Shown: piece by piece, positions 1 through 64,000 of the stretch | Numbering within the stretch: position 1 is the first letter of the stretch | Layout of the letters: every line of letters begins with the position of its first letter | NCBI GenBank assembly: GCA_964438075.1 | Contig: CAYTIW010000007.1 | Location: 1-64,000, forward strand | Reading direction: 5' to 3' | DNA: 64,000 nucleotides | DNA from: an uncultured Planctomycetales bacterium | GTDB taxonomy: Bacteria > Omnitrophota > Gorgyraeia > Zapsychrales > Fredricksoniimonadaceae | Made by a program: the position numbers and the translations under genes | The notes under the pieces: model-generated | Database searches by the model: none | What the model was told of the DNA's origin: nothing | What the model saw: the letters and a program-made list of their open reading frames with translations, nothing else

Positions 1-3000
1 GTGAACTGGGAAGACGTGGAGGCGTTGACGAAGACGGGAGTGAATTGGACGGATATAGAGGTTATAAGCAAGACGGGTATTAACTGGACAGATCTGGAAA
101 ATATTTCCAAAACAGGAATAAATTGGGCTGATTTGAATGCTTTGACTTTGGCAGGGATAAACTGGACCGATATTGAAACAATCTCCAAGACTGGTATCAA
201 TTGGACGGACCTCGAGGTCATGACGGTCGAAGGAGTTAATTGGAGCGATATAAACAAATTAAGTGATACCGGCATAAATTGGGCTGATATCGATGTGCTG
301 AGCAGAACCGGCATTAATTGGTTGGATATTGAATCCATGAGTAATAGAGGAATTAACTGGTACGATCTAAGTGCTTTGTCTACAACAGGTATTAATTGGC
401 TGGATATTGAAGTCATATCTGATACTGGAATTAATTGGATGGATGTGGCGTCTCTATCGAGTTCCGGAATAAATTGGAATGACATGGAGATGTTTTCCAA
501 TGCCGGGATCAATTGGTCCGATCTAGAGTCAATGACCCGGACAGGTGTGAATTGGACCGATCTGCAAATTATGAGCAACTCCGGGATCAACTGGAACGAT
601 TTAGACATAATGAGTACGGTGAGTGTTAACTGGACGGACATAGCTACGTTGTCATCGAGTGGAGTGAATTGGACGGATATCGAAGCGCTTTCCACGACCG
701 GCATAAATTGGTCCGACTTGAACGCCATGACTTTGGCTGGAGTTAATTGGGCAGATATTGAGGCGTTATCCCACACAGGTATCAATTGGTTAGACCTGGG
801 AACGATGACCTTGTCAGGTGTAAACTGGGATGACATCAATTCTATGACGTTAGCCGGGGTTAATTGGAGCGACATTGAAACGATCTCCCAAGCGGGTATT
901 AACTGGACTGATATAGAAACCTGGACCAAAGCGGGCATAAATTGGACAGATTTTGAAACTATGACCGTGTCTGGAATTAATTGGGATGATCTGCAGGAAG
1001 CCACAAATTCGGCGGTAAATTGGACTGATATCCAGGCACTCTCCTTGGCTGGTATCAATTGGATAGATTTTGGTAGTCTGTCTAATGCGGCTATTAACTG
1101 GACGGATTTGGAGGCAATGACGAAAGAAGGTATTAATTGGACGGATGTGAGTGCTTTATCGAATATAGGTATGAACTGGTCTGATCTGCAATCGATGACC
1201 ATCTCCGCTATTAATTGGGCAGATATGGTGACTATGAGTAGTGCTGAAATCAATTGGGAAGACCTGGCGGTCATGAGTTCGACTGGATTGAATTGGGAAG
1301 ATATCGGCATTTTAAGCGCCGCCGGAGTTAATTGGTCGGATCTGGATATCATGAGCAGAAGCGAGATCAACTGGTCTGATCTATCGGTGCTGACTTCTTC
1401 GGCTATCAATTGGATGGACATGGAAGTTCTATCGAAGAGCGGCTTGAACTGGGCCGATCTGGAATCTATGACGGTTGCAGGTGTGAATTGGACGGATATT
1501 GAAGCATTGAGTAAGACTGGGGTTAATTGGATTGATATCGAACGGCTATCAAGCAGTGACATAAATTGGGAGGATATCGAACGCATATCAACTTCATCCA
1601 TAAACTGGACAGATATAGAACAATTATCTGTTTCGGGAATCAATTGGGCCGATATGGCCACCCTGAGCGCATCAGAGATCAACTGGGCAGATATAGCCGC
1701 CATGTCTTCGGAAGCTGTGAATTGGCTGGATTTGGAAGTATTGAGTAAGACGGGTGTAAATTGGGCCGACTGGGAGGCGATGACCGTTGCTGGTGTAAAT
1801 TGGACGGATATGGAAGCAATATCCAAAGCGGCGATCAACTGGACCGATCTGGAGACCATGACCGTCACTGGGGTAAATTGGATGGATCTGGAATCAATTT
1901 CCAAGACGGGTATCAACTGGTCAGATCTAAACGCCATGACCGTCGCTGGGGTGAATTGGACGGACATGGAAGTTTTAAGCAAGTCGGCGGTAAATTGGAT
2001 GGATATGCAGACACTTTCATCAGCAGCCATTAACTGGGTTGATATGAGTGCGATGTCGTTAGCGGGAGTCAATTGGACAGATTTGGAAATTCTGTCAGAA
2101 CAAGGTGTGAATTGGATCGACATTGAAACACTTAGTACGGCAGGTATAAATTGGGAAGATATACAGTCGCTTACAACTTCCTCTATTAACTGGGGGGATA
2201 TTGAAGTTATAAGCAAGACGGGAGTTAATTGGGAAGATATATCCGCCTTGAGTTCAACTGGAGTTAACTGGACCGATCTGCAGTCAATGACGATGGCAGG
2301 TGTAAATTGGACGGATTTGGAGACCATTTCCAAGACGGAAATAAACTGGATGGATTTGTCTGCCATGACCCTGTCCGGGGTCAATTGGAACGATATTTCC
2401 GCTATGAGTGCGAACGGAGTTAACTGGACCGACTTGCAGTCGATGAGCATGGCGGGGGTCAATTGGACAGATATGGAGTACCTTACCACTGCAGAGGTCA
2501 ATTGGTCGGATCTGGGAACTTTGAGCAACGCTGGTATTAATTGGTTGGATATAGATTCTTTAAGCAATACCGGCATTAACTGGTCAGATATCAATATCAT
2601 GTCTGATGCCGGAGTTAATTGGTCGGACATTGCTTACCTTACCTCATCGAATGTGAACTGGACCGACCTCGAATCCCTAACCAAAACCTCTGTAAATTGG
2701 GCTGACCTCGAGTCCATCACCAAGGCAGCTATCAACTGGACCGACCTGGAATCCATGACCAAGGCTTCCGTCAACTGGACCGACCTCGCAGCATTAACAG
2801 TCACGGGTGTTAATTGGGCGGACATAGAAGCCATTTCAAAATCCGCGATCAACTGGACCGATCTACAGTCAATGACGATGGCCGGTGTAAATTGGACCGA
2901 TCTCGGCGCTATGACATTGACGGGAATTAATTGGGACGATATGCAGGTTCTGCATGAAAATGGGGTTAACTGGGACGACTTGGCGTTCATGAGCCGCGCT

Positions 3001-6000
3001 GATGTTAACTGGACCGATCTGAGCGTTCTGACCGATGCCGGGGTCAACTGGACAGACATGGAGACCTTGTCCCACAGTAATCTTAATTGGTCAGATCTGG
3101 AAGTGATGACCAACGCCGCAGTTAATTGGGCCGACTGGTCCTCTATCAGCACCTCGGCTATAAATTGGGGTGATATGAACACACTGACCTCATCAGCTAT
3201 TAATTGGTCCTCTCTGGGAGATATGACCATCAGCGGAATTAACTGGTCTAGTTTCTCTGACATGACCGTGAGCGGGATAAACTGGACCGACATCGGAACC
3301 ATGACCGACTCGGGTGTGAATTGGGAAGACATCGGCATTATGAGCTCTGCCGGAGTGAACTGGACAGATATGGAGAAAATGTCCCTGACAGGGATCAACT
3401 GGAGCGATATCCAGTCCATGAGCGATACGGGTATCAATTGGACCGACCTCGGTGCCATGGCCGCGGCAGGTGTTAATTGGTACGATATGGAATATATGAG
3501 CGATGCCGGTATTAACTGGATGGACATTGAAACCTTGACGAATAGAGGGATCAATTGGGTTGATATCGAATCTTTATCACTAGCCGGTATCAACTGGTCG
3601 GATATTGGTACTATGAGCAGTTCTGGTGTCAACTGGACGGATCTGCAGACTTTAACTGAGACAGGTGTTAACTGGGATGACCTGCAGTCTCTGACTTTTG
3701 CGGGAGTGAATTGGAGCGATCTCGGCTCCTTAAGTACCTCTAGTGTAAATTGGGCTGACCTGGTTTCGATGACTCAAAATGGCGTTAACTGGACCGACTT
3801 GTCGGTGATGTCTGATGCCGGAGTCAATTGGTCCGATTTCTCTGTCTGGACGGCTGCCGGGGTCAACTGGGATGATTTCGCCGTATTGACAGATTCAGGC
3901 ATCAATTGGAACGATTTGGAAATGATGAGCGAATCATCATTGAACTGGGCCGATCTGGCGTCTATGACCCTCAATGGTGTGAATTGGGCTGATCTCTCCA
4001 CATTGAGCGAAGCGGGCGTTAATTGGACCGACCTGTCTGTAATGAACTCTATGGGTGTAAATTGGGCTGACCTGAATGCTATGACAACTGCGTCGGTAAA
4101 TTGGGAAAGTTTGGAAGTGTTGACCAAGACCGATATCAATTGGGATGACCTGCAGACTATGACTGTTTCAGGAGTTAATTGGATGGACCTTGCGACAATG
4201 TCCGATGCCGGTGTGAACTGGATCGATATAGAGTCCATGAGTAAGGCTGATGTTAATTGGACCGGCATCGAATATCTATCCCAGGCAGGCGTGAATTGGG
4301 ATGATCTCTCAGTATTGAGTGACTCAAGTGTGAACTGGATGGATATGGAATACATGAGTAAAGCTGCGGTTAACTGGACCGACCTCATGCAGATGAGCGT
4401 TTCCGGAGTCAATTGGCTGGACCTGGGCGATATGACAGGGGCAGGGGTTAACTGGAGTGATATCAACGCCATGACTTCGGCCGGTGTGAATTGGACTGAA
4501 CTCCAATCCATGTCCGAGACCGGTGTGAATTGGGATGACCTGTCGGCCCTGACTTCGGCAGGTGTTAATTGGGTTGATCTGGAGGCGATGACAGTGTCCG
4601 GGGTGAACTGGACCGACCTCATGCAGATGAGCGTTTCCGGAGTCAATTGGCTGGATCTGGGCGATATGACAGGGGCGGATGTTAACTGGAGCGATATCAG
4701 TACTCTCTCTGCCGCCGGTATTAATTGGGACGACATCACTACCCTCAGTACGGTCGGGGTCAACTGGGCGGACCTTTCGACCATGTCTTCGGCGGGAGTG
4801 AACTGGTATGATGTTGGTTCTTTGTCTTTAGCTGGTGTCAATTGGGAATATTTCGAAGAGTTCTCTACGGCAGGTGTCAATTGGGATGACTTGTCCATAT
4901 TGAGTTCTGCAGGGGTCAACTGGACCGACCTCAATTCGATGACTTCGGCTTCGGTGAATTGGGAAGGTTTGGAGATATTGACCAAGACCGATATCAATTG
5001 GGATAATTTCGGGGCGATGACAACTGCCGGTACGAATTGGGATGCGTTCTCGTTCATGACCACGGCCGGCGTCAACTGGGATGAATTAGCTTCAATAACA
5101 TATACCGGTGTCAACTGGGATGACCTGCAATCGTTGACCGATGCTGGAATTAATTGGAATGACCTGCAGTATATGACCTCTACAGCTGTCAATTGGACCG
5201 GTCTGGAGGCGATTTCAAACACTACTGTGAACTGGGAAGATCTCGCCTCTATGACCTCGGCGGGAGTGAATTGGAATAGTCTGGAATTTATGTCCAGCGC
5301 CGGGATCAACTGGTCCGATTTCGAGTCCTTGACCAATAAGGGTATAAATTGGGATGACATCAGCAAAATGGCCAGTTCGACTATCAATTGGTCAGATTTC
5401 GAGAACCTGACCGAAGCCGGAATAAATTGGGATGGATTAAGTGTCATGTCAGAAACGGCTATCAATTGGGATGACCTTATGGCTTTGAGTGTATCGGGCA
5501 TCAATTGGCTCGATTTTGCATATTTGTCTCAAGCCGGGGTCAATTGGGAAGATATCGAGAGCATGACAGTAGCTGGTGCTAACTGGGAAGACCTGACGAT
5601 GATGGGCAGTGCGGGCATCAATTGGGATGCCCTGTCCTATATGTCCGCCGCCAATGTGAACTGGGATAGTTTGCAATCATTGTCCGTGGCTCAGATGAAC
5701 TGGCAGGGACTGAGTGACATCTCTCTCGCTGGTGTAAATTGGGAGAACATCGGCGATATGTCCAGAGATGGGGTCAATTGGCTTGACGTAGGGGCATTAT
5801 CCGAAGCGGGTATCAACTGGTCGGATTTCACTCAACTGACGAACACCGGTATCAACTGGGAAGATGTAAGGACTTTGAGCGAAACCGGTATTAATTGGAA
5901 CAGCATCGGCGAAATGGCAGAGGCGGGTATCAATTGGCAGGGCATCTACACCTTGAGCTATGCGGACATTAACTGGGAGGGGATCGGTGATATGTCCACC

Positions 6001-6390
6001 AGTGGTATTAATTGGCTGGATATCGGCCTGCTTTCCCAGGCCGGGGTCAACTGGGCTGAGATCGCAACGATGTCGTATGCGGACTTGAATTGGGATGAGA
6101 TAGCGGTAATGACGGATAGCGGGATCAACTGGTATAGCATAGGCGATATGACAGCTTCGCAGATCAACTGGAACGACGTGGCGGTTATTTTTGAATCCAG
6201 TATCAATTGGGATGATCTGAGTGTGATGTCTACCCGAGAGGTGAACTGGGCTGACGTCACTGTTATGACCACTTCCGATGTTAACTGGGGTGACGTGGGT
6301 GGTTTCTCCACGACCGGTGTCAATTGGGCAGATATGGCCAGGATGACCCATTCTAATATAGACTGGAGAGAAATGAGTTATTTCTCTGCC
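1..6390 (+). repeat. In-frame 39-bp (13-codon) tandem repeat array with diverged copies
   Basis: AAYTGG (Asn-Trp) recurs every 39 nt from base 4 to about 6365. Copies differ at many synonymous and non-synonymous positions. A local 26-aa super-period alternates ..[IL]SK[TS]G.. with ..MT[VLM][AS]G.. units. Confidence 0.9.
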
Positions 6391-7083
6391 AATGCCAGGA
6401 CCTTGGTTTCGAATATCCAGGATATATTCGATAATATCGGAAGCGATCCCACAACGACTGACCAAACGACCTTGTTCGGCAAGATCAACCGGATGATCAC
6501 CGCTATCAACGATGTTGATATCAATACGATCGTCAGCATATTGGGAACAGCTGCGGATACCAAAGCTTCCAATACTATCTTTGGAGATCTTAATGCGGTC
6601 CAAGCGGCTATAGGTGATCCCAGCACCAGCAGCACTGTTTTCGAGCAAATGGATGTCATTCAGGACTTTGCCAAGAAAGGCAAGGACAGCGCCGATGCCG
6701 CTTTAGGGGTCACCAAGAATATAGAAAGCGATCTGGGGGTTTTTGGCCAGACCCCGACGACATATGAGAAACTCAGGCAGCTGGAGGATTATATCAAGAA
6801 TATTCAGCAGGCTGCGCTGGAATTGGGACCAAAACAGGAAGCCACGAGCGCGGTTGCCGATCAACTGGTAGAAATGGTACGTCAGATAATCAATGAACAG
6901 GCAAAGCAGGTCGGCTTGGAGACGACCGGGATGATGATAGAGAAACTCTCCAAACAGCAGTCCGAAGATGTCGAAAAGATCAACGAGAAGCTGGAAGAGA
7001 TCGATGCCAAGATCAGGGCTTTGCAGGAAGCTATGAAAGCCGATGACGTCGTTATCAAGACCTGGTTTGAAAGTGAGGAGTAA
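1..7083 (+). CDS. Giant tandem-repeat protein with its N-terminus cut by the window edge (2360 aa visible). About 160 consecutive 13-aa units G-[VI]-N-W-x-D-[LIM]-x-x-[LM]-[ST]-x-x, then a ~250-aa non-repeat helical C-terminal domain. Function unknown.
   Basis: One open frame runs from base 1 to TAA at 7081-7083, and it is already open at base 1, so the true start lies upstream. The translation is almost pure 13-aa periodicity (TGVNWTDIEVISK, TGINWTDLENISK ...) with invariant N-W and a D two residues after W. The last recognisable unit is near aa 2110 (SNIDWREMSYFSA). It is followed by a D/E/K/Q-rich tail ending IKTWFESEE. I recognise no family. Confidence 0.85.
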   Translation: MNWEDVEALTKTGVNWTDIEVISKTGINWTDLENISKTGINWADLNALTLAGINWTDIETISKTGINWTDLEVMTVEGVNWSDINKLSDTGINWADIDVLSRTGINWLDIESMSNRGINWYDLSALSTTGINWLDIEVISDTGINWMDVASLSSSGINWNDMEMFSNAGINWSDLESMTRTGVNWTDLQIMSNSGINWNDLDIMSTVSVNWTDIATLSSSGVNWTDIEALSTTGINWSDLNAMTLAGVNWADIEALSHTGINWLDLGTMTLSGVNWDDINSMTLAGVNWSDIETISQAGINWTDIETWTKAGINWTDFETMTVSGINWDDLQEATNSAVNWTDIQALSLAGINWIDFGSLSNAAINWTDLEAMTKEGINWTDVSALSNIGMNWSDLQSMTISAINWADMVTMSSAEINWEDLAVMSSTGLNWEDIGILSAAGVNWSDLDIMSRSEINWSDLSVLTSSAINWMDMEVLSKSGLNWADLESMTVAGVNWTDIEALSKTGVNWIDIERLSSSDINWEDIERISTSSINWTDIEQLSVSGINWADMATLSASEINWADIAAMSSEAVNWLDLEVLSKTGVNWADWEAMTVAGVNWTDMEAISKAAINWTDLETMTVTGVNWMDLESISKTGINWSDLNAMTVAGVNWTDMEVLSKSAVNWMDMQTLSSAAINWVDMSAMSLAGVNWTDLEILSEQGVNWIDIETLSTAGINWEDIQSLTTSSINWGDIEVISKTGVNWEDISALSSTGVNWTDLQSMTMAGVNWTDLETISKTEINWMDLSAMTLSGVNWNDISAMSANGVNWTDLQSMSMAGVNWTDMEYLTTAEVNWSDLGTLSNAGINWLDIDSLSNTGINWSDINIMSDAGVNWSDIAYLTSSNVNWTDLESLTKTSVNWADLESITKAAINWTDLESMTKASVNWTDLAALTVTGVNWADIEAISKSAINWTDLQSMTMAGVNWTDLGAMTLTGINWDDMQVLHENGVNWDDLAFMSRADVNWTDLSVLTDAGVNWTDMETLSHSNLNWSDLEVMTNAAVNWADWSSISTSAINWGDMNTLTSSAINWSSLGDMTISGINWSSFSDMTVSGINWTDIGTMTDSGVNWEDIGIMSSAGVNWTDMEKMSLTGINWSDIQSMSDTGINWTDLGAMAAAGVNWYDMEYMSDAGINWMDIETLTNRGINWVDIESLSLAGINWSDIGTMSSSGVNWTDLQTLTETGVNWDDLQSLTFAGVNWSDLGSLSTSSVNWADLVSMTQNGVNWTDLSVMSDAGVNWSDFSVWTAAGVNWDDFAVLTDSGINWNDLEMMSESSLNWADLASMTLNGVNWADLSTLSEAGVNWTDLSVMNSMGVNWADLNAMTTASVNWESLEVLTKTDINWDDLQTMTVSGVNWMDLATMSDAGVNWIDIESMSKADVNWTGIEYLSQAGVNWDDLSVLSDSSVNWMDMEYMSKAAVNWTDLMQMSVSGVNWLDLGDMTGAGVNWSDINAMTSAGVNWTELQSMSETGVNWDDLSALTSAGVNWVDLEAMTVSGVNWTDLMQMSVSGVNWLDLGDMTGADVNWSDISTLSAAGINWDDITTLSTVGVNWADLSTMSSAGVNWYDVGSLSLAGVNWEYFEEFSTAGVNWDDLSILSSAGVNWTDLNSMTSASVNWEGLEILTKTDINWDNFGAMTTAGTNWDAFSFMTTAGVNWDELASITYTGVNWDDLQSLTDAGINWNDLQYMTSTAVNWTGLEAISNTTVNWEDLASMTSAGVNWNSLEFMSSAGINWSDFESLTNKGINWDDISKMASSTINWSDFENLTEAGINWDGLSVMSETAINWDDLMALSVSGINWLDFAYLSQAGVNWEDIESMTVAGANWEDLTMMGSAGINWDALSYMSAANVNWDSLQSLSVAQMNWQGLSDISLAGVNWENIGDMSRDGVNWLDVGALSEAGINWSDFTQLTNTGINWEDVRTLSETGINWNSIGEMAEAGINWQGIYTLSYADINWEGIGDMSTSGINWLDIGLLSQAGVNWAEIATMSYADLNWDEIAVMTDSGINWYSIGDMTASQINWNDVAVIFESSINWDDLSVMSTREVNWADVTVMTTSDVNWGDVGGFSTTGVNWADMARMTHSNIDWREMSYFSANARTLVSNIQDIFDNIGSDPTTTDQTTLFGKINRMITAINDVDINTIVSILGTAADTKASNTIFGDLNAVQAAIGDPSTSSTVFEQMDVIQDFAKKGKDSADAALGVTKNIESDLGVFGQTPTTYEKLRQLEDYIKNIQQAALELGPKQEATSAVADQLVEMVRQIINEQAKQVGLETTGMMIEKLSKQQSEDVEKINEKLEEIDAKIRALQEAMKADDVVIKTWFESEE

Positions 7084-7086
7084 GCA

Positions 7087-8433
7087 ATGGTGGGACAGGG
7101 GCGTGGTTTTAAATTCCCGGTCCGGCGGATCGTTGCTCTGTGGTCTTTTGTTCTGTATCTTTTTTTATCCCTGCCTGTCTTCTCGGATGTTGTGATCAAC
7201 GTGTTGGCTGTTAACGGTTCCGACAAGACGATCGAGAAAGATATCCAGTTCAGTCTTCCAGGGGAGATCACGCCCCCTGACCTGGTAGACGCGGCAGGGC
7301 TGAATTTGGACTATAATTTTAATGATTCTGGATACTATTTGCATGGCAAAGTATCTTTGCAGGCCAAGGAAACGAAGACCCTGCGCGTAAAGATACGCGA
7401 TGTTTGGCAATTATCCGACCAGGATGTAAATGCCATCAGGACCGAGATCGAGCAAGGCTTCAAGGAGATGGGCGCCGAACGTAACAAGGATAATGGAGAG
7501 CTATTAAGGAAAAAGCTGGTTGATAAACTGGAGTATATCTTAGCCGACCAAGCCCAGAACGCGGAGAACGTTGAAACACGCATCGATACTTATCGTAATC
7601 ATATCCAGACGCTGAATGAAATAAGGTCCCAAGCCAGGGCCATTGATTATTGGCGTTCGGATGCCAAGGAACCAGAGAACAATAAGACTGTTTATTACAA
7701 AGTTTTGGTTGAGAACCCCGGCGATAAGACCAGGAAGGTGAAGCAGCATCATTATCTGCCGAAAGAGGTCCTGCCGGAATATATTATCGACCGCAAAGGG
7801 TACGAGATACGTTTTGATGACAAAAAAAATCGGCCCTTTCTCTTTAAAGAAGAGGACATAGCTTCGAAGGAAAAAAAAGAAGTAAGTTTTGCTATCAGAG
7901 ACAAATGGTATATTCCTCAGAACGAAATAAGCTATGTACGTGAAAGGGCCAAATATGTAAATGATATCCTGGCCAAGTCCAAATATGTGGAGACCTCGCG
8001 GGGGCTTTTTAATAATATCACTAATTACCTGGACTTGATCGATATGCTGCAGAAGATCGAGCAGCCGGATATTCAGCAACATATCGGGGCTTATCGGCTT
8101 AATGAGGACCGGTTCGAGAAGGCCAAATCTGATCTGGATGATATAGAAAAGCTGCTTTCGCGCCACCGGGCCGAACTGGAGAAGAGCAAGGTCAAGAATG
8201 TCTTGCAGAAGATACAGTCCATGAAATCGCTGGCGCGTGTTTCTCAGGCGATTTTTGACAAGAAACCGACCGTGAATGCCGCTTGGAAGATAATCGGCAG
8301 CGTGCTGATCTTCTTAGGTATTTTTTCTATCATACATTTTGCGACTTGGTTTGCGCGTTCCTCGCGTGAAAGAAAACAGGAGCTTTTAAAAGAGGCAGAG
8401 GCTCAAGCGCATTCGCAGACCAAATCTGGATAA
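7087..8433 (+). CDS. Bitopic or secreted-and-anchored protein with two internally duplicated beta-rich modules and helical spacers. Function unknown.
   Basis: The ATG lies 4 nt after the preceding stop. There is an N-terminal hydrophobic signal/anchor (IVALWSFVLYLFLSLPVFS) and a C-terminal TM (AAWKIIGSVLIFLGIFSIIHFATWF). aa 34-107 and aa 201-274 align to each other (N.G(S)DKT, LP.E, both ending IRD[VK]W). Confidence 0.7.
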   Translation: MVGQGRGFKFPVRRIVALWSFVLYLFLSLPVFSDVVINVLAVNGSDKTIEKDIQFSLPGEITPPDLVDAAGLNLDYNFNDSGYYLHGKVSLQAKETKTLRVKIRDVWQLSDQDVNAIRTEIEQGFKEMGAERNKDNGELLRKKLVDKLEYILADQAQNAENVETRIDTYRNHIQTLNEIRSQARAIDYWRSDAKEPENNKTVYYKVLVENPGDKTRKVKQHHYLPKEVLPEYIIDRKGYEIRFDDKKNRPFLFKEEDIASKEKKEVSFAIRDKWYIPQNEISYVRERAKYVNDILAKSKYVETSRGLFNNITNYLDLIDMLQKIEQPDIQQHIGAYRLNEDRFEKAKSDLDDIEKLLSRHRAELEKSKVKNVLQKIQSMKSLARVSQAIFDKKPTVNAAWKIIGSVLIFLGIFSIIHFATWFARSSRERKQELLKEAEAQAHSQTKSG

Positions 8434-8448
8434 TAACTTCGGAGATTT

Positions 8449-9915
8449 ATGAGCATAAAAGTACAGTATACGGAAGTCGGATACGTGAAAGCCATCCGCG
8501 GTTGTATCGTTATCGTGACCGGTTTTGGCAATTGCATTAACGGCCAGTTGATCCGGTTCGGATACGGCACTATCGGGATGGTTGTCGGGTTCACGGAGAC
8601 AGAGGCCCAGGTGCTGATCCTGAAAGAGACAGAAAAGATACGTACCGGCCAGGAGGCGCAAGCTTCGGTTGAACCTCTGGTCACACCCGTTGGAAAGAAT
8701 TTTATCGGCCGTATAGTTAATCCGCTAGCCGAGCCGTTGGATGGGCTGGGGCCGATCGTGCCGGATGATATTGCACCGATCTTTCCGGAATCGCCTCCCA
8801 TCCTGGACCGGCAGCCTTTGAACAAGACCTTGGAAACCGGGATCAAAGTCCTCGATGCCATGATCCCTATCGGGCGCGGTCAGCGGGAATTGATCCTCGG
8901 CGATAAAATGACCGGGAAGACCACCTTTGTTACGGATACGATCGTCAACCAGAAAGATGCCGGGGTAATATGTATTTATTGCGGTATCGGCAAGGCGCGT
9001 TCCAGCCTGGCAAAAGTGGTGCAGCTTTTCAAGGACCGCGGATGTTTCGATTACAGCATAATAGTTTCCGCCTCGGCATCCTCACCGCCTGGCCAGCAGT
9101 ATCTGGCCCCGTACGTGGCCTGTTCATTGGGGGAGTATTTCATGCGTCGCGGACAGGATGTTTTTATCGGATTCGACGATTTCACTAAGCATGCCTGGTC
9201 TTACCGGGAGATATCCTTACTATTGGGACGGCCGCCGGGGCGTGATTCTTATCCGGGAGACATATTTTATCTTCACTCCAAAATGATCGAACGCGCCTGT
9301 TTCCTTTCCAAGGAGAAAGGCGGAGGGTCCATGACTTTCTTCCCGATCGTTGAGATACTCGAAGGGGATCTTACCGCCTTCGTGCCCTCGAACCTGGTCT
9401 CCATGACAGACGGTCAGATATACCTCAGCGCCCAGCTTTTCGGTGAAGGGCAGAAACCGGCCCTGGATCTAGGCTTGTCCGTTTCCCGGGTTGGATCCAA
9501 GGTCCAATGGCCGGCTATCAAGGCGTTGTCCGGGCCTCTGCGTTTGGAGTACCTGCAGTACCGCGAATTGCTGCGGATTTCCAAGTTAAAGACCTCCGGT
9601 CAGTCTGAGGACATGAAGCAGAAATTGAAACGCGGTTCGATACTGACCGCCATCCTCCGGCAGTACAAGGATTCGCCGGTGTGCCAGGAAATGCAGGTGT
9701 TGATATTCTACGCCTTTAACAAGAAGTATCTGAACGATTTCACAATCGAGCAGGTCGACGCTTTTCAGAATAGCTGTCTGGAGTATACCAAGAACGTGAA
9801 GCCGGAATTTTTGACGCTATTGAGAGAGCGCCGCAAGTTGGACCCCGAGATCGAGAAATTGATGGATGAAGTTATAAATGGCCTGTCAGCGCAAGTAACT
9901 GGGAAGGGGCATTAA
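8449..9915 (+). CDS. atpA: F1-ATPase alpha-subunit homolog (divergent)
   Basis: Walker A GDKMTGKTT; LLGRPPGRDSYPGDIFYLHSKMIERA (canonical [24 protein letters not shown]); GGGSMTFFPIVE; SVSRVGSKVQ. The resemblance to alpha runs the full length. Confidence 0.85.
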   Translation: MSIKVQYTEVGYVKAIRGCIVIVTGFGNCINGQLIRFGYGTIGMVVGFTETEAQVLILKETEKIRTGQEAQASVEPLVTPVGKNFIGRIVNPLAEPLDGLGPIVPDDIAPIFPESPPILDRQPLNKTLETGIKVLDAMIPIGRGQRELILGDKMTGKTTFVTDTIVNQKDAGVICIYCGIGKARSSLAKVVQLFKDRGCFDYSIIVSASASSPPGQQYLAPYVACSLGEYFMRRGQDVFIGFDDFTKHAWSYREISLLLGRPPGRDSYPGDIFYLHSKMIERACFLSKEKGGGSMTFFPIVEILEGDLTAFVPSNLVSMTDGQIYLSAQLFGEGQKPALDLGLSVSRVGSKVQWPAIKALSGPLRLEYLQYRELLRISKLKTSGQSEDMKQKLKRGSILTAILRQYKDSPVCQEMQVLIFYAFNKKYLNDFTIEQVDAFQNSCLEYTKNVKPEFLTLLRERRKLDPEIEKLMDEVINGLSAQVTGKGH

Positions 9916-9978
9916 ATTTAGTTCTTATGCGGATGTGTTTTATCTGAGGCTGCTAGAGGTGAGGGAGAAAAGCGTTCT

Positions 9979-10248
9979 ATGCCACCATTATATAAGGGGA
10001 ATTTCCGTTGCGTGATCTTGAGCGCCAAGCGTTTGGTATTTGAGGCTGAGATAAACAGCCTTTTTATTACCGGTGATAGGGGAGAGTATGAGCTTTTGGC
10101 ATATCATTATCCTCTTATCGGTATCGTTAAAGGCGATATTGTGATCAATTGGGAAAAACGTTTGCCGGTAAGGGGCGGGGTGGTGCGGTTCTTCGCTAAT
10201 GAATGCAATGTCATGATCGAAGAAGCCCCAGCTCAGAAAACCAACTGA
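9979..10248 (+). CDS. atpC: F1 epsilon-subunit-like protein with the beta-sandwich domain only
   Basis: 89 aa. GEYELLAYHYPLIGIVKGDIVI ... VRGGVVRFFANECNVMIEEA matches the epsilon N-terminal domain pattern (EG.GIL.GH.P....L..G.+.+ ... VSGGF.EV..N.VTILA). The C-terminal two-helix hairpin is absent. Confidence 0.6.
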   Translation: MPPLYKGNFRCVILSAKRLVFEAEINSLFITGDRGEYELLAYHYPLIGIVKGDIVINWEKRLPVRGGVVRFFANECNVMIEEAPAQKTN

Positions 10249-10263
10249 GATTAGAGGGAGGCC

Positions 10264-10482
10264 ATGTTAGCTGAAACATTCATTATTATTACGGTAATGT
10301 TCATAGCTGTTATGGGGCCGAACGTCGTCATCGGTATGCTGGGCTATGCCGTGATCAAAGCGCTAAGTAGAAATCCCTCTGCCGCTTCCAAGATCTTCGG
10401 AGCGATGGTCATCATGTTGATATTCGTGGAGGCGATATCGATCGTGGCCATGATGGTGATTTTCCAACTTTTTGCGAGGTAA
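10264..10482 (+). CDS. atpE: Fo c-subunit (proteolipid) homolog
   Basis: 72-aa two-helix hairpin with polar loop SRNP (canonical R-[QN]-P) and a helix-2 carboxylate in LIFVEAISIV. Helix 1 lacks the usual GxGxGxG packing motif. Confidence 0.7.
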   Translation: MLAETFIIITVMFIAVMGPNVVIGMLGYAVIKALSRNPSAASKIFGAMVIMLIFVEAISIVAMMVIFQLFAR

Positions 10483-10485
10483 TCG

Positions 10486-10716
10486 ATGCAATTTCAGTAT
10501 TGGCCCGAAGGATTGATATTTATAGCCCTGTTCACGTTTATTATCGGGTTCCCCTGTGTCATGGTGGCTATATTGGGAACAAAACTTATTAATTATATAG
10601 GTCAGTATCCGTCCAAGTGTGCCAGGCGTCAGATGATAGCGTGTTTGCAGCTTTTTGTGATTGAGCTGATCTCGTTCGCGATCTTGGCGCTTTTTTATCA
10701 TATCTTTTCCGATTAA
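10486..10716 (+). CDS. Second, divergent c-subunit-like two-helix hairpin protein
   Basis: 76 aa, starting 3 nt after the c-subunit stop. Two hydrophobic helices, loop GQYPSK, and a helix-2 Glu in LFVIELISFA at a position analogous to the c-subunit ion-binding carboxylate. Confidence 0.45.
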   Translation: MQFQYWPEGLIFIALFTFIIGFPCVMVAILGTKLINYIGQYPSKCARRQMIACLQLFVIELISFAILALFYHIFSD

Positions 10717-10730
10717 CAAAGGAGCCGGTC

Positions 10731-11486
10731 ATGACGTTCGAATTGATCGTTGGATTCTTCATACTAAATGCCCTTGTTACAGGGGCTATTATTCTGGCCC
10801 TGCACTGGGTCTTTGTTTCCAGTGTCGACGGAGCCAAACAAAGGCTGGAACGCGATGCCGAGTCTGCCCGGGCCCGCGAGGCGGAACTTAACCGCAAGAT
10901 CAGGCAGGCTGATGAAGAGCTAACGGCCCGGAAGAAAGAACTCGACCTTGTCGAACAGCGGATGAAAGGCCAGCTTGAGCAAGAGACCGAAAAACACCGG
11001 GAAGACCTGGTAAACAAGGCCCGTAGCGAGGCTGAAGAGATCATCGCCAAAGCACAGATAGCGGCTGAAGGTTTGCGCAAGGAGGCTGAGAAACAGATGG
11101 AGATAAAGATCATCGATTATTCGACCAGGATACTTAACGAGATCTTTTCTAGAAAGGCCAAAGCGGCTTTTGAAAAAGATCTGGTCGAAGAGTTCGTTTC
11201 CCAACTTAAAGAGATCGATATGTCCAAGATCAGCCTCGAGATCAAGAAGGCCGAAGTGGTTACCGCCTGCGGGATATCCGATGAGGACCTGAAACGTATT
11301 GCGGATATGGTCAGGGTAAAGACCGGCCGCGACATAGCTTTGGAGACCAAGGTGTCGGATGAGTTTGTGGCCGGGGTGGTGGTCAAGTTCGGCAGCCTGC
11401 ATTTGGACGGAAGCGTGCGGAACGCCATTCGGGAATCGGCGTTAGCCCTAAAAGGCGAAGTTGATAAGGGGAATTTACGAAAGTAA
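10731..11486 (+). CDS. atpF: Peripheral-stalk b-delta fusion-like protein
   Basis: An N-terminal TM (IVGFFILNALVTGAIILALHWVF) is followed by a long E/K/R/A-rich coiled coil typical of subunit b. The C-terminus DEFVAGVVVKFGSLHLDGSVRNAIRE resembles the delta/OSCP C-terminal signature (GG..+++GD...DGSVR..L). Confidence 0.6.
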   Translation: MTFELIVGFFILNALVTGAIILALHWVFVSSVDGAKQRLERDAESARAREAELNRKIRQADEELTARKKELDLVEQRMKGQLEQETEKHREDLVNKARSEAEEIIAKAQIAAEGLRKEAEKQMEIKIIDYSTRILNEIFSRKAKAAFEKDLVEEFVSQLKEIDMSKISLEIKKAEVVTACGISDEDLKRIADMVRVKTGRDIALETKVSDEFVAGVVVKFGSLHLDGSVRNAIRESALALKGEVDKGNLRK

Positions 11487-11498
11487 AAAGAGCTCGTA

Positions 11499-13791
<2,293 letters not shown>

Positions 13792-13793
13792 AG

Positions 13794-15539
13794 ATGTTGA
13801 AGTCAGCGGTAAATAAAGCAGTATGCGAAGCGCTTCTCAAAAGTACTCTTTTGGACGAGCCTAACCTCCAGAAATATGCCGCTGAGGCCCATCGGCTGAA
13901 CCAGAAGATATCCTTTTACCTCGTCCAGCAAGGCATTTTGAAGACCCCCGCCGTTCTCCGGGCCTTGGCAGAACATTTCCACTTGGATATCGTCAATCTG
14001 AAGACGGTCAATGTCGACCGTATGGCCATCGACCGGGTCCCGGTCAAGTTCGCTTCCTATTACCGATTCATGCCCTTGGCCGTGGACGGGAACCGTTTGA
14101 CAGCTGCTGTTTCGGAACCGCTGGATATACATAATCAGGACGACATACGCGCGCATTTAGGCCTGGAACCGCGTTTTGTCCTGGCCTCGCCGTGGGATAT
14201 CGATGAAGCTCTGAAGCGTTATTACGGCCTGGCTTCCGAGACCATTGACCAGATATTGACCAAGGACCCGCAGAAACGGTCGGCCTTTTCCGAAGACCGT
14301 TCTTCCAAGATAGAGGATATCGAGAAGCAGAGCGAAGACCCGTCGGTCACTAAACTGGTCAATCAGATCATTTTGGAGGCCTACCAGAAGCGGGCTACGG
14401 ATATCCACATCGAACCCTACCGTAACCGGGTCCGTTTCCGCTATCGTATCGACGGGGTTCTGCTCGATGCCAATCTCCCTCCGGAAGCAAAGCATTTTCT
14501 CCTGGCCATAATATCGCGTATAAAGATCATGGCCAACCTGACCATCACCGAGAAGCGGCTTCCCCAGGACGGGAGCGCGGTGGTACGCGTGAAGGAACAG
14601 GCCCTGGACCTGCGCGTTTCAACCATCCCCACCCAGCACGGGGAGAGCATGGTCATACGACTTTTGCCGACCACTACCACGCTGCTGGACCTGGAGAAGC
14701 TAGGGTTTAATGCCGATAATGCCAGCAAGTTCAGGGAACTGATACGCCATCCGCATGGCGTTATTTTTGTTACGGGGCCTACCGGTAGCGGAAAGACCAC
14801 CACCTTGTACGCCTGCCTGAACGAGATCAACGACCCGACCCGCAAGATCATCACTATCGAGGACCCGATAGAGTATGAGATGGAGGGGATCACTCAGATA
14901 CAGATCAACTCCGGCATCGATTTCGGTTTCGCGACCGGCTTGCGCAGCATCCTGCGGCACGATCCGGACATCCTCATGGTGGGAGAAGTGCGGGACCGGG
15001 AGACGGCCGACATCGCTATTCGTACTGCCCTGACCGGCCATTTGGTGTTCTCCTCGCTGCACACTAATGATGCCGCAACCGGGGTGACACGCTTGGTTGA
15101 TATGGGGGTGGAACCTTATCTGGTGGCCTCGAGCGTGCAAGCTTTCATTGCCCAGCGTTTGGTGAGGGTCATATGCCCGCAGTGCAAAGAGGAGGACCGC
15201 GAGCCGCTGATGGAGATAAGGAAGGAGATAGCCAGGAGTTTAGGTTTCTCCTCGCTGGATGAAATAAAATTCTTCAAGGGCCGGGGCTGTGACCAATGCA
15301 ACAATACGGGTTATTATGGCCGTACGGCTATTTATGAAATATTGGAGATAACCGAAGCCATCCGCTCCGCGATCCTGGACAAGCCGAGGGCGGAAGAGAT
15401 AAAACGCATAGCCGTACACGGAGGGATGCGCACGCTGCGGCAGGACGGCTGGAAGAACGTTATAGCCGGTGTTACCACTCCGGCCGAGGTCTTGAACGTA
15501 ACGCTTAAGGAGACGGCTGGGGCATCCTCCGCGGTCTAG
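13794..15539 (+). CDS. gspE: Type II secretion / type IV pilus assembly ATPase (GspE/PilB family)
   Basis: The ATG lies 2 nt after the atpD stop. N-terminal T2SSE_N-like domain, Walker A GPTGSGKTT, Walker B/Asp box DILMVGEVRD, and a tetracysteine CPQC...CDQC. Confidence 0.9.
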   Translation: MLKSAVNKAVCEALLKSTLLDEPNLQKYAAEAHRLNQKISFYLVQQGILKTPAVLRALAEHFHLDIVNLKTVNVDRMAIDRVPVKFASYYRFMPLAVDGNRLTAAVSEPLDIHNQDDIRAHLGLEPRFVLASPWDIDEALKRYYGLASETIDQILTKDPQKRSAFSEDRSSKIEDIEKQSEDPSVTKLVNQIILEAYQKRATDIHIEPYRNRVRFRYRIDGVLLDANLPPEAKHFLLAIISRIKIMANLTITEKRLPQDGSAVVRVKEQALDLRVSTIPTQHGESMVIRLLPTTTTLLDLEKLGFNADNASKFRELIRHPHGVIFVTGPTGSGKTTTLYACLNEINDPTRKIITIEDPIEYEMEGITQIQINSGIDFGFATGLRSILRHDPDILMVGEVRDRETADIAIRTALTGHLVFSSLHTNDAATGVTRLVDMGVEPYLVASSVQAFIAQRLVRVICPQCKEEDREPLMEIRKEIARSLGFSSLDEIKFFKGRGCDQCNNTGYYGRTAIYEILEITEAIRSAILDKPRAEEIKRIAVHGGMRTLRQDGWKNVIAGVTTPAEVLNVTLKETAGASSAV

Positions 15540-15634
15540 TGCCTTTTTGCCCATTTTTACTTCAGCCCCCTGTCCTGGTGTTTTGCATCGTTGGGATCGT
15601 TCGATGACTCTAAATAATGAAAGGGGCCGGTCCC

Positions 15635-16846
15635 ATGCCGGTTTTTGCCTATAAAGCCAAAAAAGACAATGCTGAGACGGTCCTGGGCGATATCGTGGCC
15701 CGGGATGCCAACGAGGCTATCGAGATGGTCAGCCGTCGCGGTCTCTTGCCGGTCGCCGTTGAAGAGAAGGAAGGAGAGGGTGCGGCATCTGTATTGGGAT
15801 TGTCTGCCGGAAATGTCCGTCGAAAAGACATCATGGTGTTCACGGGGCAGTTGGTGAGCTTGCTGAAGGCCGGGGTCCCTCTTCTGCAATCGATAGAACT
15901 GTTGTCAAGGAAGACACGCAACGCCAAACTAGCCTATGTTCTGTCCGATATCGCGCTGAACATACGCAACGGCAAAACTTTCTCCGCAGGACTGGAGGAT
16001 CATCCGGATATCTTTGAGCCCCTGTATACGGCTATGGCCCGGGCGGGTGAGGAAGGCGGGAGCATTCGGGAAATGCTGGCTGAGATGGCTGATTATTATC
16101 GCAAGCAGGAAGATATCGCCCTAAAGGTCCGCGGCGCGCTGACTTACCCGGCGGTCATGTTGGTAGCCGGTATCGGCACGGTCATTTTTGTGCTTACTTT
16201 CGTGCTGCCTAAGATCAAGGTGCTTTTCAAGGATATGCATACGGCGCTCCCCTTGCCAACGGTGATAGTACTCAAGTTGAGCGAGATGGTGCAGAATGGG
16301 TGGCCCGTGATCCTGGCTATTGCGGTCCTGGGCGCTTTATCATGGCAATCCCTCCGTCGCATGGCAGCTTTCCGGAGGGCCGTTGGCCAGGTCATTTTTG
16401 CCTTGCCATGGGTAAGGGAGTTTGCCTTGAAAATAGAGATGCAGAGGTTCACCAGGACCATGAGCTTCCTGCTGGAAGGCGGCATCCCTATATTGCGGGC
16501 TTTGGAGCTGGCCATCCCGACACTGTCAAATGAAACTTTGAAGGATGACCTGGGCAAGTGCAAAGATATGATAGCGGACGGCGCCACCTTTGGGGACACG
16601 CTAAGACGTTCCGTTCTCATACCTGATATAGTGCCGTCATTGGTAGCGGTAGGGGAAGAGGCCGGCGCGCTCGCACAATCACTCAGGGATATAGCGGAGA
16701 CTTACGAGCAGGAGATCGGCGAAAGCACCAAGGCCATGTCGACCCTGCTGGAACCGCTCCTGATTCTCCTGGTGGGATCGGTGATAGCCTTCATTGTTTT
16801 TGCTATGTTGATGCCTATATTTCAGATGGATATTTTCGCCCAATGA
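15635..16846 (+). CDS. gspF: Type II secretion / T4P platform protein (GspF/PilC family)
   Basis: I chose the MPVFAYKAKK start (ATG 15635, AAAGGGG about 9 nt upstream) over the ORF-track start at 15617. It has the typical GspF layout with two repeated cytoplasmic domains and three TM segments, and ends LLMPIFQMD. Confidence 0.88.
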   Translation: MPVFAYKAKKDNAETVLGDIVARDANEAIEMVSRRGLLPVAVEEKEGEGAASVLGLSAGNVRRKDIMVFTGQLVSLLKAGVPLLQSIELLSRKTRNAKLAYVLSDIALNIRNGKTFSAGLEDHPDIFEPLYTAMARAGEEGGSIREMLAEMADYYRKQEDIALKVRGALTYPAVMLVAGIGTVIFVLTFVLPKIKVLFKDMHTALPLPTVIVLKLSEMVQNGWPVILAIAVLGALSWQSLRRMAAFRRAVGQVIFALPWVREFALKIEMQRFTRTMSFLLEGGIPILRALELAIPTLSNETLKDDLGKCKDMIADGATFGDTLRRSVLIPDIVPSLVAVGEEAGALAQSLRDIAETYEQEIGESTKAMSTLLEPLLILLVGSVIAFIVFAMLMPIFQMDIFAQ

Positions 16847-17685
16847 CCCTGACATGGAAGTTCATAGCGCCGGTGGCCGTGTTATGGTTAGTTATGGTTA
16901 TGGGCCCCGCGCGGGCCGTTGAAGAGCCATTTCGTGAACTTAAGGGCGATCATTTTATTGTCAAATATTTGCTTGAGGATGAACGCAGCCGGGCTGTCCA
17001 GATATTAACCCGCGCGGAGTTATATTATAAGAGGGTGGCTGAAAGTATCGGTTATAACCGTTACCAGGAATACTGGACTTGGGAACGGCGCGTGACCGTA
17101 GTTCTTTATCCTGACCAACTGTCCTACGCCAAGTTCACCGGACAGCCACAGTGGTCCAAGGGGTATGCCAGCCGGGATTCCAAACTGTTCAGGACCAAGG
17201 TGATCGTTTCCTATGATGGCCAGCCTGAATTCCTGGAGGAGATATTGCCGCATGAGATCGCACATTTGATCCTGTGGGATTTTCTCGGATTTACCCGTAA
17301 GGTGCCGATATGGTTCGAGGAGGGCTTGGCCCAGCGGGAGGAGGATGGCAAGAGAGCCGTTGTGCAGCAGGCCATGAAGGAAGTTGTCATTTCCGGGAAC
17401 GATATCCCTTTTGCCACCTTCCATGGACTGGATGTGGGCAGGATCACGGACCCGGTGCAGGTTTCATTGTTCTATGCCCAAAGTCTCTCGGTGGTGGAGT
17501 TCATGATCGGTAAATACGGCCGTGATGCTTTCAGGAACTTTTGTCGTGAGATACGGGAAGGCCGGGCGTTCGAGGAGGCTTTGCCCCGCGCCTACCCGGC
17601 CATCTTTCGGACGGTGGATGATCTGGGATCGAAATGGAAGAATTATATGCAGAATGAAGTTGTTTCTTCAGGAGGCGGGCTATGA
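16843..17685 (+). CDS. Secreted HExxH zinc metallopeptidase-like protein (Peptidase_MA_2-like)
   Basis: ATGA-type 4-nt overlaps with both gspF (upstream) and gspG (downstream). Signal peptide VAVLWLVMVMGPARA, HEIAHL, then WFEEGLAQ as the third-ligand Glu context. Confidence 0.6.
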   Translation: MTLTWKFIAPVAVLWLVMVMGPARAVEEPFRELKGDHFIVKYLLEDERSRAVQILTRAELYYKRVAESIGYNRYQEYWTWERRVTVVLYPDQLSYAKFTGQPQWSKGYASRDSKLFRTKVIVSYDGQPEFLEEILPHEIAHLILWDFLGFTRKVPIWFEEGLAQREEDGKRAVVQQAMKEVVISGNDIPFATFHGLDVGRITDPVQVSLFYAQSLSVVEFMIGKYGRDAFRNFCREIREGRAFEEALPRAYPAIFRTVDDLGSKWKNYMQNEVVSSGGGL

Positions 17686-18089
17686 ATAACAGCAGAGGGT
17701 TCACGCTGGCAGAGATAATGCTGGTGGTCATCATAATAGGGGCCTTGGCGGCCATGGTCGTCCCCCGCTTGTCCGGCCGGTCCGAACAGGCCCGTATCGC
17801 CGTAGCCAAGGCGGATATAAAGACCAACATCCCTACCGCTTTAAAAATGTACGAGTTGGACAACGGAATGTATCCAACTACAGAGCAGGGTCTCCAGGCT
17901 CTCCGGGAAAAACCATCGTCCGCCCCGGCCCCCAGGTATTGGCACGGGCCTTATTTGGAACAGGATCCGGTGGACCCTTGGGGTAATCCTTACTTTTACG
18001 AATCACCGGGGACCCATCGCTCAGATTACGACTTATATTCCAAAGGCAAGGACCAGAATTCTCCCGATGGTTACATCACCAACTGGTAA
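17682..18089 (+). CDS. gspG: Major type II secretion pseudopilin GspG
   Basis: Prepilin leader MNNSRG|FTLAEIMLVVIIIGALAAMVVP with Glu+5. The GspG signature is LDNGMYPTTEQGLQAL...GPYL...DPWGNPYFYESPG...YDLYSKGKD. Confidence 0.9.
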   Translation: MNNSRGFTLAEIMLVVIIIGALAAMVVPRLSGRSEQARIAVAKADIKTNIPTALKMYELDNGMYPTTEQGLQALREKPSSAPAPRYWHGPYLEQDPVDPWGNPYFYESPGTHRSDYDLYSKGKDQNSPDGYITNW

Positions 18090-18528
18090 CAGGACCGCCC
18101 ACCGCCGAAGCTTTTTCCCGGACTCAAGGGTGGGGCTGACTTTCGTCGAGGTCATGGTCACCTCGGTAATACTATCGGCGGGGCTGGTGGCGATTTACCG
18201 GTCTTTCTTCATCGCAGCTGACGTCGTGCAGCATCTTTCCAACCGGCTTTACGCCCTGAATCTGCTGGAAAACAAGATCACAACGATAGAAAGGGATTTC
18301 CGGTCGCGGAAAGATTTCGATATCGGCCCCTTGACTGAAGACGCCGTGGTGAATAATCATCCCGTGGTTTTTCAGTATCGAGTGGAACTAAAGCCGGTGG
18401 GCAGTCTTCTGACAGTGTTCCAGCTCGACATTTCCTTGTCCTGGGAGGAAAGGGGAAGGTTTCGGAGCGTTTCCCGTTCGGCCTATTTTTCCGGTGTGAC
18501 CCCCTTGGAAAAGGGGGATGCCTCATGA
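18067..18528 (+). CDS. Minor pseudopilin (GspH/GspI-like)
   Basis: A basic leader is followed by G|LTFVEVMVTSVILSAGLVAI (Glu+5 present). The start is uncertain, with a 23-nt overlap with gspG. An in-frame GTG at 18130 would leave almost no leader. Confidence 0.55.
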   Translation: MVTSPTGNRTAHRRSFFPDSRVGLTFVEVMVTSVILSAGLVAIYRSFFIAADVVQHLSNRLYALNLLENKITTIERDFRSRKDFDIGPLTEDAVVNNHPVVFQYRVELKPVGSLLTVFQLDISLSWEERGRFRSVSRSAYFSGVTPLEKGDAS

Positions 18529-19148
18529 GCTTTCGACACGAAAGGGGCCTTATGAAATCCTGCCGTAACTCCGGCTTTACTCTGGCCGAGGTCCTTTTGG
18601 TAACGGTCCTTTTCGCTTCCATAGGGCTGGTAGTTTTCAACTGCCTGAACAATGGCCTCAAACTATGGATGAGGAGCCAGAGCCTGGTTGACGAGCAGGA
18701 TGCGATCGTTTTCTTTGACCGTATAGCCGGGCATTTGCGCAACGCCTTCCTTTATTCAGAGATCCAATTTGCCGGAGAGCCTGAACGGCTGGCATTCCCG
18801 ACGGTTGTTTATACCCCAGCGGACCGGGCAAGTTCGCGTGCCTGGGAAGGATACGTGGAACAGATAGGGATGGTCCGGTATTCCTTTGATGTCGCCCGAG
18901 GCAATGTCTTGCGTGAAGAGGCTGATTATTCTCTCGCCACCCGGGGCAGCTTCGGCCCGGCGAGAGTGGAAGTAAAAGGGGTCAAAGACCTCCGTTTCAG
19001 GTATTACTACTCCGGACACACAGAACCTTCCTTGACCGCTCACGATCAAAAGGCGCTGCCGGCCGGGGTGGAGGTGGAGATACGTTTGGCGGGAGACGGC
19101 GCTGAGAAGGTGTTGAAACGCTATGTGCCTATCCCGGCGGGGAGTTGA
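18525..19148 (+). CDS. Minor pseudopilin (GspJ-like)
   Basis: 4-nt overlap with the upstream gene. Leader ...CRNSG|FTLAEVLLVTVLFASIGLVVF. The ~200-aa size fits GspJ/PulJ-type minor pseudopilins. Confidence 0.6.
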   Translation: MSFRHERGLMKSCRNSGFTLAEVLLVTVLFASIGLVVFNCLNNGLKLWMRSQSLVDEQDAIVFFDRIAGHLRNAFLYSEIQFAGEPERLAFPTVVYTPADRASSRAWEGYVEQIGMVRYSFDVARGNVLREEADYSLATRGSFGPARVEVKGVKDLRFRYYYSGHTEPSLTAHDQKALPAGVEVEIRLAGDGAEKVLKRYVPIPAGS

Positions 19149-19149
19149 T

Positions 19150-20178
19150 ATGCGGGTATCGTCCAGCCAAGGCGGTTTTATATTGATCTTTACTCTGTGG
19201 GTGCTTGGTTTTCTTTCCGTTCTGGCTATCGCCGTCGGAATGGGTTCCCGGCAGAAGATCGCTTTTCTGGAAAGGCTGGAAGACCGCAGCCGGCAGCACC
19301 TGTCCGCAGAGGCCGGGGCCAAGAAGGCGCTCGCTTTGTTGGTCGACGATATCGAGAACAACAAGTTGGCTTTTAACGCCGAGGCCAAGTCCCGTAGGCA
19401 TAATAATCCGGCTGATTTCTCCGGCATTGTTGTCGGCGATAACGGATTCGATGTCTTACACACGGTTTATGACGAAACATCCGGCGCCATGGTGGAACGC
19501 TATGGGGTTTCCGACGAGCAGGGAAAACTCAACCTTAACAACGTCAGTGGCGAACAGCTGGCCAGGCTCTTGGCAGACGTTTTGGGCATGACGACCGAAG
19601 AGGCGCGGAAACAGTCCCAGGCTATTATAGACTGGCGCGATTATGGCAAACATGAAGCCGAAGGTTTTTTTAGCGACGATTATTATAAGAATCTCGAGCA
19701 TCCTTATGAGATGAAGGAGAAGCCCTTCGAACGCATCGATGAACTCTTGCTGGTGAAGGGGCTTGATAATAATAAGTACCATAAATTGCTGCCGTTCGTC
19801 ACGGTATGGGGAGATGGCAGGGTGAACATCAATACCGTTTCGGAGAGGGTCCTCGTTGCGCTGGGGCTGGATCCGGCAGTGGCAGAAAAGGTCCTTAAGG
19901 TCCGCCGGGGAACGGATGACCTTGAATCTACCAGCGACGACCATATATTCACCCGGGCTTTTGATGTTGCCGTTGAGGTCAAGGCGGTCTTGCCTCTGGA
20001 AGAACGCGAGATGCGGCAGATCGACGCCCTTAACACCCGCGGGCTGTTGTCGGCCAATTCTTTTTTGTATTCCATTCGAAGCCGGTCATTGCTGGCTGAC
20101 GGAAAAACAGGCGGGGCAGAAGTGAACATGGTTTTTGATGCTTTGGCCAATAAAATCGTATTCTGGTTCGAAAAATAA
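19150..20178 (+). CDS. gspK: Minor pseudopilin GspK-like
   Basis: Start taken at MRVSSSQGGFILIFTLWVLGFLSVLAIAV, with no Glu+5, as in GspK. The GspK-like segment is IDELLLVKGLDNNKYHKLLPFVTVWGDGRVNINTVSERVLVALGL. Confidence 0.7.
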   Translation: MRVSSSQGGFILIFTLWVLGFLSVLAIAVGMGSRQKIAFLERLEDRSRQHLSAEAGAKKALALLVDDIENNKLAFNAEAKSRRHNNPADFSGIVVGDNGFDVLHTVYDETSGAMVERYGVSDEQGKLNLNNVSGEQLARLLADVLGMTTEEARKQSQAIIDWRDYGKHEAEGFFSDDYYKNLEHPYEMKEKPFERIDELLLVKGLDNNKYHKLLPFVTVWGDGRVNINTVSERVLVALGLDPAVAEKVLKVRRGTDDLESTSDDHIFTRAFDVAVEVKAVLPLEEREMRQIDALNTRGLLSANSFLYSIRSRSLLADGKTGGAEVNMVFDALANKIVFWFEK

Positions 20179-20244
20179 ATCAGTTTTGGGTTGATTGACG
20201 GAAAAAGCTTAGTCTATAATGTAGCCATCAAATGCGGAGAAAAC

Positions 20245-21744
20245 ATGAAGCTTAAGCGGTCGCGATTCGTCAGCATAGCCATAAGTGCGACTTCGGTAAA
20301 GGTCGCTCTGATCAAAAGTTCAGGTTCCGTCGAGAGACTGGTAATCCGTAATATCGACAAGGGCAGTCCCGACAGCGCGCTGCAATCTGCTCTCACCGGC
20401 CTGCCAGTGAAAGGCGCGGATATCCTTTGTGTGATCCCGGGTGAGGTGGCGACTACCAAGAACTTGGAGATCCCCTCAGTCGATCATGAAGAAATTGAAT
20501 CTATCCTGGCCCTGCAGGCCTCCCGGCATACTCCTTTCAACAAAGACGAGATATTGACCTCTTATATCAAACTCGGCAACCCGAGATCAAATTTTACCCG
20601 GGTATTAATGATCGTTGTCAAACGGGACACCGTGAAAGATAAACTGGCTATCATCAAGCGCGCCGGTCTCAATATCAGCACGGTCATGTTCGTGCCTGAG
20701 GGCGTTGCGCGTTTTTATGCCGCGGCTCTCAAGGTGAAGAAGAACGATCTGCCGCTTGCGATAGTCGATGTCGGACTGCAGAACACGAATTTCATGATCG
20801 AATCGCAATCCACGATCGTGATGTCACGCAATATACCCATTGGCATTCAGCAATTTGGCACCGACACTGAAGCGTCCAACTTTCTGGTCAAAGAGATCAA
20901 GGCCTCCATGGATACTTATGAACAGGAGTCCGTCGACCGCAAGCCGGGACGTTTTATCCTTACTTCTAAACATGTGGCCTTGTCCGGGTTGGAGACGCAC
21001 ATCGCGGCCATTATGCCCGGCGCCCGTTGCGAAATCGTACCCTACCAGAATTTAGTGAAGTCAGGCAAGGAGGTTAAAGAAGTACTGGCGAAGAGTTTTT
21101 CCGATGATTCCGCGCTGGACGTCATCGCTCCGGCGGTGGTGGCGGCGAAATGTCAGGCCGAACTGGTCCCGCAGGATATCAAGGACCAGCGGGCGATCGT
21201 TGAAAAGGGACGGGCGACCTATATAGCGGGTGTGCTGATCACGCTTTTGTTGCTTTCGGTAGGAGGGGCTGTGATGAGCAAACTTTATTACAAGGATACT
21301 TTCCTGAAAAGGAACCTGATCGCCAAGTACGCCTCCCAAAAGCAGGAAGTCAAGGACATCGAGACTTTGATGCGCAAGACCAAGATCCTGCGTGAATATA
21401 TGCAGACCCGCGACATAGCGCTGGAATCTATCCGTGAACTCTATCGGCTCACTCCACCGGAGATCTATTTCAATAACATCAGCCTGGATGAGGCTGACGG
21501 CAGTGTTTCGATCCAGGGGATAGCCGATGACATGTCGAACGTGTTTTCCTTCGTGCCCGCACTTGAGGCGTCCGCATTGTTCGAGGGAGTTAAGACCAAG
21601 TCCACTTCGACGAAGAAAGACCGTGAAAAGACCGTGGCGGCATTCGAGATCGTGATGCAGTTGAGCAACCCCGACGGCAGAACAAAAGCCAAGCCGGTGA
21701 GTGAGGCGTCGGCTTCACCGGCGAAAACTGAGAAGGCAAAATAA
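20245..21744 (+). CDS. PilM-like actin-fold domain fused to a TM plus PilN-like periplasmic domain (functional GspL analog)
   Basis: Start taken at MKLKRSRFVSIAIS (GGAGA upstream). The N-terminal ~330 aa are PilM-like, there is a single TM (YIAGVLITLLLLSVGGAVM), and a PilN/GspL-like C-terminal region follows. Confidence 0.65.
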   Translation: MKLKRSRFVSIAISATSVKVALIKSSGSVERLVIRNIDKGSPDSALQSALTGLPVKGADILCVIPGEVATTKNLEIPSVDHEEIESILALQASRHTPFNKDEILTSYIKLGNPRSNFTRVLMIVVKRDTVKDKLAIIKRAGLNISTVMFVPEGVARFYAAALKVKKNDLPLAIVDVGLQNTNFMIESQSTIVMSRNIPIGIQQFGTDTEASNFLVKEIKASMDTYEQESVDRKPGRFILTSKHVALSGLETHIAAIMPGARCEIVPYQNLVKSGKEVKEVLAKSFSDDSALDVIAPAVVAAKCQAELVPQDIKDQRAIVEKGRATYIAGVLITLLLLSVGGAVMSKLYYKDTFLKRNLIAKYASQKQEVKDIETLMRKTKILREYMQTRDIALESIRELYRLTPPEIYFNNISLDEADGSVSIQGIADDMSNVFSFVPALEASALFEGVKTKSTSTKKDREKTVAAFEIVMQLSNPDGRTKAKPVSEASASPAKTEKAK

Positions 21745-21755
21745 GGAGTCCCGCC

Positions 21756-22391
21756 TTGATCAATAATTTTATATCCGGACTGAAACCGGGCCAAAGGAAG
21801 GTGCTGGCGGTCCTGGCCGTTGTGCTCATATTGGGCCTGTTCGGGGGCATATTCCTTTATCCGGCTTGGAAAAGTTCGAACAAGATCGACGAATTGATCG
21901 CCAAGGAAAAGGAGACCGTCCGTAAGAACGCCCTTTTCTTGGCGAAACGCGAAAAAGCCGTGAAGGAAGCCGCGGTGTTCAAGGATTATTTCACTAAAGA
22001 TGTGCGGAGTGAAGAGGAGGTGATCGCGGACCTTCTCAAGAGGCTTTTGCAGCTGGCCAATAATTCCGGGGTGCAGGTATCTAAACTTTCCACGCCTGTG
22101 CAGGAAATGCAAAAGGATTATCTATTGTATGTGGTTTCGGCAGACTGTACGGGCACATTAGAAAACCTGACCAATTTTATCTTCGCGATAAACAACTCCC
22201 CGGAATTGATCAAGGTCTCCAAGATGCACCTGGGGAGCAGTGCGAATGCCAAGAATGCCGGAACCATACAGGCCAGTCTGACCATATCCAAGATGATCAT
22301 CGGTGCCGATCCATCCGTCGAGGCAAAGAAACTTGTACGTGTCCAGGAAAAGAAAGAAGCGGCGAAGCCCGCTGCCACATCCAAGGAATAG
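21756..22391 (+). CDS. PilO/GspM-like bitopic assembly protein
   Basis: TTG start with AAGGAG 8 nt upstream. N-terminal TM (VLAVLAVVLILGLFGGIFLY), a coiled-coil segment, then a ~90-aa globular domain. The assignment rests on architecture and position only. Confidence 0.5.
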   Translation: MINNFISGLKPGQRKVLAVLAVVLILGLFGGIFLYPAWKSSNKIDELIAKEKETVRKNALFLAKREKAVKEAAVFKDYFTKDVRSEEEVIADLLKRLLQLANNSGVQVSKLSTPVQEMQKDYLLYVVSADCTGTLENLTNFIFAINNSPELIKVSKMHLGSSANAKNAGTIQASLTISKMIIGADPSVEAKKLVRVQEKKEAAKPAATSKE

Positions 22392-22425
22392 TCTTTTAGC
22401 CGCCGGCGTTTCGCCTGTCCCCATT

Positions 22426-23232
22426 ATGTCTCCACCATCCCGGATATTAATTAAGAAATCATTCCTTGTCCGCCTGATCTTCCTCCTGGTCTATTTCTGG
22501 TCCTTGCCTTGCCCGGCGGTGGAGGTCACGAAGGAGAATCTATTCCAGCTGGCCACTTTGGCTCTCAAGGATGGGGAATATGAGCATGCGGTGGAGTTCT
22601 TCAAAAAAGCCATCGAGTTAGATCCTAAATTCATCCCGGCCTACAACAGCCTCGGCATAATTTATGAGACCTCTGGTTTAAAGGACCTTAAAGAGGCGAT
22701 CCGTTATTTCAAACTGGCCACGGAGATATCCCCGTCGTCTCAGGAGAGCTGGAACAATCTGGGCCGCGCCTATTACAGCAAAGGCGAGTTCACCCAGGCG
22801 GAAAGGGCCCTTTTGCGTTCATTGGAGCTCGATCCGGCCCAGCCGGAGGTGGAGGTCTCGTTGGGATGGATCTATCTGCTGGGCCAGTCGCGAGGTGCCG
22901 AGGCTATCAGTCATTTTGAAAAAGGCGGGGCGTATAAGGATAACCCCATGGTCTATTACGGCATGGGGCTGTCCTACCTCATCAAGGGTGAGCGTTTCAA
23001 GGTGCTTGATTCCATTACTGAGCTGCGCAAGAGAAAGAGGGAAGACCTCGCGCTCAGGCTGGAGGATATGGTAAAGAACAAGATAAAGCTGTCCTCGCAG
23101 GAGGGTACTCCGTTGATCACGGGCCTGGGGGCTGAACACTCGGCACTGAAAGAGGAACTCAAGGCGATGGGGAGATCTGATGGAGATACCGACGGAATAA
23201 AGGTGCGGTTGCGGGGGCCGATCCGGTATTGA
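22426..23232 (+). CDS. Secreted TPR-repeat protein
   Basis: Start taken at MSPPSRILIKK with hydrophobic signal LIFLLVYFWSLPCPA. Several TPR units are present (YEHAVEFFKKAIELDPKF, AYNSLGIIY, SWNNLGRAYYSKGEFTQAERALLRSLELDP). The ORF-track start at 22303 would overlap the upstream gene. Confidence 0.7.
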   Translation: MSPPSRILIKKSFLVRLIFLLVYFWSLPCPAVEVTKENLFQLATLALKDGEYEHAVEFFKKAIELDPKFIPAYNSLGIIYETSGLKDLKEAIRYFKLATEISPSSQESWNNLGRAYYSKGEFTQAERALLRSLELDPAQPEVEVSLGWIYLLGQSRGAEAISHFEKGGAYKDNPMVYYGMGLSYLIKGERFKVLDSITELRKRKREDLALRLEDMVKNKIKLSSQEGTPLITGLGAEHSALKEELKAMGRSDGDTDGIKVRLRGPIRY

Positions 23233-23287
23233 TCAGAAAGCAAGGGCTTTAACTCAATGGCAACTTCGGGTATCGAGAAGTAAGGGC

Positions 23288-24949
23288 ATGGGACAGCTGG
23301 TTAACAGGATCAATAAATATTTCCTTGACCGGGCAGAGTTGTGGATACTGGGCCTGGGCATTTTGCTGCGATTGAAGCATTACCTCGAGAACCGTTCTTT
23401 GTGGCTGGATGAAGCTTGCGCGGCTGTCAGCGTGGCCAGCCGCAGCTATAACGAGATATTGAGCCATTATGAGGTCATGCCGGAGTTCGCGCACCCTCCG
23501 ATGGTCTTCATGCTGATAGAGCGTTCACTGGTAGACCTCTTCGGCAATAACGAGATGTCATTGCGGTTGTTCCCGTTGCTTTGCGGGATCGCCGCCCTGT
23601 TGCTCTTTTTCCTGCTGACCCGCAGCATCCTTCCGCGGGGGGCGTTCCTGCTGGCACTGGCTCTCTTCGCCGTGATCGACCCCTTGGTCTATTATTCCGC
23701 CGAGCTTAAGCAGTATTCTACCGACCTGGCGGTCATGATAGCTCTTTTGTTCTATAGCGAGGAATTCATCAAGGAGAAATGCTGCTGGATAAAGGCCGGT
23801 GTCCTGGCATTGCTGGGAGCGGCGGTATTATGGCTTTCCAACGCCATGGTCTTTATGCTGGCATCCATGGCCGCGGTATTTCTCTGGAGGGCGGTCAGGC
23901 GCAGGGATTGGGCCGAACTTTTACGTCTGGGGAGCGCCTTTTTTGTGTGGGCGGCCAGTTTCGCGGCGGTTTATCATTTGTCCTTGGGCCATATGGTCGG
24001 GAATGATAAACTTAAGGCTACTTGGGAAGGAGCCCTTTTCAAGGGAAGTCTTTTTTCCGGCGACGCCTTGGCCTGGCTCTGGCAGGTGGTGAGCGAAAGT
24101 TTCCGCAATCCCTTGGGGCTGGCCTGGCCCTTGGCTGGGGCCGTTCTCTTTGTGGTCGGTGTGCTCAGCCTGGTCCGGAACAACTCTGCACGTGCGGCGC
24201 TGCTGGCGTTGCCTATATTTTTTGCTTTGGTGGCCGGCTGGCTAGGCAAGTATCCTTTTCGAGGCCGGGTGCTGCTTTTTTTGGTGCCCTGTTATCTGGT
24301 GCCTATCGCGGCTGGCGTTGAGGCCATAGCGGCAAAGATCGGGAATAAACGCTCCCATCGCGCCGTATGGGCGATATTGGCCATAGCGCTTCTGGCGTAT
24401 CCTCTTCAGGTCGCGGCGCGGAACTTCATTCAGGGCCGCGAATGGGTGGAGAACCGCCCGGCAATGGAGTTCTTTCGGGACCATTATGAGCCGGGGGATT
24501 TCGTGGTGATGAACACCTCGGCCCAGCCGCCGTTCTGGTATTATGTCGGCAGCCTGGGTATCGGGGTCGAACTGCGGCGTGAACCCATCGGCCGGTTGGA
24601 TGGCAAGACGGTGGAAGGGATGCGGGTCGCCAAGTTCGCCCGGGACATGGTAGCCACCAAGGACGGCCACCGTTTGGTAGCTTTCAGGTATGAGTACCAC
24701 ATTTTTAATGAGAAAGGCCTTTTCCGCCAGATGGTGCTCCGTAATGCCCGGGAGGCGTATTTCGTCCGCGACGACAGGGCAGTGGAGGGCCTTCCTGCCG
24801 GGAGGGTCTGGCTGGTGCTGTCCCAAGCCCCGGAGGATGACGACCGCGAGATCAACGGCATCATCCGGGATGCGTTTGACCGGCGGGCGAAAAGGCTGCT
24901 GAGCTGCGAACGTATGAATGCAGCTGTGTACTTATATGACATGCAATAG
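23288..24949 (+). CDS. GT-C fold membrane glycosyltransferase (GT39/ArnT/PMT-like)
   Basis: About 11 predicted TM segments in the N-terminal two thirds, an acidic first-loop motif LWLDEA, and a soluble C-terminal domain. It sits directly upstream of a polyprenol-phosphate GT2. Confidence 0.6.
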   Translation: MGQLVNRINKYFLDRAELWILGLGILLRLKHYLENRSLWLDEACAAVSVASRSYNEILSHYEVMPEFAHPPMVFMLIERSLVDLFGNNEMSLRLFPLLCGIAALLLFFLLTRSILPRGAFLLALALFAVIDPLVYYSAELKQYSTDLAVMIALLFYSEEFIKEKCCWIKAGVLALLGAAVLWLSNAMVFMLASMAAVFLWRAVRRRDWAELLRLGSAFFVWAASFAAVYHLSLGHMVGNDKLKATWEGALFKGSLFSGDALAWLWQVVSESFRNPLGLAWPLAGAVLFVVGVLSLVRNNSARAALLALPIFFALVAGWLGKYPFRGRVLLFLVPCYLVPIAAGVEAIAAKIGNKRSHRAVWAILAIALLAYPLQVAARNFIQGREWVENRPAMEFFRDHYEPGDFVVMNTSAQPPFWYYVGSLGIGVELRREPIGRLDGKTVEGMRVAKFARDMVATKDGHRLVAFRYEYHIFNEKGLFRQMVLRNAREAYFVRDDRAVEGLPAGRVWLVLSQAPEDDDREINGIIRDAFDRRAKRLLSCERMNAAVYLYDMQ

Positions 24950-24960
24950 GAAGAAATGAT

Positions 24961-25767
24961 ATGGCTATTGAAGTAGCGGTGATCATCCCGAGCTATAATG
25001 AACGTCCCAACGTCAAACCCATGCTGGAAAAACTAAGGGTTGCGCTCAATGGTATAGAGTGGGAAGTGATATATGTTGACGATAATTCTCCCGACGGCAC
25101 AGCTGAATGCGTATGGGAAGAGTCGCGCCTCGACCCAAGGGTCCGCTGCCTCAAGCGTATCGGCCGGCGCGGCCTGTCTTCCGCCTGCATCGAGGGCATG
25201 CTGTCCACTGCGGCGCCGTTCATGGCGGTGATGGATGGCGACCTTCAGCATGATGAAACTATCCTGCCCGATATGCTGGGGGCCCTCAGGACGGGAAAAG
25301 TGGATGTCATCGTCGGGAGCCGTTATGTGGCTGGGGGGGGCATAGAGGATTGGGCATTGCATCGCCAAGCGGCCAGCCGGTGGGCCACGCGTTTCGCCCA
25401 GTCAGTGGCCGGCATCCAGCTGCAGGACCCGATGAGCGGTTTTTTCATGCTGCGGAGGGATTTCTTCCAGAAATGCGTCGGTCAAATAAGCGGCAAAGGA
25501 TTCAAGATACTGTTGGATATCCTGATGTCTTCGCGGGAAAAGGTGAATGTGATAGAGATACCTTACAAGTTCCGGATGCGCCAGCACGGTAAAAGCAAGC
25601 TGACGCCGAAGGTCATCCTGGACTATTTCTACCTGGTGTTCTACAAGATCTGCCAACGCAATCCTTGGTTGCTCTGGTTACTGGTTTCCACTGTGATATT
25701 GCTGATGCTGGCGCTAGGGGCGCGCATGCACCTTTCCACCCCGATGGTAAAGACGACCTGGTGGTAA
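24961..25767 (+). CDS. GT2 polyprenol-phosphate mannosyl/glycosyl transferase (Dpm1/Ppm1/ArnC-like)
   Basis: VIIPSYNERPNV, YVDDNSPDGT, MDGDLQHD (DxD), and a C-terminal TM. Confidence 0.82.
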   Translation: MAIEVAVIIPSYNERPNVKPMLEKLRVALNGIEWEVIYVDDNSPDGTAECVWEESRLDPRVRCLKRIGRRGLSSACIEGMLSTAAPFMAVMDGDLQHDETILPDMLGALRTGKVDVIVGSRYVAGGGIEDWALHRQAASRWATRFAQSVAGIQLQDPMSGFFMLRRDFFQKCVGQISGKGFKILLDILMSSREKVNVIEIPYKFRMRQHGKSKLTPKVILDYFYLVFYKICQRNPWLLWLLVSTVILLMLALGARMHLSTPMVKTTWW

Positions 25768-25810
25768 ATGTAGACTGATCCGAGTTGTCAGGTCTGGTTC
25801 TTATCAAAAT

Positions 25811-25846
25811 AAAAAAACCTTCTTCCGGAATGGAAGAAGGTTTTTT
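25811..25846. terminator. Bidirectional rho-independent terminator
   Basis: A perfect 9-bp stem CCTTCTTCC (25818-25826) / GGAAGAAGG (25832-25840) with a 5-nt loop, flanked by an A7 run on the left and a T6 run on the right. It lies between the GT2 gene (+) and tRNA-Ala (-). Confidence 0.8.
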
Positions 25847-25894
25847 GTTTTGATGAGGCCGGACCTTTCGGCACGATGTCCGGCATATAAAAAC

Positions 25895-25971
25895 TGGTGG
25901 ACCGGATGGGGGTCGAACCCACGACCTCCTCATTGCGAACGAGGCGCTCTCCCAAACTGAGCTACCGGCCC
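25895..25971 (-). tRNA. tRNA-Ala (anticodon CGC), CCA encoded
   Basis: The reverse complement GGGCCGGTAGCTCAGTTTGGGAGAGCGCCTCGTTCGCAATGAGGAGGTCGTGGGTTCGACCCCCATCCGGTCCACCA folds as a cloverleaf. It has the G3:U70 Ala identity pair, anticodon loop TTCGCAA, and a GTTCGA T-loop. Confidence 0.92.
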
Positions 25972-26086
25972 ATATAGTGTATAAATATGTTCGAGCTGAA
26001 AATTTGCTCGAGAGGGGATATAGTAACAAAAGCATGGTAAAAAAACAAGTGTCTATCCGCGAAAACAAGAGCCCGCTCCGGCAGTC

Positions 26087-28618
26087 TTAGAGATCCTTGG
26101 GCCAGGATACTTCGTAGAGGTAGACGCGCGTCCGACCCGTGAGGTCGCGTTCGAGAGCGAAAGGATGGAAATATTTCAGCCCTTTGCCTTCGAAATAATA
26201 CATTTTGACTACCAGCGAATTGGCCAGGACCCGGTCCATCAGGACGACTTTGGGAATGCCTTCGTCCTTATAAAACACCAGGGAGTATCCCAGGTTAGCC
26301 CCGGACAATTTTTTCTCTACCACCGCTTTCTGATCATCGTCCAGGTAGACCACGCTTTGCGGTATGCCGCGGCCGAACTTTGGCGAATCTATCGTGGCGG
26401 TCATATCGGCCGTGTTTACGACAATGCCGTTCTCAAATATTATTTTAGGCCCGTCGCTGGCCATCGCCCCGATGGACTGCGATTGTTTGAAAGGCCCGCC
26501 GACCAGGCTCCAGAGGAAATCGACAAAGCCGGGAGAGGATTTTCCCGGCACTTTACTCAGCGCTTCCGGGTCCCGGTTGAGCCTTTCGATCTTGGCGAAG
26601 TCCCATTTTCCCACATATCCCAGCAGCACGTTCCCTTCGACTATTTCATGGTAGATGAGAACGTAGGAAGGAGGTGGCACGACCGCGCTGCCGTGGGTCA
26701 GGCTCAAAAGATGCGTGACATTCTGTTGGGGAAGGACCTTCAGGAGCGCTCGTTCCGCCTCGGCTTTTTTTAACCTGGTGATCTCTAAGATCAGCGGTAC
26801 CGCCTTGGATAGCGGCAGGTCCAGGCTTTGCAGGTATTCGGCGGCGCGGTTAGAACTGGTATTCAGCATGCGCAGTATACCCAGGGCATCACGTTCGTTC
26901 TGCGCCAGGTATACCTTGGTCATCCAGAATCCCTGTTCGCCGCGTATAGAGGCGCCGTCAAAGGTTACACGCCGCCGGCTGACGGCCTTGACAAAATGGC
27001 CCGGCGACCACCAGGTATTGACGATACTGTCGGGAGGGGAGTAGTCGCGCAGGCGGGTCAGCGCACGATCCCAAGTGGAATTGAAAATGGGGTTCAACAG
27101 CGAGCGTATAGTGGTATGGCTGATGATGATCGGCAAAGCCACCGATACTATTATGAGCGTCCCGAGGATCTTTTCCAGCATCACGGCGGGTTTCTCTGAC
27201 AGTCTGAACAGACCCGATAGCGCATGGCGGCCTTGCCAAATTTGATCCAACCCCAGAGCGAACAGGAGCGCGACGGGGGTGACGCTCAGCATGGCGAAAC
27301 GCTGGGCGCTCAGGCTGAGCACCAGGGTGCTGGCAAGGAAAATGGCCAGAGTGATCATTTCATCAGAAGGCGCTTTGCGTTTGAGCAGGGACATGACACC
27401 GAACCAGACCAGGGTGGCAATTGCCCCGAAGAATGGCACGGGCCCGCCGTTGAACTCCACGATCTCTTTCAGCGTGGCACGTTTCAGTTCTCCCACGACT
27501 ATGAAGAGGTCCGGCCAGTCCTTGAGCCTGGGGGCGGTGAATTTTTGCAGTTCTCCCCAGGCCGCGGTCATAGTCTCGAAGAACTGCGGCAGGCCGATCA
27601 TCATAGTGACGGCCAGCACAGGCACGGCGATGAACAGGGCCAACAAAAACCCTATACGCGGCAGGCGCTGCTCTTTCAGCAGCCAGGCCTTGCCGGCGAT
27701 GAGAACGACCGAGAAGACGGTCAGCGCCCAAAGATATCCCCAGCCCGGCCAGAAACGGGAATACAAGGCCGCTGTTAACGCCGAGAGAACGGAGAACAGG
27801 AGCAGTCGCCGCTTCTCGCTGGTGTTTTTAAGCGCCAGGAAGAAGAATGCCAGGCCAAGGAGCGGGAAAAGCACGGTATAGGTGTCGTTGTCGTACCAGG
27901 CATAGGTGCTGCGTTTAAGATATATCTGGGAAAGGACAAAAAAGACGCCAGCCGTGAAAGAGGAAAGCGGCGAACAGCCCATAGCATGGCAGGCCAGCAG
28001 GAATGCGGCTACCACCAGCGGCAAAAGGAAGATAGGGGTCCAGGCCACCCCGGACATAAGGTCGGTATCCGGAGCCAAGGCCCGTACGGTCCGGTATACC
28101 CAGGCTCCGACGTAAGGATGCCAGAGCTGGGGTTCCCAGAATCCCAGGGGAGCCAGCATCAGGTTGTTGAAATAGCGGCTGCCCTTAACCTGAGGGCTTA
28201 CGTCGCCTTCTTTCAGGATGTTCTCTGTTAAGTTCAGGAAATAATAGGAGTCTGACTCCTGCAGATAGCGTTTCTGGTTACCGGACCGCTGCGAGAGCTC
28301 ATATCCCAGCTCATCGAAAGCCTTGCGGAGTTTGGCATTATCCTTGCGTATTATCTCGTTGACCTTGGCGGATAAAAGGAGTGTCTTCTTGGCCGGAGGC
28401 AGCTCAGGGTACTGGGCATTGATTTGGGCGGCTATCTTGCTTCGCAAGTGGTTTATGACCAGGAGAGTGGCCTGTTCGTAGGCGTCCGAGGCAACATTGT
28501 GATATAGGGGATACAGGCGTACCTGTATCCCGATCATGCATATTGCCAAACCTATTAAGAGCCAGGTGATAAGTTTTCGCAGGGGATATCCGTTGGGCAT
28601 GGGGTCTGTTTGATTCAA
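26087..28618 (-). CDS. STT3/AglB/PglB-family oligosaccharyltransferase-like membrane protein (variant WWSPG motif)
   Basis: 843 aa with a multi-TM N-terminal half. There is an acidic motif in the long first external loop (LQESDSYYF). IVNTWWSPGHFVKAVSRRRVTFDGAS aligns to the WWDYG region of OSTs (..TWWDYGY.....S.....VDG..). A soluble C-terminal domain follows. Confidence 0.55.
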   Translation of the reverse strand: MNQTDPMPNGYPLRKLITWLLIGLAICMIGIQVRLYPLYHNVASDAYEQATLLVINHLRSKIAAQINAQYPELPPAKKTLLLSAKVNEIIRKDNAKLRKAFDELGYELSQRSGNQKRYLQESDSYYFLNLTENILKEGDVSPQVKGSRYFNNLMLAPLGFWEPQLWHPYVGAWVYRTVRALAPDTDLMSGVAWTPIFLLPLVVAAFLLACHAMGCSPLSSFTAGVFFVLSQIYLKRSTYAWYDNDTYTVLFPLLGLAFFFLALKNTSEKRRLLLFSVLSALTAALYSRFWPGWGYLWALTVFSVVLIAGKAWLLKEQRLPRIGFLLALFIAVPVLAVTMMIGLPQFFETMTAAWGELQKFTAPRLKDWPDLFIVVGELKRATLKEIVEFNGGPVPFFGAIATLVWFGVMSLLKRKAPSDEMITLAIFLASTLVLSLSAQRFAMLSVTPVALLFALGLDQIWQGRHALSGLFRLSEKPAVMLEKILGTLIIVSVALPIIISHTTIRSLLNPIFNSTWDRALTRLRDYSPPDSIVNTWWSPGHFVKAVSRRRVTFDGASIRGEQGFWMTKVYLAQNERDALGILRMLNTSSNRAAEYLQSLDLPLSKAVPLILEITRLKKAEAERALLKVLPQQNVTHLLSLTHGSAVVPPPSYVLIYHEIVEGNVLLGYVGKWDFAKIERLNRDPEALSKVPGKSSPGFVDFLWSLVGGPFKQSQSIGAMASDGPKIIFENGIVVNTADMTATIDSPKFGRGIPQSVVYLDDDQKAVVEKKLSGANLGYSLVFYKDEGIPKVVLMDRVLANSLVVKMYYFEGKGLKYFHPFALERDLTGRTRVYLYEVSWPKDL

Positions 28619-28636
28619 TTTTTGGTTTCAGTTACT

Positions 28637-29380
28637 TTACTTTTTTTTGCCTGGCTTATCAAGGCTAATATCAGCAAAGTGGATCTTGTCGGCCGGGACC
28701 GCGAAGAGTTCCCGCTCCGCCGAAAGCCGTTTGGAACTGATGAGCCCGATGAGGCGGCCGGCACGATCGAAGACCGGTCCGCCGCTGTCACCGGAATAGT
28801 GGTTGATGTTCAGGCGCAACAGTTCGACTTTAAGGCCCCGTTCAGTCCGTCGGGTGGCAAGCCCGGATATTATACCGCCGGATATGGTGCCCCTTAAGAG
28901 GTCTGAATGACCAATAGTGGTGATCTTTTCCCCCAGAACGGTCTGGTTCGGTTCAGCGAATTCGACCGCTTTAAGCGGGCGGTCTGTTCTGATCTGGAGA
29001 ATGGAAAAATCGTCTTCTCTGGATATAAAGAGTATGCGGGCCGGGATCTCTTTACCGTCTCGGAAGGTCACTAGGATCTCCTGTGATCCGAATATGATAT
29101 GGGTGTTGGTGACGATATGGCCGTCGGAGGATATTATCACCCCGGCACCTTTTTTTTCCTGGAATTGCAGCCTCCTCGCGGTCATTGCCATCAGGCCTCC
29201 GGTCCGGGGATCTACCGTGACCCGGGCATCCGGGACAGAGGCCATCTGGTAGGTCTTGCCGGTGACGGTCACGACAGAATCGTACTTGTTCTGCAGCAGC
29301 TCAATGGCATTCATTTCGGCCGCCGGAGATGGTCCCGCAGCCAGGAATGTGAGGAGGGCCAGGAAGAAAGCGATAGGCAT
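28637..29380 (-). CDS. Secreted trypsin-like serine protease (S1 family, no PDZ domain)
   Basis: Signal peptide; catalytic His in HIVTNTH, Asp in EDDFSIL, Ser in GDSGGPVFD. Confidence 0.8.
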   Translation of the reverse strand: MPIAFFLALLTFLAAGPSPAAEMNAIELLQNKYDSVVTVTGKTYQMASVPDARVTVDPRTGGLMAMTARRLQFQEKKGAGVIISSDGHIVTNTHIIFGSQEILVTFRDGKEIPARILFISREDDFSILQIRTDRPLKAVEFAEPNQTVLGEKITTIGHSDLLRGTISGGIISGLATRRTERGLKVELLRLNINHYSGDSGGPVFDRAGRLIGLISSKRLSAERELFAVPADKIHFADISLDKPGKKK

Positions 29381-29590
29381 GAGCGTATTTTAAGCCGGAC
29401 TTTTCGGTCAGGCAAATGGTTTGGCAACTGTGTCGGTTGGAGCGCCTACAATATGTTGTACATAATTATTATTTACATCAGGCAGCAGTTAAGGTATCGT
29501 TGAAATAAAAACTTATAGGAATAAGTGGAAAAAGGGCAAGATACTGGCTGATATTGTTGGCGCTTCAACCATCAAAGGACGGAGGTTAAT

Positions 29591-30202
29591 ATGTCGGCGA
29601 ATTTCATGAACCAGATGAACGGGGTGGAGATGGTCTTCTGGGGGCTGGCCCTGGCTGGCACGCTTTTCTTTGTGGTCAGGGTCCTCTTGATGCTCATTGG
29701 TTTCGGGCATGGGGATGTTACCTCAGGCGCCGGGCATGATCTGCCTGCAGACGCTGGGTCGGCGGACGCTACCCACGCCTCGAGTGAAGCCTTGTTCCGT
29801 CTTTTTTCAGTCAATTCACTCCTGGCTTTCTTTATGATGCTGGGGTGGACCGGACTGACATGCTATAAGCAGTTCAATATGTCACCGAGCATATCCTGGC
29901 TGATCGGTACGGCAGTGGGAATATTGTGCATGTACATCACCGCGACCTTGTTCGCCATGTCCCGTAAACTGGCCAGTTCCGGGTCCGCATTCAAGGTGGC
30001 AGACACGGTGGGATTGAAGGCTCAGGTTTACCAGCAGATCCCTGCAGGCGGCAAGGGCCGGGTGCAGGTGAACGTGGCCGGAGGTTTGACGCGTGAACTG
30101 GACGCTGTCTCAGCCGGCGGCGAGGCTATTGCCTCTTTCACTACCGTGGAGATCGTAGGGGCTGTGGATGACAACACGGTCCGCGTAAAGAAGTCGGCAT
30201 GA
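29591..30202 (+). CDS. YqiJ/NfeD-like inner-membrane protein
   Basis: Multi-TM N-terminal part and a C-terminal OB-like segment (GKGRVQVNVAGGLTRELDAVS). It sits immediately upstream of a flotillin gene, the classic NfeD-SPFH pairing. Confidence 0.6.
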   Translation: MSANFMNQMNGVEMVFWGLALAGTLFFVVRVLLMLIGFGHGDVTSGAGHDLPADAGSADATHASSEALFRLFSVNSLLAFFMMLGWTGLTCYKQFNMSPSISWLIGTAVGILCMYITATLFAMSRKLASSGSAFKVADTVGLKAQVYQQIPAGGKGRVQVNVAGGLTRELDAVSAGGEAIASFTTVEIVGAVDDNTVRVKKSA

Positions 30203-30278
30203 TGATCGCCAGTAGCTGCATCCGTGCAGTCGTAGAGCATCGGCAGTCAGGCATAAAATAAAAAAGGAGAAGGCAACC

Positions 30279-31688
30279 ATGGACATGAGTTTTATGATTA
30301 TAGCGATCGTGATCTTTGTCACGTTTTTGTTTTCGCTCTTCATCTTTCTGGCGTCCTGTTACAAACGCTGCCCTTCGAACAAAATACTGGCTATCTACGG
30401 TAAGGTCGGCGAAGGCCAGTCGGTGCGCTGCACTCATGGCGGCGGCGCTTTTGTCTTACCTCTGATACAGGACTCCAAGTTCCTGGACCTGACCCCCATG
30501 ACGATCAATATCCCGCTTAAGGGAGCCTTGTCTTCGCAGAACATCCGCATCAACGTGCCGAGCACGTTCACTATCGCTATTGACACATCCAAGGAGGCCA
30601 TGGTCAATGCCGCAGTGCGTTTGCTGGGGTTGGTGAAGGACGACATCGAGAACATGGCCACGGAGATAATCTTCGGACAGTTGCGTCTGACCGTGGCGTC
30701 GCTCAATATCGAGGACATCAACCAGGACCGCGAGAAGTTCCTGCTGGCCATCCGCAACAATATCGAACCGGAGCTGCGCAAGATAGGGCTGACTTTGATC
30801 AACGTCAATATTACGGACATCACCGACGAGTCCGGTTACATAGAGAGCATCGGCAAGAAGGCCGCTTCCACGGCGGTCAACCAGGCCAAGATCGACGTGG
30901 CTGAGCAGACCAAGAAGGGTGAGGTGGGTTCGGCGGCGGCGGAACGCGACCGCAGGATACAGGTAGCCCAGCTCAACTCCGAGGCCGTGGAAGGTGAGAA
31001 CACAGCCAAAGCCAAGATCGCGTCCTATAACGCCGATCTGGCCGAGAAACAAGCTGCGGCCGACCAGCGCGGACAGGTCGCGCAGCAACAGGCCTTTGCC
31101 GAGATCCAGAAAGCCAAAGCCTTGGCCGAGACCAAGCGCCTGGAGGCCGAACAGGTCGTGGTCAAAGAGATCGATAAGCGCAAGATCGAGATCGATGCCG
31201 ACGCCGCGGCCGAAAAGAACCGCCGCGAAGCGCGCGGACAGGCGGACGCTATCATAGCGGTCAAGACCGCCGAGGCTACCGGTATACAAAAGGTCCTGGA
31301 TGCCAAGGCCCAGGGGTACCGCAGCCTGGTCGAATCCTGCGGGGCAAGTTCCCGCGATGCGGCTACAATGTTGATAGTCGAGAAATTGGAGGAGATCGTC
31401 AAGATGCAGGCCGAGGCCATACGTAACATCAAGATCGAGAAGGTCACGGTCTGGGACGCCGGCAATACAGAAAAGGGTAGTTCTACAGCCAATTTTCTGA
31501 GCAGCATGGTGAAATCCCTGCCGGCCCTGCACGACATAGCTTCGATGGCGGGGGTAGACCTGCCGAAGTACCTGGGCCAGGTAAAGCAGCCCAAACAGGA
31601 TGGGGCAGCGGGACCGGAGGGTGAACCTCTTCCAGAGAAGCCCAGCAAGGTCAAGATGCATCAGGAAAAGCCGGGAGATGTTAAATAG
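30279..31688 (+). CDS. Flotillin / SPFH (band 7) domain protein, YqiK-like
   Basis: N-terminal TM, SPFH domain (NIRINVPSTFTIAI...EIIFGQLRLTVASLNIEDINQDREKF), then a long A/E/K/Q-rich flotillin coiled coil. Confidence 0.85.
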   Translation: MDMSFMIIAIVIFVTFLFSLFIFLASCYKRCPSNKILAIYGKVGEGQSVRCTHGGGAFVLPLIQDSKFLDLTPMTINIPLKGALSSQNIRINVPSTFTIAIDTSKEAMVNAAVRLLGLVKDDIENMATEIIFGQLRLTVASLNIEDINQDREKFLLAIRNNIEPELRKIGLTLINVNITDITDESGYIESIGKKAASTAVNQAKIDVAEQTKKGEVGSAAAERDRRIQVAQLNSEAVEGENTAKAKIASYNADLAEKQAAADQRGQVAQQQAFAEIQKAKALAETKRLEAEQVVVKEIDKRKIEIDADAAAEKNRREARGQADAIIAVKTAEATGIQKVLDAKAQGYRSLVESCGASSRDAATMLIVEKLEEIVKMQAEAIRNIKIEKVTVWDAGNTEKGSSTANFLSSMVKSLPALHDIASMAGVDLPKYLGQVKQPKQDGAAGPEGEPLPEKPSKVKMHQEKPGDVK

Positions 31689-31715
31689 TCTGGTAGCGCT
31701 TTTCAAGCTATAAAA

Positions 31716-31747
31716 GTCCCGGGCGGTCACGTCCGGGACTTTTTTTA
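31716..31747 (+). terminator. Rho-independent terminator after the flotillin gene
   Basis: GTCCCGG (31716-31722) pairs with CCGGGAC (31733-31739) and is followed by a T7 run. Confidence 0.7.
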
Positions 31748-31831
31748 TACTGGGCAGAGGTATCTTTGGAAGATACCAGTGATTTGTCGTTCATTGAATA
31801 GCGGGGGTTAATTGAAAATCCATTCATGTTA

Positions 31832-31859
31832 TTGACAAGTTGGGAAGAAAGATTATGCT
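31832..31859 (+). promoter_or_regulatory. Sigma70-like promoter candidate for the 31952 gene
   Basis: TTGACA (31832-31837), a 16-nt spacer, then TATGCT (31854-31859). The same architecture and flanks occur upstream of the paralog at 33116. Confidence 0.45.
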
Positions 31860-31951
31860 CTTTAATACGGTACGGTATAGTATCGCGAAGTTTTTATTGA
31901 AGAAGTGTCATTTTACTTATTAAATTATTATCAGTTGAAACGGAGGTAGTT

Positions 31952-32191
31952 ATGCCCAGCACCAAGAATGAAGCTTTATTGAGCAACGCAAAGGTCCAGG
32001 AAGAGATATCCAAACACCGGTGGATAGAGAGCGAGAAGGCTGGTTCGGACATCGGTTTTGACAGAGCAGCTAAGGACTGGCTTAACCGTTTTTCAGATGA
32101 TTGGATAAAGGCCAATTTGTCGCAGCATAGCACGGTGACCCGTAGTCTTTTCAAGGCCGCTAACAACAAAACCAGGGCCAAACGGGGGTAG
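31952..32191 (+). CDS. Small conserved protein, paralog 1 (KHRWIESEKAG motif, basic tail)
   Basis: 79 aa with GGAGGT 6 nt upstream of the ATG. The first ~57 aa are near-identical in pattern to the 33229 product (VQEEISKHRWIESEKAG.DIGFD.A.KDWL.R.S..W.KANLS). Confidence 0.6.
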   Translation: MPSTKNEALLSNAKVQEEISKHRWIESEKAGSDIGFDRAAKDWLNRFSDDWIKANLSQHSTVTRSLFKAANNKTRAKRG

Positions 32192-32397
32192 TGGCCGCCG
32201 GTGGATGGGGTTGGGTAAGTAGTTTGTTGCCTTTGCAGGTAAAGGGTAAGCTATACGTCCTGATTTAAAAGGAGGCTTATCTTAATTTTTTTGCTAACAA
32301 CGTTGCCTGGGATTGCAGGTCCGATCTGTGCAAGTTCGCGGATGAGACGTGAGTTAGGTGTGTTTATTTCTCCATATGTATTATTCAGGGGGAACCG

Positions 32398-32946
32398 ATG
32401 GGCCCGATAAGGAAAAAGTTATTTTCCATCTTGGGTGTGATCGCCTTCACAGTGGGGCTGTGTCAGGCAGATGAATTGCTCATCGACGGCGGAAGGAAAA
32501 TAACCGGCAGGATCACGAATATCGAGAACAATGAAGTGACGCTTGATACGGGCACCAATGAACTAGTGATCGATACCAAGATAATCAAGGCTATCAGCAC
32601 GGACTCTTCGGATGCCGACCTCTTGACAAAAGTGGCAGAATTGCAGAACAAAATAAATACCGCCAGTGAGATAGAGAAGGCCAAGATGGAGGCACAAAAG
32701 GAGAAGTTGACCGGCAAGAAAGTTGACCTTTATATTCGAACGAACTGCTCTTTGTGCGACGATATGGAGAATTTTCTGAACAAGAACGGCATCAAACATA
32801 TCCGATTTGATATTGAGCAGGATGTCAGGGCCAAACGCCGCATGAACGCTAAGGGATGCCAGGGGCTGCCTTGCGTTATCATCAATAACAGCCGAGTTGT
32901 TTCAGGGTATGACCCCAATTCAGTGATCGACATATTGCTGGAGTAG
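32398..32946 (+). CDS. Secreted protein with a C-terminal glutaredoxin/thioredoxin-fold domain
   Basis: Signal peptide (FSILGVIAFTVGLCQA). The C-terminal ~75 aa are VDLYIRTNCSLCDDMENFLNKNGIKHIRFDIEQD...GLPCVIINNSRVVSGYDP, i.e. CxxC plus a Grx-like layout. Confidence 0.55.
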   Translation: MGPIRKKLFSILGVIAFTVGLCQADELLIDGGRKITGRITNIENNEVTLDTGTNELVIDTKIIKAISTDSSDADLLTKVAELQNKINTASEIEKAKMEAQKEKLTGKKVDLYIRTNCSLCDDMENFLNKNGIKHIRFDIEQDVRAKRRMNAKGCQGLPCVIINNSRVVSGYDPNSVIDILLE

Positions 32947-33115
32947 TGTCGCTGGGATCATTGGATCAGGTATCGATCCCGGACAGGGCGTTCATCCTGT
33001 CGATAACAGCAAGAGAAATATCATAGTGCTGCCGGTCTCCCCAGCCCCAGCCGTTAGGCTCGCCGTTAATTAGTACTGACTTGACCTGCACCTTTAGAGA
33101 TATTAATTTGAGCCA

Positions 33116-33143
33116 TTGACATGCATTGAGAAGAGAGTAAGCT
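33116..33143 (+). promoter_or_regulatory. Sigma70-like promoter candidate for the 33229 gene
   Basis: TTGACA (33116-33121), a 16-nt spacer, then TAAGCT (33138-33143). It is a paralogous copy of the 31832 element (ATTGACA-N16-TA[TA]GCTCTT[TA]AATA). Confidence 0.45.
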
Positions 33144-33228
33144 CTTAAATATGGAGAAATTTTAGATAGCGGAGAATCGTTCGCAATTATATTTTACCTA
33201 ATTATCAACGAACAAATACGGAGGAGTT

Positions 33229-33471
33229 ATGGGCAGCTTAAAGAATGAATTCTTATTGTCCGACAACAGGGTCCAGGAGGAGATCTCCAAGCACCGGTGG
33301 ATAGAAAGTGAGAAGGCCGGGGCCGATATCGGTTTCGATAACGCATCCAAGGATTGGCTTACTCGATATTCAGAGGGATGGATGAAGGCCAATCTTTCAC
33401 GACAAGCCACATCTGCCTGCGGTGCCCCCAAGGGTAATGGCAAAACCAGGGCCAGGCGCATCAAGTCCTGA
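33229..33471 (+). CDS. Small conserved protein, paralog 2
   Basis: 80 aa with GGAGGA upstream. It shares the KHRWIESEKAGADIGFD core and a basic C-terminal tail (KTRARRIKS) with the 31952 product. Confidence 0.6.
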   Translation: MGSLKNEFLLSDNRVQEEISKHRWIESEKAGADIGFDNASKDWLTRYSEGWMKANLSRQATSACGAPKGNGKTRARRIKS

Positions 33472-33628
33472 AAGTTGCTCTCTGAGGTCATGGGCAGGAT
33501 GTTCATCTGTTCGCTGGAAAGTAAAAAGAGAGTTTAATGGCAACTGTTTAGACCTGGTCTGGCCTTTATAGTTCTGTTGAGCTCTATCTTTCCCGAGTCG
33601 GTCTTTTCGAATTTCACGGGGATCTTCC

Positions 33629-33940
33629 ATGTCTGAGAAATTCGTGAGCGCGCCGCTAAGACCGGTAACGGCGACCATGGATACGTCCGCCATGTCCATA
33701 GGAGGCCCAGGCTTGCCAAAGGAATTCGTATGGCGGGGGCAGATCATAGCCGTGGTCTCACTACTGCGCTCTTGGCGCGAGACCGGTGCCTGCCGCCATG
33801 GTAGCGGCGAGAGCTACGTTCGTAAGCATTGGTTCGAAGTCGTTACCTCCAGCCACGGTAAATTAAAGATATATTTCGAACGGCAGACACGCCGGTCAGG
33901 TCAGGCGACGTGGTGGCTGTATAGCATGTCAGACGGGTAA
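33629..33940 (+). CDS. Hypothetical protein
   Basis: 103-aa ORF with no convincing RBS. Trp-rich pattern (FVWRGQ...SWRE...HWFEV...WWLYS). No family is confidently recognised. Confidence 0.35.
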   Translation: MSEKFVSAPLRPVTATMDTSAMSIGGPGLPKEFVWRGQIIAVVSLLRSWRETGACRHGSGESYVRKHWFEVVTSSHGKLKIYFERQTRRSGQATWWLYSMSDG

Positions 33941-34044
33941 TGGCTGTCATTGATCAGGTGATGTCCTATTCATCAAAGGGAAGAGACTGGATATTACTAT
34001 TCAGGTCTTAAACCTTTATTCACACTTTACAAAAGGAGGTTTTA

Positions 34045-34236
34045 ATGGGGCACATCTCCAAACTTTTTATCGATAACAGTATGCGCTTTTCCAATCCCGA
34101 CGGCACCCCGGAAGACGTTGAGAAGTTCAATCTTTACACGGGATTGGCGCAGATGGCTGAGGCTATCGAAGGCCTTGAGCTCAAGCTTAAACAGATCGAA
34201 TCCAAGTTGAATTATCTGCAGGCAAGCTTAGGATAG
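34045..34236 (+). CDS. Hypothetical small protein
   Basis: 63-aa ORF with AAAGGAGG 6-7 nt upstream of the ATG and a helical C-terminal half. Confidence 0.4.
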   Translation: MGHISKLFIDNSMRFSNPDGTPEDVEKFNLYTGLAQMAEAIEGLELKLKQIESKLNYLQASLG

Positions 34237-34388
34237 TCTCGCCTACAGGACGGTACCGATGGCCGTCTCTTATTAACATTGTTGCCCGGGGCCGGCATCG
34301 GACCTTAAGAATGGGATGATACTGGAAGAAGTGTTTAAGATTTTTATTTTGAGGTCGTGCTCATGAGGGTGGAGGCAAGAAAGTCATA

Positions 34389-35441
34389 ATGAGTGAAAGC
34401 GATTATAATCTGACCTGTCCCGTCCCCTTGAACAGGCATAAGCGTATTTTGCTAGCTCACGGCAGTGGCGGCGCCCTGACCCATGAGCTAATCGATAAAG
34501 TCTTTGCGCCTGCCTTTGACAATCCTTTTATACGCCAGCATCACGACGGGGCAGTAGCAGATCTCCCAGCCGGCAAACTGGCCATTACTACCGATTCCTA
34601 TGTGGTGCGGCCGCTTTTTTTCCCTGGGGGGGACATCGGCCGGCTGGCCGTATACGGCAGCGTGAACGATCTGGCCATGTGCGGTGCGCGACCTCTTTAC
34701 TTGAGCGTTGCCTTTATTCTCGAGGAAGGGTTCGAGATCGCACAATTGGTCCGCATTGTCGATTCCATGAAGAAAGCGGCGGATCAATGCGGAGTAAAGA
34801 TAATAACCGGTGACACCAAGGTAGTGGATAAAGGCAAAGGCGACGGGGTCTTTATTAACACTACCGGAGTGGGAGTTATCGGACACGGGTTGTCCATTAT
34901 TCCCGCGTCTATCCGCGAAGGCGATGCCATTATCTTGAGCGGGGACATCGGCCGGCACGGGGTGGCGGTCATGCTCGCGCGGGAGGGGTTATCCATGGAG
35001 AGCTCGGTCGAGAGCGACGCGGCGCCATTGGCAGACAGTGTGCTGGAACTTATCGAGCGCGGCATAAAAGTACATTGTTTGCGCGACCTGACACGGGGAG
35101 GGTTGGCCACCGCGTTGGTCGAGTTGGCCCAAGGCTCTGGATCGGAGTTGAGGGTTAGCGAACGCGATATCTCAGTATCGCCGCCGGTCCGTGGAGCATG
35201 CGAGGTCCTTGGACTGGACCCGCTTTATGTAGCTAACGAGGGCCGCTTTGTTTGTATAGCACCGGCCTCGGAGTCCGCGGCCGTGTTGGAGGTCTTGAAG
35301 AGGCGCCCCGGCGGGGATAATGCCGGCTGCATAGGGATAGTCGCCCGTGGTGACCGGCCGCAGGCCATACTGGAGAACGCCATTGGCACCTCCCGTGTCT
35401 TACATATGCTCCCGGGAGAACTGCTGCCAAGGATATGTTGA
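34389..35441 (+). CDS. hypE: [NiFe]-hydrogenase maturation protein HypE
   Basis: AIR-synthase-like PurM fold. It has the N-terminal ..LTCPVP.., GDTKVVDKGKGDGVFINTTGVG, and the diagnostic C-terminal PRIC ending. Confidence 0.9.
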   Translation: MSESDYNLTCPVPLNRHKRILLAHGSGGALTHELIDKVFAPAFDNPFIRQHHDGAVADLPAGKLAITTDSYVVRPLFFPGGDIGRLAVYGSVNDLAMCGARPLYLSVAFILEEGFEIAQLVRIVDSMKKAADQCGVKIITGDTKVVDKGKGDGVFINTTGVGVIGHGLSIIPASIREGDAIILSGDIGRHGVAVMLAREGLSMESSVESDAAPLADSVLELIERGIKVHCLRDLTRGGLATALVELAQGSGSELRVSERDISVSPPVRGACEVLGLDPLYVANEGRFVCIAPASESAAVLEVLKRRPGGDNAGCIGIVARGDRPQAILENAIGTSRVLHMLPGELLPRIC

Positions 35442-35483
35442 CCCTGAAAGCCATAAAGGCGGGGCCCTAAAAGAGGAACTTTA

Positions 35484-36050
35484 ATGCCCAATTCTTTTTT
35501 GCGCCGGTTCCAGGTAGAACAACTTGAAGCGGACCTTGACCTGAGGCTGAGCGATGTGGTGGTCCAAGACACTTCGCTGACAGTGAGAGGCCGGGCGGGC
35601 GGGGTCAGGCTTATGTTCGCGGCTATCTTCATCCTTCCCGGTCTATGGTTGGGCTGGCAGGCGCTGTCGACACTGAATCCATTGATCTTGATAACGGCCT
35701 TGATACTTTGTCCGGTGCTTTTTGCCGTGGGGATCCTGTTTGGTTTCCTAACAGCGGGAAAATCTTTCGATATAACCCGACACGTGGCGACCAACTCGCT
35801 CAGGCTGTTCAACTTCAGGACCGAAAGAACGATAGATCTGCCGTCTAAAGGGACCGTGAAACTATGGAGTGAATGGCATATGGGCGGGGAGGGTCCCGGC
35901 TGCTGGTGGCATAACGTTGCCCTCGACGGTTGTAACGGTTTCAGTTTTACCATCTCGCGTGACTACACCCGGGCCCGGGTTTTTGCCGAACAACTAGCCC
36001 GGTCGCTGCGCTACGGGCTTACTGATGTCACTGAACCGCGCAGCCGATGA
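35484..36050 (+). CDS. Hypothetical membrane protein (2 TM)
   Basis: 188-aa ORF with two adjacent hydrophobic helices (MFAAIFILPGLWLGWQAL, LILITALILCPVLFAVGILFGFL). Confidence 0.45.
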   Translation: MPNSFLRRFQVEQLEADLDLRLSDVVVQDTSLTVRGRAGGVRLMFAAIFILPGLWLGWQALSTLNPLILITALILCPVLFAVGILFGFLTAGKSFDITRHVATNSLRLFNFRTERTIDLPSKGTVKLWSEWHMGGEGPGCWWHNVALDGCNGFSFTISRDYTRARVFAEQLARSLRYGLTDVTEPRSR

Positions 36051-36119
36051 AAAGGTGTTTCTAGTAGTCTGTTTGCGTCTTTTTAATTGATGGATTATTC
36101 ATAGGGAAGGTTTCCCCCC

Positions 36120-36785
36120 ATGAGCGACGGCGCATTGATCGGTTTTATCCTGTTCTTGGCGTTCGGCAGCGCCATAGCCGCTTTCTTCTCAAAGATGGGA
36201 CAGAAGGTCAAACTTGGACTGCGCCTGGGCCCCACCATGACGGTCAAGGACGGTTCCGGGCGATCGTTCGCTATATCCAACGCTGCCGCCACTCTGAACA
36301 CGGCCGTGGTCAGGCGGGTCATGGAGCGCCTGAAACGTAACCCGCTGCCTGCCCATTCACTGGATCTCGGCGGGCTTAAGGAGAAGGAAAAAGGATTGTT
36401 AGACTCGGTCCCCAGTCGATCGCAGGCTCTTTTTGCCATAAATACCTTCCGGGCGCATGCCAGGGGCTATTTTGATTATCTGACCAACGATAAAGATCTC
36501 CTTGACCGTCCTGGAGAGGCCACGGCCCCGTTGGAACAATTCAGTGATTTTGTACAGGAGTTCATCAAGACCCAGGTACAGGAAAAGATCCCTAACCATG
36601 CTGCCCAGTTGGATGCTTTTTATGCTGGCTTTACACCTGACGAAGGGGAATTCATAATCGCATGGGCTGACCGTATCGTTTTGACCAGTAACCGCTTAGT
36701 ACTGCTGACTGAAGGTGGACAGCCAAAGATAATCGCTGACATACCGATCGTCCGGGTGCTTTCCTATGAAGCAAGTGACGGATAG
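36120..36785 (+). CDS. Hypothetical N-terminally anchored protein
   Basis: 221-aa ORF with an N-terminal TM (LIGFILFLAFGSAIAAFF). No motif recognised. Confidence 0.45.
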   Translation: MSDGALIGFILFLAFGSAIAAFFSKMGQKVKLGLRLGPTMTVKDGSGRSFAISNAAATLNTAVVRRVMERLKRNPLPAHSLDLGGLKEKEKGLLDSVPSRSQALFAINTFRAHARGYFDYLTNDKDLLDRPGEATAPLEQFSDFVQEFIKTQVQEKIPNHAAQLDAFYAGFTPDEGEFIIAWADRIVLTSNRLVLLTEGGQPKIIADIPIVRVLSYEASDG

Positions 36786-36940
36786 CGCCTTCCGCAACTC
36801 GCCTTAACAAAGTTCAAAAACCTCTTAATTCCGCACCGATTTGGTCTATCATATAAAATCGAAGTTTAGATATCCGGTAATGTTTTTGAGCGCGGGGCGA
36901 CCTTGGCACTGTCTGCCGCTATGGAGGGCAGAAGGGATCT

Positions 36941-38050
36941 ATGATGAAAATTTCTCGCTTTATGTTCAATGTTATCGTTTTGCTGCTCTTTTTCACCTTG
37001 CCTTCCATGGCAGGCGAGCCGCCTTCACGAGGAATGTTCGTAACTGTGATCCAGGACCCACCGGTATTATACAGCCGAGAGAACATTGACAAGCTTATAA
37101 CTTACGCGAAGGAAGCCCGCGTCAAGATACTTTTCGTGCAGGTATACCGGGCCAATATGGCCTGGTTCAAGTCTGGATTCGGGGACACGACACCTTACAG
37201 AATAGCGCTCAAGAATGTCGGGGAAGACCCCTTTGCCCTGCTTATCCGCAAAGCACATCAGGCGGGTATCGAAGTGCACGCCTGGGTCAACATGTTAAGC
37301 CTGGGGGAGAATCATAAGGCCCCCTTCATCAAGAAATATGGTCCCGGCATATTGACCCGCAACCGGCAGCCCAAGAAGAACCTGGAAGAATACAAGATCG
37401 ATAAGCAATATTTCCTGGAACCAGGCGACCCTCGCGTAAGAGATGAGCTGGTCAAGCTGGTGGAAGAGATCGTGGGCGCTTATCCGGAACTGGACGGGAT
37501 CCAGTTCGATTATATCCGGTATCCCGATACCAAGCCCAACTACGGCCATTCCGAGATCAATGTCGCCCGGTTCAGGAAAGCGACCGGTCTGGTTGGCTTT
37601 TCCGACAAGAACAAGGCCTGGCAGGATTGGAAACGCCGACAGGTCACTTACCTTCTGGGGCAATTGGTGAAAAAGGCCCGGTCCCTGCGCCCGGACATAC
37701 AGGTATCGGCCACAGGGTGCATGCCTTATCTGCGGGCTTATTATGAGGCTTACCAGGACTGGCCATCATGGGTCAATGATGGTACCGTGGACTTCGTGAC
37801 CCTGATGAATTATTCTACGGATGTCAAGGAATATGACCGGTGGATCGTTAATGCCAAGGCCAGGGTAAAGGATTTCAGTAAGATCAATATCGGCCTTGGT
37901 TCCTATAAGTCATCCGGTTCCCGGGATACCTTTGCCAAGGAATACCGGATTTGCGAGAAGTCCGGAGCCGGGTCCTGCGTAGTCTTCCATTACGGCAGCC
38001 TGCTTAAGGATCCCCTTTGCAGCGACTATCTGCTCAGCAGCAATAAATAG
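36941..38050 (+). CDS. Glycoside-hydrolase-like family 10 (GHL10/YngK-like) secreted protein
   Basis: Signal peptide. TIM-barrel-like pattern with HQAGIEVHAWVN and the family-typical DGIQFDYIRYPD. Confidence 0.65.
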   Translation: MMKISRFMFNVIVLLLFFTLPSMAGEPPSRGMFVTVIQDPPVLYSRENIDKLITYAKEARVKILFVQVYRANMAWFKSGFGDTTPYRIALKNVGEDPFALLIRKAHQAGIEVHAWVNMLSLGENHKAPFIKKYGPGILTRNRQPKKNLEEYKIDKQYFLEPGDPRVRDELVKLVEEIVGAYPELDGIQFDYIRYPDTKPNYGHSEINVARFRKATGLVGFSDKNKAWQDWKRRQVTYLLGQLVKKARSLRPDIQVSATGCMPYLRAYYEAYQDWPSWVNDGTVDFVTLMNYSTDVKEYDRWIVNAKARVKDFSKINIGLGSYKSSGSRDTFAKEYRICEKSGAGSCVVFHYGSLLKDPLCSDYLLSSNK

Positions 38051-38084
38051 CTACCAGTTCGATCCTATCTAGAGGAGGCGCCCC

Positions 38085-38660
38085 ATGCCGAAAAAGATAC
38101 TTCTCCTTTCAGGAAGTCCGCAAAAGAACGGCAACACAGTCACGCTCTTGAACTGGTTCATGGACGGGGCCCGGGAAAAAGGCGCCGAGATGGAGCTGGT
38201 CCATGCCGCCTTCCTGAAATATAAGACCCCTGGATGCACCTCCTGCCGTCAGTGCCAGCAGTCCAAGCTATATGAATGCGTTATCCAAGATGGGGCGCGC
38301 CCTGTGCTAGCGATGATGGCTGGTGTGGATGTGATCGTCATGGCCACGCCGCTCTACTTTTTTGGCCCCAGTGCCCAGCTCAAGGCGGTCTTTGACCGTA
38401 TGTTCTCGCTTTATAAATGGGACAATGCCGCCGGGACGATGCAGACCCCGCTCAAGGGAAAGACCCTGGTGGTTCTGGCCAGCGCTTTTGAAGATGTGGG
38501 ACTGGACGCTCTCGAGAAGCCCTTCGCCCTTACTGCCAGCTATACCGGTATGAATTTCCGTTCCCTTTTGATACCCAATGCGGGTGTATCGGGGGACATT
38601 ATTAAACAGCCCGGCATCCGCGAAAAAGCTGTCAGCCTGGGAAGGGAAGTGGCAGGTTGA
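38085..38660 (+). CDS. Flavodoxin-like NADPH-dependent FMN reductase / iron-sulfur flavoprotein family
   Basis: KILLLSGSPQKNGNT (FMN phosphate loop), a Cys cluster CTSCRQCQ, and VIVMATPLYFFGPSAQLKAVFDR. Confidence 0.72.
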   Translation: MPKKILLLSGSPQKNGNTVTLLNWFMDGAREKGAEMELVHAAFLKYKTPGCTSCRQCQQSKLYECVIQDGARPVLAMMAGVDVIVMATPLYFFGPSAQLKAVFDRMFSLYKWDNAAGTMQTPLKGKTLVVLASAFEDVGLDALEKPFALTASYTGMNFRSLLIPNAGVSGDIIKQPGIREKAVSLGREVAG

Positions 38661-38693
38661 GTACGTGATAGGTTGATGGACTAGCAAGCCCGG

Positions 38694-40184
38694 TCATAGG
38701 TCCGGACCCGTCAAAGAAGGCTTCGGGGCGCATTCTCGACCCTTACTACTGTGGGTGATCTTTTTCCAGAAATAATCCAGAAAAGCGCCCAGGCCGTAGA
38801 GCTTACGCAGCAGATCGCCCAGCGAGCGTATGGAGATCAGCATCCGCCACATCTGGACAGGCCGAAGGTAAAATTCTTTCAAGCCAACATCTATCAGAGC
38901 ATCGATCTCCTTATTTGAAAGCTGCGGATAGGACAGAAGCGTTTTCTGTTCACCCTCGGCCGTCAGCCAGTCGGTCCAGTCCTTGCCCAGCAGGTAGCCG
39001 TTATCCCGCGCCCATTTATAGAGCTGCGTTCCCGGATAGGTGGCAATTCCGGTTATCTGCATGGTGTCCAGAGGAAGCGACTTGGCATAATCGATAGTAG
39101 ATCGAGCGCTGGCCCGGGTTTCGCCGGGTGCTCCTATCATGAAACAGCCGTGAATGGTGAATCCCAGTTCGTGTGCCCGCTTGGTGAATCGGCGCCCCAT
39201 CTCGACGTTCACACCGCCTTTACGCACCGCCCTCAGCGCTTCGTCGGTACCGAATTCATACCCGACCATCAGCATGCGGCAGTTGGCCTCTTTCATCAAA
39301 GGTAAGAGATCGAGGTCGGTATTGATGCGCATGTTGCAGGACCAGGAGATGCGTTTGTGCAGTCCCCGCCGCATGATCTCCCGGCAGACGCCGCGGACAT
39401 GCTCGGGATCGGCCGCGAAGGTGTCGGTCTCGAACATGATCTCGCGCAGTTGGGGGAAAAGCCGGAGGTCGTATTCCATTTCGTCAGCTACCAGCTCCGG
39501 TCGCCTGATCCGCAGCCGGTAACCATACATAAGCTGGGGATCGCGGCAGAAGGTGCAGGCGTTGTTGCAGCCGCGTCCGGTGAAGAGAGTAAGGAAAGGG
39601 TATTTCTTGCCGGCATCCGGGTACCATTCCGGCTTTATCATATGCCAGGCCGGGAAGGGCAGATGGTTCACGTCCAGCGGCGGACGGTCGGGGTTGGCCC
39701 TGACCTCGCCGTCGCCATCCTGCCAGGTAAGACCGGAGATCTCGTTGAGCGGTCTGCCTGAGGCCAGGTCCCGGAGGGTGTAGTCGTACTCCCCGCGAAG
39801 GATATAGTCGACTGCGCCGTTAGCGATCTCGAAAGTGTTCAGCGGTTCGGCCGTGACATGCTGTCCCACGAAGGCCACTTTACATCCGGTCTGGCCCTTT
39901 ATCAGGCGGGACTGGTCGATATCGTTGTAGATCGAAGGGGTAGTGGCGTGGACAAGGAGCAAGTCCGGATGGAAGTCGCGGACCATCCGGGCGCTGGTCT
40001 CGGGGGAAAGATTCCTGGCAGCCGCTTCGACAAAAACCACCTCGTGGCCGGCGTCGAGCAGCACCTGGGCGGCAGTCAGCAGATAATCCGGATGGCGCTG
40101 GACGCGGCCTCGGGATTTCGCCGACCAGCGGGCCACCCTTACGAAATTCTCACCGAAAGAAGGGTTTAATATACAGATATTCAT
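38694..40184 (-). CDS. B12-binding-domain radical SAM enzyme
   Basis: N-terminal cobalamin-binding-type domain and a radical SAM cluster motif GRGCNNACTFC. Its ATG overlaps the stop of the upstream GT-C gene (ATGA). Confidence 0.85.
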   Translation of the reverse strand: MNICILNPSFGENFVRVARWSAKSRGRVQRHPDYLLTAAQVLLDAGHEVVFVEAAARNLSPETSARMVRDFHPDLLLVHATTPSIYNDIDQSRLIKGQTGCKVAFVGQHVTAEPLNTFEIANGAVDYILRGEYDYTLRDLASGRPLNEISGLTWQDGDGEVRANPDRPPLDVNHLPFPAWHMIKPEWYPDAGKKYPFLTLFTGRGCNNACTFCRDPQLMYGYRLRIRRPELVADEMEYDLRLFPQLREIMFETDTFAADPEHVRGVCREIMRRGLHKRISWSCNMRINTDLDLLPLMKEANCRMLMVGYEFGTDEALRAVRKGGVNVEMGRRFTKRAHELGFTIHGCFMIGAPGETRASARSTIDYAKSLPLDTMQITGIATYPGTQLYKWARDNGYLLGKDWTDWLTAEGEQKTLLSYPQLSNKEIDALIDVGLKEFYLRPVQMWRMLISIRSLGDLLRKLYGLGAFLDYFWKKITHSSKGRECAPKPSLTGPDL

Positions 40185-41662
40185 TTAAGGGGTGACTTAA
40201 AATCTACTTTGTACAATTTTTGCATGTATAAATTAAGGCTTAGTTCAGGGGTATTGAAATCTTCATTCATGCGTTCACCGATCAAGGTCAGTTTATAGAA
40301 TTTATTCATGAAGCTATAGGAGAACGCTTCGTGTTCCGGGTCAAAGCCGCCGTTAGTATAATAGACCGGCACGCCCAGCAGTAGGTTTTTCTTCACTTCT
40401 TCCACAAATTTTCTGTAATTCTCCGGGGCCTCGACCGGGAACCATATCGTCCCCCGGCCAGAGTAGTAGGAAATGAAATACGATTCTTCCGCGCTCACGA
40501 CCACCGCGTTCTTTCCGGTGACCGTGCTTATATAATGTGCGAACTGTTTTTTGCCGTTATAGCGGTGCCTGAATTCCAGTATCGGGTACATGAAACAGAA
40601 CATGGTCAAGAGGCAGTAAAGGAGCAGGGCCACGGTTATCGGCCGGCTCGTCTCTGATATCAGGCGCAGCATGTAGGAAGCGGCGATGCAGAGGGGGACC
40701 GCAATGATATCCAGATGCCTGGCGGCATAACCGCTGGTGTTCCCGAAATAGAATAAAAGCATGGACCAGGTTATTATGACGCACCCTAAATAGATTCTGT
40801 GGTGGCGGAATATTTGATAAATCCCGGCGGCAGCCAGGGCGAAGAACAGAAGCGGAATCCCGTAGAAAAGGTGTTCTATGGCGATCGGCAGGACAAAAGA
40901 GTTCAGTCCCAGGAAAGAGACGACGAAGGTGCCTCGAGAGGTCAGCGTATTGAAGATCACCGGCCACAGGTATACCGCAAAAAGGATCATCGATCCGATG
41001 AGCAGGGGGGCCAGCCACGCTGCCAGCGCTTTGGGAGTGTTAAGCGGCCGGGCCTCTTTCATGCAGGGACCAACAGGGGAGGGAACAAAGAACATGGCTA
41101 TAAACAAAGGGAGGGTGACCAGGGCAGCTTCGCGCACCGATAAGGCGATCAAAAAGGCAATGCTGGACCAGCTCAGAAGTTGTGGCGAACCGGTATTCCG
41201 GCCCCGGCGCACCAGATAGAACGACAGGAGGATGAAGAACATGGCCAAGCCGTGTTCCTTGCCGAAAGTGTTGGGTATGAAATAGAACGGGATGAACGAG
41301 AACAGCAGAGCGCCGAAAAAGGCTTGGACGCTGTCCGAGAACAGTTCTTTAATCAAAAGGAACAGGGCGACCGCCGAAAGAGAATGAAAAAGCACGCCGG
41401 AAAATATGGTAACGAGTTCAGCATTGTGGCCGGAAAGATAAAAAGGGAGGTATAGCAAAGCGTTGATCAAGACCCAGCCGTAGCGGCCGTTGGCGGTCCC
41501 TGCAAGGACACCCTTCTGATACAGGTTTTCGACCGCTTGCGCCACAGCAATGCTGTCAAAATGGAATATCCCCTCATTGATCAAGCACAGTCCCGGAATG
41601 AGATTTAGCAGAAATATTACGGTGATAAAATAAAAATTCGGAGGCGTGACAATTCTGTTCAT
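40181..41662 (-). CDS. GT-C-fold polytopic membrane glycosyltransferase-like protein, paralog A
   Basis: About 11 TM segments, a first-loop acidic motif INEGIFHFDS, and a C-terminal soluble ~110 aa. It is collinear with the 41760 product (e.g. NAEL.T..S.VLFHSLS.VA...LI..LF.D.VQAFFGALL.SF.P.YF.PNT.GKEHG). Confidence 0.55.
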   Translation of the reverse strand: MNRIVTPPNFYFITVIFLLNLIPGLCLINEGIFHFDSIAVAQAVENLYQKGVLAGTANGRYGWVLINALLYLPFYLSGHNAELVTIFSGVLFHSLSAVALFLLIKELFSDSVQAFFGALLFSFIPFYFIPNTFGKEHGLAMFFILLSFYLVRRGRNTGSPQLLSWSSIAFLIALSVREAALVTLPLFIAMFFVPSPVGPCMKEARPLNTPKALAAWLAPLLIGSMILFAVYLWPVIFNTLTSRGTFVVSFLGLNSFVLPIAIEHLFYGIPLLFFALAAAGIYQIFRHHRIYLGCVIITWSMLLFYFGNTSGYAARHLDIIAVPLCIAASYMLRLISETSRPITVALLLYCLLTMFCFMYPILEFRHRYNGKKQFAHYISTVTGKNAVVVSAEESYFISYYSGRGTIWFPVEAPENYRKFVEEVKKNLLLGVPVYYTNGGFDPEHEAFSYSFMNKFYKLTLIGERMNEDFNTPELSLNLYMQKLYKVDFKSPLK

Positions 41663-41759
41663 GATTGCATGTTTCTGCCTTTGGGCCTGCCAATAACCTG
41701 TCGGAGCGATCTTTGTCCGGCCTTTACCTCACGGGTCATTAAGAAATACAACACCGTCG

Positions 41760-43205
41760 CTATCGGTGGCTGACTTTATATAACTTTTGATAAGCAAAAC
41801 GGAACCGTAATTCAGGTCGAAGATAATCTTCAATCAGTATGCCGCCGATAAGTTTGATCCGGTAATACTGCTGTATCGTATAGAGAGAACTGGCTTCGTA
41901 ACCTTTAAGATAGGGCGAGTCGGTATAATAGACCGGTTTACCTTCTTTCAAGTGGCCTTCAACTTTATTAATAAAAATATTGATCGCTTCGGGGGAACCG
42001 TTTATTGGAAGCCAGGCAGTCTGCCGCTGGCCGTAATACTGGATAAAGGGGAACTGGTTCACGGTTATGATAAGTGCATCCGGTTCCGTACGAAATTTTA
42101 CATATTCCGCCAGCCGCTTTTCTCCATTGTAGCGGTGCCGGAAGGCCAGCATCGGATAGGAGTAGAGGAACATGCTGGCTACGCAGTAGATCACTAAGGA
42201 ACTGATCAATACTTTTGAACGGGGGTAAAGTTTAGCGAGAGGATAGGACGCAAACACATAAATGGGGATCAGGACCACATCCAAGAACCGGACAGCATAC
42301 CACTTGGTGCATCCATGTACCAGGATCAGCAACAGCCATAACAAGAAAAGCAGGGTCAGAAAGGGGGTCCCGCTCCTGGCCATGTTCCATATACCCAAAA
42401 GCATGAACACGAAGACCAGGAAGGGCATGCTCATTTGCAGGTCGCTTAAGGCTGGGAGGAGGGTCGGGCTGAGTATGCTGGTCAACTCTGCGCCCCGGGC
42501 TGATTGCAGTAGATAGCCCCATGCCATCACAGCCAGCGGGATCAATAGCGGGACAAAAAAGGCGATAAGCTTGACCGCTGAGAAACGTTTCAAAGGCATA
42601 ATGATCTTGAAGGGGCGCCATCCTATAGCTGGATTTAGGAACAGCAGTATGAACAACAGCAGGGTAGATAGTTGCGATTCCCGCACCGCTATAGATAAGA
42701 CATAACAAAGGCTGGCCAGTGCCAGCGTTAAAGGGCTGTCCTTTTCGACGCCGCGGTGAAGGATAATGAAAGATGTCAACAGTAAGAAGATGCCCATTCC
42801 GTGTTCTTTGCCGTATGTGTTGGGATTGAAATAGAGCGGCGTGAAGGATAGTAAAAGTGCCCCGAAAAAGGCCTGGACGCCGTCGCGGAACAGGTTTCTT
42901 ATTAAATAATAGAAAGCCACCACGGACAATGAATGGAAAAGGACGCTGGAGATGCGGGTCGCCAATTCGGCATTCTGCCCCAGAAGGTGGAACGGCCAGT
43001 AAAGAAGGGAATTGATGGCTACAGCGCCATAGCGGCCCAGTACCGCCGGCTGCAAGATCCCTGTCTGGTATGTGTGTTCGACCGCCATGGCCAGCGCCAC
43101 GCTGTCCATGTGGAAAAGACCTTCATTGATAAAAAGCAGGCCAACGATGAAATTGAGCAGGAATAATCCGGGAGGGACCAGCCGTGCTGCGCAGAACCGA
43201 CTCAT
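41760..43205 (-). CDS. GT-C-fold polytopic membrane glycosyltransferase-like protein, paralog B
   Basis: Same architecture and shared sequence blocks as paralog A (INEGLFHMDS; AFRHRYNGEK vs EFRHRYNGKK; PVYYT). Confidence 0.55.
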   Translation of the reverse strand: MSRFCAARLVPPGLFLLNFIVGLLFINEGLFHMDSVALAMAVEHTYQTGILQPAVLGRYGAVAINSLLYWPFHLLGQNAELATRISSVLFHSLSVVAFYYLIRNLFRDGVQAFFGALLLSFTPLYFNPNTYGKEHGMGIFLLLTSFIILHRGVEKDSPLTLALASLCYVLSIAVRESQLSTLLLFILLFLNPAIGWRPFKIIMPLKRFSAVKLIAFFVPLLIPLAVMAWGYLLQSARGAELTSILSPTLLPALSDLQMSMPFLVFVFMLLGIWNMARSGTPFLTLLFLLWLLLILVHGCTKWYAVRFLDVVLIPIYVFASYPLAKLYPRSKVLISSLVIYCVASMFLYSYPMLAFRHRYNGEKRLAEYVKFRTEPDALIITVNQFPFIQYYGQRQTAWLPINGSPEAINIFINKVEGHLKEGKPVYYTDSPYLKGYEASSLYTIQQYYRIKLIGGILIEDYLRPELRFRFAYQKLYKVSHR

Positions 43206-43475
43206 AATTTCCGCTCCATTTTTGTCTTCCCCTTCTGCAGGTTTGAATTATTCAATAATCCTAACGGGCAAACAGATATTTTTCAATAACAACATTACCG
43301 AATAAGAGTGACAATCGTTCTAAAGTGTATAAAGCCCATTGACGCCCTGGGACGAATTACTTATAATTCAAACTTCACTCGTGATACAGGGGACAGCAAA
43401 AATCGGCGGCACATTTACTTTTCATCTCTAAGCCGGACTGGCAAGGACTTGTCAGCATGTCCTGGGAGGAAATGG

Positions 43476-46178
43476 ATGGAATTCGATAAGAACAGGTTCA
43501 TTAAGCAGATCGTCATATCGGGAAAGAAATATACTGTCTACAGCCTTCCGGCCTTGGCCAAAGCCGGTTTTGGTGATCCAGCCGTATTGCCTTTTTCTAT
43601 CCGCATATTGTTGGAGAGTGCCTTGAGGAATTTCGACAATTACCAGATCAGTATGGATGATATCAAGACATTAGCCGGCTGGAAGCCGAAGAATATGCTC
43701 GCCGAGGTCGCGTTCAAGCCGGGACGCGTGATCCTGCAGGATTTTACCGGGGTACCTTGCGTGGTCGATCTGGCGGCCATGAGATCGGCCATGAAGAAGA
43801 TGGGCGGTGATGTGAAAAGGATCAATCCCCAGGTCCCCTGCGATCTGGTGGTCGATCATTCATTGCAAGTCGACGCGTTTGGTTCAACCGATTCTTTCAG
43901 CAGGAACGTGGCTCTGGAGTTCAAACGCAACAAGGAACGCTACCAGTTCCTGAAATGGGGGCAGGCTGCCTTTGCCAATTTCCGCGTCATCCCGCCGGCC
44001 ACCGGCATAATCCATCAGGTTAACCTCGAATATCTGGCATCCGGGGTACTGCAAAAAAGGGTTCCGGGCCAGCCGACAGTATTATTTCCCGATTCACTGG
44101 TCGGGACCGACAGCCATACGACCATGATAAACGGGTTAGGCATAGTCGGTTGGGGAGTAGGGGGCATTGAGGCTGAATCGGTCATGCTAGGAGAGCCTCT
44201 TAATATGGTCATGCCTGAGGTCATCGGTGTCCGTGTCAGCGGGAAAATGAACGAGGGCGTGACCGCCTCGGACGTGGTCCTGACCGTGGTCCAGCTTTTG
44301 CGCAAGCGCGGGGTCGTGGACAAATTTGTTGAATTCTTCGGTCCCGGCATACAGAACCTCAGTCTGGCTGACCGCGCCACCATATCCAATATGTGCCCGG
44401 AATATGGGGCCACGCTCGGCATATTCCCGGTCGATAAGACCACCATCGATTATTACCGTATGACCGGACGCGCCAAGGAGGCCAAGCTGGTCGAGAGATA
44501 TTATAAAGCGCAAGGTCTTTTCGACCCGTACCGGAAAGCCGAGCCTGAATTCACTGACGTCCTGACATTGGATCTGGGAACTATTGAACCGTGCCTGGCC
44601 GGTCCGAAACGTCCCCAGGACAGGGTTAGACTGGCGGACCTGAAGGAAACTTTCACCTCCGCTTTGACTGCGCCGTTAGGGCATAACGGGTTCGGTCTGG
44701 CACCGGCTGACCTGGAAAGAACTGAACCGGTGGCTAGGACGTCTGAATCTATAACCCACGGCAGTGTTGTATTAGCGGCTATCACCAGTTGCACCAACAC
44801 CTCCAATCCATATGTTCTGATCGGGGCCGGACTGCTGGCGCAAAAAGCGGTTCAGAAAGGCCTCAAAGTGAAAAGTTTCGTGAAGACTTCGCTTACCCCC
44901 GGCTCTCAAGTGGTGGATGAATATCTCCGGCGTGCCGGGCTCATGCAAGGCCTGGAGGCGCTAGGGTTCCATAATGTAGGTTACGGCTGCGCCACTTGTA
45001 TCGGTAATAGCGGACCGTTGCCGGAACCAGTGTCAGCCGCTATCGAGAAGGGCGGATTGATCGCAGCCAGCGTCACTTCGGGGAACCGCAATTTTGAAGG
45101 ACGTATCAACCCGCACGTAAAGGCCAACTATCTGGCTTCTCCTATGCTGGTAGTGGCCTATGCCATCGCCGGAACGGTCAGGAAGAACCTTTTTGACGAG
45201 CCGATCGGGCAGGACCGGCACGGCAATGACGTCTATTTGAACGATATCTGGCCTCGGCAGAAGGAGATCGATTCGGTCATAAAGAAGTTCGTTACCGCGA
45301 AAGTATTTTCCGGCAAATACAGGAACGCGGCCAGGGGGAACCCGAACTGGCGCGCGATCAAGCCCCCGAAAAGCGAGCTTTACCGCTGGAACCCGAAGAG
45401 CACTTATATACAACATCCGCCTTATTTTGAAACTATCACCGGGAAACTGCTGGCCCTTGAAGACATCAAAGGCTCCCGGGTATTGGTCATGCTGGGCGAC
45501 TCGATAACTACCGACCATATCTCTCCGGCAGGGAACATTTCTCCCGCCAGTCCGGCCGGTGAATATCTGACCAGCCTGGGTATTGAGCGTAAGGATTTCA
45601 ACAGCTACGGTTCCCGCAGGGGGAATGACCGGGTCATGGCCCGCGGCACGTTCGCCAATATCCGTCTGCGTAACCTCCTGGCGCCCGGAACGGAAGGGTC
45701 GTTCACTACCTATTTCCCGACCGGTGAGAAATTGAGCATCTTTGAAGCCTCCTGCCGCTATAAAAGTTCAGGCATCCCGCTGATCGGGATAGCTGGCAAG
45801 GAGTACGGGACAGGATCAAGCCGGGACTGGGCAGCCAAAGGGCCGGCCCTTCTTGGTATCCGCGTGGTCATAGCGGAAACATTCGAGCGTATACACCGTA
45901 GCAACCTGGCGGGGATGGGCATATTGCCGCTGCAGTTCAGACCGGGGGAGAACGCCGGTAGCCTCGGATTGACCGGCGCCGAATTATACGATTTTATCGG
46001 GCTTTCGGAGAAACTGCGTCCGCGTCAAGAGATAAGCGTTGTAGCCTCTGCCCCGGACGGTACGCAAAGAAACTTCAGTGCCATAGTCAGGCTGGACACC
46101 CCGGTGGAGATAGATTATTACCGTAACGGCGGCATACTGCCGGCCGTCCTCCGGAAAATTGCATGTAAGCCTGATTGA
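43476..46178 (+). CDS. acnA: Aconitate hydratase A
   Basis: Start taken at MEFDKNRF (GGGAGG 6 nt upstream). Full-length aconitase/IRP pattern: [35 protein letters not shown], and a swivel domain with [10 protein letters not shown]. Confidence 0.9.
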
Positions 46179-46230
46179 CACTTCCGACGGCAGTCCCTAT
46201 AATAGGCCGCGGATGCAGATCGGAGATGTG

Positions 46231-47640
46231 ATGGGCAAAACCATGTATGAGAAAATATGGGATGCACACCTGGTCCACGAGGGGCAGGGGACCGTGTCCA
46301 TACTTTACGTTGACCGCCAGCTTGTGCATGAAGTTACCAGTCCGCAGGCGTTCGAAGGCCTGCGCCTGGCCAAACGCAAGGTACGATGCCCGCACAAGAC
46401 CTTTGCCACCATGGACCACAATGTCCCTACTCGGAGCAAGGATATCTCGCTGGCCAAGGACATATCGCGCGTCCAGATGGACCAGCTTCAAAAGAATTGC
46501 GCCGAGTTCGGTATTAGATGTTTCGACTTCATGGACGACGACCAAGGCGTTGTGCATATAATCGGGCCCGAGATGGGGATCACCCAGCCGGGCATGGTCA
46601 TAGTTTGCGGAGACTCCCACACCGCGACCCACGGCGCATTCGGTGCCATTGCCTTTGGTATCGGGACATCGGAAGTCGAGCATGTCCTGGTCACGCAGAC
46701 ACTGCAACAGCGAAGATCCAAGACCATGCTCATTACGATCGATGGCAAACTGGACAAAGAGGTCGCCCCCAAGGACGTGATCCTTTATATCATCGGCCAG
46801 ATAGGCACGGCCGGAGCGACGGGCTATGTTATCGAATACGCCGGGTCGGCCATACGCGATATGTCCATGGAAGGCCGTATGACAATATGCAATATGTCGA
46901 TAGAGGCTGGCGCCCGTGCCGGCATGATAGCCCCTGACGACACCACATTCACCTATCTTCAGGGACGCGATTATGCCCCCAAAGGCGAGCAGTGGGTCAA
47001 GGCGGTCGCTTACTGGAAGACGCTGAAAAGCGATCCTGATGCCAAATTTGATAAAGTGATCAAGATCAAGGCCAAGGATATCGAGCCTCAGGTAACTTGG
47101 GGAACCAGTCCTGGACAGGTAACCTCAGTTAACGGGGTCGTTCCTGATCCTGATAATATCAAGGACCCGGTCGCCCAGAAGGCAGCTAAAGCCGCTTTAA
47201 AATATATGGAACTGGTGCCCGGCACCAAAATAACGGATATTAAGATAGACATGGTCTTTATCGGTTCTTGTACCAACGGTCGCATTGAGGACCTGCGGGC
47301 CGCTGCCATGGTGGCAAAAGGCAAGAAGGTCGCGAAGTCGGTGCAGGCCATAGTGGTGCCAGGCTCTAACAGGGTCAAGCGCCAGGCAGAAAAGGAAGGT
47401 CTGGATAAAATATTCATTGGTGCCGGCTTTGAATGGCGGTATGCCGGTTGCTCGATGTGTCTGGCCATGAACGATGACCAGTTGAAGCCCGGCCAGCGCT
47501 GTGCTTCGACATCGAACCGTAATTTTGAGGGACGGCAAGGTCCCGGAGGCCGCACGCACTTGGTGAGCCCGGAAATTGCCGCTGCTAGCGCGATAACCGG
47601 CCGCATAACTGATATCAGGACTTTCTTGGAAAAGAAATGA
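46231..47640 (+). CDS. leuC: 3-isopropylmalate dehydratase large subunit
   Basis: Start taken at [48 protein letters not shown]. Confidence 0.9.
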
Positions 47641-47709
47641 TCGACAGGTTCTGCCATTTCCATAAAGGTCGAACCTATTTCTTGTAACCTTCGTCCCTCG
47701 GGGAAAAAT

Positions 47710-48321
47710 ATGGACCCGTTCACTACTTTAACCGGCATAGCAGTTCCGTTGGACCGCTCCAACGTAGATACCGACGCCATCATACCCAAACAATTCCTGC
47801 GCAAGATCGAGCGGACCGGTTTCGGCAAGCACCTTTTCCACGAATGGCGTTACACGGATTATGAGGGCACAAAGGAAGACCCCGAGTTCATCCTGAACAA
47901 GGAACCTTACCGCAAGGCGACTATACTGCTGGCCAGAGATAATTTCGGCTGTGGTTCATCGCGCGAACATGCGCCTTGGGCGCTCTACGATTTTGGTTTC
48001 CGTTGCATAATAGCCCCAAGTTTTGCGGATATTTTCTATAACAATTGCATTAATAACGGGATACTTCTGGTGCGTTTAAAACCCGATGAGGTCGATGAGC
48101 TTTTTGCCGTTGCCGCCTTCGGCGCTTCAGGTCGCATAGCCGTGGACCTGGACAAACAGGTCGTCGCCGCGGCAGGGAAGAAGTATGCTTTTACTATTGA
48201 CCCTTTTCACAAAGAATGCTTGTTAAAAGGATTGGACCAGATCGGTTGGACCATGCAATTCATAACTCAGATCGACGCCTTTGAAAAGAAGCTGGCGGCG
48301 GAGAAGCCCTGGCTGGCCTGA
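47710..48321 (+). CDS. leuD: 3-isopropylmalate dehydratase small subunit
   Basis: [28 protein letters not shown]. It follows leuC. Confidence 0.9.
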
Positions 48322-48362
48322 ATATCGCCATATCTAGCTGGAAAAGAAAGAAGGATGTGCAG

Positions 48363-49427
48363 ATGGCCGGGAATATATTTGGCGAAATCTTTCGCGTCAT
48401 GACCTTTGGCGAAAGCCATGGTGCTGCCATCGGCTGCGTGATCGACGGGGTGCCGCCCGGTATCGAGCTCTCGCAAAGTGATATCCAAAAGGATCTGGAC
48501 CGCCGCAAGCCGGGACAGAGCGAGGTGACCACCCAGCGCAAAGAAAGCGATACTGTGGAGCTATTGTCAGGGGTGTTCGAGGGCAAGACCACCGGGGCCC
48601 CTCTTGCGCTTTTACTTCGTAACAGCGACCATAGATCAGAGGATTATACGGCCTTACAGGAAGTTTTCCGGCCTGGCCACGCGGATCAAGGATATCACCA
48701 GAAATTCGGTATCCGTGACCACCGCGGAGGCGGGCGTTCTTCGGGGAGGGAGACCGCGGCCCGTGTGGCGGCCGGAGCCGTGGCAAAAAAGATACTGGAT
48801 TCCTACGGCGTACGAATAACGGCCTATTCGCTGGCCATCGCGGATGTTCGCGCCACCACCATAGACCTGAGCGTGATCGAGAATAATATCGTCAGGGCTC
48901 CAGATATGCTGGCAGCCCAAGAAATGGTCAAGCGTGTCAATCAGGCGCAGGCGGCAGGCGATTCTGTCGGCGGGATAATCGAGACCGTTGTCAACGGCTG
49001 TCCGGCCGGCCTGGGGGATCCCGTGTTCGACAAACTTGAAGCTAAGCTGTCCCATGCCGTGATGTCGATAGGGGCAGTTAAAGGGATCGAGTTCGGGGCC
49101 GGGTTTGCCGTGGCCCAAATGAACGGGTCCCTCAACAACGATGAAATCGCGGTGGAATCCGGCAGTATAAAAACCCGCCACAATTTCGCCGGTGGGATAT
49201 CCGGCGGGATCTCCAACGGAGAGCCCATTGTATTCCGCCTGGCAGTAAAACCGCCATCTTCCATTGCCAAGAGACAAAAAGCCGCTACTAAAGATATGCA
49301 GCTGGCTGAAATAGAGATCAAAGGCCGTCACGACCCGTGCCTGTGTCCCCGCATCGTTCCTGTTGTCGAGGCCATGACAGCGCTGGTCCTGATGGACGCT
49401 ATTCTTCTGCAAAAGACCATCCACTGA
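48363..49427 (+). CDS. aroC: Chorismate synthase
   Basis: MAGNIFGEIFRVMTFGESHG, RPGHAD, GGGRSSGRET, GRHDPC. Confidence 0.9.
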   Translation: MAGNIFGEIFRVMTFGESHGAAIGCVIDGVPPGIELSQSDIQKDLDRRKPGQSEVTTQRKESDTVELLSGVFEGKTTGAPLALLLRNSDHRSEDYTALQEVFRPGHADQGYHQKFGIRDHRGGGRSSGRETAARVAAGAVAKKILDSYGVRITAYSLAIADVRATTIDLSVIENNIVRAPDMLAAQEMVKRVNQAQAAGDSVGGIIETVVNGCPAGLGDPVFDKLEAKLSHAVMSIGAVKGIEFGAGFAVAQMNGSLNNDEIAVESGSIKTRHNFAGGISGGISNGEPIVFRLAVKPPSSIAKRQKAATKDMQLAEIEIKGRHDPCLCPRIVPVVEAMTALVLMDAILLQKTIH

Positions 49428-49436
49428 TCTAAGGCT

Positions 49437-50324
49437 ATGGGAGATAACCCCAGCCCCAAAGTGATCCTTATCACCGGTTCTTCGAGCGGTTTCGGGTATT
49501 TCTCGGCCATCCGCCTCGCAGAGGCCGGGCATATTGTTTACGCCACTATGCGCGATACCTCCCGGGGTGAATTGCTGCGTTGCGAGGCGGTCAAGATGAA
49601 CTGTGCGCCGCGCATGCATATTTTGCCTCTTGACGTTACAAAACCAGAGACTATTAGAACCACCATCAAGGATATCGTCGCAGCGGAAGGGGTCATCGAT
49701 GTGCTGGTAAATAATGCTGGTTTCGGCGTGGGAGGTTTCTTTGAAGACCTTTCACTGGATGATTTCCAGCAGCAGTTCGATGTCAATTTTTTCGGGGCCC
49801 TTAATGTTACCAGGGAGGTGGTCCCGGTCATGAGGCCGCGGCGCAAGGGGAAAATAATCAACATCTCCAGCATGGCCGCATTTGCTGGAATGCCATGTTT
49901 CAGCGCTTACTGTTCGAGCAAATGGGCCTTGGAAGGTTTTTCGGAGTGCCTGTACATGGAATTGAAGCCTTTCGGTATCCATGTGGTCCTGGTCGAGCCG
50001 GGAAGCTACCGGACGAGAATATTCGAAGAGAATGCCCGCTATGCCAAGAGATTTGCCGATCCTGGCAGCCCGTATTATGAAGCCAGTCAACATCTCAAAA
50101 AGTACGTATTGGAGAGTATAAAACAAAATAGCCGCGACCCGGACGAAGTAGCCAGGGTAGTTAAAAAGATCGTTGGCCAAAATGATCCTGCTTTCAGGAA
50201 TATAGTAGGATGGGACAATAAGCTTAAAGCCCTCGGCTTACGTATCCGACCGGTCCCGTTCAAGCTTCACGCTGACCTGGTCAATCTGGCGCTTATTCCT
50301 CCATCCGACCAAAAGCATGCTTAA
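49437..50324 (+). CDS. Short-chain dehydrogenase/reductase (SDR)
   Basis: ITGSSSGFG (TGxxxGxG), NNAG, and catalytic YCSSK. Confidence 0.8.
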   Translation: MGDNPSPKVILITGSSSGFGYFSAIRLAEAGHIVYATMRDTSRGELLRCEAVKMNCAPRMHILPLDVTKPETIRTTIKDIVAAEGVIDVLVNNAGFGVGGFFEDLSLDDFQQQFDVNFFGALNVTREVVPVMRPRRKGKIINISSMAAFAGMPCFSAYCSSKWALEGFSECLYMELKPFGIHVVLVEPGSYRTRIFEENARYAKRFADPGSPYYEASQHLKKYVLESIKQNSRDPDEVARVVKKIVGQNDPAFRNIVGWDNKLKALGLRIRPVPFKLHADLVNLALIPPSDQKHA

Positions 50325-52395
50325 AGTGCCCTCTTTTCTTCAAAGATGTGCCATCGTAAAGAAAATACCGATATTCTCTGCCCTTAACTGGTTCAGGATA
50401 CAGAGCATTGCCCGGGATGGGGAGATGGTACGCTACAAAAAAGGCGACTTTGTTTCCATGAAGGGCAACCCTCCGGATTACGTCTTTTTTCTTATATCCG
50501 GCCGTTTACAGTCATATGCCTTGGATTCTGACGGTCACAAGGAAGATATAGAATTCATCCACCGGGGAATGTTCTTCGGTATCATTTCGGCTTTGACGGG
50601 CGAAGAACATTCACAGACCTTTGAGGCCATTAATGATTCCATGATATTCCGTGTCCCGGTAGGCCGTTTCCGCAAGATATTGAAACGGATCCCTGACTTG
50701 AGCGTAAAATTCAATCGTATCCTCTCTCAGCGCATCAGAAGCAAGGTCACCAAGACCAATCTTGTTTCGCAAAGCACCATCATTTCGGTTTACAGCCCTC
50801 TTTCGGGCTCAGGGGGCTCAACATATTCTCTAAATCTAGCTCTAGGTCTGCATAAAGAGAGCAAAGACCGTGTCATCTTGATCAGTATCCGTTCGATCAG
50901 GCCTCCCGAACGCAAGGATATATCGGCTTTTGACCAGGTCCGACCAAAGTGGAAAAGGGACCCCATTGATCTGTCAAGCCTGGTAGATAATTTCGATGAC
51001 ATAGCAGGTGCGGTGTCCCGCAGCGATCTGGGGATCGATCTGTTGAATGTGGTCTTTAAGCCTAATGATGTTGATCTCGTCCAGCATATAAGCGACTTCG
51101 TCAGCAGTTTCATCGATGTATACCGATATGTCATCGTTGACTTGCCGAGCGAGACTGACGACGTGGTCCTTAAAACACTTTCCCAGTCTGACTTTATCCA
51201 TCTGGTGATGGTGCGAAAGAAAGAAGCCTTGGAAATGGGCCGTATTATTCTTAACCGTCTGGAAGAAAGGCTGCAGGAATACTTTAATGAAGAGCGGGTA
51301 AGGGTCCTTATAAGCGGAGTACATGTTAAGAAAATGTCAGAAGAAGCGGTGCGCAGTATTATTGATTACGACGTACTGGCTTTTCTTCCGCATATACAGC
51401 ATAAAGACCTGGCTAACTTCATTGAAACGCCGGCCATTTCCTTCTGGGCCATTAACCAGGGAAGCGACTATTCTAAAACGCTGGCCAGAATTTCCCGCCA
51501 GATATCTGGCGTGTCCGTAGGAATAGTTTTTGGCGGGGGAGCTGCCTTTGGACTGGCGCACATTGGCGTGATCAAGGTTCTTGAGGAAGAAAGCATCCCT
51601 ATAGACATTATTATCGGCAGTTCCATGGGAGCGCTTATCGGTGGGCTGTGGGCTTTGGGCTATTCCGCTCATGAATTGGAGAAAATGGCCTATGAGTTCA
51701 GAAATAAGAAAGCGCTCGTTAGATTGCTTGATTTCGTTCTGTCAATTTCAGGTCTTATCAGTGGCAAAGCCATTATGGCTTGGCTCTACAGTAAGTTCCG
51801 AGACAGCACTTTCCATGATTTGAAAATACCATTGAAAATAGTTGCGTATGATCTTATCCATAGAAAAGATCTTATCATTGAGGACGGATTTCTGGTTGAT
51901 GCCATCAGGAAAAGCATATCAATACCAGGAGTATTCCAGCCAATAGTCACAGATGACCATTTGATCATTGATGGCGGCGTTATGAATCCGTTACCAACCA
52001 ATGTACTAAAATCGACCGATGTGAGAAAAATAATCGCCATCAATGTCCTGCAATCGCCAGATGACGTAATTAAAGGGTATCAGAAGACGCGCCAAGAGTT
52101 GAACAAGGCGCTAGACGTGCCCTTTTTAGTAGATCCCTGGAATTTTATAGATATACGCTTCAAATATTGGATTAATAAGATGTTCTATCCTAACATAACA
52201 GATATCATTGTTCGTACCTTGGAAGCATCGGAAGCGGTCATTGCCGATCAGAGCGCCAGAACGGCGGATATTTTAATACATCCGGATATGTCCGGTTTGC
52301 AGTGGTATGAGCTTTACCAGGTCGAAACGTTGATTAAAAGGGGTGAAGAGGCGGCCCGGGCTCAGATAGAGAAAATCAGGAATATAGCTCATTAA
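50317..52395 (+). CDS. Cyclic-nucleotide-binding domain protein fused to a patatin-like phospholipase (NTE-like), with a central degenerate P-loop-like module
   Basis: N-terminal cNMP-binding beta-barrel pattern (aa ~20-140). The middle segment IISVYSPLSGSGGSTYSLNLALGL...VIVDLPSE resembles a MinD/CpaE-type fold without the Walker Lys. The patatin domain has GGGAAFGLAHIGV, GSSMG (GxSxG) and IIDGG (catalytic Asp). Confidence 0.75.
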   Translation: MLKVPSFLQRCAIVKKIPIFSALNWFRIQSIARDGEMVRYKKGDFVSMKGNPPDYVFFLISGRLQSYALDSDGHKEDIEFIHRGMFFGIISALTGEEHSQTFEAINDSMIFRVPVGRFRKILKRIPDLSVKFNRILSQRIRSKVTKTNLVSQSTIISVYSPLSGSGGSTYSLNLALGLHKESKDRVILISIRSIRPPERKDISAFDQVRPKWKRDPIDLSSLVDNFDDIAGAVSRSDLGIDLLNVVFKPNDVDLVQHISDFVSSFIDVYRYVIVDLPSETDDVVLKTLSQSDFIHLVMVRKKEALEMGRIILNRLEERLQEYFNEERVRVLISGVHVKKMSEEAVRSIIDYDVLAFLPHIQHKDLANFIETPAISFWAINQGSDYSKTLARISRQISGVSVGIVFGGGAAFGLAHIGVIKVLEEESIPIDIIIGSSMGALIGGLWALGYSAHELEKMAYEFRNKKALVRLLDFVLSISGLISGKAIMAWLYSKFRDSTFHDLKIPLKIVAYDLIHRKDLIIEDGFLVDAIRKSISIPGVFQPIVTDDHLIIDGGVMNPLPTNVLKSTDVRKIIAINVLQSPDDVIKGYQKTRQELNKALDVPFLVDPWNFIDIRFKYWINKMFYPNITDIIVRTLEASEAVIADQSARTADILIHPDMSGLQWYELYQVETLIKRGEEAARAQIEKIRNIAH

Positions 52396-52580
52396 ACAAC
52401 ATGTAATTGGTCTAAGTCTTATGCAGTTGGTGATGCGGTAGTATCGTGCCGGAATCGGGATTATCCTTATAAAACTCCGGACATGTTTTTTACTTGTTCC
52501 TATACTTAAAGTTAACATAACATATATTATAGGAAGTTAGTAATCAAAAAAAGATGGCTCCTGCTTTTTTTGAAATGCAT

Positions 52581-53432
52581 TCATGGGCCATATATAATGC
52601 GAACAAAATTAGTCGAATTTGATATCACCGCTCTGCTGCCATATTCGAATTCATGCCATACATGGGCCCCATCAAGATAAATTCTTCCATTAGGCATTAA
52701 AGACATTATTCCTATTCTCTCGGCATCAAGTAAATCACCGGTCAATCGGTATTTTACCCCTTTCATGTGATACAATTCACGTGGTTTATATTGTATCATC
52801 CGGCTTTGTTCTGGCATTTGGGTGCCACCTGCTGATAAAATTGCACCCGTAGAGCCGGCCGCAGATGAGATCCAAATTCCTGAGTTTCGGTGCTCTTCAG
52901 CTATACCACCAATGGATATTCTGTATCGGCTCATGGCAGCTGGATTGGCATGACAGATAAGAACATCATTAAGGCATTCATAACACTTTCTTTGCGACCT
53001 ATTTGTTACGAGTATTTTAAGTTTATAAAGAGGCCTTATATCAGCTGTACTATGGATGATACTTTTTATTATTGGATTGAAGTTGCCTATATGAGCATGG
53101 CAAAATTTCCCCACGCTCCAGTTTGGATCAGAATTTACACCAAGCAATAATTGCTGCCGATCAATACCCCTTGCGACTTCCAGAAGAGTGCCATCACCCC
53201 CAACAGAGATTATTAAACCGTAACCTTTGTAATCTATATCAGGTTTGCGTGTTATTTTTTGATAAGGAAGGTCCAATGAAGCTAAAGATCTTTCAATGTA
53301 TTTTAAAGTTTCATTATGTTTTGAATGATTTCTCACGAAATTAGTAGCTTTTCTAAGCTTATCAGATAAATGTCCGGCCCCGGCAAGAAAACTCCGTTTG
53401 TAAACAACAAGTATTGGTAATTTTTTTTTCAT
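52581..53432 (-). CDS. nadK: NAD+ kinase (divergent)
   Basis: ISVGGDGTLL, LNDVLI, ISSAAGSTGAILSAGG. 4-nt ATGA overlap with the upstream HAD gene. Confidence 0.72.
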   Translation of the reverse strand: MKKKLPILVVYKRSFLAGAGHLSDKLRKATNFVRNHSKHNETLKYIERSLASLDLPYQKITRKPDIDYKGYGLIISVGGDGTLLEVARGIDRQQLLLGVNSDPNWSVGKFCHAHIGNFNPIIKSIIHSTADIRPLYKLKILVTNRSQRKCYECLNDVLICHANPAAMSRYRISIGGIAEEHRNSGIWISSAAGSTGAILSAGGTQMPEQSRMIQYKPRELYHMKGVKYRLTGDLLDAERIGIMSLMPNGRIYLDGAHVWHEFEYGSRAVISNSTNFVRIIYGP

Positions 53433-54088
53433 ATTTTATAGCGACTTATTATAAAGTTTCTCAAGGATGCGAAGTCATGGAACACGAGGTCTGCCCTTTT
53501 AAGGTATTGTTTTGGTAATGATGTTTCAAGGGCAAAACATGTAAGCCCTGCAGCTTTGGCCGATTTAATACCCAGCGGAGCATTCTCGATGACAACAACC
53601 GTGTCCGGAGGTACTCTGATGGCTTTTATGGCTTTTTGATAGGGATACGGGTGCGGTTTCCCAAGTATAACATCATCCCCGCAAATAATTACGGAAAAAC
53701 ATTTCAGCAGTTTCTCAGACAATACGTTATTTATTTCTCGTCGGGAACTGCCTGTCACCAGCGCTAAAATAATATTTCTTCTGAATAGCATCTTTACAAA
53801 AGACCGGGCCCCAACAATAAACCGGGGTCTGAAGATTGTTTCAAATAACCGTTCTTTCTTTAAAAGCATGTTTTGGGCCATTTTTTTTGAGAATGGCCTA
53901 TCATATTGGTCAAATATTTCCCGTATACTAACTATTCCTTTCTGACCTTCTCTTTTATAGATTTCATGCGGCGTTATTTGTATGCCTTCTTCGTGAAAGA
54001 TCTTATGCCAAGCACGGCAATGAAAGGACATGGTATCGGTTATTACACCATCCATGTCGAAAATAACAGCTTTTAGCGAATCAACCAT
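53429..54088 (-). CDS. HAD-superfamily hydrolase (beta-phosphoglucomutase-like subfamily IA)
   Basis: Motif I VIFDMDGVITDT; motif II LVTGS; motif IV ENAPLGIKSAKAAG. Confidence 0.8.
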   Translation of the reverse strand: MVDSLKAVIFDMDGVITDTMSFHCRAWHKIFHEEGIQITPHEIYKREGQKGIVSIREIFDQYDRPFSKKMAQNMLLKKERLFETIFRPRFIVGARSFVKMLFRRNIILALVTGSSRREINNVLSEKLLKCFSVIICGDDVILGKPHPYPYQKAIKAIRVPPDTVVVIENAPLGIKSAKAAGLTCFALETSLPKQYLKRADLVFHDFASLRNFIISRYKI

Positions 54089-54125
54089 GGGAAATCATTA
54101 TTCCAGGAGGGCAAATACAACTTTA

Positions 54126-54629
54126 TTATTTATTTTGGTTTCTTCTAGATTCGTTCCTCTTCCTTATAGCTTCCATTTTTTGTCTTCGTGCTTCAACAAT
54201 ATGTTGTAATTTTAGCCTACGGGCTTCTTTTTCGGTTCTTTTACGAATTTCTTTGGCTTCTTCTCTTTGGCGTTTTGTTTCTAGGTTTTGAATTCTTTGC
54301 TTCTCTTTGTTTTCGATTGTCTTCTTTTCAGCATCTTTCCTTTCAAGCCAAAGCTGTCTTTCCTGGCTGCGGATCCTTTTTTGTTCGGCTCTTTCATCGA
54401 GAAAGCTGCATTGCTCATCAAAAGTTGCGTCAGCCCAAGCTTGTCCGGTGGCAAGCATAAATTGTTGGCGAAAAGGCAAGGGGATATTAACCAGTTCAAC
54501 ACCGTATATCTTTTCCCATTTTGACAATTGATCCTCTTGTGGAGCCTCTTCAGAGGGTGATTCTTGCCCCCAAATCGGTTGACACAAAAAGACGAAGAAA
54601 ATGGCTATCAATAGACTTTTTTTCAGCAT
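54126..54629 (-). CDS. Secreted K/E/R-rich coiled-coil protein, function unknown
   Basis: Start taken at MLKKSLLIAIFFVFLCQPIWG (AAGGAA upstream). The C-terminal half is highly charged (EQKRIRSQERQLWLERKDAEKK...). Confidence 0.5.
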   Translation of the reverse strand: MLKKSLLIAIFFVFLCQPIWGQESPSEEAPQEDQLSKWEKIYGVELVNIPLPFRQQFMLATGQAWADATFDEQCSFLDERAEQKRIRSQERQLWLERKDAEKKTIENKEKQRIQNLETKRQREEAKEIRKRTEKEARRLKLQHIVEARRQKMEAIRKRNESRRNQNK

Positions 54630-54707
54630 TTTAATTCCTTTGATCCAGATATAAGTATAACATAACTTGAAAAAAGTAAAAAATCGCAAATCAATAACGG
54701 GTGTTTT

Positions 54708-55490
54708 TTAAAACACGTCAACCGTTGTTGCATCCTTGACGTATATGACAATATTATCGGAGGATGTGATATCTTCCGTGGCTGTATTGTTTTTCCATTT
54801 AGCTATTACATTGATACTCTGTGGGCCGAGTATTGAATTTTTAGGAATATTCAGGTCATAAACGTTATCTAGAGTTGGATAGTGATCTTCATAAGTATAG
54901 TCAAAGGAATCAATGATAATGCCATCTGGCACCCTCGGGCCCGTAACAAGCACATTTAGGTGTATCAGCCTTCCTCTCTCGACCACAGCACCATTCTCCG
55001 GGACAATTATACGTATGGACGATTTAATATCATCATTCTTGGATCCCGCTAGCGGGATGCTTATCTCCCCTGCTCCCATACCCAAAGACAGGCCATCAAA
55101 ACGGAGTATGGCCTTTGGGGCTTTGGCTACCGGTAGCTCAAAAGCGAGTTTGATTGTGAATGTTTGGTTGGGATAAACACTTTGTTTTGTTGATAATTTT
55201 GAATGCTCGCTGGACGATAGGATACGGGCATATGAATTTCCGAATTCATCCCGTAAATAGAAACCAAGTTTGTCAGTGATGTCTAACTTCAGGTTGTCAG
55301 TAGAATTATAAATTATAAAATCCAAAGATAAGAAAGGAGGTTCACTGTCACCGGAGTTCTTTATAATTATATTATCAACGTGAAATTCAATGCCATTGAT
55401 TTTAATAGGAGCAGCTAGTAAGGAGCACGTGTTGAGGCAAATAATAAAAAAGACCAAAAGAAGGTTTCTGTATGTTTTTTTCATATTCAA
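54708..55490 (-). CDS. Secreted beta-rich hypothetical protein
   Basis: 260-aa ORF with a signal peptide (LLLVFFIICLNTCSLLAAP). No motif recognised. Confidence 0.5.
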   Translation of the reverse strand: MNMKKTYRNLLLVFFIICLNTCSLLAAPIKINGIEFHVDNIIIKNSGDSEPPFLSLDFIIYNSTDNLKLDITDKLGFYLRDEFGNSYARILSSSEHSKLSTKQSVYPNQTFTIKLAFELPVAKAPKAILRFDGLSLGMGAGEISIPLAGSKNDDIKSSIRIIVPENGAVVERGRLIHLNVLVTGPRVPDGIIIDSFDYTYEDHYPTLDNVYDLNIPKNSILGPQSINVIAKWKNNTATEDITSSDNIVIYVKDATTVDVF

Positions 55491-55553
55491 TGAATAAATT
55501 TTAGCCTATTATAGAAAATAAATAAAATATAAACACGGATTTTGTATCTTTGT

Positions 55554-56171
55554 ATGATTGTCATGCCCCCCAATCCCCTGCTCCATGTTTGTTGTGCTCC
55601 GTGTAGCGGACCTGTCATAGAAAAGATGTTGATAAAAGGCGCCCGCCCCACGATTTTATTTTATAATCCCAATATCCACCCGGTAGAGGAATATGAATAT
55701 AGAAAGGTATCCGTTATCAATTACGCTAAAAAGGTCGGGCTCAACTTTATCGATCTTGATTATGATACTGAAGTATGGTTTGAACGTGTCAAGGGTTTGG
55801 AAAATGAACCAGAACGCGGACGCCGATGTTCGATTTGTTTTGATATAAGGTTGGAACGCACGGCATTATATGCTCAGGAGAATGGGTTCCAATACTTTGC
55901 TACCAGTAATGGCATTGCCAACCAGAAAGACATGGATCAGGTAAATCAAAGCGGGCTGCTTGCCGCCTCGCGGTACCCCGGGGTTTACTTTATGCCAATA
56001 GATTGGCGTGAAGAAGGCGGAATCCAAAGGATATCAGTTATAGCGAAAAAGGAACGTTTTTATAAACAAGAGTACTGCGGATGCGTTTTTTCATTAAGAT
56101 CCAGAAATGAGCAACGAAGATCAAAAGGGCTTTCAGACATTAGCCCTGGGACGAAATATTTTATGCCTTGA
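55554..56171 (+). CDS. queH: Epoxyqueuosine reductase QueH (DUF208)
   Basis: LLHVCCAPCS, CSICFDIRL, and YCGCVFS motifs. The start is ambiguous (55542 TTG, 55554 or 55563 ATG). Confidence 0.8.
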   Translation: MIVMPPNPLLHVCCAPCSGPVIEKMLIKGARPTILFYNPNIHPVEEYEYRKVSVINYAKKVGLNFIDLDYDTEVWFERVKGLENEPERGRRCSICFDIRLERTALYAQENGFQYFATSNGIANQKDMDQVNQSGLLAASRYPGVYFMPIDWREEGGIQRISVIAKKERFYKQEYCGCVFSLRSRNEQRRSKGLSDISPGTKYFMP

Positions 56172-56268
56172 ATGACCGATTCCTAGATTTGAGTTCTAAA
56201 ACAATGTAAGCGGGGTCCCTTCATTTCAGGCCAATGAAGAAATGATTTGAATCCACAGTATTATCAAT

Positions 56269-56305
56269 AAAAAACCCTGTATCTAGTTGATGATACAGGG
56301 TTTTT
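56269..56305. terminator. Bidirectional rho-independent terminator
   Basis: CCCTGTATC (56275-56283) pairs with GATACAGGG (56292-56300) around an 8-nt loop, with an A6 run on the left and a T5 run on the right. Confidence 0.75.
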
Positions 56306-56326
56306 ATTCTTGAATTGATACGGATA

Positions 56327-56416
56327 TCAGATCAAAATATCAATATTATCCCAACCGAATATTTCACGCTGAGCCTGGTTGACCTTAATTGGCTTGTCTT
56401 CCTTCCATTCTCCCAT
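56327..56416 (-). CDS. Candidate small ORF (29 aa, MGEWKEDKPIKVNQAQREIFGWDNIDILI)
   Basis: Not in the ORF track because it is under 60 aa. There is a GGAGG 5 nt upstream of the ATG (56414-56416 on the minus strand). The stop lies 22 nt before the bidirectional terminator, and an AT-rich region is upstream. Confidence 0.3.
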   Translation of the reverse strand: MGEWKEDKPIKVNQAQREIFGWDNIDILI

Positions 56417-56624
56417 ATAAACCTCCTATTTCTTTAATGTAAATAGGTGTTTATCACCCGTTGTTTGTTTAAATATACACTAATTCCTAATATGTGCCAA
56501 TCTTTTTTTATCAATGATATTGTTACGCTCTGCTAAAAGAAAATAATATCAACAATTTATTTCTTAAAATTTCATATTATAATTCTACGAAATCATTTAC
56601 ATAAAGTTGGAAAGGAAATCGACA

Positions 56625-57992
56625 ATGCCAGCTGCTTTGGAGAAATACGCACATAAGCTTGTAAAAAAGATCCGTTTTCGTATACCAGATATACCAGGAG
56701 CTTTGGGACGTTTGGCATCAACTCTGGGAGCTCAGGGAGCGGTACTGGGAGACATTGTGACGGAGAATGTTACGTCCAATTACATAATCCGTGACATCAC
56801 GATATATTTTGACACCAAGGAAGAACTTGATGCCGCTCTTTCCGCAGCCCGTAAACTAAAAGGATACAAGATACTGGATGTTAAAGATGAAGTCCTGAGC
56901 ATACACCAAGGAGGGAAGATCGCGATCATACCTCGGGTCAAGGTGGAGACCCTAAGCGACCTGCGTATGATATATACTCCTGGGGTGGCTCAGGTCTGTC
57001 ATCATATTGCCAAAGTTCCTGGTGATGCCCGAAATTATACTTCCATAGGGAACACTGTTTGTATAGCTACCAATGGATCCGCTGTGCTTGGACTGGGTGA
57101 TATAGGTGTACTGGCTGCCATGCCGGTGATGGAAGGAAAATCACTTATACTTGGCCGCTTCTCCGGTGTCAGCTGCGTGCCGCTGTTGCTGGATAGTGAT
57201 GATCCTAAAACCATTGTAGATGCTTTGGCAACCTTAGCCAAGACATTCAGCGTTATTATGCTGGAAGACATTAGTGCTCCCCTTTGTTTTGAAGTAGAAA
57301 AGCAACTCCAGCAACGTGTCGATATCCCGGTCTTCCATGACGATCAGCATGGAACGGCCGTTGTGATCCTAGCCGCCCTTATCAAAAGTTTGAAGATGGT
57401 AAGAAAAAAGAAAGAGACAGTGCGCATCGTGATAAACGGTGCCGGAGCCGCTGGTATGGCTGCTTGCCTGTTGCTTTTGGAATATGGTTTTAAGAATATA
57501 ATCCTCTGCGACCGCAACGGAGCCATTTACCAAGGACGCAAAGAAGGAATGAATCCATATAAGGAAGAGATATCTCTGGTCAGCAATAACAAGAAGATAG
57601 CCGGTCCCTTGCCAGCCGTAATGGCGGGGGCTGACGTTTTCATTGGAGTATCGTCTGCCGGTCTGGTCAAGCCGGCCATGGTAAAGTCTATGGCTAATAA
57701 GGCGATAGTTTTCGGCCTGGCCAATCCTGTACCGGAAATATGGCCTAAAGACGCCCTGGCGGCAGGTGCTGCCCTAGCCATGGACGGCCGGACCATAAAT
57801 AATGCTCTTGCTTTTCCTGGGCTTATCCGGGGTGCCATTGATGCCCAGGCGAAGCGCATTACCTATTCGATGAAGTTCGCCGCTGCCGAGACGCTGGCTT
57901 CCCTGGCCGGCAAGAATGAGCTGGTCCCCAACTTCATGCATATGGCTGTTCATGAGAAAGTAGCCGAAGCGGTCAAGGCAGCCGTAAGCTAA
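56625..57992 (+). CDS. NAD(P)-dependent malic enzyme with an N-terminal ACT domain
   Basis: Start taken at MPAALEKY. ACT-like ~75 aa (IPDIPGALGRLASTLG), then IYTPGVA, FHDDQHGTA, and the Rossmann motif INGAGAAG. Confidence 0.85.
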   Translation: MPAALEKYAHKLVKKIRFRIPDIPGALGRLASTLGAQGAVLGDIVTENVTSNYIIRDITIYFDTKEELDAALSAARKLKGYKILDVKDEVLSIHQGGKIAIIPRVKVETLSDLRMIYTPGVAQVCHHIAKVPGDARNYTSIGNTVCIATNGSAVLGLGDIGVLAAMPVMEGKSLILGRFSGVSCVPLLLDSDDPKTIVDALATLAKTFSVIMLEDISAPLCFEVEKQLQQRVDIPVFHDDQHGTAVVILAALIKSLKMVRKKKETVRIVINGAGAAGMAACLLLLEYGFKNIILCDRNGAIYQGRKEGMNPYKEEISLVSNNKKIAGPLPAVMAGADVFIGVSSAGLVKPAMVKSMANKAIVFGLANPVPEIWPKDALAAGAALAMDGRTINNALAFPGLIRGAIDAQAKRITYSMKFAAAETLASLAGKNELVPNFMHMAVHEKVAEAVKAAVS

Positions 57993-58054
57993 AAAAGGTT
58001 TGCGTAACGTTTTCTTGCGAGCGCAGTTCATCCTCGTAAAACGTGCTGGTCTGT

Positions 58055-59470
58055 TCAGGCTCCTAAAAGTGCTGCTGCCTGTTTTAGAAGATCATTCAGG
58101 AATGGCGGGATATAAAGACCGAGTATCAAGACGATAAGGGCCAGCAGCAAGATCGGCATGACCATGGGCACGGTTTCCTTTCTGGAATGGGCCATGGTCT
58201 CTGGCGGCAAGCCTTGGATCATTCTCAAAATAATGTCCGCCACACCCAGGAAGATCAGCCCCAGGAAAATAACAAACAACACAGCGACCACATAATTCCC
58301 TTTGGTGATCGCTGAATATAAAATGATAAGCTCGCTCAAGAAGGTGCCGAACGGAGGCGCACCCGTAACAGCCAGGAAGCCGGCTAAAAGCAGGATGCCA
58401 GTAACCGGGTATGAACGAAGGGCTCCGCGCACGTCTTTTACCTTTTTGCTGTGATATTGTTTGTAAAGGTTCCCCGTGACGAGGAAGACAAAACCCTTGG
58501 TGAAGGCATTGTTCACCAGATGCAAGAGGCTCCCGTATATCCCTACCCCACCAAGGCCGATACCAATAGCCAGGATCCCCATGTGCTCAACGCTGGAATA
58601 GGCCAGCATCCTTTTATAATCGGTCTGCCCTAGGATAAAAACATACGCGATACCCATGGAAGTGAGCCCTAGCACTATCAGCATGGAAGAAAAGAACTGA
58701 TCCTGCCCCGCTGCGTGACAGATCTGGGCCACTCTCAGGATACTTAGGAATGCGCAGTTCAACAGACAACCTGACAGCAAGGCAGAGATAGGTGAAGGCG
58801 CCTGCGAATGGGCATCCGGCAGCCAGGAATGCATCGGGGCCAACCCCATTTTGGTCCCACAGCCGATCAAAAGAAAAATGGCGCTGATCTTAAGCCACGG
58901 TAAGGAAAGTTCTGAGGCCTGAGTTAGAAGTTTATCCAGAAGAAGTGTTTGCACATTCATGGCTGATACCGCCAGGAAATATGTACCGAGCAGGGCCAAT
59001 GCTATCCCAACCAGACAGATCATCAGGAACTTCCAGGAAGCTTCAATGCTTTGCCTCGTCTTTTCAAAATTGATCAAAGGTACGCTGGCCAAGGTAGTGG
59101 CCTCTATTCCGATCAGCAGGATCCCGAAATGCCGGCTGATAACGACCAGGGTGATAAAGGATAGGAACGATAATAAGACGCTGACGAATATCCTGTGAGG
59201 CATATCTTCGACTTCCTCGAAATAATCCAGTAGATAAAAAGCTACCATGAGGAACAGAAAGCTCACTACCGAAAGGACCAGAAGACCCAAAGCATCGACC
59301 GCCAGGAACCCGTTGAACGCCGCTGCCGGGGTCTTGCTCCAGAAAGTGATCACACTGGTAAAATGTGCCAGAGCGACCAGAAAAAGCACTCGCTGTCTTG
59401 TTGTTTTGCACGGTAGCAGCAACGTGAGTCCGCCGGCAATTAAAGGAAGGAAAAGCACGAATAACAACAT
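58055..59470 (-). CDS. Antiporter-like proton-conducting membrane subunit (HyfF/NuoN/MrpD family)
   Basis: 471-aa polytopic protein. It carries the family-typical segment GLAPMHSWLPDAHSQAPSPISALLSG and sits in a Hyf-like gene cluster. Confidence 0.75.
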   Translation of the reverse strand: MLLFVLFLPLIAGGLTLLLPCKTTRQRVLFLVALAHFTSVITFWSKTPAAAFNGFLAVDALGLLVLSVVSFLFLMVAFYLLDYFEEVEDMPHRIFVSVLLSFLSFITLVVISRHFGILLIGIEATTLASVPLINFEKTRQSIEASWKFLMICLVGIALALLGTYFLAVSAMNVQTLLLDKLLTQASELSLPWLKISAIFLLIGCGTKMGLAPMHSWLPDAHSQAPSPISALLSGCLLNCAFLSILRVAQICHAAGQDQFFSSMLIVLGLTSMGIAYVFILGQTDYKRMLAYSSVEHMGILAIGIGLGGVGIYGSLLHLVNNAFTKGFVFLVTGNLYKQYHSKKVKDVRGALRSYPVTGILLLAGFLAVTGAPPFGTFLSELIILYSAITKGNYVVAVLFVIFLGLIFLGVADIILRMIQGLPPETMAHSRKETVPMVMPILLLALIVLILGLYIPPFLNDLLKQAAALLGA

Positions 59471-59473
59471 ATA

Positions 59474-60118
59474 TCAATCCTTTAGAGTGGTCAGGTGGCG
59501 AGTGTCCGTGGTCTCGAACTCTTCACTTATGTGATCTACCACTATCCCCATGACCAGAACCGCGATAAAAAGGTCCAGAATGATCCCCATTTCGACCAGA
59601 AAAGGCATCTTTTTTAAAAGCAAGATGGCAAAGAGAAAGATGCCGTTCTCCAAGACCAGATAACCGACCACCTGGCTGATCGCCTTATTGCGGCCGACCA
59701 GGAGCAAAAAGCCTAAGATCACCAGCAGAAAGGAAGTCGGGATAAGCATGCCGGATATCCCGGCCACAGGAAAGACCAGCCTGGAGGCCAGCAAGAAGGA
59801 CCCGATTATAGCCAGGCCGCACAAAAAGAATACCCGGCCAAAACCTATGACCGGATTGATCTCACTGCGAACGGAAACATGCCGGATCGCCCAAAAAAGG
59901 AAATAAGGCATCAGAAAGCCTCTCAAGATAATAGTAGCCGCAGAAACTATAATGATATGGATCTCCAGGTCGTTAAAATACATAAAGAACGGAACGGTCC
60001 CCAGGACGCACGACTGGAGCCCCAGGATCTGTATCATGGTCCCTAACCGTCGGCTGCCGACTATCAGCAGCCCGAGCATGACGATCAGTATCAAGATCGC
60101 TTCCAGCCACGCATTCAT
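59474..60118 (-). CDS. HyfE-like small membrane subunit
   Basis: 214 aa with ~7 TM segments, and AISQVVGYLVLENGIFLFA resembling the HyfE/NuoK-related core. Its size matches HyfE. Confidence 0.62.
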   Translation of the reverse strand: MNAWLEAILILIVMLGLLIVGSRRLGTMIQILGLQSCVLGTVPFFMYFNDLEIHIIIVSAATIILRGFLMPYFLFWAIRHVSVRSEINPVIGFGRVFFLCGLAIIGSFLLASRLVFPVAGISGMLIPTSFLLVILGFLLLVGRNKAISQVVGYLVLENGIFLFAILLLKKMPFLVEMGIILDLFIAVLVMGIVVDHISEEFETTDTRHLTTLKD

Positions 60119-60120
60119 TG

Positions 60121-61038
60121 CTATCTCCTCACCAGCGTAACAATGAGACCGAATATTGACATGATGAACGCCAGCAGCAGTAAATAGACCACCCGGTTCA
60201 TGCGCAGGCGCGCCATTGTCGACTCAACGACCCCTATCAAGACCGCAAAGGCGGACATCCCCGCCAGGTACATGGCGGTGTCCTGCCAGATATCCTTGAT
60301 CTGGAAAGGAAAGATCATGGAAATGAAAATGCTGCCCAGCAGAAAAAGTTTTATCGCCTTGCCATAAAGGATGTAAGCCAGGTCCACTCCCCCATGGTCC
60401 AGGACCATGACTTCATGGATCATCGTTAGTTCCAGGTGCGTTTCGGGATCGTCTACCGGTATACGCGAATTCTCCGCCAGCAGGATAAGGAAGAAGCTAC
60501 CCAGCACGAGCAAGAGCTCCGGGCCGGCCACTGGCCAGGAAGAGGCCATCTGCCCCACCAGCATATCAGATAGGGAAAGACTTTTTGCCAAGAGGGCCAG
60601 GATCGTGAGATCCAAGAGTAAAGTTATCTCGGATAAACTCGCGAAGGTCGCCTCCCGGCTGGAGCCCATGCCTTCAAAACTGGAGCCGGTATCGAGGGCG
60701 GCTAGTATCGTGACGAAACGCACTACTGCGAAAAGATAGGCGAAGAGCAGCATGTCACCCCAGAATTGAATGGGGGCTTTCAAAGGCCCCAAAGGGATCA
60801 CAATAGTGGCAGCCAGCGTAGCGGCCATTGAGATCATGGGTGCCATGCGGAAGATCCAGGTGGTCGTCGAGCTATAGACGCAACCTTTGCGCATTAATTT
60901 AAAAAGATCGAAATAGGGCTGCATCAAAGGCGGTCCCCAGCGGCCGGAAAAAAAGGCCTTGGTCTTGCCAATGATCCCTAAAAGCACTGGTGAAAGGACC
61001 ACGACAAATAACATATGTGACAATATATCCACGGTCAT
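60121..61038 (-). CDS. NuoH/HycD/HyfC-like membrane subunit
   Basis: 305 aa. The YFDLFKLMRKG, FEGMGSSRE and PVDDPETHLELTMIHE blocks are typical of HycD/NuoH. Confidence 0.78.
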   Translation of the reverse strand: MTVDILSHMLFVVVLSPVLLGIIGKTKAFFSGRWGPPLMQPYFDLFKLMRKGCVYSSTTTWIFRMAPMISMAATLAATIVIPLGPLKAPIQFWGDMLLFAYLFAVVRFVTILAALDTGSSFEGMGSSREATFASLSEITLLLDLTILALLAKSLSLSDMLVGQMASSWPVAGPELLLVLGSFFLILLAENSRIPVDDPETHLELTMIHEVMVLDHGGVDLAYILYGKAIKLFLLGSIFISMIFPFQIKDIWQDTAMYLAGMSAFAVLIGVVESTMARLRMNRVVYLLLLAFIMSIFGLIVTLVRR

Positions 61039-61039
61039 T

Positions 61040-63022
61040 TTATCCCAATTTCCATATCAACAAGATCAGAAGGAAAGAAAGAACGTACAAAATATAACTT
61101 TGGGTATGTCCGCTCTGTATCCATTTCAACTTCCAGGAGATCTTTTTGATCCCATAGAACAGCGGCCGGAAGACCAAATATTCCGAAGCATCTTTCACTG
61201 AGGAACTCAAATGGGCCGGGGCCGGGTAATATTTCCGTGTATCGGTGAGCTCGACTTTAAAAAGCAAAATGCTTTTAAAGAAATTTATGATCGAGGCCGC
61301 GAAGGAGGAGGCGGTATATTGCATCCGGGCGGAAGGGTAGGCATAGCCGCAGGTCCACGTCTCCCCCTGTCGAACCGGATAGGCTTGCAGCGCAAGTTTT
61401 CGCAAAAGGGCCAGGATGATGAAAATAAGGGCGCTGATCATTAATATCTTGGTGACCAGAAAAAGCGGAGCAATGACCGTCGCCAGCATGTCATAAGGGA
61501 TCACCACGCCAGTGATTGCCTGTGCCGCCTCCAGAGCATAGAAGACCATTACTGCCGGAAAAAGCCCGCCCCAGAAACAAATGGCCGCCAGTGCCAGCAT
61601 AGGGCCCCGTAACAGCCAGCCCGGTTCGGCGCAATGATATTCTTTGGCCGCCCGGCTCTTGCCCAGGAAAATGGCGCCGAAAGCCTTGGTAAAGCAAAGC
61701 GCGGCCAGCCCGCCTATCAGCGCCAGGGCGACTATGGCCAGGCTGGAAAAGATCACGCCGTAAATATCCAAACGGAATACGCCTTCCAAAATGGCCCTGT
61801 AGACCAGCCATTCGCTTATAAAACCGTTGAAAAGGGGTAAGCCGCAGATCGAAAATGACCCAATGAGGAAAAGGCCCCCGGTCCAGGGCAGCGCTTTAAT
61901 CAATCCCCCCATATCATCCAGAGACCCGGTGTGGGTCGAACGGATAACGGATCCAGCGCTCAGGAACAAAAGCCCCTTGAACAAGGCGTGATTGAAAGTA
62001 TGCAACAACGCCCCCGCATAGCCGATGAACGCGACGGATTCTTGTTGGTAGATGTGGCCCGTCAATCCAACCCCGAGCCCGAGTAAAATGATACCTATAT
62101 TCTCGATACTGTGGTATGCCAAAAGTTTCTTTACTTCATGCTGTCCCAGGGCGTATAACACCCCCCCTACTCCGGAAATAACAGCCAGGGCCAGCAGAAA
62201 TATCCCGCACCACAAGGGGAGATCATGGATGATAGCGATAATACGCATCAGGCCGTAAATACCGATCTTGATCACGACCCCGGACAACAAGGCGGAAATG
62301 TGGGTCGGGGCGGCCGGATGGGCATATGGTAACCAGATATGCAAAGGGATCATGCCGGCCTTGGCGCCAAAACCGACCAGGGCCAGTAAAAAGATCAATG
62401 CCGCCGAGCCTAAAGGGAATTGCGTGGCCCGCATCACATCGAAATCCAGGGAGCCCGCCTGGGCTCCCATCAGAAGGAACATGCCCAGCAGGCAAAAAGT
62501 CGCGCTATGCGTGGCTATCAGATAAATATATCCTGCCCGCTGGACCGTTTCCTTTTCATTATAAAAAGTGACAAGAAAATAAGAAACGAACGTCATCAGT
62601 TCCCAGGCCACGAGGAATATAAAAACACCTTTGGCCACCAAAATGAGGGCGATGGCCATGATCAGCAGATGATAGAGCGCGAAATGCACTCCGATGTTCC
62701 TTTGACCGCCGTACTCCCGTAAATAACCATAGCCATATATTCCGGCAGCCAAGGCAAGGAGGAAAACCAATAAAAGGAAAAAAGCGCTTAAAACGTCCAT
62801 CCCGATATGGAAAGTCCCTAAAGGGATCTGCCAATGGGCCCTGAAATCCCACGCCAGTGCCGGTTTACACAATATCTCGAGGGCGGACAGAAGACCCAGG
62901 CCGCAGCCGATGACCAGAGAGCCCAGAAAGATATGACCTGAAATTATTTTACAGCGCGCAGACAGCAATATCGCGAGTGAGGCGAGCGTTAAAACGGCGA
63001 GGCTTGATAATAGGAGTACCAT
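61040..63022 (-). CDS. Antiporter-like large membrane subunit (HyfB/HycC/NuoL family)
   Basis: 660 aa. GFGAKAGMIPLHIWLPYAHPAAPTHISALLSGVVIK, HALFKGLLFLSAG. Confidence 0.8.
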   Translation of the reverse strand: MVLLLSSLAVLTLASLAILLSARCKIISGHIFLGSLVIGCGLGLLSALEILCKPALAWDFRAHWQIPLGTFHIGMDVLSAFFLLLVFLLALAAGIYGYGYLREYGGQRNIGVHFALYHLLIMAIALILVAKGVFIFLVAWELMTFVSYFLVTFYNEKETVQRAGYIYLIATHSATFCLLGMFLLMGAQAGSLDFDVMRATQFPLGSAALIFLLALVGFGAKAGMIPLHIWLPYAHPAAPTHISALLSGVVIKIGIYGLMRIIAIIHDLPLWCGIFLLALAVISGVGGVLYALGQHEVKKLLAYHSIENIGIILLGLGVGLTGHIYQQESVAFIGYAGALLHTFNHALFKGLLFLSAGSVIRSTHTGSLDDMGGLIKALPWTGGLFLIGSFSICGLPLFNGFISEWLVYRAILEGVFRLDIYGVIFSSLAIVALALIGGLAALCFTKAFGAIFLGKSRAAKEYHCAEPGWLLRGPMLALAAICFWGGLFPAVMVFYALEAAQAITGVVIPYDMLATVIAPLFLVTKILMISALIFIILALLRKLALQAYPVRQGETWTCGYAYPSARMQYTASSFAASIINFFKSILLFKVELTDTRKYYPAPAHLSSSVKDASEYLVFRPLFYGIKKISWKLKWIQSGHTQSYILYVLSFLLILLIWKLG

Positions 63023-63089
63023 GTTTTTTTATTACCGTCCTGGCCTAGGCAAATCGCGCAAGTTCACGGGAGTTGCCCGGTCTATTCCC

Positions 63090-63764
63090 TTAAGTCTTTA
63101 TCCTGGCCAGCAATCGTAAAAACCCGTCCAGGATGGTCAACGGATGCGGCGGGCAGCCAGGGATAAAGAGGTCGACAGGCAGAATGCCGTCCAGCCCCTT
63201 TGATGTTTCCGGGCTGCCGGCAAATATCCCCCCGGAGACCGCGCAGGCCCCGACCGCTACCACGATCTTAGGGTCGGGCGTGGCTTCGTAAGTTTTAAGA
63301 AGCGCTTCTTTCATGTTGCGCGTTATAGGCCCGGTCACCACAATCCCGTCTGCATGTCTGGGTGAGGCCACGAACTGAATGCCGAAACGACTGAGATCGA
63401 AGACCGGGGTGTTCAGCACGTTTATGTCCGCTTCGCAGGCATTGCATCCGCCTGCTGACACTTGGCGCAGCTTGAGCGATCGGCCGAAAATACGCAGCAT
63501 CTCCTGTTTGAGGGACCGCGCTAACGCGAGCTCCTCCCCCCTGAGGACCAGGTCGCTTCGCCGGCCGACGGCCATCCGGTAGTCGTTGGAATAGTTCACC
63601 CCGCCGTCCGGGATGAAGGTCATTGTCCCCAGGTCCAGTCCTTCCGGGTTCCCGGCGATGATAGGCCGCCCGCGGTAGCGTGCGGGCAGGGCCGGTGGAG
63701 GTATTCGAGGGAATTTAAGCGTCCTGCATCCTTGCAAAAACCGCGTCTTGATGATTTTCAACAT
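63090..63764 (-). CDS. NuoB/HycG/HyfI-type small subunit with an N-terminal HyfH/HycF-like leader segment and no ferredoxin clusters
   Basis: The core has GGCNACE, ASPRHADGIVVTG, GACAVSGG and PGCPPHP, the four Cys of the proximal [4Fe-4S]. The N-terminal ~75 aa (MLKIIKTRFLQG.RTLKFP...RYRGRP) contain only one Cys. Confidence 0.82.
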   Translation of the reverse strand: MLKIIKTRFLQGCRTLKFPRIPPPALPARYRGRPIIAGNPEGLDLGTMTFIPDGGVNYSNDYRMAVGRRSDLVLRGEELALARSLKQEMLRIFGRSLKLRQVSAGGCNACEADINVLNTPVFDLSRFGIQFVASPRHADGIVVTGPITRNMKEALLKTYEATPDPKIVVAVGACAVSGGIFAGSPETSKGLDGILPVDLFIPGCPPHPLTILDGFLRLLARIKT

Positions 63765-63772
63765 AATGTCAC

Positions 63773-64000
63773 CTATAGGTCATGCCCACAATATGAAAGA
63801 TTGAAACTCTTGTTGCACAGAGGGAAATCCGAGATCTCCTGGTTACGGACCGCCAGGCTGAGACCGAACCAGTTGTGGAAAGAAGGGTCTTTGATCTTAT
63901 AACGTGCAAAACCGCCCTGGGCGTCCGTGATGCCGACATGAGCGATCTCTCCGCGCCATCCCTCCACTAAGGCTAAGGCCAAGGTGTCAGGCCTCATCGG
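63773..64000 (-). CDS. C-terminal end of a NuoD/HycE/HyfG-type large subunit (gene continues beyond the window)
   Basis: VEGWRGEIAHV...YKIKDPSFHNW...ISDFPL pattern of the 49-kDa/large-subunit family. It ends ...CNKSFNLSYCGHDL instead of ...DPCxxCxx[RH]. Confidence 0.7.
   Translation of the reverse strand, partial: PMRPDTLALALVEGWRGEIAHVGITDAQGGFARYKIKDPSFHNWFGLSLAVRNQEISDFPLCNKSFNLSYCGHDL

Follow-up and report, generated by a model that had tools for sequence, protein, structure and literature searches.

What a rotary F-type ATPase does between the gene of a giant repeat protein and those of a secretion machine is the question raised by this locus, found at the start of a 64-kb window (the whole stretch of DNA that was analysed, 64,000 nucleotides). 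ORF calling in the window yielded 19 plus-strand ORFs in succession from position 1 to 23232, as a previous sequence-only reading had counted. The junction distances listed in that reading were all reproduced: 3 nt between the giant gene and the gene of its partner (7083/7087), 15 nt between partner and alpha (8433/8449), 2 nt between the beta stop and the gspE ATG (13791/13794) and 4-nt overlaps at 16843-16846 (gspF/peptidase) and 17682-17685 (peptidase/gspG).

We examined gene order in 80 species-level genomes whose alpha subunit was 54-91% identical to that of the window, using the assessable loci per component as denominators. The order giant NW-repeat protein, partner, ATPase and GspE/F/G was almost invariant. 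The partner gene was in place in 77/77 and the giant gene in 67/69 genomes, followed by the ATPase genes (c 78/78, b-delta 74/75, gamma 70/70, beta 68/68) and the Gsp genes (GspE, after beta, 64/64; GspF 61/61; GspG 59/59). Every close alpha homologue examined had the same synteny, and the NW protein and its partner are linked to the ATPase as tightly as the Gsp genes are. Further, in L172, a distant relative with 49% alpha identity, the entire system was found on a single contig with a rearranged ATPase gene order. This recurrence exceeds chance. As the synteny is near-invariant in 80 genomes and is also seen in L172, functional linkage is far more strongly supported than it would be by compact spacing alone. 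The sequence-only reading had linked repeat protein, partner, ATPase and Gsp genes and named neighbourhood searches as a check; in our searches the adjacency recurred in relatives, the loci were linked and the proposal is supported.

The nearest alpha homologues are Candidatus Omnitrophota/Omnitrophica MAG proteins, and almost all of the 80 related loci are so labelled. Judged by these matches, the host of the locus is Candidatus Omnitrophota, which are tiny bacteria with a probably predatory lifestyle. According to the searchable text of Seymour et al. 2023 (Nat Microbiol, PMC10066038), genes for a non-respiratory F-type ATPase are co-located with type-IV-pilus-like genes in Omnitrophota, with ATPase and T4aP genes within 10 kb of each other on 57/66 contigs. 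In the same text, a role in host-cell attachment is proposed and the alpha clade stands apart from the 'respiratory' one, clustering with Mycoplasma Type 2/3. The present combination had earlier been taken for an undescribed system, which is wrong because the co-location of ATPase and type-IV-pilus-like genes was reported there. As in those loci, an Omnitrophota genome carries putatively non-respiratory F-type alpha and beta genes beside type-IV-filament genes within 10 kb, and it is well supported that our locus belongs to the 'symbiotic F-type ATPase / type-IV-filament' loci reported in 2023. The searchable text and supplements of that paper make no mention of the NW-repeat protein, its partner or anchor, the upstream secretin/GspC, the missing subunit a or the retention of c-ring and b-delta. 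Relative to the published ATPase-secretion link, the fibre and its anchor are new.

The window edge cuts off the 5' end of the giant ORF, of which 2360 aa lie within the window. Its repeat array (1..6345, plus strand) contains 163 NW units, and all 162 NW-to-NW spacings are exactly 13 residues with no indel. The 13-aa unit has the consensus G-[VI]-N-W-x-D-[LI]-x-x-[ML]-[ST]-x-[AST], and the array is strongly acidic and devoid of Cys and Pro. At the DNA level, only diverged patches with a period of 39, 78, 117 or 234 were seen. Of the 69 assessable genomes, 67 have this NW repeat ahead of the partner gene. The array is followed by a helical, non-repeat C-terminal domain of 245 aa (6346..7083, plus strand) ending ...DVVIKTWFESEE, for which AF2 gave a model of low to moderate confidence (pLDDT 52; about 35 across the NW repeats). 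This domain is kept in the homologues P0121-P0131 and also closes non-NW adhesins in L161 and L174, and we propose that it is the docking domain for the anchor. In L043 and about 25 metagenomic loci, the giant gene starts with a Sec signal peptide; the L043 protein also carries a Laminin_G_3 (lectin-like) head. From these signals, the giant protein of the window can be regarded as exported via Sec.

The partner gene (7087..8433, plus strand) encodes a protein with an N-terminal signal peptide and one C-terminal TM helix (TM segments 14-43 and 395-424). An AF2 model with a pLDDT of 91.4 indicated type I topology, with two tandem modules (beta-sandwich and 3-helix bundle), a long helix, the C-terminal TM and a short, poorly conserved cytoplasmic tail. 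No Pfam or NCBIfam family matched the partner, and a search of solved structures gave no relative; its own family comprises 953 representatives. Three relatives (P0254, P0240 and P0272) have the C-terminal domain of the giant protein joined in-frame to a partner module, and the pair of this domain and the partner is also found with non-NW adhesins. Based on the in-frame fusions, we read the partner as the fibre's inner-membrane anchor, a single-pass protein which would hold the C-terminal domain of the fibre. The surface-fibre or attachment apparatus suggested in the sequence-only reading fits the Sec signal peptides, the Laminin_G_3 head of L043, the adhesin-anchor fusions and the secretin found upstream in relatives.

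The rotary ATPase genes, all on the plus strand, start with F1 alpha (8449..9915), which has a GDKMTGKT P-loop and an SVSRVG arginine-finger region and scored 521.6 bits with TIGR00962 (cutoff 484.45). It is without approximately 20 N-terminal residues of canonical alpha and without the N-terminal helix, and alignments begin at residue 22-30 of solved chains. Epsilon (9979..10248, 89 aa) consists of the beta-sandwich domain only; its matches cover the N-terminal domain of the models, and there is no C-terminal helical domain. Subunit c (10264..10482) is a 72-aa hairpin (PF00137, 31.3 bits vs 24) with the FVEA carboxylate in TM2 and a conserved RNPSAA loop, and the c-ring Glu is kept in all of the more than 80 aligned orthologues but L072. 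A second, divergent c-like hairpin, c' (10486..10716, 76 aa), had no Pfam match. Its TM2 Glu occurs in most orthologues, not in all, and tblastn found c' only in loci with an alpha identity to the window of about 61% or more; in L072 and L073 a second c-like ORF occupies the same gap. The b-delta fusion (10731..11486) has a single TM helix at its N-terminus, then a coiled coil, and of delta/OSCP it retains no more than the C-terminal part, matching PF00213 at profile positions 97-168 of 172 with the N-terminal domain of delta missing. Its best b-model match, alt_F1F0_F0_B, was below cutoff. Gamma (11499..12356; PF00231, 100 bits) and F1 beta (12367..13791) complete the set, beta having intact catalytic motifs and a score of 537.9 bits with TIGR01039 (cutoff 462.85). 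P-loops, GERxREG and the Arg-finger region are conserved in alpha and beta. No subunit a gene (PF00119) was detected in the 64-kb window. Searches at the level of the loci likewise found none between alpha and gspE in more than 80 loci and none in L172. From alpha to gspE, every locus measures 4777-6177 nt, which leaves no room for a subunit a gene, and gaps between c and b-delta are 9-34 nt in loci without a tblastn-detectable c'. The ATPase is therefore a-less at this locus, as had been stated before.

Compared with a canonical F1Fo ATP synthase, alpha, beta and a c subunit with its carboxylate are present, whereas subunit a is absent from the locus and full-length delta, full-length epsilon and the alpha N-terminal helix are all missing. 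N-ATPases, as Dibrova and colleagues reportedly described in 2010, are alternate F1Fo enzymes; their operons are arranged differently and encode subunit a together with AtpQ and AtpR. The locus resembles them in that b bears a delta-like C-terminal part and finds its best b-model in alt_F1F0_F0_B, but there are no a, Q or R genes here, and the alt (N-ATPase) models stayed far under their cutoffs (alpha 490.8/750.5, beta 448.5/752, gamma 23.3/282, b 43.9/224.7). The Type 2/3 F1-like X0 clusters of Mycoplasma (Beven et al. 2012, PMC3369863) consist of seven genes; a, b, c and delta are missing, and three of the encoded proteins (X0, with 3 and 12 TM helices) are unrelated to F-type subunits. The MIB-MIP surface system depends on the Type 3 F1-like ATPase (PMC12994834), and a G1-ATPase belongs to M. 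mobile gliding (PMC11864180). Like the Type 2/3 clusters, our locus places F1-derived alpha, beta, gamma and epsilon without subunit a beside a surface machinery in a small host-dependent bacterium, and we liken its ATPase to these ATP-driven motors for surface proteins. Unlike them, it keeps c, c' and b-delta and has no 12-TM protein, and its ATPase lies beside a probable type II secretion system of a diderm, for which relatives encode a secretin. The four Mycoplasma NCBIfam models all scored under cutoff, both for alpha (glide_MMOB1660 391 vs 600; MSC_0619_alpha 283 vs 520) and for beta (glide_MMOB1670 414 vs 850; MSC_0618_beta 380 vs 570), and beta reached 341 bits with G1-ATPase beta 9io5 vs 453 with canonical F1 beta. 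While alpha clusters with Mycoplasma Type 2/3 in the searchable text of PMC10066038, our HMM and PDB scores favour canonical F1.

Downstream of beta, the plus-strand secretion genes begin with a GspE/PilB-type assembly ATPase with an MshEN N-domain (13794..15539; GspE 588 bits vs NCBIfam cutoff 630), which scores nearly as well as PilB, and the platform protein GspF (15617..16846; 325 bits vs NCBIfam cutoff 424). The major pseudopilin GspG (17682..18089) carries the class III signal G|FTLAE and passes the equivalog cutoff of TIGR01710 (154.6 bits vs 88.85). Three minor pseudopilins are encoded at 18067-18528 (unassigned, H/I-like), 18525-19148 (GspJ-like, weak match) and 19123-20178 (GspK, 85 bits vs NCBIfam cutoff 130, with Pfam T2SSK_1st above cutoff), with the signals G|LTFVE and G|FTLAE. 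A GspL-like protein (20191..21744) has a cytoplasmic PilM-like domain, a TM helix and a periplasmic PilN-like domain, and is followed by a GspM/PilO-like protein (21756..22391; T2SSM_b 25.2 bits vs cutoff 21.7, NCBIfam GspM 39 vs 60). Between gspF and gspG lies the gene of a secreted or anchored zinc metallopeptidase (Peptidase_MA_2, HExxH; 16843..17685), a clade-specific accessory that was undetected in many loci, including all with alpha identities of about 60% or less. It does not represent a prepilin peptidase. GspO/PilD, the prepilin peptidase, was not found in the 64-kb window and may be encoded elsewhere, and no retraction ATPase (PilT) was found anywhere in the window.

The machine had previously been called secretin-less, which is an artefact of the window edge. 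Neither secretin nor GspC lies within the window, which starts inside the giant gene, and relatives encode a secretin upstream of that gene (PF00263, E = 1.9e-49 to 4.4e-48). It scored slightly higher as PilQ (244.6) than as GspD (231), both under cutoff, and in L128 it is preceded by a GspC-like gene with a weak match (26.9 vs 150). Taken with these relatives, the genes stand in the canonical order of type II secretion, with GspC-like and putative GspD genes first and GspE, F, G, J-like, K, L-like and M after them. What sets the locus apart from type II secretion systems is that genes for cargo, anchor and the rotary ATPase separate gspD from gspE and that the cargo, a giant fibre, apparently stays anchored in the inner membrane; further, most components score under NCBI equivalog cutoffs and the prepilin peptidase is absent from the window.

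On balance, we consider it probable, by a modest measure, that the type II machine deploys an adhesive fibre rooted in the inner membrane and that an ATP-hydrolysing rotary ATPase acts mechanically on the system. The identity of the system is well supported, and its mechanism is what we infer from the gene content. Judging from relatives, the full system would begin with GspC and the secretin and end with GspE, F, G, the minor pseudopilins, L and M. Enclosed by gspD and gspE would be the fibre protein, its anchor and a complete F1 head with gamma, short epsilon, a c (and c') ring and the b-delta stalk, without a subunit a gene. The giant fibre, made of signal peptide, variable head, 13-residue NW-repeat stalk and conserved C-terminal domain, would reach the periplasm via Sec. 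There, the partner would root its base in the inner membrane, and the pseudopilus would drive head and stalk out via the dedicated secretin. With a rooted base and extrusion through the secretin, the fibre would stay tethered, and the cell would thus bear an adhesive fibre with which a host or prey cell could be caught. Because the locus is without a subunit a gene, we do not expect the ATPase to be coupled to an ion gradient. It would likely hydrolyse rather than synthesise ATP and transmit torque or force via the c-ring or stator to the anchor or the Gsp platform, with which it may be in contact, in parallel to the F1-like ATPases powering Mycoplasma surface machineries. The partner's short, poorly conserved cytoplasmic tail and the repeat pLDDT of about 35 count against this reading.

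An ordinary ion-translocating F1Fo synthase or pump with its a gene elsewhere, merely co-transcribed with or energising the secretion system, seems unlikely to us but draws on several observations that also count against the reading we prefer. The conserved c-ring Glu and RNPSAA loop fit an ion-coupled rotor, and a purely mechanical rotor leaves the carboxylate conservation unexplained. All F1 catalytic motifs are intact, and alpha and beta pass the NCBI canonical atpA/atpD equivalog cutoffs and match canonical F1 better than Mycoplasma gliding subunits. An ion-translocating membrane module, complex-I-like or group-4-hydrogenase-like, is encoded on the same contig; the cell therefore probably builds up an ion gradient and has a need for some ATP synthase, and a subunit a gene may be located elsewhere in the genome. 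Against ion translocation, however, the a gene occurs in none of the more than 80 loci nor in L172 although all other subunits are present, the regulatory or stator-attachment parts are lost from epsilon, delta and the alpha N-terminus, and the operon is always positioned between fibre anchor and gspE, 2 nt from the latter in the window. Further, the alpha clade is set apart from the 'respiratory' one in the searchable text of PMC10066038, and a 2026 preprint describes F1Fo as incomplete in the majority of complete genomes and names V/A-type ATPase subunits as belonging to the Gorgyraeia baseline. One KO table entry (genome 221) with alpha and beta and without K02108 is a weak additional point. 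A role of the ATPase in unfolding the giant protein or gating its export, comparable to that of FliI/FliJ in type III secretion, would fit the F1-FliI homology (FliI/SctN models are distant matches) and a gene that adjoins a very large cargo. Yet that cargo bears a classical Sec signal peptide, the c-ring and b-delta stator are kept though needless for a gate, and Pfam/NCBIfam searches of the window gave no FliH-, FlhA- or FlhB-like partners, which makes a gate very improbable.

The published interpretation, as given in the searchable text of PMC10066038, combines a type IVa pilus with a Mycoplasma-like F1 gliding motor on host cells; the extensible filament would be the pilin polymer and the NW protein an unrelated adhesin. 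It agrees with the slightly better secretin match to PilQ than to GspD, the near-equal score of GspE as PilB and the PilM-like domain. We hold it to be quite unlikely for our locus, as the major pilin scores above the equivalog cutoff of GspG, Gsp models are the best, though mostly sub-cutoff, matches of the minor pilins, L and M, a GspC-like gene precedes the secretin and PilT is absent from the window. Gliding by a Mycoplasma-like motor is further disfavoured by the retained c and b-delta, which are absent from Mycoplasma Type 2/3 clusters (PMC3369863), by failure of all four Mycoplasma family cutoffs and by the linkage of NW protein and anchor to the ATPase, which is as tight as that of the Gsp genes. 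Finally, adjacency as a by-product of a compact genome, with fibre, ATPase and Gsp genes functionally unlinked, would suit the gene density of the whole window, a caveat raised in the sequence-only reading itself, but has next to no probability. It is refuted by the synteny in 80 genomes, with the order conserved at alpha identities down to 54%, by L172, where it persists at 49% despite rearranged ATPase genes, and by the Rosetta-stone fusions.

Within the preferred reading of a mechanically acting ATPase, a more specific and rather doubtful version takes the a-less F1-c-ring as a rotary or winch motor without an ion gradient, in which the c/c' ring or the b-delta stator engages the TM helix of the anchor. 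ATP hydrolysis would then twist, reel or tension the secretin-threaded fibre within the type II secretion platform, and the c-ring glutamate might serve a non-transport role such as gripping the partner helix. The fibre would measure about 0.1 micrometre or more, comparable to or exceeding the approximately 0.2-micrometre cell. If this were true, rotary ATPases would have been recruited independently to bacterial surface motors for a third time, and for the first time in a diderm, and nanobacteria would use the motor to seize prey.

At its distal end, the locus includes a plus-strand TPR protein (22303..23232) with sub-cutoff best matches to PilW/Tgl-type TPR lipoproteins, possibly a secretin assembly factor. 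The GTG start of this ORF (22303) overlaps the preceding gene by 89 nt, and the true start is probably the ATG near 22426. The cluster was previously placed at 1-23232; its genes are as listed then, but the end was wrong, as the co-directional run extends to 25767 and comprises 21 genes. Its last two genes, on the plus strand, encode Pfam-assigned glycosyltransferases of the PMT_2 GT-C family (23288-24949) and GT2 (24961-25767), both putative members of the system. A strong 16-bp bidirectional hairpin at 25812-25846 closes the run as a terminator, and beyond it a tRNA is encoded on the minus strand (25898-25971).

The locus is a real and tightly conserved multi-part system, of a kind that has been published and whose mechanism is unexplored. 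Our ORF map confirmed the 19 consecutive plus-strand genes proposed by the sequence-only reading (1 to 23232), together with its junctions of 3 nt between the giant NW-repeat gene (1..7083, +) and the gene of its 448-aa membrane partner (7087..8433, +), 15 nt between partner and alpha and 2 nt between the beta stop and the gspE ATG, as well as the 4-nt overlaps on each side of the peptidase gene. The run does not end at 23232 as stated there, since two same-strand glycosyltransferases extend it to 25767. According to Pfam and NCBIfam, the partner is followed by alpha, epsilon, c, a 76-aa two-helix protein (10486-10716), a b-delta fusion, gamma and beta, and then by GspE with an MshEN domain, GspF, Peptidase_MA_2, GspG and three minor pseudopilins (one without assignment, one GspJ-like and one GspK). 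Downstream of the pseudopilins, a PilM-PilN fusion with GspL architecture, GspM/PilO and a TPR protein are encoded. The sole strong terminator-like hairpin (16 bp, 25812-25846) lies after the glycosyltransferases, with a minus-strand tRNA (25898-25971) beyond it; an Rfam scan of the window returned this one tRNA and nothing else. Searches of the remainder of the window for a secretin, a prepilin peptidase, PilT and a second rotary ATPase found none of these.

To assess synteny, one genome per species was scanned with the alpha protein, yielding 80 loci of 54-91% identity, and every window protein was searched by tblastn, with loci whose contig reached far enough serving as denominators. Gene order was identical wherever the contig reached. 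The partner was present in 77/77 assessable loci, the giant protein (repeat and C-terminal domain) in 67/69, subunit c in 78/78, b-delta in 74/75, gamma in 70/70, beta in 68/68, GspE in 64/64, GspF in 61/61 and GspG in 59/59; most relatives' contigs end within or shortly after the repeat gene. The adjacency of fibre, partner, ATPase and Gsp genes thus recurs in related genomes, and the same order in 80 species-level loci removes the earlier caveat that tight spacing in a compact genome says little about linkage. The zinc protease Peptidase_MA_2 (16843-17685, +), which carries an HExxH motif and a signal peptide and is translationally coupled between gspF and gspG, was detected in most loci with alpha above ca. 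60% identity and in none below; it is unrelated to prepilin peptidase, though placed where one might be expected.

Variants of the arrangement were also found. One MAG (JACPXL01) carries two full fibre, anchor, ATPase and Gsp copies on different contigs (L067 and L068) with nearly identical c subunits. The two exceptions for the giant protein, L072 (7992-12557) and L073, have partner and ATPase without the NW giant gene upstream, and each has a second c-like ORF; in the c subunit of L072, Cys replaces the conserved Glu. On L172, a 42-kb contig, a GspC-like gene, a secretin, a TPR protein, two FGE-sulfatase-like genes, an adhesin-anchor fusion (P0240), epsilon, c, b-delta, two alpha paralogues, gamma, beta, GspE, GspF and GspG run in a single direction. 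Its alpha shows 49% identity to the window alpha and its ATPase gene order differs, and the ATPase is still located between anchor and gspE, without subunit a and with the c-ring Glu kept. The tandem alpha paralogues (15707-18635), of 487 and 484 aa, share the P-loop GDRMTGKT and precede gamma and beta; this locus suggests a heteromeric alpha composition. A further locus, L161, had been considered an ATPase-less variant and was withdrawn, as it stops inside the gene after the partner.

The description of the cluster as secretin-less did not hold: relatives have a secretin upstream of the giant gene, and the window begins inside that gene. In the relative L043, three small unknown genes, a TPR protein and a secretin (PF00263, E = 1.9e-49) make up the stretch just 5' of the giant gene, all on its strand. 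A metagenome scan with this secretin yielded 80 loci, ca. 25 of which had enough downstream DNA to be read, and in these the order was secretin, TPR protein, variable genes, giant gene. In L128, a weak GspC-like gene lies directly 5' of the secretin. Given the secretin and GspC-like genes upstream of the giant gene in relatives, the system is, judged by its gene content, probably a Gsp-type operon that is split in two: C and D precede the genes for cargo, anchor and ATPase, and E to M follow them, so that the insertion separates gspD from gspE.

The giant ORF is open at the window edge and spans 2360 aa within the window. It contains 163 NW dipeptides whose 162 intervals all measure 13 residues, with zero indels and the consensus G-[VI]-N-W-x-D-[LI]-x-x-[ML]-[ST]-x-[AST]; Cys and Pro are absent from the array and Lys/Arg are few. 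At the DNA level the copies have diverged, and Tandem Repeats Finder recovers no more than patches with periods of 39, 78, 117 or 234 at 62-79% matches. Since the spacing is strict despite this divergence, the 13-residue register is held by selection and not by recent expansion. A C-terminal non-repeat domain of 245 aa terminates in ...DVVIKTWFESEE. Searching for homologues with the C-terminal 300 aa returned 11 short fragments and zero full-length proteins because assemblies break in the repeats; on one 1.34-Mb contig the gene product reaches 8087 aa. The true 5' end of the giant gene was seen in one locus only, L043. Its product opens with a Sec-type signal peptide and a lectin-like Laminin_G_3 domain (E = 1.8e-21); a region rich in Cys separates these from the NW repeats, after which the C-terminal domain closes the protein. 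Metagenomic giant genes (ca. 25 loci) encode a signal peptide (...AxA|QY[ST]GG) and a head of 300-1400 aa, then strict 13-residue NW repeats. An AF2 fold with one short helix per repeat (10 repeats plus C-terminal domain) was not used (pLDDT 52, ca. 35 over the repeats), and in-register repeat segments as extra alignment depth were dropped after MAFFT staggered them onto the C-terminal domain. Antisense ORFs of 332, 576 and 283 aa inside the repeat gene (2634-6648, minus strand) are almost certainly not genes but a by-product of the repeat's periodicity and scarcity of stop codons.

In the AF2 model of the partner (pLDDT 91.4, 51 homologues), a signal peptide leads into two tandem modules, each a beta-sandwich with a three-helix bundle; then come a long helix, a single TM helix at the C-terminal end and ca. 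25 residues of tail. Neither a family nor a structural relative was found in Pfam, NCBIfam or solved structures; a profile search of 1.84 billion representatives returned a family of 953 members. Three of these, P0254 (2029 aa), P0240 (1851 aa) and P0272 (1167 aa), are large: in each, a signal peptide and an adhesin-like passenger precede a giant-type C-terminal domain (...VIKTWFESGS) that reads straight into a partner module and TM helix. These natural fusions indicate that the giant C-terminus and the partner make up a single physical unit external to the cytoplasmic membrane, which is further supported by the recurrence of the pair with non-NW adhesins and with tandem partner paralogues. 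Further, L173 encodes a partner-family anchor with a cytoplasmic GGDEF domain (313-2268), with the epsilon gene next, and L009 a GspE orthologue with a C-terminal PilZ domain (13991-16162). Together, these domains hint that c-di-GMP signalling may link fibre state and secretion ATPase activity in some lineages. No c-di-GMP-binding motif was evident by eye in the N-terminal sequence of the window's GspE MshEN domain.

In case of the ATPase, catalytic parts are kept family-wide: the beta motifs including LLFMDN, and GDKMTGKT and the SVSRVG arginine-finger region in alpha. Both proteins score above the NCBI canonical equivalog cutoffs, beta with 453 bits to canonical F1 versus 341 bits to the M. 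mobile gliding ATPase and alpha with 432-478 bits to canonical F1, above its M. mobile gliding ATPase score. Epsilon is reduced to its N-terminal beta-sandwich (89 aa, C-terminal helical domain lost), delta has lost its N-terminal domain and alpha ca. 20 N-terminal residues. In F-ATPases, the lost parts serve hydrolysis inhibition and canonical stator attachment. Subunit c is highly conserved, L072 being the one orthologue without the TM2 Glu. The 76-aa ORF encodes a diverged c-like hairpin (c'); tblastn detects it only where alpha is at least ca. 61% identical, and the majority of its copies, not all, retain the Glu. Subunit a was absent from every locus examined; the alpha-to-gspE span is 4777-6177 nt across loci, and the gap from c to b-delta is 9-34 nt in loci without tblastn-detectable c'. 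As divergent subunit a candidates, the partner was rejected with its one TM helix and the 76-aa ORF with its two TM helices and c-like character.

The giant protein is exported and has a variable head, lectin-like in L043; its C-terminus is joined to the partner, which serves as its anchor in the inner membrane, and a dedicated secretin and Gsp machine accompany the fibre genes. An F1 with intact catalytic motifs, with rotor and stator and without a channel subunit gene, always lies between the anchor gene and gspE. We propose that the pseudopilus would push the fibre through the secretin, that the fibre would stay rooted in the inner membrane and that the ATPase would be a hydrolysis-driven motor acting on the anchor or the Gsp platform. 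The closest functional precedents are F1-like X0 ATPases of Mycoplasma, one of which powers gliding legs and another of which is required for the MIB-MIP surface system (PMC3369863, PMC11864180, PMC12994834). When tested for membership, our proteins fell outside the Mycoplasma F1-like families, and the relation would thus be one of "works like" rather than "is a".

The rival reading, an ion-coupled enzyme whose subunit a gene lies elsewhere in the genome, is kept alive by the conserved c-ring carboxylate, the main fact left without explanation by a motor. A complex-I-like or group-4 [NiFe]-hydrogenase-like membrane module on the same contig (58055-63764, minus; two Proton_antipo_M, NuoH-, NuoK- and NuoB-like) implies, by its gene content, that the organism generates an ion gradient and that the cell probably needs some ATP synthase, which matters for the question whether it has the a-less ATPase as its sole rotary enzyme. 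V/A-type enzymes have been pointed to in many of these lineages (PMC10066038; 2026 preprint bioRxiv 10.64898/2026.06.07.730766). In the KO table of the Seymour supplement, the entry for genome 221 lists alpha and beta without K02108, and of the V/A subunits it has I and K but neither A nor B, which is too thin as evidence.

The nearest alpha homologues are Candidatus Omnitrophota proteins. Omnitrophota are widespread and ultra-small; the member that has been observed in enrichment culture is one that attaches to other microbes and kills them. The combination had been taken for an undescribed system; it was described by Seymour et al. (PMC10066038), who report it as an ATPase/type-IV-pilus-like combination in 56/111 Velamenicoccia species and in every class, with both sets at most 10 kb apart in 57/66 contigs. 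The main text and searched supplements of that paper do not mention the NW-repeat protein, the partner or the secretin of the locus, nor do they note that subunit a is missing and the c-ring retained. Giant-gene papers (West-Roberts 2023; 2026 preprint) treat a different class, multi-TM giants that neighbour Tad-like or Gsp-like loci, and make no reference to the ATPase. New here are the way in which fibre, anchor and secretin are arranged, the finding that the filament machine is probably of Gsp and not of T4aP type, and the absence of subunit a documented alongside a conserved c-ring. The locus is among the most conserved candidate attachment systems in Omnitrophota, and a nearly complete F-type ATPase without a channel subunit gene inside a secretion operon is a rarity. 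If the ATPase acts mechanically, it would represent a new way of powering a surface organelle and a natural experiment on a c-ring without subunit a. With adhesin, anchor and secretin assembled into one architecture, the vague co-location known from the literature becomes a concrete, testable model.

At its 3' end the cluster is bordered by genes for glycosylation (23288-28618): a PMT_2 GT-C transferase and a GT2 share its strand, and a convergent STT3-family oligosaccharyltransferase (843 aa) lies just past the terminator and tRNA. In L128, two GT2 genes lie upstream of the GspC-like gene. The invariant Asn of the repeat precedes W-[ST] in 64/162 units, forming an N-X-S/T sequon, which makes N-glycosylation of the fibre conceivable. 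Elsewhere in the window, a stretch with a GC content of ca. 0.395 compared with 0.50-0.56 in the rest (52000-56000) holds four minus-strand genes, three without Pfam family and one HAD hydrolase, and is possibly a foreign island. At 50317-52395, a 692-aa protein combines a patatin-like phospholipase with a cyclic-nucleotide-binding domain and may be a regulated lipase of a predatory lifestyle.

Follow-up and report, generated by a model that had tools for sequence, protein, structure and literature searches.

The locus

The window analysed is a stretch of 64 000 nucleotides from contig CAYTIW010000007.1, and its first 7083 nucleotides form, on the forward strand, one uninterrupted open reading frame of 2360 codons and a TAA, open at its 5' end. 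This frame encodes a long array of 13-residue units built around an Asn-Trp dipeptide, here called the NW repeat, and a non-repeat C-terminus. The genes that follow are orf448, a set of F-type ATPase genes and a set of genes resembling those of type II secretion (T2SS) and type IV pilus (T4P) systems (Table 1).

Table 1. Features of the NW locus, with coordinates in the window.
Feature	Position	Strand	Basis and remarks
NW-repeat stalk	1..6393	+	aa 1-2131; 164 x 13-residue units; 5' end open at window start; from NW spacing
C-terminal non-repeat 'foot'	6394..7083	+	aa 2132-2360 (229 aa, nt 6394-7080) + TAA; helical; conserved end ...VVIKTWFESEE
Shine-Dalgarno GAGGAG / gene junction	7073..7089	+	within last codons of the giant gene, then TAA, 3 nt, ATG of orf448; sequence read directly
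orf448	7087..8433	+	bitopic membrane protein, conserved partner gene; hydropathy, homologues
F-type ATPase alpha	8449..9915	+	TIGR00962, 521.6 bits (cutoff 484.45)
epsilon-like, 89 aa, N-terminal domain only	9979..10248	+	weak NCBIfam matches; ATP-synt_DE_N recorded in orthologues
c subunit, 72 aa, two TM segments, Glu in TM2	10264..10482	+	PF00137, 31.3 bits (cutoff 24)
orf76, two-TM hairpin, no family assigned, Glu in second TM	10486..10716	+	conserved in operon
b/delta fusion	10731..11486	+	N-terminal TM segment, coiled coil, OSCP domain
gamma	11499..12356	+	PF00231, 100.4 bits
beta	12367..13791	+	TIGR01039, 537.9 bits (cutoff 462.85)
GspE/PilB-type assembly ATPase, MshEN domain	13794..15539	+	domain matches
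GspF/PilC platform protein	15617..16846	+	domain matches
Secreted MA-clan zinc peptidase, HEIAH motif	16843..17685	+	conserved in cluster
Three pseudopilin/pilin genes (GspG-like, one unassigned, GspJ-like)	17682..19148	+	G-F-T-L-A-E type leaders; T2SSG, N_methyl, T2SSJ domains
GspK-like, PilM/PilN fusion, GspM/PilO-like, TPR protein	19123..23232	+	

The repeat array

The NW dipeptide occurs 163 times in the reading frame, and each of the 162 intervals between neighbouring copies measures exactly 13 residues; there are therefore no indels in the array. Composition predicts about 18 such dipeptides, irregularly spaced, so the regular array is not due to chance. It comprises one partial unit (residues 1-12), 162 full NW units and one degenerate last unit (NIDWREMSYFSAN), close to the roughly 160 units over about 2110 residues, almost free of indels, counted in an earlier reading of the sequence alone (the sequence-only reading). 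The helical, non-repeat C-terminus that it described is also present, at 229 residues rather than about 250. The unit consensus, G(113/163)-[VI](154)-N(162)-W(163)-x-D(139)-[LIMFV]-x-x-[ML](139)-[ST](156)-x-[AST](145), agrees with its invariant Asn-Trp and with an Asp two residues after the Trp. The 2119 repeat residues contain no Pro or Cys, and nearly all Gly lies at position 1. Large hydrophobic residues make up about 29% at fixed positions, sequence complexity is low with abundant Ser, Thr, Asn and Asp, and the charge is strongly acidic (D+E 13.9%, K+R 1.8%). In 24 orthologues, 2733 of the 2792 NW spacings are 13 residues and another 35 are 26 or 39; true indels number only 24.

Mean identity between units is 54% for DNA and 43% for protein, and by codon position it falls to 0.39 at third positions, near saturation, compared with 0.69 at second positions. 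The invariant sites use all four Gly codons, both Asn codons and both Asp codons. Since third positions are near-saturated and the synonymous codons are all in use, the array is old and has been maintained by selection on the protein, as proposed earlier, and not by recent slippage. The duplications located by Tandem Repeats Finder are few, local and more recent, such as that at 4368-4793 (period 234 nt, 79% matches).

Fold of the 13-residue unit

Four lines of evidence favour one short capped α-helix per unit: structure prediction, capping motifs, covariation and the hydrophobic moment. Two independent AlphaFold runs, analysed with DSSP, gave one helix in every unit, from Trp4 to about position 12, and no strand anywhere in the repeats. 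The pLDDT over the repeats is low in both runs (35-56), and thus the three-dimensional arrangement of the repeats is not established. The motif itself reads as a textbook helix cap, in which the N-cap would be Asn3, the helix would start at Trp4 and the capping-box partner at N3 would be Asp6. [VI]2 and [LIM]7 would form a hydrophobic staple, and Gly1 (C′), [ML]10 (C3) and [VI]2 (C″) a Schellman motif.

Among 2942 three-unit windows, the strongest covariation links positions 8-12 (i+4, MIp 0.199) and 6-9 (i+3, 0.190), followed by 9-12, 5-8, 5-9 and 7-11, while i+2 pairs are weak. An acidic residue at position 9 accompanies replacement of Asp6 by Ser or Asn (S6-D9, 101 against 12.8 expected; N6-E9, 68 against 9.4), and D6-D9 is rarer than expected (12 against 154). 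Some of this covariation may come from duplications that spread unit 'types', and not from physical contacts. At 100° the hydrophobic moment is 0.27; it peaks at 0.55 at 120° and is minimal (0.10-0.15) at 160-180°. The lack of Pro and the placement of Gly at position 1 also fit a helix. Two observations sit awkwardly with a helix: the peak at 120° rather than 100°, and Gly8, present in 27% of orthologue units, midway in a nine-residue helix.

The helices would stack into a regular, very acidic α-solenoid rod, whose geometry, admitting substitutions but not insertions, would explain the exact period. The sequence-only reading was correct that a helical hairpin needs more than 13 residues but overlooked a unit with only one short helix. 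In the leucine-rich repeat variant (LRV) the unit has about 24 residues with two short helices, and the likeness lies in helices of about 12 residues stacked into a superhelix without β-sheet. The NW protein matches neither LRV nor other helical repeat families in Pfam, and we know of no description of a 13-residue unit with an N-W-x-D cap.

The same reading had instead proposed a narrow, insect-antifreeze-like β-solenoid with one 13-residue unit in each coil, or coils of two units (26 residues). Asn and Trp ladders or bound Ca2+ might stabilise such a fold, which we consider quite doubtful. The strict, indel-free period, the invariant Asn and the aromatic residue are typical of solenoid ladders, the acidic array would suit Ca2+ binding, NW alternates with NF or NY every 26 residues in a distant paralogue, and there is a weak lag-2 correlation at positions 11 and 12. 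Against these stand the AlphaFold helices, albeit of low confidence, the dominance of i+3 and i+4 over i+2 pairs and the minimum of amphipathicity in the β-range; furthermore, a 13-residue coil could hardly enclose four bulky hydrophobic residues per 13. The period is similar or identical in Tenebrio-type antifreeze β-helices, with coils of 12 residues, and in the lysostaphin propeptide (PF25533), whose repeats have 13. However, disulfides and Thr ladders, which the NW repeats lack, stabilise the TmAFP coils, and Lysostaphin_N has no motif in common with the NW unit. A general two-unit period is also lacking, as mean unit identities across the whole array are 6.02, 5.89 and 6.08 at lags 1, 2 and 3. 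The alternation of SK[TS]G and MT[VL]AG units on which the two-unit coil was based is real locally, in the first 20 units (7.06 at lag 2, 6.21 at lag 1), but does not extend over the array.

An array without a fixed fold, acting as an elastic or intrinsically disordered acidic spacer, would agree with the low AlphaFold confidence and the low-complexity composition described above. Such spacers tolerate indels, yet 98% of the 2792 spacings are exact; the fixed positions of the large hydrophobic residues, and Trp and Asn held invariant under purifying selection, also make it very unlikely.

Full-length architecture and distribution

No credible match to the NW unit or protein was found in Pfam, NCBIfam, PHROGs or the PDB, in line with the earlier view that the repeat belongs to no known family. 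Pfam matches to Lysostaphin_N and Ntox33 were rejected, as no single stretch passes and the scores are sums of periodic partial matches. With the C-terminus and the last repeats as query, 21 homologues were obtained, nearly all fragments, of which the five named are Omnitrophota; a sixth, weak match is labelled Elusimicrobia. When 1.84 billion representative proteins were searched exhaustively with a profile, 515 matched at E<=1e-3, with 33 of them reaching E<=1e-30, and the genuine named members are all Candidatus Omnitrophota. The 43 genome loci recovered likewise come from Omnitrophota MAGs or MAGs mislabelled Planctomycetales. The window frame thus encodes the C-terminal 2360 residues of one protein in a family specific to Omnitrophota, a phylum of tiny predatory or parasitic bacteria.

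Family members span 868-8087 residues (868, 900, 1292, 2809, 3832 and 8087). The sequences of P0008, P0014, P0018, P0020, P0026, P0251 and P0022 contain a signal peptide, head, neck, stalk and foot. From the N-terminus, complete orthologues consist of a Sec signal peptide, a variable head, a conserved Ig-like neck, a stalk of about 25 to more than 275 units, each of exactly 13 residues, and a four-helix-bundle foot. The head modules are LamG, Ig-like, carboxypeptidase-regulatory-like or β-helix-like, with LamG, carboxypeptidase-regulatory-like and Ig_Rha78A_N domains annotated. Because the frame runs up to the first position without its 5' end and orthologues are as long as 2809, 3832 and 8087 residues, the protein very probably continues upstream of the window, as had been supposed. 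Its own N-terminus was not recovered, and the short-read contigs from this organism all end within the array.

Gene order and neighbouring genes

The NW gene has a conserved place at the head of an operon that continues with orf448, the F-type ATPase and the T2SS/T4P-like genes. The order NW gene, orf448, alpha, epsilon, c, orf76, b/delta, gamma, beta, gspE, gspF is found in 38 of the 43 loci, or 38 of 40 informative loci, as three non-conforming loci are cut by contig ends. It persists at foot identities as low as 22-30%, and complete NW members have the same surrounding order. In two distant family members (L039 and L041) the NW gene adjoins neither orf448 nor the ATPase. Upstream of the NW gene in L044 and L045 lie AAA_16, T2SSC, secretin and TPR genes.

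The Shine-Dalgarno sequence within the last NW codons and the 3-nt gap suggest that the NW gene and orf448 are translationally coupled. The orf448 product has an N-terminal signal or TM segment (residues 14-43), a C-terminal TM segment (395-424) and a short basic tail, and its approximately 350 residues outside the membrane appear partly coiled-coil-like on inspection. Its homologues number 79 of 416-459 residues plus one 268-residue fragment; the named ones are Omnitrophota, except one labelled Elusimicrobia, and none has a Pfam domain. Among the ATPase genes, orf76 shows no BLASTP similarity to the c subunit.

Proposed function

Our best reading, an even call, is that the NW protein may be a secreted surface fibre with head, capped-helix stalk and foot for contact with host or prey. 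From the architecture and gene neighbourhood, the protein would be exported by Sec and passed outward via the neighbouring T2SS/T4P-like machine. The foot, already proposed as a docking or anchoring end, would hold it at the cell, probably through orf448, the number of units would set the distance at which the head is presented, and the fibre would serve as a tether or adhesin toward host or prey cells. Fibrillar adhesins such as SasG, Rib-domain proteins and RTX adhesins such as MpIBP have a variable head, a repetitive stalk and a conserved anchor. In these the stalk copy number sets the reach, as it would in the NW protein, and in both it differs between relatives. Their stalk units are β-sandwich domains of 80-110 residues and they are exported by sortase or T1SS routes, whereas the NW unit has 13 residues, probably a single helix, and export is apparently by Sec and a T2SS-like machine.

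A component of the envelope or coat instead of an adhesin, either a periplasmic or outer-surface scaffold, ruler or matrix ('coat' as in Velamenicoccus) or simply T2SS cargo with a historical ATPase adjacency, is unlikely. The orthologues have a signal peptide but no recognisable outer-membrane anchor, glycosylation genes are present in the neighbourhood, and an acidic, repetitive sequence of variable length is also typical of matrix proteins. On the other hand, heads that vary and are lectin-like or enzyme-like, joined to a neck, stalk and foot that are conserved, resemble a presenting device, and a rod of 8087 residues would hardly be periplasmic in an ultra-small cell. Mere historical accident is disfavoured, since synteny is kept even at the lowest foot identities.

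The co-inheritance of the ATPase with the NW gene lies outside what the fibre model explains. The gliding machinery of Mycoplasma mobile, a host-associated bacterium with a reduced genome, likewise pairs an F1-type ATPase, the F1-like MMOB1660/1670, with giant surface proteins, Gli349, Gli521 and Gli123. The Gli proteins have no sequence relation to the NW protein, their genes are, to our knowledge, not adjacent to the ATPase genes, and the Omnitrophota operon, unlike that machinery, retains the c, epsilon and b/delta subunits. As a functional analogue, an F1/c-ring lacking subunit a and rotated by ATP could act via orf448 on the NW foot, so that the fibre is moved, tensioned or reeled. This mechanical coupling would agree with the phylum-wide co-inheritance and tight spacing of the NW gene, orf448 and the ATPase operon, and with the lack of ATP-synt_A (subunit a) in the scanned window frames and the ~10-kb flanks of L044, L045 and L049. 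It is nevertheless distinctly improbable: contact between fibre, orf448 and ATPase is purely putative, a gene for subunit a may lie in another part of the genome, and the two family members without the ATPase neighbourhood also count against it. A further point against it is that, by NCBIfam scores, alpha and beta exceed the cutoffs for ordinary atpA and atpD and fall below those of the Mycoplasma gliding ATPase families (391 against 600 and 414 against 850). In its favour, the retrieved passages of Seymour et al. (2023, Nat Microbiol, PMC10066038) group alpha by phylogeny with the Mycoplasma type-2/3 ATPases and propose motility on hosts.

Those passages describe a 'symbiotic' F-type ATPase/T4aP locus in Omnitrophota, proposed to serve host attachment or motility, which is the same locus, with F-type alpha and beta beside GspE/PilB, GspF/PilC, pilins and PilMNO. 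In the text that keyword searches of the paper returned, neither the NW-repeat gene nor orf448 is mentioned; both are shown here to be conserved upstream members of that cluster. The Archaeovorins and dockerin-type giants of Omnitrophota (West-Roberts et al. 2023, bioRxiv 10.1101/2023.11.21.568195; 2026 preprint 10.64898/2026.06.07.730766) are very long, repeat-rich and presumably extracellular. Keyword searches of both sources did not find the 13-residue NW unit. These giants have many TM helices, SecA DEAD domains and HEAT, TPR, dockerin or TSP3 repeats, none of which occurs in the 2360 window residues of the NW protein. Their genes lie beside T2SS-like loci and prey adhesion has been proposed for them; they share with the NW protein the phylum, great length, repeats, T2SS-like neighbours and proposed adhesion.

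Repeat array of the giant ORF

The giant gene is a single open reading frame of 2,360 codons that ends in TAA and is open at its 5′ end at the start of the window. It encodes 163 Asn-Trp (NW) dipeptides, each set exactly 13 residues from the next (162 of 162 spacings). The array opens with a partial unit, continues with 162 full NW units and closes with a degenerate one, NIDWREMSYFSAN, at residue 2131 (nt 6393); the remaining 229 residues form a non-repeat C-terminal foot. The unit consensus is G-[VI]-N-W-x-D-[LIM]-x-x-[ML]-[ST]-x-[AST]. Across 2,119 repeat residues there is no Pro and no Cys, Gly is nearly confined to position 1, and the charge is strongly acidic (13.9% D+E compared with 1.8% K+R).

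The units share a mean identity of 54% in DNA and 43% in protein. Codon third positions are near saturation (identity of 0.39, compared with 0.69 at second positions), and the invariant Gly, Asn and Asp positions use every synonymous codon. The array is thus an old one that selection maintains, as the sequence-only reading had proposed, and this selection acts on the protein. Both the extreme conservation of the 13-residue period and purifying selection on the array are established. A pseudogene is ruled out by this selection and by the absence of stop codons over 7,080 nt. Tandem Repeats Finder detects only a few local younger duplications, and three ORFs on the opposite strand are not genes but by-products of the periodic use of codons (see the table). 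The mean identity between units is 6.02, 5.89 and 6.08 at lags 1, 2 and 3, respectively, and the lag-2 excess is confined to the first 20 units. The alternation of two unit types described in the same reading therefore holds locally, within those 20 units, and a global 26-residue super-period is ruled out. Positional orthology to the closest relatives is detectable only over the last ~10 units, so the central array turns over while the unit itself is conserved. All 15 contigs of the same organism that carry an identical copy of the next gene, orf448, break within the repeats.

Features of the window, with positions where available
Feature	Position	Strand	Description
Giant NW-repeat ORF	1-7083	+	Repeat stalk and C-terminal foot
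Younger local duplication	4368-4793		Example from Tandem Repeats Finder
Antisense ORFs	2634-3632; 3774-5504; 5797-6648	-	283-576 aa
orf448	7087-8433		N-terminal signal/TM segment, ~350 residues outside the membrane, C-terminal TM segment
F-type ATPase set	8449-13791		Unusual order: alpha, epsilon, c, two-TM orf76, b/delta fusion, gamma, beta
T2SS/T4P-like part			GspE/PilB, GspF/PilC, MA-clan peptidase, three pseudopilins with GFTLAE-type leaders
Further T2SS/T4P-like genes			GspK-like, PilM/N, GspM/PilO-like, TPR
MA-clan peptidase	16843-17685		Secreted zinc peptidase (HEIAH)
Glycosylation-type gene	23288-24949		Near the cluster
Glycosylation-type gene	24961-25767		Near the cluster
Glycosylation-type gene	26087-28618	-	Near the cluster
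Glycosylation-type gene	41760-43205	-	Near the cluster
Low-GC stretch	52001-56000		HAD hydrolase, NAD-kinase-like, QueH, unassigned genes

Membership and domain architecture of the family

With the last repeats and the C-terminus as query, 21 homologues were retrieved, nearly all of them fragments; the named ones are five Candidatus Omnitrophota and a sixth, weak match labelled Elusimicrobia. The foot of the window protein is homologous to that of other members (E values from 1.9e-129 to 1e-29), and the alignment ends in a conserved VVxKTWFESEE. A scan of one genome per species yields 43 loci, all in Omnitrophota MAGs or in MAGs mislabelled 'uncultured Planctomycetales'. A sixteen-unit profile searched against 1.84 billion representative proteins gives 515 matches at E<=1e-3 and 33 at E<=1e-30, and the named genuine members are all Omnitrophota. 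The matches inspected from outside Omnitrophota are unrelated repeats with a period of 13 residues or similar. They include P0030, a LysM protein of Paenibacillus (P0085), an M56 peptidase (P0088), a TPR-like protein (P0078) and, in the PDB, a flagellin with a 6xMyc tag.

The NW protein has no credible match in Pfam, NCBIfam, PHROGs or PDB sequences, and the sequence-only reading, which had left the repeat without a family, is borne out. Pfam Lysostaphin_N (PF25533) reaches 78 bits in sum with no passing stretch, and 17.3 bits on the orthologue fragment P0018; only the period is shared. Ntox33 (PF15533) scores 28.0 bits on a 130-aa piece, compared with a cutoff of 28.4, has no passing stretch on the whole protein, and matches inside the repeat array rather than at the C-terminal toxin position that marks its members. 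Both scores are discounted because they are sums of periodic partial matches, with no single stretch passing. Precomputed Lysostaphin_N labels on the homologues P0010 and P0250 and in the gene table of locus L044 come from the shared 13-residue period alone, and such labels on family members should count as false positives. The passages retrieved by keyword from two preprints on Omnitrophota giant proteins and from a Nature Microbiology survey make no mention of the repeat, and a full-text literature search with motif strings returned nothing relevant. The giant Archaeovorins have many TM helices, a SecA DEAD-like domain and HEAT/TPR repeats; the NW protein differs, since these features are absent from the 2,360 aa of the window and from the orthologue fragments P0008, P0014, P0018 and P0020, and no Archaeovorin-type Pfam domain is recorded for the complete member P0022.

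The N-terminus missing from the window is visible in orthologues, both fragments and complete proteins. It begins with a Sec-type signal peptide, after which come Q-[FY]-[TS]-G-G, an Ig-like 'neck' and a beta-rich module, a few KTDTINW adaptor units and the NW array. The array closes with conserved last units, which look as if they were solenoid cap units, and a helical C-terminus ending in the motif of the foot. About a dozen units into the array, orthologues have a conserved 10-residue stutter, for example VNWDETINWDNL, which comes after a ...YM[TS]G[SA]G unit in P0008, P0009, P0014, P0018, P0022, P0026 and P0251. The distal heads vary (LamG, a carboxypeptidase-regulatory-like domain, Ig_Rha78A_N), and the head of the 2,809-aa P0022 has, by eye, a beta-helix-like region. 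Complete members are 868, 900, 1,292 and 2,809 aa long; gene calls reach 3,832 aa on a 190-kb contig and 8,087 aa on a 1.34-Mb contig, and at three loci 10 kb of sequence, with 273-275 units, does not span the whole ORF. Taken together, these searches establish a phylum-restricted family whose members combine a signal peptide, a head and a neck with a stalk of 13-residue units and a helical foot.

Two variants of this plan were observed. In the first (P0035, P0036, P0038, P0042, P0048, P0049 and P0081; 800-1,400 aa), ~10-15 NW units serve as a spacer between a signal peptide with a GLUG-motif/peptidase_M26_N-like N-terminal domain and C-terminal Ig-like repeats; the only named protein of this kind is P0081, from Omnitrophota. 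In the second, the distant members at loci L039 (187-2844) and L041, GINW alternates with GINF or GINY as a 26-residue super-repeat, followed by the same helical foot. The NW genes of L039 and L041 are not followed by orf448 or the ATPase genes; downstream are a CBS-domain gene and, by eye, a divergent M16-like peptidase.

Fold of the 13-residue unit

The spacing of the units is almost invariant across the family. In 24 orthologues, 2,733 of the 2,792 NW spacings are 13; another 35 are 26 or 39, showing that a unit has lost its NW, and 24 are real indels. Such near-freedom from indels favours a regular solenoid over a flexible spacer. We modelled the repeats with AlphaFold in two ways: 16 units with an internal alignment of non-overlapping repeat blocks of the window array (10 rows; pLDDT 46.7), and the last seven units with the C-terminus and 11 orthologues (pLDDT 35-40 in the repeats). 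Both low-confidence runs place one helix in each unit, between Trp4 and roughly position 12, and predict no strands. A Foldseek search with the 16-unit model finds weak matches to designed helical repeats (TM <= 0.36), which we treat as uninformative. The predicted helix boundaries coincide with those implied by the motif under helix-capping rules. Judged from the motif, a capping box would pair Asn3 (N-cap) with Asp6 (N3), a hydrophobic staple would join [VI]2 (N′) to [LIM]7 (N4), and Gly1, [ML]10 and [VI]2 would be C′, C3 and C″ of a Schellman motif.

Covariation between positions, calculated from 2,942 three-unit windows of 30 proteins, favours a helix. The strongest pairs are 8-12 (i+4) and 6-9 (i+3), followed by 9-12, 5-8, 5-9 and 7-11, and i+2 pairs are weak. 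For example, in the window units and 29 orthologues, Asp6 replaced by Ser or Asn is accompanied by an acidic residue at position 9, one helical turn further on: S6-D9 is observed 101 times compared with 12.8 expected and N6-E9 68 times compared with 9.4, and D6-D9 is avoided (12 compared with 154). Some of this signal may stem from the duplication of unit types. Two further points call for caution over a helix: some lineages often have Gly at position 8, and the hydrophobic moment peaks at 120° and not at 100°. On balance, the unit is probably one capped helix.

The sequence-only reading had considered a narrow beta-solenoid, akin to the antifreeze type, plausible and had described the C-terminus as helical. 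The latter is right. The former is probably wrong, and we regard a beta-solenoid as improbable: the AlphaFold models contain no strands, the array contains no Cys, the hydrophobic moment is low at beta angles (0.10-0.15 at 160-180°), and the covariation is of the i+3/i+4 type. Moreover, a 13-residue coil would have no room inside for the four bulky hydrophobic residues of each unit. Held at exactly 13 residues through thousands of copies, and probably folding as a single capped helix, the NW unit would rank with the shortest regular helical repeats; it is well suited to structure determination and to design.

Gene cluster and the F-type ATPase

The genes downstream of the giant gene are spaced by 3 to ~60 nt. 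The final codons of the giant gene contain the Shine-Dalgarno sequence of orf448, and the beta gene, which stops at 13791, is followed by gspE from 13794. The region is not enriched in terminator-like sites relative to shuffles. This gene order is kept in 38 of the 43 loci, even where foot identity is only 22-30%, and three of the others are cut by contig ends. It is also kept around complete members, which have AAA_16 (GspA-like), T2SS-C, secretin and TPR genes immediately upstream. The NW gene thus belongs to a conserved T2SS/T4P-like and F-ATPase gene cluster. The product of orf448 is a bitopic membrane protein with no family match in Pfam or NCBIfam. Its 79 homologues are nearly all 416-459 aa long, and the named ones are Omnitrophota except one labelled Elusimicrobia.

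Two accessory features were observed in the cluster. The MA-clan peptidase gene, which lies between gspF and the pseudopilin genes, is conserved in many loci, and its product could be the enzyme that processes the fibre or the pilins. Directly after the beta gene, a PilZ domain is found free-standing or fused to GspE/PilB in some orthologous clusters (L044 25427-26047, L045 21516-23738, L050 13991-16162), which hints at c-di-GMP control of the apparatus; the GspE of the window has an MshEN domain and no PilZ.

In the ATPase set, the alpha, beta, gamma and c subunits are recognizable, as in a canonical F1Fo operon. Alpha and beta pass the NCBIfam cutoffs for ordinary atpA and atpD, and alpha scores nearest to canonical atpA (521.6 bits compared with 391 for MMOB1660). 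The Mycoplasma gliding models stay below their cutoffs: 391.1 of 600 bits for glide_MMOB1660, 414.4 of 850 for glide_MMOB1670, 283.2 of 520 for MSC_0619 and 380.2 of 570 for MSC_0618. No PF00119 (ATP-synt_A, subunit a) match was found in the window ORFs scanned, and no subunit-a gene is recorded in the gene tables of loci L044, L045, L046, L049 and L050; subunit a could be encoded elsewhere in the genome. A disguised subunit a in orf448 is ruled out, as its product has only two hydrophobic segments and no family match. The orf76 hairpin has a Glu in its second TM segment; its assignment as a second c subunit is unsupported, with no BLASTP similarity to the c subunit and no Pfam match. At L045, a second OSCP (delta) gene fragment (1-165), 10 kb upstream of the cluster, suggests that this genome carries two F-type ATPase sets.

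With F-type alpha and beta genes no more than 10 kb from type-4 pilus/T2SS genes, and in a genome of Omnitrophota, the cluster agrees with the 'symbiotic' locus of Seymour et al. (2023; PMC10066038). In the passages retrieved from that paper, alpha is placed in a 'symbiotic' clade with Mycoplasma type-2/3 ATPases, the locus is proposed to serve host-cell attachment or motility on hosts by analogy with Mycoplasma, and neither the NW gene nor orf448 is mentioned.

A putative surface fibre and its anchor

Omnitrophota are abundant, uncultured and ultra-small, and are thought to be predators or parasites of other microbes. The NW protein is a new repeat type among known head-stalk-anchor surface fibres, and the ATPase and pilus parts of its locus have already been published. 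We propose that it would be exported by Sec and the adjacent secretin system, with the stalk forming a rod of capped helices. The foot would anchor the protein, most plausibly to orf448, and a variable binding or enzymatic head could be presented at a distance set by the number of units, where it may contact host or prey cells. The fibre family, which reaches 8,087 residues, heads the enigmatic 'symbiotic' F-type ATPase/pilus locus, which thereby gains a candidate extracellular working part and, in orf448, a candidate membrane adaptor. The vague idea of attachment or motility becomes a set of testable interactions, between the foot and orf448 and between orf448 and the ATPase.

A more far-reaching reading, which we consider a long shot, is that the NW fibre, orf448 and the ATPase lacking subunit a form one machine. 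Here, a non-ion-translocating rotary ATPase would drive or tension an extracellular fibre of up to ~8,000 residues, a single polypeptide, with which the ultra-small Omnitrophota would catch, hold or move on hosts. Such mechanical coupling of the fibre to the ATPase would be remarkable; if true, the machine would represent a type of surface motor new to prokaryotes, and the 13-residue capped-helix solenoid a new protein fold class.

Glycosylation genes and base composition

In 64 of the 163 window units the invariant Asn stands in an N-x-S/T sequon, with the sequence N-W-[ST]. Near the cluster are genes for an STT3-like oligosaccharyltransferase, two PMT_2 glycosyltransferases and one GT2, and L044 and L045 have a GT2/DUF2304/methyltransferase/GT2 cassette upstream of the secretin. 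Judging by these genes and sequons, the fibre or the pilins may be glycosylated. Finally, one stretch of the window has a GC content of 0.395 compared with ~0.52 elsewhere, and may have been acquired separately.

Follow-up and report, generated by a model that had tools for sequence, protein, structure and literature searches.

Gene content and conservation of the locus

We analysed a window of 64,000 nucleotides from an uncultured bacterium of the Omnitrophota (contig CAYTIW010000007.1, positions 1 to 64,000 of the forward strand). The window opens inside a gene for a repeat protein and continues with a gene for a 448-aa partner protein, an F-type ATPase-like gene set, a T2SS/T4P-like operon and several genes of glycosylation type (Table 1). 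Positions 1-7083 of the forward strand translate into a stop-free C-terminal fragment of 2360 amino acids; the reading frame is truncated by the 5' edge of the window, so the 163 repeat units counted are a lower bound. The partner gene lies directly 3' of the repeat gene in related loci too, and its product had no family match at curated cut-off. We saw no a subunit within the F-type ATPase-like set. The GT2 protein resembles the polyprenol-phosphate sugar synthases PgfS, AglJ, ArnC and PpgS, in all cases below NCBIfam cut-offs.

Table 1. Features of the window, with coordinates, strand and remarks
Feature	Position	Strand	Remarks
Repeat array	1..6357	+	163 tandem 39-nt (13-aa) units; 64 with N-W-[ST]
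Repeat-gene 3' part	6358..7083	+	one degenerate unit (IDW), then non-repeat C-terminal tail, ~230-240 aa
448-aa partner protein	7087..8433	+	conserved; N-terminal hydrophobic segment and C-terminal TM segment
F-type ATPase-like gene set	8449..13791	+	same order in locus L001, with Pfam ATP-synt_DE_N and ATP-synt_C
F-type alpha	8449-9915	+	
Epsilon-like	9979-10248	+	
c-like	10264-10482	+	
Small 2-TM ORF	10486-10716	+	
b/delta-like	10731-11486	+	
Gamma	11499-12356	+	
Beta	12367-13791	+	
T2SS/T4P-like operon	13794..23232	+	
GspE	13794-15539	+	
GspF	15617-16846	+	
Peptidase MA	16843-17685	+	
GspG-like pseudopilin	17682-18089	+	
Minor pseudopilins	18067-19148	+	
GspK-like	19123-20178	+	
PilM-PilN fusion	20191-21744	+	
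PilO/GspM-like	21756-22391	+	
TPR protein	22303-23232	+	
PMT_2-type GT-C glycosyltransferase	23288..24949	+	PF13231, 34.5 bits, cut-off 26.1
GT2 glycosyltransferase	24961..25767	+	PF00535, E 6e-29
tRNA-Ala (CGC)	25895..25971	-	between two convergent transcription units
STT3-family GT-C enzyme, Omnitrophota clade	26087..28618	-	PF02516, E 1e-20
Trypsin/HtrA-like serine protease	28637..29380	-	no PDZ domain; immediately upstream of STT3-like gene, co-directional
Second PMT_2 gene	41760-43205		a further GT-C gene

The original prediction placed three genes of glycosylation type (PMT_2, GT2 and STT3-like) just downstream of the repeat gene. All three are real, but "just downstream" is generous: they lie 16-21 kb from the repeat-gene end, beyond the ATPase genes and the T2SS/T4P-like operon, and the STT3-like gene is encoded on the opposite strand.

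In order to describe the conservation of this arrangement, we compared related loci. Searches by tblastn with the C-terminal tail located the repeat gene in 20/20 loci of the Omnitrophota F1-like ATPase/T2SS-T4P-like type that could be evaluated. The expected co-occurrence with the STT3-like gene is largely borne out: of 32 evaluable loci of the Omnitrophota, 24 have this gene at the flank of the cluster. It is adjacent in 12 of the 18 loci in which the repeat gene can be seen as well, and shows the same adjacency in 5/6 contexts examined from the side of STT3 homologues. It is clearly not adjacent in three loci (L008, L032 and L047). Its pairing with the trypsin-like protease is conserved (L003, L004, L005, L086, L088 and many GspF-anchored loci). 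The PMT_2/GT2 pair is a variable insert found in only 4 related loci. A GT2-DUF2304-GT2 arrangement lies upstream in L001 and L002, which places glycosyltransferases on both flanks, and epimerase-GT2-GT-C trios occur in related loci. The adjacency of the STT3-family gene and the glycosyltransferases on both flanks suggest that something in the machine is glycosylated. The STT3-like/protease pair, and the GT2/GT-C pair where present, may be accessory glycosylation genes of the locus, with the repeat protein as one candidate acceptor.

Anatomy and putative structure of the 13-residue unit

The unit consensus, [VI]-N-W-x-D-[LI]-x-x-[ML]-[ST]-x-[AST]-G, recurs 163 times in succession without an indel. 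The dipeptide NW occurs 163 times, spaced by exactly 13 residues in 162/162 intervals; as predicted, each unit carries an invariant Asn followed by Trp (163/163 units) and then a variable residue, and an [LM]-[ST] pair is conserved, with M/L in 140 units and I in 17 at position +7, and S/T in 156/163 at position +8. The residue at -2 from Asn is G in 113 units, A in 16, S in 11 and D/E in 15. This register is perfect despite divergence between the DNA copies, in which TRF detected only a few local 39/78/117/234-nt duplications. The repeat region (2120 aa) contains no Pro and no Cys, and its D+E count is 296 vs 38 for K+R. Matches of the repeats to the Pfam families Lysostaphin_N, Ntox33 and 2-Hacid_dh are periodicity artefacts, with no individual stretch significant. 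The C-terminal tail ends in VIKTWFESEE, kept in homologues as VVKAWYESE and VVMKTWFEAE. Full-length homologues (P0003, P0006, P0007 and P0069) carry an N-terminal signal or anchor sequence, and by homology the repeat protein is a member of an exported family. No other exported product comes near it in size.

On balance we favour, with a modest degree of confidence, a reading that treats the 13-residue unit as structural, a capped amphipathic helix repeated along an acidic exported rod, with accessory glycosylation genes in the locus. Each unit would most likely form one short amphipathic helix from W+1 to about +9. We infer that [VI]-N-W-x-D-[LI] would start the helix as a hydrophobic-staple/capping-box motif in which Asn is the N-cap and Asp occupies N3, and that a Gly C-cap within [ML]-[ST]-x-[AST]-G-[VI] would end it. 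The h-N-x-x-D-h pattern, together with a Gly at C' and hydrophobic residues at C3/C'', corresponds to three classical motifs: the capping box, the hydrophobic staple and the Schellman motif (Harper & Rose 1993; Munoz & Serrano 1995; Aurora & Rose 1998). Built from 163 units or more, the rod would be long, very acidic and free of Pro and Cys, and part of an exported protein that is constant in the Omnitrophota F1-like ATPase and T2SS/T4P-like locus; we infer that this machine may use it as a fibre or adhesin, at the surface or in the periplasm.

On a helical wheel with 100 degrees per residue, the conserved positions +1, +4, +7 and +8 fall inside a 120-degree arc and the variable positions +2, +5, +6 and +9 on the opposite side. 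Two observations count against a helix: the periodicity of the entropy shows another peak close to 160 degrees, and the hydrophobic moment is largest at 120-130 degrees, not 100. In two AlphaFold runs each unit received a helix of nine residues, W to +9, with pLDDT of 43 and 47, at which the fold is unreliable; therefore, the helix-capping reading derives solely from the logic of the sequence and from the secondary-structure prediction.

N-W-[ST] motifs and candidate acceptors of glycosylation

The original prediction regarded N-W-[ST] as an N-glycosylation sequon. Its tally of 41 units with Thr or Ser after Trp among the first 80 is exact, and across the array S/T occupies N+2 in 64/163 units (39%; T 41, S 23). 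It was also right that the extended PglB sequon does not apply: only 5/163 units fit D/E-x-N-W-S/T, the -2 residue being mostly G, A or S. The frequency at N+2 exceeds the S+T content of the whole repeat region (21%; binomial p 2e-7). The check that the original prediction had set as a possible refutation, that of enrichment over other variable positions, showed no clear excess either here, with 39% vs 32% pooled over those positions (Fisher p 0.095, binomial p 0.065; 37% at +6 and 48% at +10), or in 524 homologue units, with 30% at N+2 vs 27-31% at +9/+10, and thus counts against the sequon reading. Residues at N+2 in the homologue units are S88, D80, T71, N53, A50, Q30 and E30. Taken residue by residue, N+2 of the window's repeat protein has a 2.2-fold excess of Thr (p 4e-4) and a deficit of Ser; OSTs as a rule favour Thr.

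The frequency of S/T at N+2 declines along the array from 52% to 19% (last 63 units), as D/E replaces S/T towards the C-terminal units (D/E rising from 13 to 25), and S/T is nearly gone in the last 40 units. Among long family members it spans 18% to 59%, and Asn stays invariant with or without a following S/T. In C-terminal units it is 32% where the STT3-like gene is adjacent vs 16% where it is not (nominal p 0.048, with only 2 loci in the latter group and kinship ignored).

Under the capped-helix reading, N+2 would lie on the variable face in the first helical turn, where residues that are acidic or small and polar (S, T, D, N, E, Q, A) may be tolerated; such tolerance would thus yield N-W-[ST] in ~30-40% of units as a by-product. 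N+2 is S/T/D/N/E/Q in 112/163 units and, with Ala included, in 131/163. The N-W-[ST] motifs look like a by-product of repeat design rather than a selected glycosylation signal, and their reading as sequons is weak. A structural role of Asn is compatible with its modification, because the amide nitrogen of an N-cap Asn is free and glycosylation could precede folding.

The STT3-like enzyme keeps the catalytic acidic motifs (D123, D243-x-D245 and V-G-E-L). It carries WWSPGHF where WWDYG is expected, and WW[S/P/A/T]PGHF replaces the Ser/Thr-binding WWDYG in 41/41 Omnitrophota relatives; outgroups retain WWD. The WWD side chains contact the +2 Ser/Thr and have been called strictly conserved in STT3 proteins (PMC10859629; PMC8342417). 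The WWD Asp is absent throughout the clade, therefore N-x-S/T is no safe predictor of the sites of this enzyme. Judged by these motifs, its Ser/Thr pocket is altered, and sites in the repeat protein are not predictable from N-x-S/T.

It seems possible, though we consider it unlikely, that the repeat protein is not a target and that the STT3-like enzyme, like the GT2/GT-C pair, modifies other substrates, from the locus or the envelope. Candidates are pseudopilins or pilins, the 448-aa partner (in which several N-x-S/T motifs are seen by eye), the secretin, general periplasmic proteins, and a lipid or LPS acceptor. The STT3-like gene adjoins the pilus-assembly end of the cluster (TPR-PilO-PilMN-GspK) rather than the repeat gene, and archaeal AglB is described as modifying pilins, archaellins and S-layer proteins (PMC5131992). 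One STT3 homologue lies beside the LPS-core genes for LpxK, a Kdo-transferase and a GT9 protein, LpxB is near the STT3-like gene in L003 and L088, and the second PMT_2 gene shows GT-C enzymes to be widespread in this genome. Against this, the mature part of the major pseudopilin appears by eye to have no usable sequon, and the same locus carries both the repeat gene and the STT3-like gene almost constantly.

Rather improbable, in our estimate, is that the STT3-like enzyme N-glycosylates N-W-[ST] with relaxed, archaeal/eukaryote-like specificity to give a densely glycosylated fibre. The 64 sequons (Trp is not Pro), the export of the family, the conserved adjacency of an enzyme with intact catalytic motifs, the excess of Thr at N+2 and the weak tendency of S/T to be commoner beside an adjacent gene would all fit, as would the modification of minimal N-X-T by some bacterial PglBs without an acidic -2 residue (PMC4894442). 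However, S/T is not enriched over other variable positions, with D and N as common family-wide; it varies widely between members and along the array; the WWD Asp is missing, and the Tyr-Tyr and DGGK positions differ too; and the gene lies ~19 kb off on the opposite strand, is not always adjacent, and in one case adjoins LPS-core genes instead. The [LM]-[ST] pair had also been proposed as an O-mannosylation site of the PMT-like enzyme. The motif occurs in all family members and PMT_2/GT2 in only 4 loci, therefore O-mannosylation by PMT_2 cannot explain its conservation.

Asn, Asp and Trp are residues typically met in carbohydrate binding. It is nevertheless very improbable that the invariant N, W and D bind a ligand or metal, with the fibre as a multivalent adhesin, glycan- or Ca2+-binding, for the surfaces of host or prey, and with S/T at N+2 irrelevant: the extreme acidity and the inferred life of Omnitrophota as epibionts or predators, with a locus proposed for attachment or motility (PMC10066038), would agree with it, but no known Ca2+- or carbohydrate-binding repeat was matched in Pfam, NCBIfam or PDB sequences, and W shares the conserved hydrophobic face with L+4 and M+7, suggesting a core position.

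Overall, the idea of a glycosylated fibre is partly supported: some component of the machine is probably glycosylated, and the repeat protein is one candidate acceptor.

Comparison with known systems

The window's enzyme shares with PglB and AglB the Pfam STT3 N-terminal domain. The EL1 Asp of human STT3A is kept (ESDSYYF in the window vs EFDPYF), as is the DxD motif (WYDNDpY vs SYDNEG), and the C-terminal domain aligns with C. jejuni PglB over the WWDYG and LMDxxxxNS regions. The Desulfovibrio type of relaxed PglB offers a parallel in dispensing with the acidic -2 residue. Besides the replaced WWD(Y/F)G motif, the window's enzyme differs from PglB in YY aligned to AV and DGGK to DGAS, and its gene is paired with a trypsin-like protease; no pgl-type LLO pathway, glycan or acceptor was found for this enzyme.

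The ATPase set of the window is of the "symbiotic" type-2/3 F-type that Seymour et al. 2023 (PMC10066038) describe, and the window has their F-type ATPase/type-4a pilus kind of locus, with alpha, gamma and beta directly upstream of GspE, GspF and pseudopilins. T2SS-like loci near giant genes are described by West-Roberts et al. 2023 (bioRxiv 10.1101/2023.11.21.568195). Searches of these two texts gave no mention of STT3, oligosaccharyl or glycosylation; the repeats in the passages covered of West-Roberts et al. are HEAT, dockerin/thrombospondin, TPR and similar, none of 13 residues, and the giant proteins (Archaeovorins, dockerin-type) differ from the repeat protein in domain content.

In the gliding machinery of Mycoplasma mobile (MMOB1660/1670; Gli349/Gli521), too, the gene of an F1-like ATPase neighbours that of a very large surface protein, an analogy drawn also by Seymour et al. 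(PMC10066038). The window's alpha and beta match the MMOB1660/1670 NCBIfam models (E 1e-117 and 1e-124, below cut-offs). In contrast to M. mobile, the window has epsilon, c and b/delta-like subunits, its ATPase is partnered by a T2SS/T4P-like system in a cell of diderm type, and the repeat protein lacks similarity to Gli proteins. In functional terms the analogy is speculative.

Glycosylated repeat adhesins include Cnm, modified by the S. mutans Pgf system (GT2 PgfS and GT-C PgfM), serine-rich repeat adhesins and Haemophilus HMW1, with many N-x-S/T sites and the cytoplasmic HMW1C. As in these, a large repetitive surface adhesin would lie near dedicated glycosyltransferases, and PgfS is the best NCBIfam match of the window's GT2 (E 2e-18, far below cut-off); the window's STT3-like and PMT_2 enzymes come from other families, and its candidate sites show no enrichment. 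Short-period solenoid or rod repeats (12-residue TmAFP beta-helix coils, 16-residue ice-nucleation repeats and the 13-residue lysostaphin pro-region) are unrelated in sequence, and the window's units are predicted helical, not beta; what these repeats share with the array is a short fixed period and a very high copy number.

The 13-residue repeat protein and its family

The repeat protein is encoded by a single stop-free frame that is open at the 5' edge of the window, with 2360 residues visible. This fragment contains 163 "NW" dipeptides, and all 162 spacings between them are exactly 13 residues. The consensus of the unit is [VI]-N-W-x-D-[LI]-x-x-[ML]-[ST]-x-[AST]-G; the repeat region is strongly acidic (D+E 296 vs K+R 38) and contains 0 Pro and 0 Cys. 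The array ends in one degenerate unit (IDW), followed by a non-repeat tail of about 230 amino acids with the terminal sequence VIKTWFESEE. The DNA copies of the units have diverged, and Tandem Repeats Finder detects only a few local duplications of 39, 78, 117 and 234 nt; it is therefore the protein sequence that preserves the uninterrupted 13-residue register. One segment of the array carries recent internal duplications of 2, 3 and 6 units (periods of 78, 117 and 234 nt, 62-79% matches), of which the twice-occurring VNWTDLMQMSVSGVNWLDLGDMTGA block is one example, and these show that the array is still expanding by multi-unit slippage or recombination.

The NW repeat matched no known family in Pfam, NCBIfam or PDB sequences. 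The Pfam matches of the repeat region (Lysostaphin_N, Ntox33 and 2-Hacid_dh) include no significant individual stretch and, like the spurious NCBIfam matches (Dmc1, TrpC and ThiE), are artefacts of periodicity; the sole PDB sequence match at E < 0.01 is to myc-tag repeats in a flagellin construct. The family is small: a HMMER search of all 1.84 billion cluster representatives finds 433 members at E <= 1e-3, of which 134 reach E <= 1e-10, and nearly all homologues belong to Candidatus Omnitrophota MAGs. A full-length member begins with a signal or anchor sequence and a non-repeat region, continues with between about 10 and more than 160 NW units and closes with the conserved C-terminal tail. 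Two long homologues, P0069 (2809 aa) and P0070 (2304 aa), have an N-terminal domain of ~370 aa in common; inserts of 270-911 aa divide their arrays into separate blocks, and spacings of 15 residues occur now and then, in contrast to the flawless register of the window protein.

Gene order and conservation of the locus

The first genes of the window encode, in order, the repeat protein, a conserved membrane-anchored partner and an F-type ATPase-like set composed of alpha, epsilon-like, c-like, small TM protein, b/delta-like fusion, gamma and beta genes. An ATPase a subunit was seen neither in the window nor in the related locus L001, though c, epsilon and b/delta are present. The alpha and beta proteins of the window also match the NCBIfam models of the Mycoplasma mobile gliding ATPase, below cut-off. 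The ATPase set abuts GspE, which is followed by genes for GspF, peptidase MA, pseudopilins, a GspK-like protein, PilMN, a PilO-like protein and a TPR protein, and then by a PMT_2 GT-C and a GT2 glycosyltransferase. A convergent minus-strand unit runs from a trypsin/HtrA-like protease through the STT3-like gene to tRNA-Ala.

Features of the window and their coordinates
Feature	Position	Strand	Remark
Repeat (NW) protein	1-7083	+	open at 5' edge
Internal duplications	4328-4793		within the NW array
448-aa partner	7087-8433	+	between repeat gene and ATPase set
F-type ATPase-like set	8449-13791	+	between repeat gene and GspE
Epsilon-like	9979-10248	+
c-like	10264-10482	+
Small 2-TM ORF	10486-10716	+
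GspE	13794
PMT_2 GT-C	23288-24949	+	Pfam
GT2	24961-25767	+	Pfam
STT3-like	26087-28618	-	Pfam PF02516
Protease and STT3-like pair	26087-29380	-
B12-binding radical SAM enzyme	38694-40184	-	segment 38694-43205
493-aa ORF	40181-41662	-	no Pfam match
Second PMT_2-type GT-C	41760-43205	-
Low-G+C segment	52000-56000		G+C 0.395
ORF	52581-53432		no Pfam match
ORF	54708-55490		no Pfam match

The ATPase genes next to GspE, together with their Omnitrophota homologues, place the locus within the "symbiotic" F-type ATPase/T4aP type, which is defined by non-respiratory F-type ATPase genes within 10 kb of type IV pilus/T2SS-like genes in an Omnitrophota genome, and the same gene order was found in more than 30 loci. 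A preprint (bioRxiv 10.1101/2023.11.21.568195) likewise reports T2SS-like loci close to giant genes of Omnitrophota. Term searches of this preprint and of PMC10066038 gave no mention of STT3, oligosaccharyl or glycosylation, and the repeat passages that came up contain no 13-residue unit; our literature search returned no report of an Omnitrophota OST or of the NW repeat. The original prediction held that three glycosylation-type genes lie near the cluster. Pfam confirms that these genes exist, but they lie 16-21 kb past where the repeat gene ends.

We scanned 185,579 species-representative genomes with GspF as an anchor and 10-kb flanks, and then compared the window proteins with the resulting loci by tblastn. 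The repeat gene is present in 20/20 loci with an evaluable upstream side and the STT3-like gene in 24/32 loci with an evaluable downstream side; both occur in 12 of the 18 loci in which both sides are visible, a largely positive outcome of the co-occurrence check that had been proposed. Several loci scored as lacking the STT3-like gene contain extra glycosyltransferase genes after the TPR gene, which may push it outside the 10-kb flank. The epimerase-GT2-GT-C order of L030 is the same as that preceding STT3 in L088. In L008, L032 and L047 the neighbors are unrelated genes. When viewed from the STT3 side, the same pilus-assembly genes adjoin the homologue in five of six contexts, also where its identity is 33-40%; the sixth homologue lies beside LPS-core genes. 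The PMT_2/GT2 pair was recovered in only 4 loci of the scan. These counts indicate that the STT3-like gene and its protease form a conserved flank of the locus, whereas the PMT_2/GT2 pair does not. The protease, which has no PDZ domain, is always directly upstream of and co-directional with the STT3-like gene, with gaps of roughly 10-140 nt, in the window and in L003, L004, L005, L086 and L088.

Several further features of these regions were observed. Upstream of the repeat gene, L001 (1573-9991) and L002 (3316-9830) encode GT2-DUF2304-GT2, a small hypothetical protein, a secretin and a TPR protein, so that glycosyltransferases are found on both flanks of the locus; L001 additionally has two FGE-sulfatase-family genes there. 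The counterpart of this upstream region is past the 5' edge of the window. In L087 (10001-21075) an STT3-clade homologue (47% identity) is encoded away from the pilus/ATPase locus, next to LpxK, a Kdo-transferase-like gene, lipid A acyltransferase and GT4/GT9 genes, and in L003 and L088 a few kb separate LpxB from the STT3-like gene; this proximity to LPS genes hints at a possible link to envelope glycolipids. The window also contains a second PMT_2-type GT-C, whose neighbors are an ORF that matches no Pfam family and a B12-binding radical SAM enzyme. Finally, one segment with two ORFs has a much lower G+C content than the remainder of the window (about 0.50-0.55) and may be foreign or fast-evolving.

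Sequons and the predicted structure of the NW unit

The reading of the repeat protein as a densely glycosylated surface fibre was originally based in part on N-W-[ST] sequons. Our recount reproduced exactly the 41 of the first 80 units with Ser or Thr after N-W (position N+2). Across the array, 64/163 units carry N-W-[ST] (T 41, S 23) and formally satisfy the canonical acceptor motif (N-x-S/T, x not Pro), with 67 N-x-S/T sequons in the whole ORF fragment. It was also correctly noted that the extended PglB sequon D/E-x-N-x-S/T does not apply: the residue at -2 is Gly in 113 units, Ala in 16 and Ser in 11, and only 5 units fit. Such counts call for caution, as the number of N-x-S/T motifs in a low-complexity, S/T-rich repeat is no evidence for N-glycosylation. 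Ser and Thr occupy N+2 in 39% of units vs 21% bulk S+T content of the repeat region; against the other variable positions of the unit, which pool to 32%, the excess is not clear (p 0.095 by Fisher test and 0.065 by binomial test), with 37% at +6 and 48% at +10. In the window protein Thr alone is 2.2-fold enriched at N+2 (p 4e-4) and Ser is depleted, and together the two residues account for 52% of this position in the first 100 units and for 19% in the final 63, in which D/E take their place.

Among 524 non-redundant units of 38 homologues the most frequent N+2 residues are S88, D80, T71, N53, A50, Q30 and E30, and S/T amount to 30% at N+2 vs 27% at +9 and 31% at +10; among long family members the share at N+2 ranges from 18% (P0070) to 59% (P0069). 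The Asn is invariant in units with or without S/T at N+2. In the window protein and the 524 homologue units there is thus no clear enrichment of S/T over variable positions and no conservation that would indicate selection on N-W-[ST], which is essentially the outcome that speaks against the original prediction.

AlphaFold2 models were computed for 16 units (10-row MSA) and for 10 units (32-row MSA, homologue segments included); the pLDDT values of 43 and 47, both below 50, are too low for a tertiary fold. An MSA built from the protein's own repeats (MAFFT, 144 overlapping 20-unit windows) placed identical overlaps out of register over 611 columns and was discarded. DSSP assigns a 9-residue helix from W to +9 to every unit in both of these low-confidence models. 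On a helical wheel, the conserved positions +1, +4, +7 and +8 fall within a 120-degree arc and the variable positions +2, +5, +6 and +9 lie opposite, while the periodicity analysis is ambiguous rather than clean. At the pattern level only, the consensus matches the capping pattern h-[STDN]-x-x-[DE]-h plus a C' Gly with hydrophobic C3/C''.

The capping box, the hydrophobic staple and the Schellman-type C-cap are textbook helix-capping motifs, and small polar and acidic residues are favored at N2 in the first helical turn. In the NW unit, Asn would be the N-cap and Asp the N3 residue of a capping box, [VI] and [LI] would be N' and N4 of a hydrophobic staple, and Gly would be C' of a Schellman-type C-cap with hydrophobic C3 [ML] and C'' [VI]. 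Position N+2 would then be N2 of the first turn, which fits its occupancy by S/T/D/N/E/Q in 112 units of the window array, and in 131/163 when Ala is included. Two alternatives for the unit, a beta-solenoid built on an Asn ladder or a Ca2+ loop of EF-hand/RTX-like type, are disfavored: neither agrees with the residue pattern, and the predicted secondary structure is helical. The best-supported interpretation is that NW units are structural repeats, probably capped helices, from which an exported acidic fibre of an ATPase/T4P-like machine is built, that N-W-[ST] is a by-product of an exposed, polar-tolerant position, and that the locus has conserved glycosylation enzymes, for which there are several candidate acceptors.

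The STT3-like enzyme and its candidate acceptors

The STT3-like protein matches PF02516 over residues 116-455 (E 9.9e-21, 75 bits vs a cut-off of 24.5). We aligned a profile of this protein and 18 relatives to human STT3A: D123, the catalytic EL1 Asp, never varies, the DxD residues D243/D245 show conservation of at least 90%, and these motifs align with EFDPYF and SYDNEG of the human protein, while an invariant V375-G-E-L378 can be matched with TIXE/SVSE by eye only. The WWDYG motif is replaced by WWSPG in the window protein. WW[S/P/A/T]PGHF occurs in each of the 41 members of the clade (33-97% identity), whereas four outgroup proteins retain WWD[FY]G. A weak alignment with C. jejuni PglB (E 0.01) shows YY replaced by AV and DGGK by DGAS, with LMDKTMFNS resembling LMDRVLANS. 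In published descriptions (PMC10859629; PMC8342417) the WWD side chains form hydrogen bonds with the Ser/Thr at +2, and STT3 proteins are said to keep them "strictly conserved". The protein is probably an active GT-C, but N-x-S/T cannot be assumed to be its acceptor rule.

Dense N-glycosylation of the NW protein at N-W-[ST] is possible; pilins (as in archaea), the 448-aa partner and envelope lipids are no less likely acceptors. The proposal of a densely N-glycosylated fibre stands in part: the NW family is exported, the STT3-like enzyme retains its catalytic motifs, and synteny of its gene with the locus is conserved. A Thr bias at N+2, the precedent of relaxed bacterial OSTs (PMC4894442) and a weak tendency of loci with an adjacent STT3-like gene to have more S/T (nominal p 0.048, only two comparison loci) point in the same direction. 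However, the site statistics and the altered Ser/Thr pocket of the enzyme do not support it.

The OST-like DPY19 C-mannosyltransferases modify Trp. We consider it very improbable that the altered-pocket STT3 clade recognizes a different acceptor and acts on the invariant Asn of every N-W-x-D unit, or conceivably on the equally invariant Trp next to it, regardless of S/T. If true, more than 160 regularly spaced glycans would decorate the fibre of an F1-like-ATPase/T4P-like machine, and the pair would represent a new bacterial glycosylation sequon with a dedicated OST and substrate.

O-mannosylation by the PMT_2 protein, which had been suggested for the conserved S/T at +8, is rejected as the cause of this conservation, because the PMT_2/GT2 pair is confined to so few loci and S/T occupies +8 at 82-96% in all members. 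The enzyme itself had been called GT39/PMT-like, a designation that does not hold: generic PF13231 (34.5 bits) is its sole match among PMT-type Pfam families at E <= 0.01, a threshold at which PMT (PF02366), PMT_4TMC (PF16192) and MIR domains do not match, and the best NCBIfam match, Agl23, is far below cut-off. It is best called an ArnT/PMT_2-type GT-C. The adjacent GT2 protein, a candidate polyprenol-phosphate glycosyltransferase of the Dpm1/ArnC/GtrB kind, matches PF00535 (E 6e-29); its NCBIfam matches to PgfS, AglJ, ArnC, PpgS and Dol-P-hexose transferase each score far below cut-off.

Omnitrophota are uncultured, ultra-small bacteria that are thought to be epibionts or predators, and among their candidate machines for host interaction the F1-like ATPase/T4P-like locus is the most distinctive. 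Two parts are added to it here, the NW fibre protein and a WWD-less, phylum-specific STT3 clade that is usually on the flank, and term searches of the published descriptions consulted turned up neither. If the STT3-like enzyme is active, this would point to glycosylation as a step in the biogenesis of the machine, and the known acceptor rules of oligosaccharyltransferases would be widened, which is of interest to glyco-engineering. The new elements are a repeat-fibre family that had no annotation and an STT3 clade that is atypical; the locus type to which both attach is already known as the "symbiotic" type-2/3 F-type ATPase/T4aP locus of Omnitrophota, which Seymour et al. 2023 (PMC10066038) describe and liken to the Mycoplasma mobile gliding motor.
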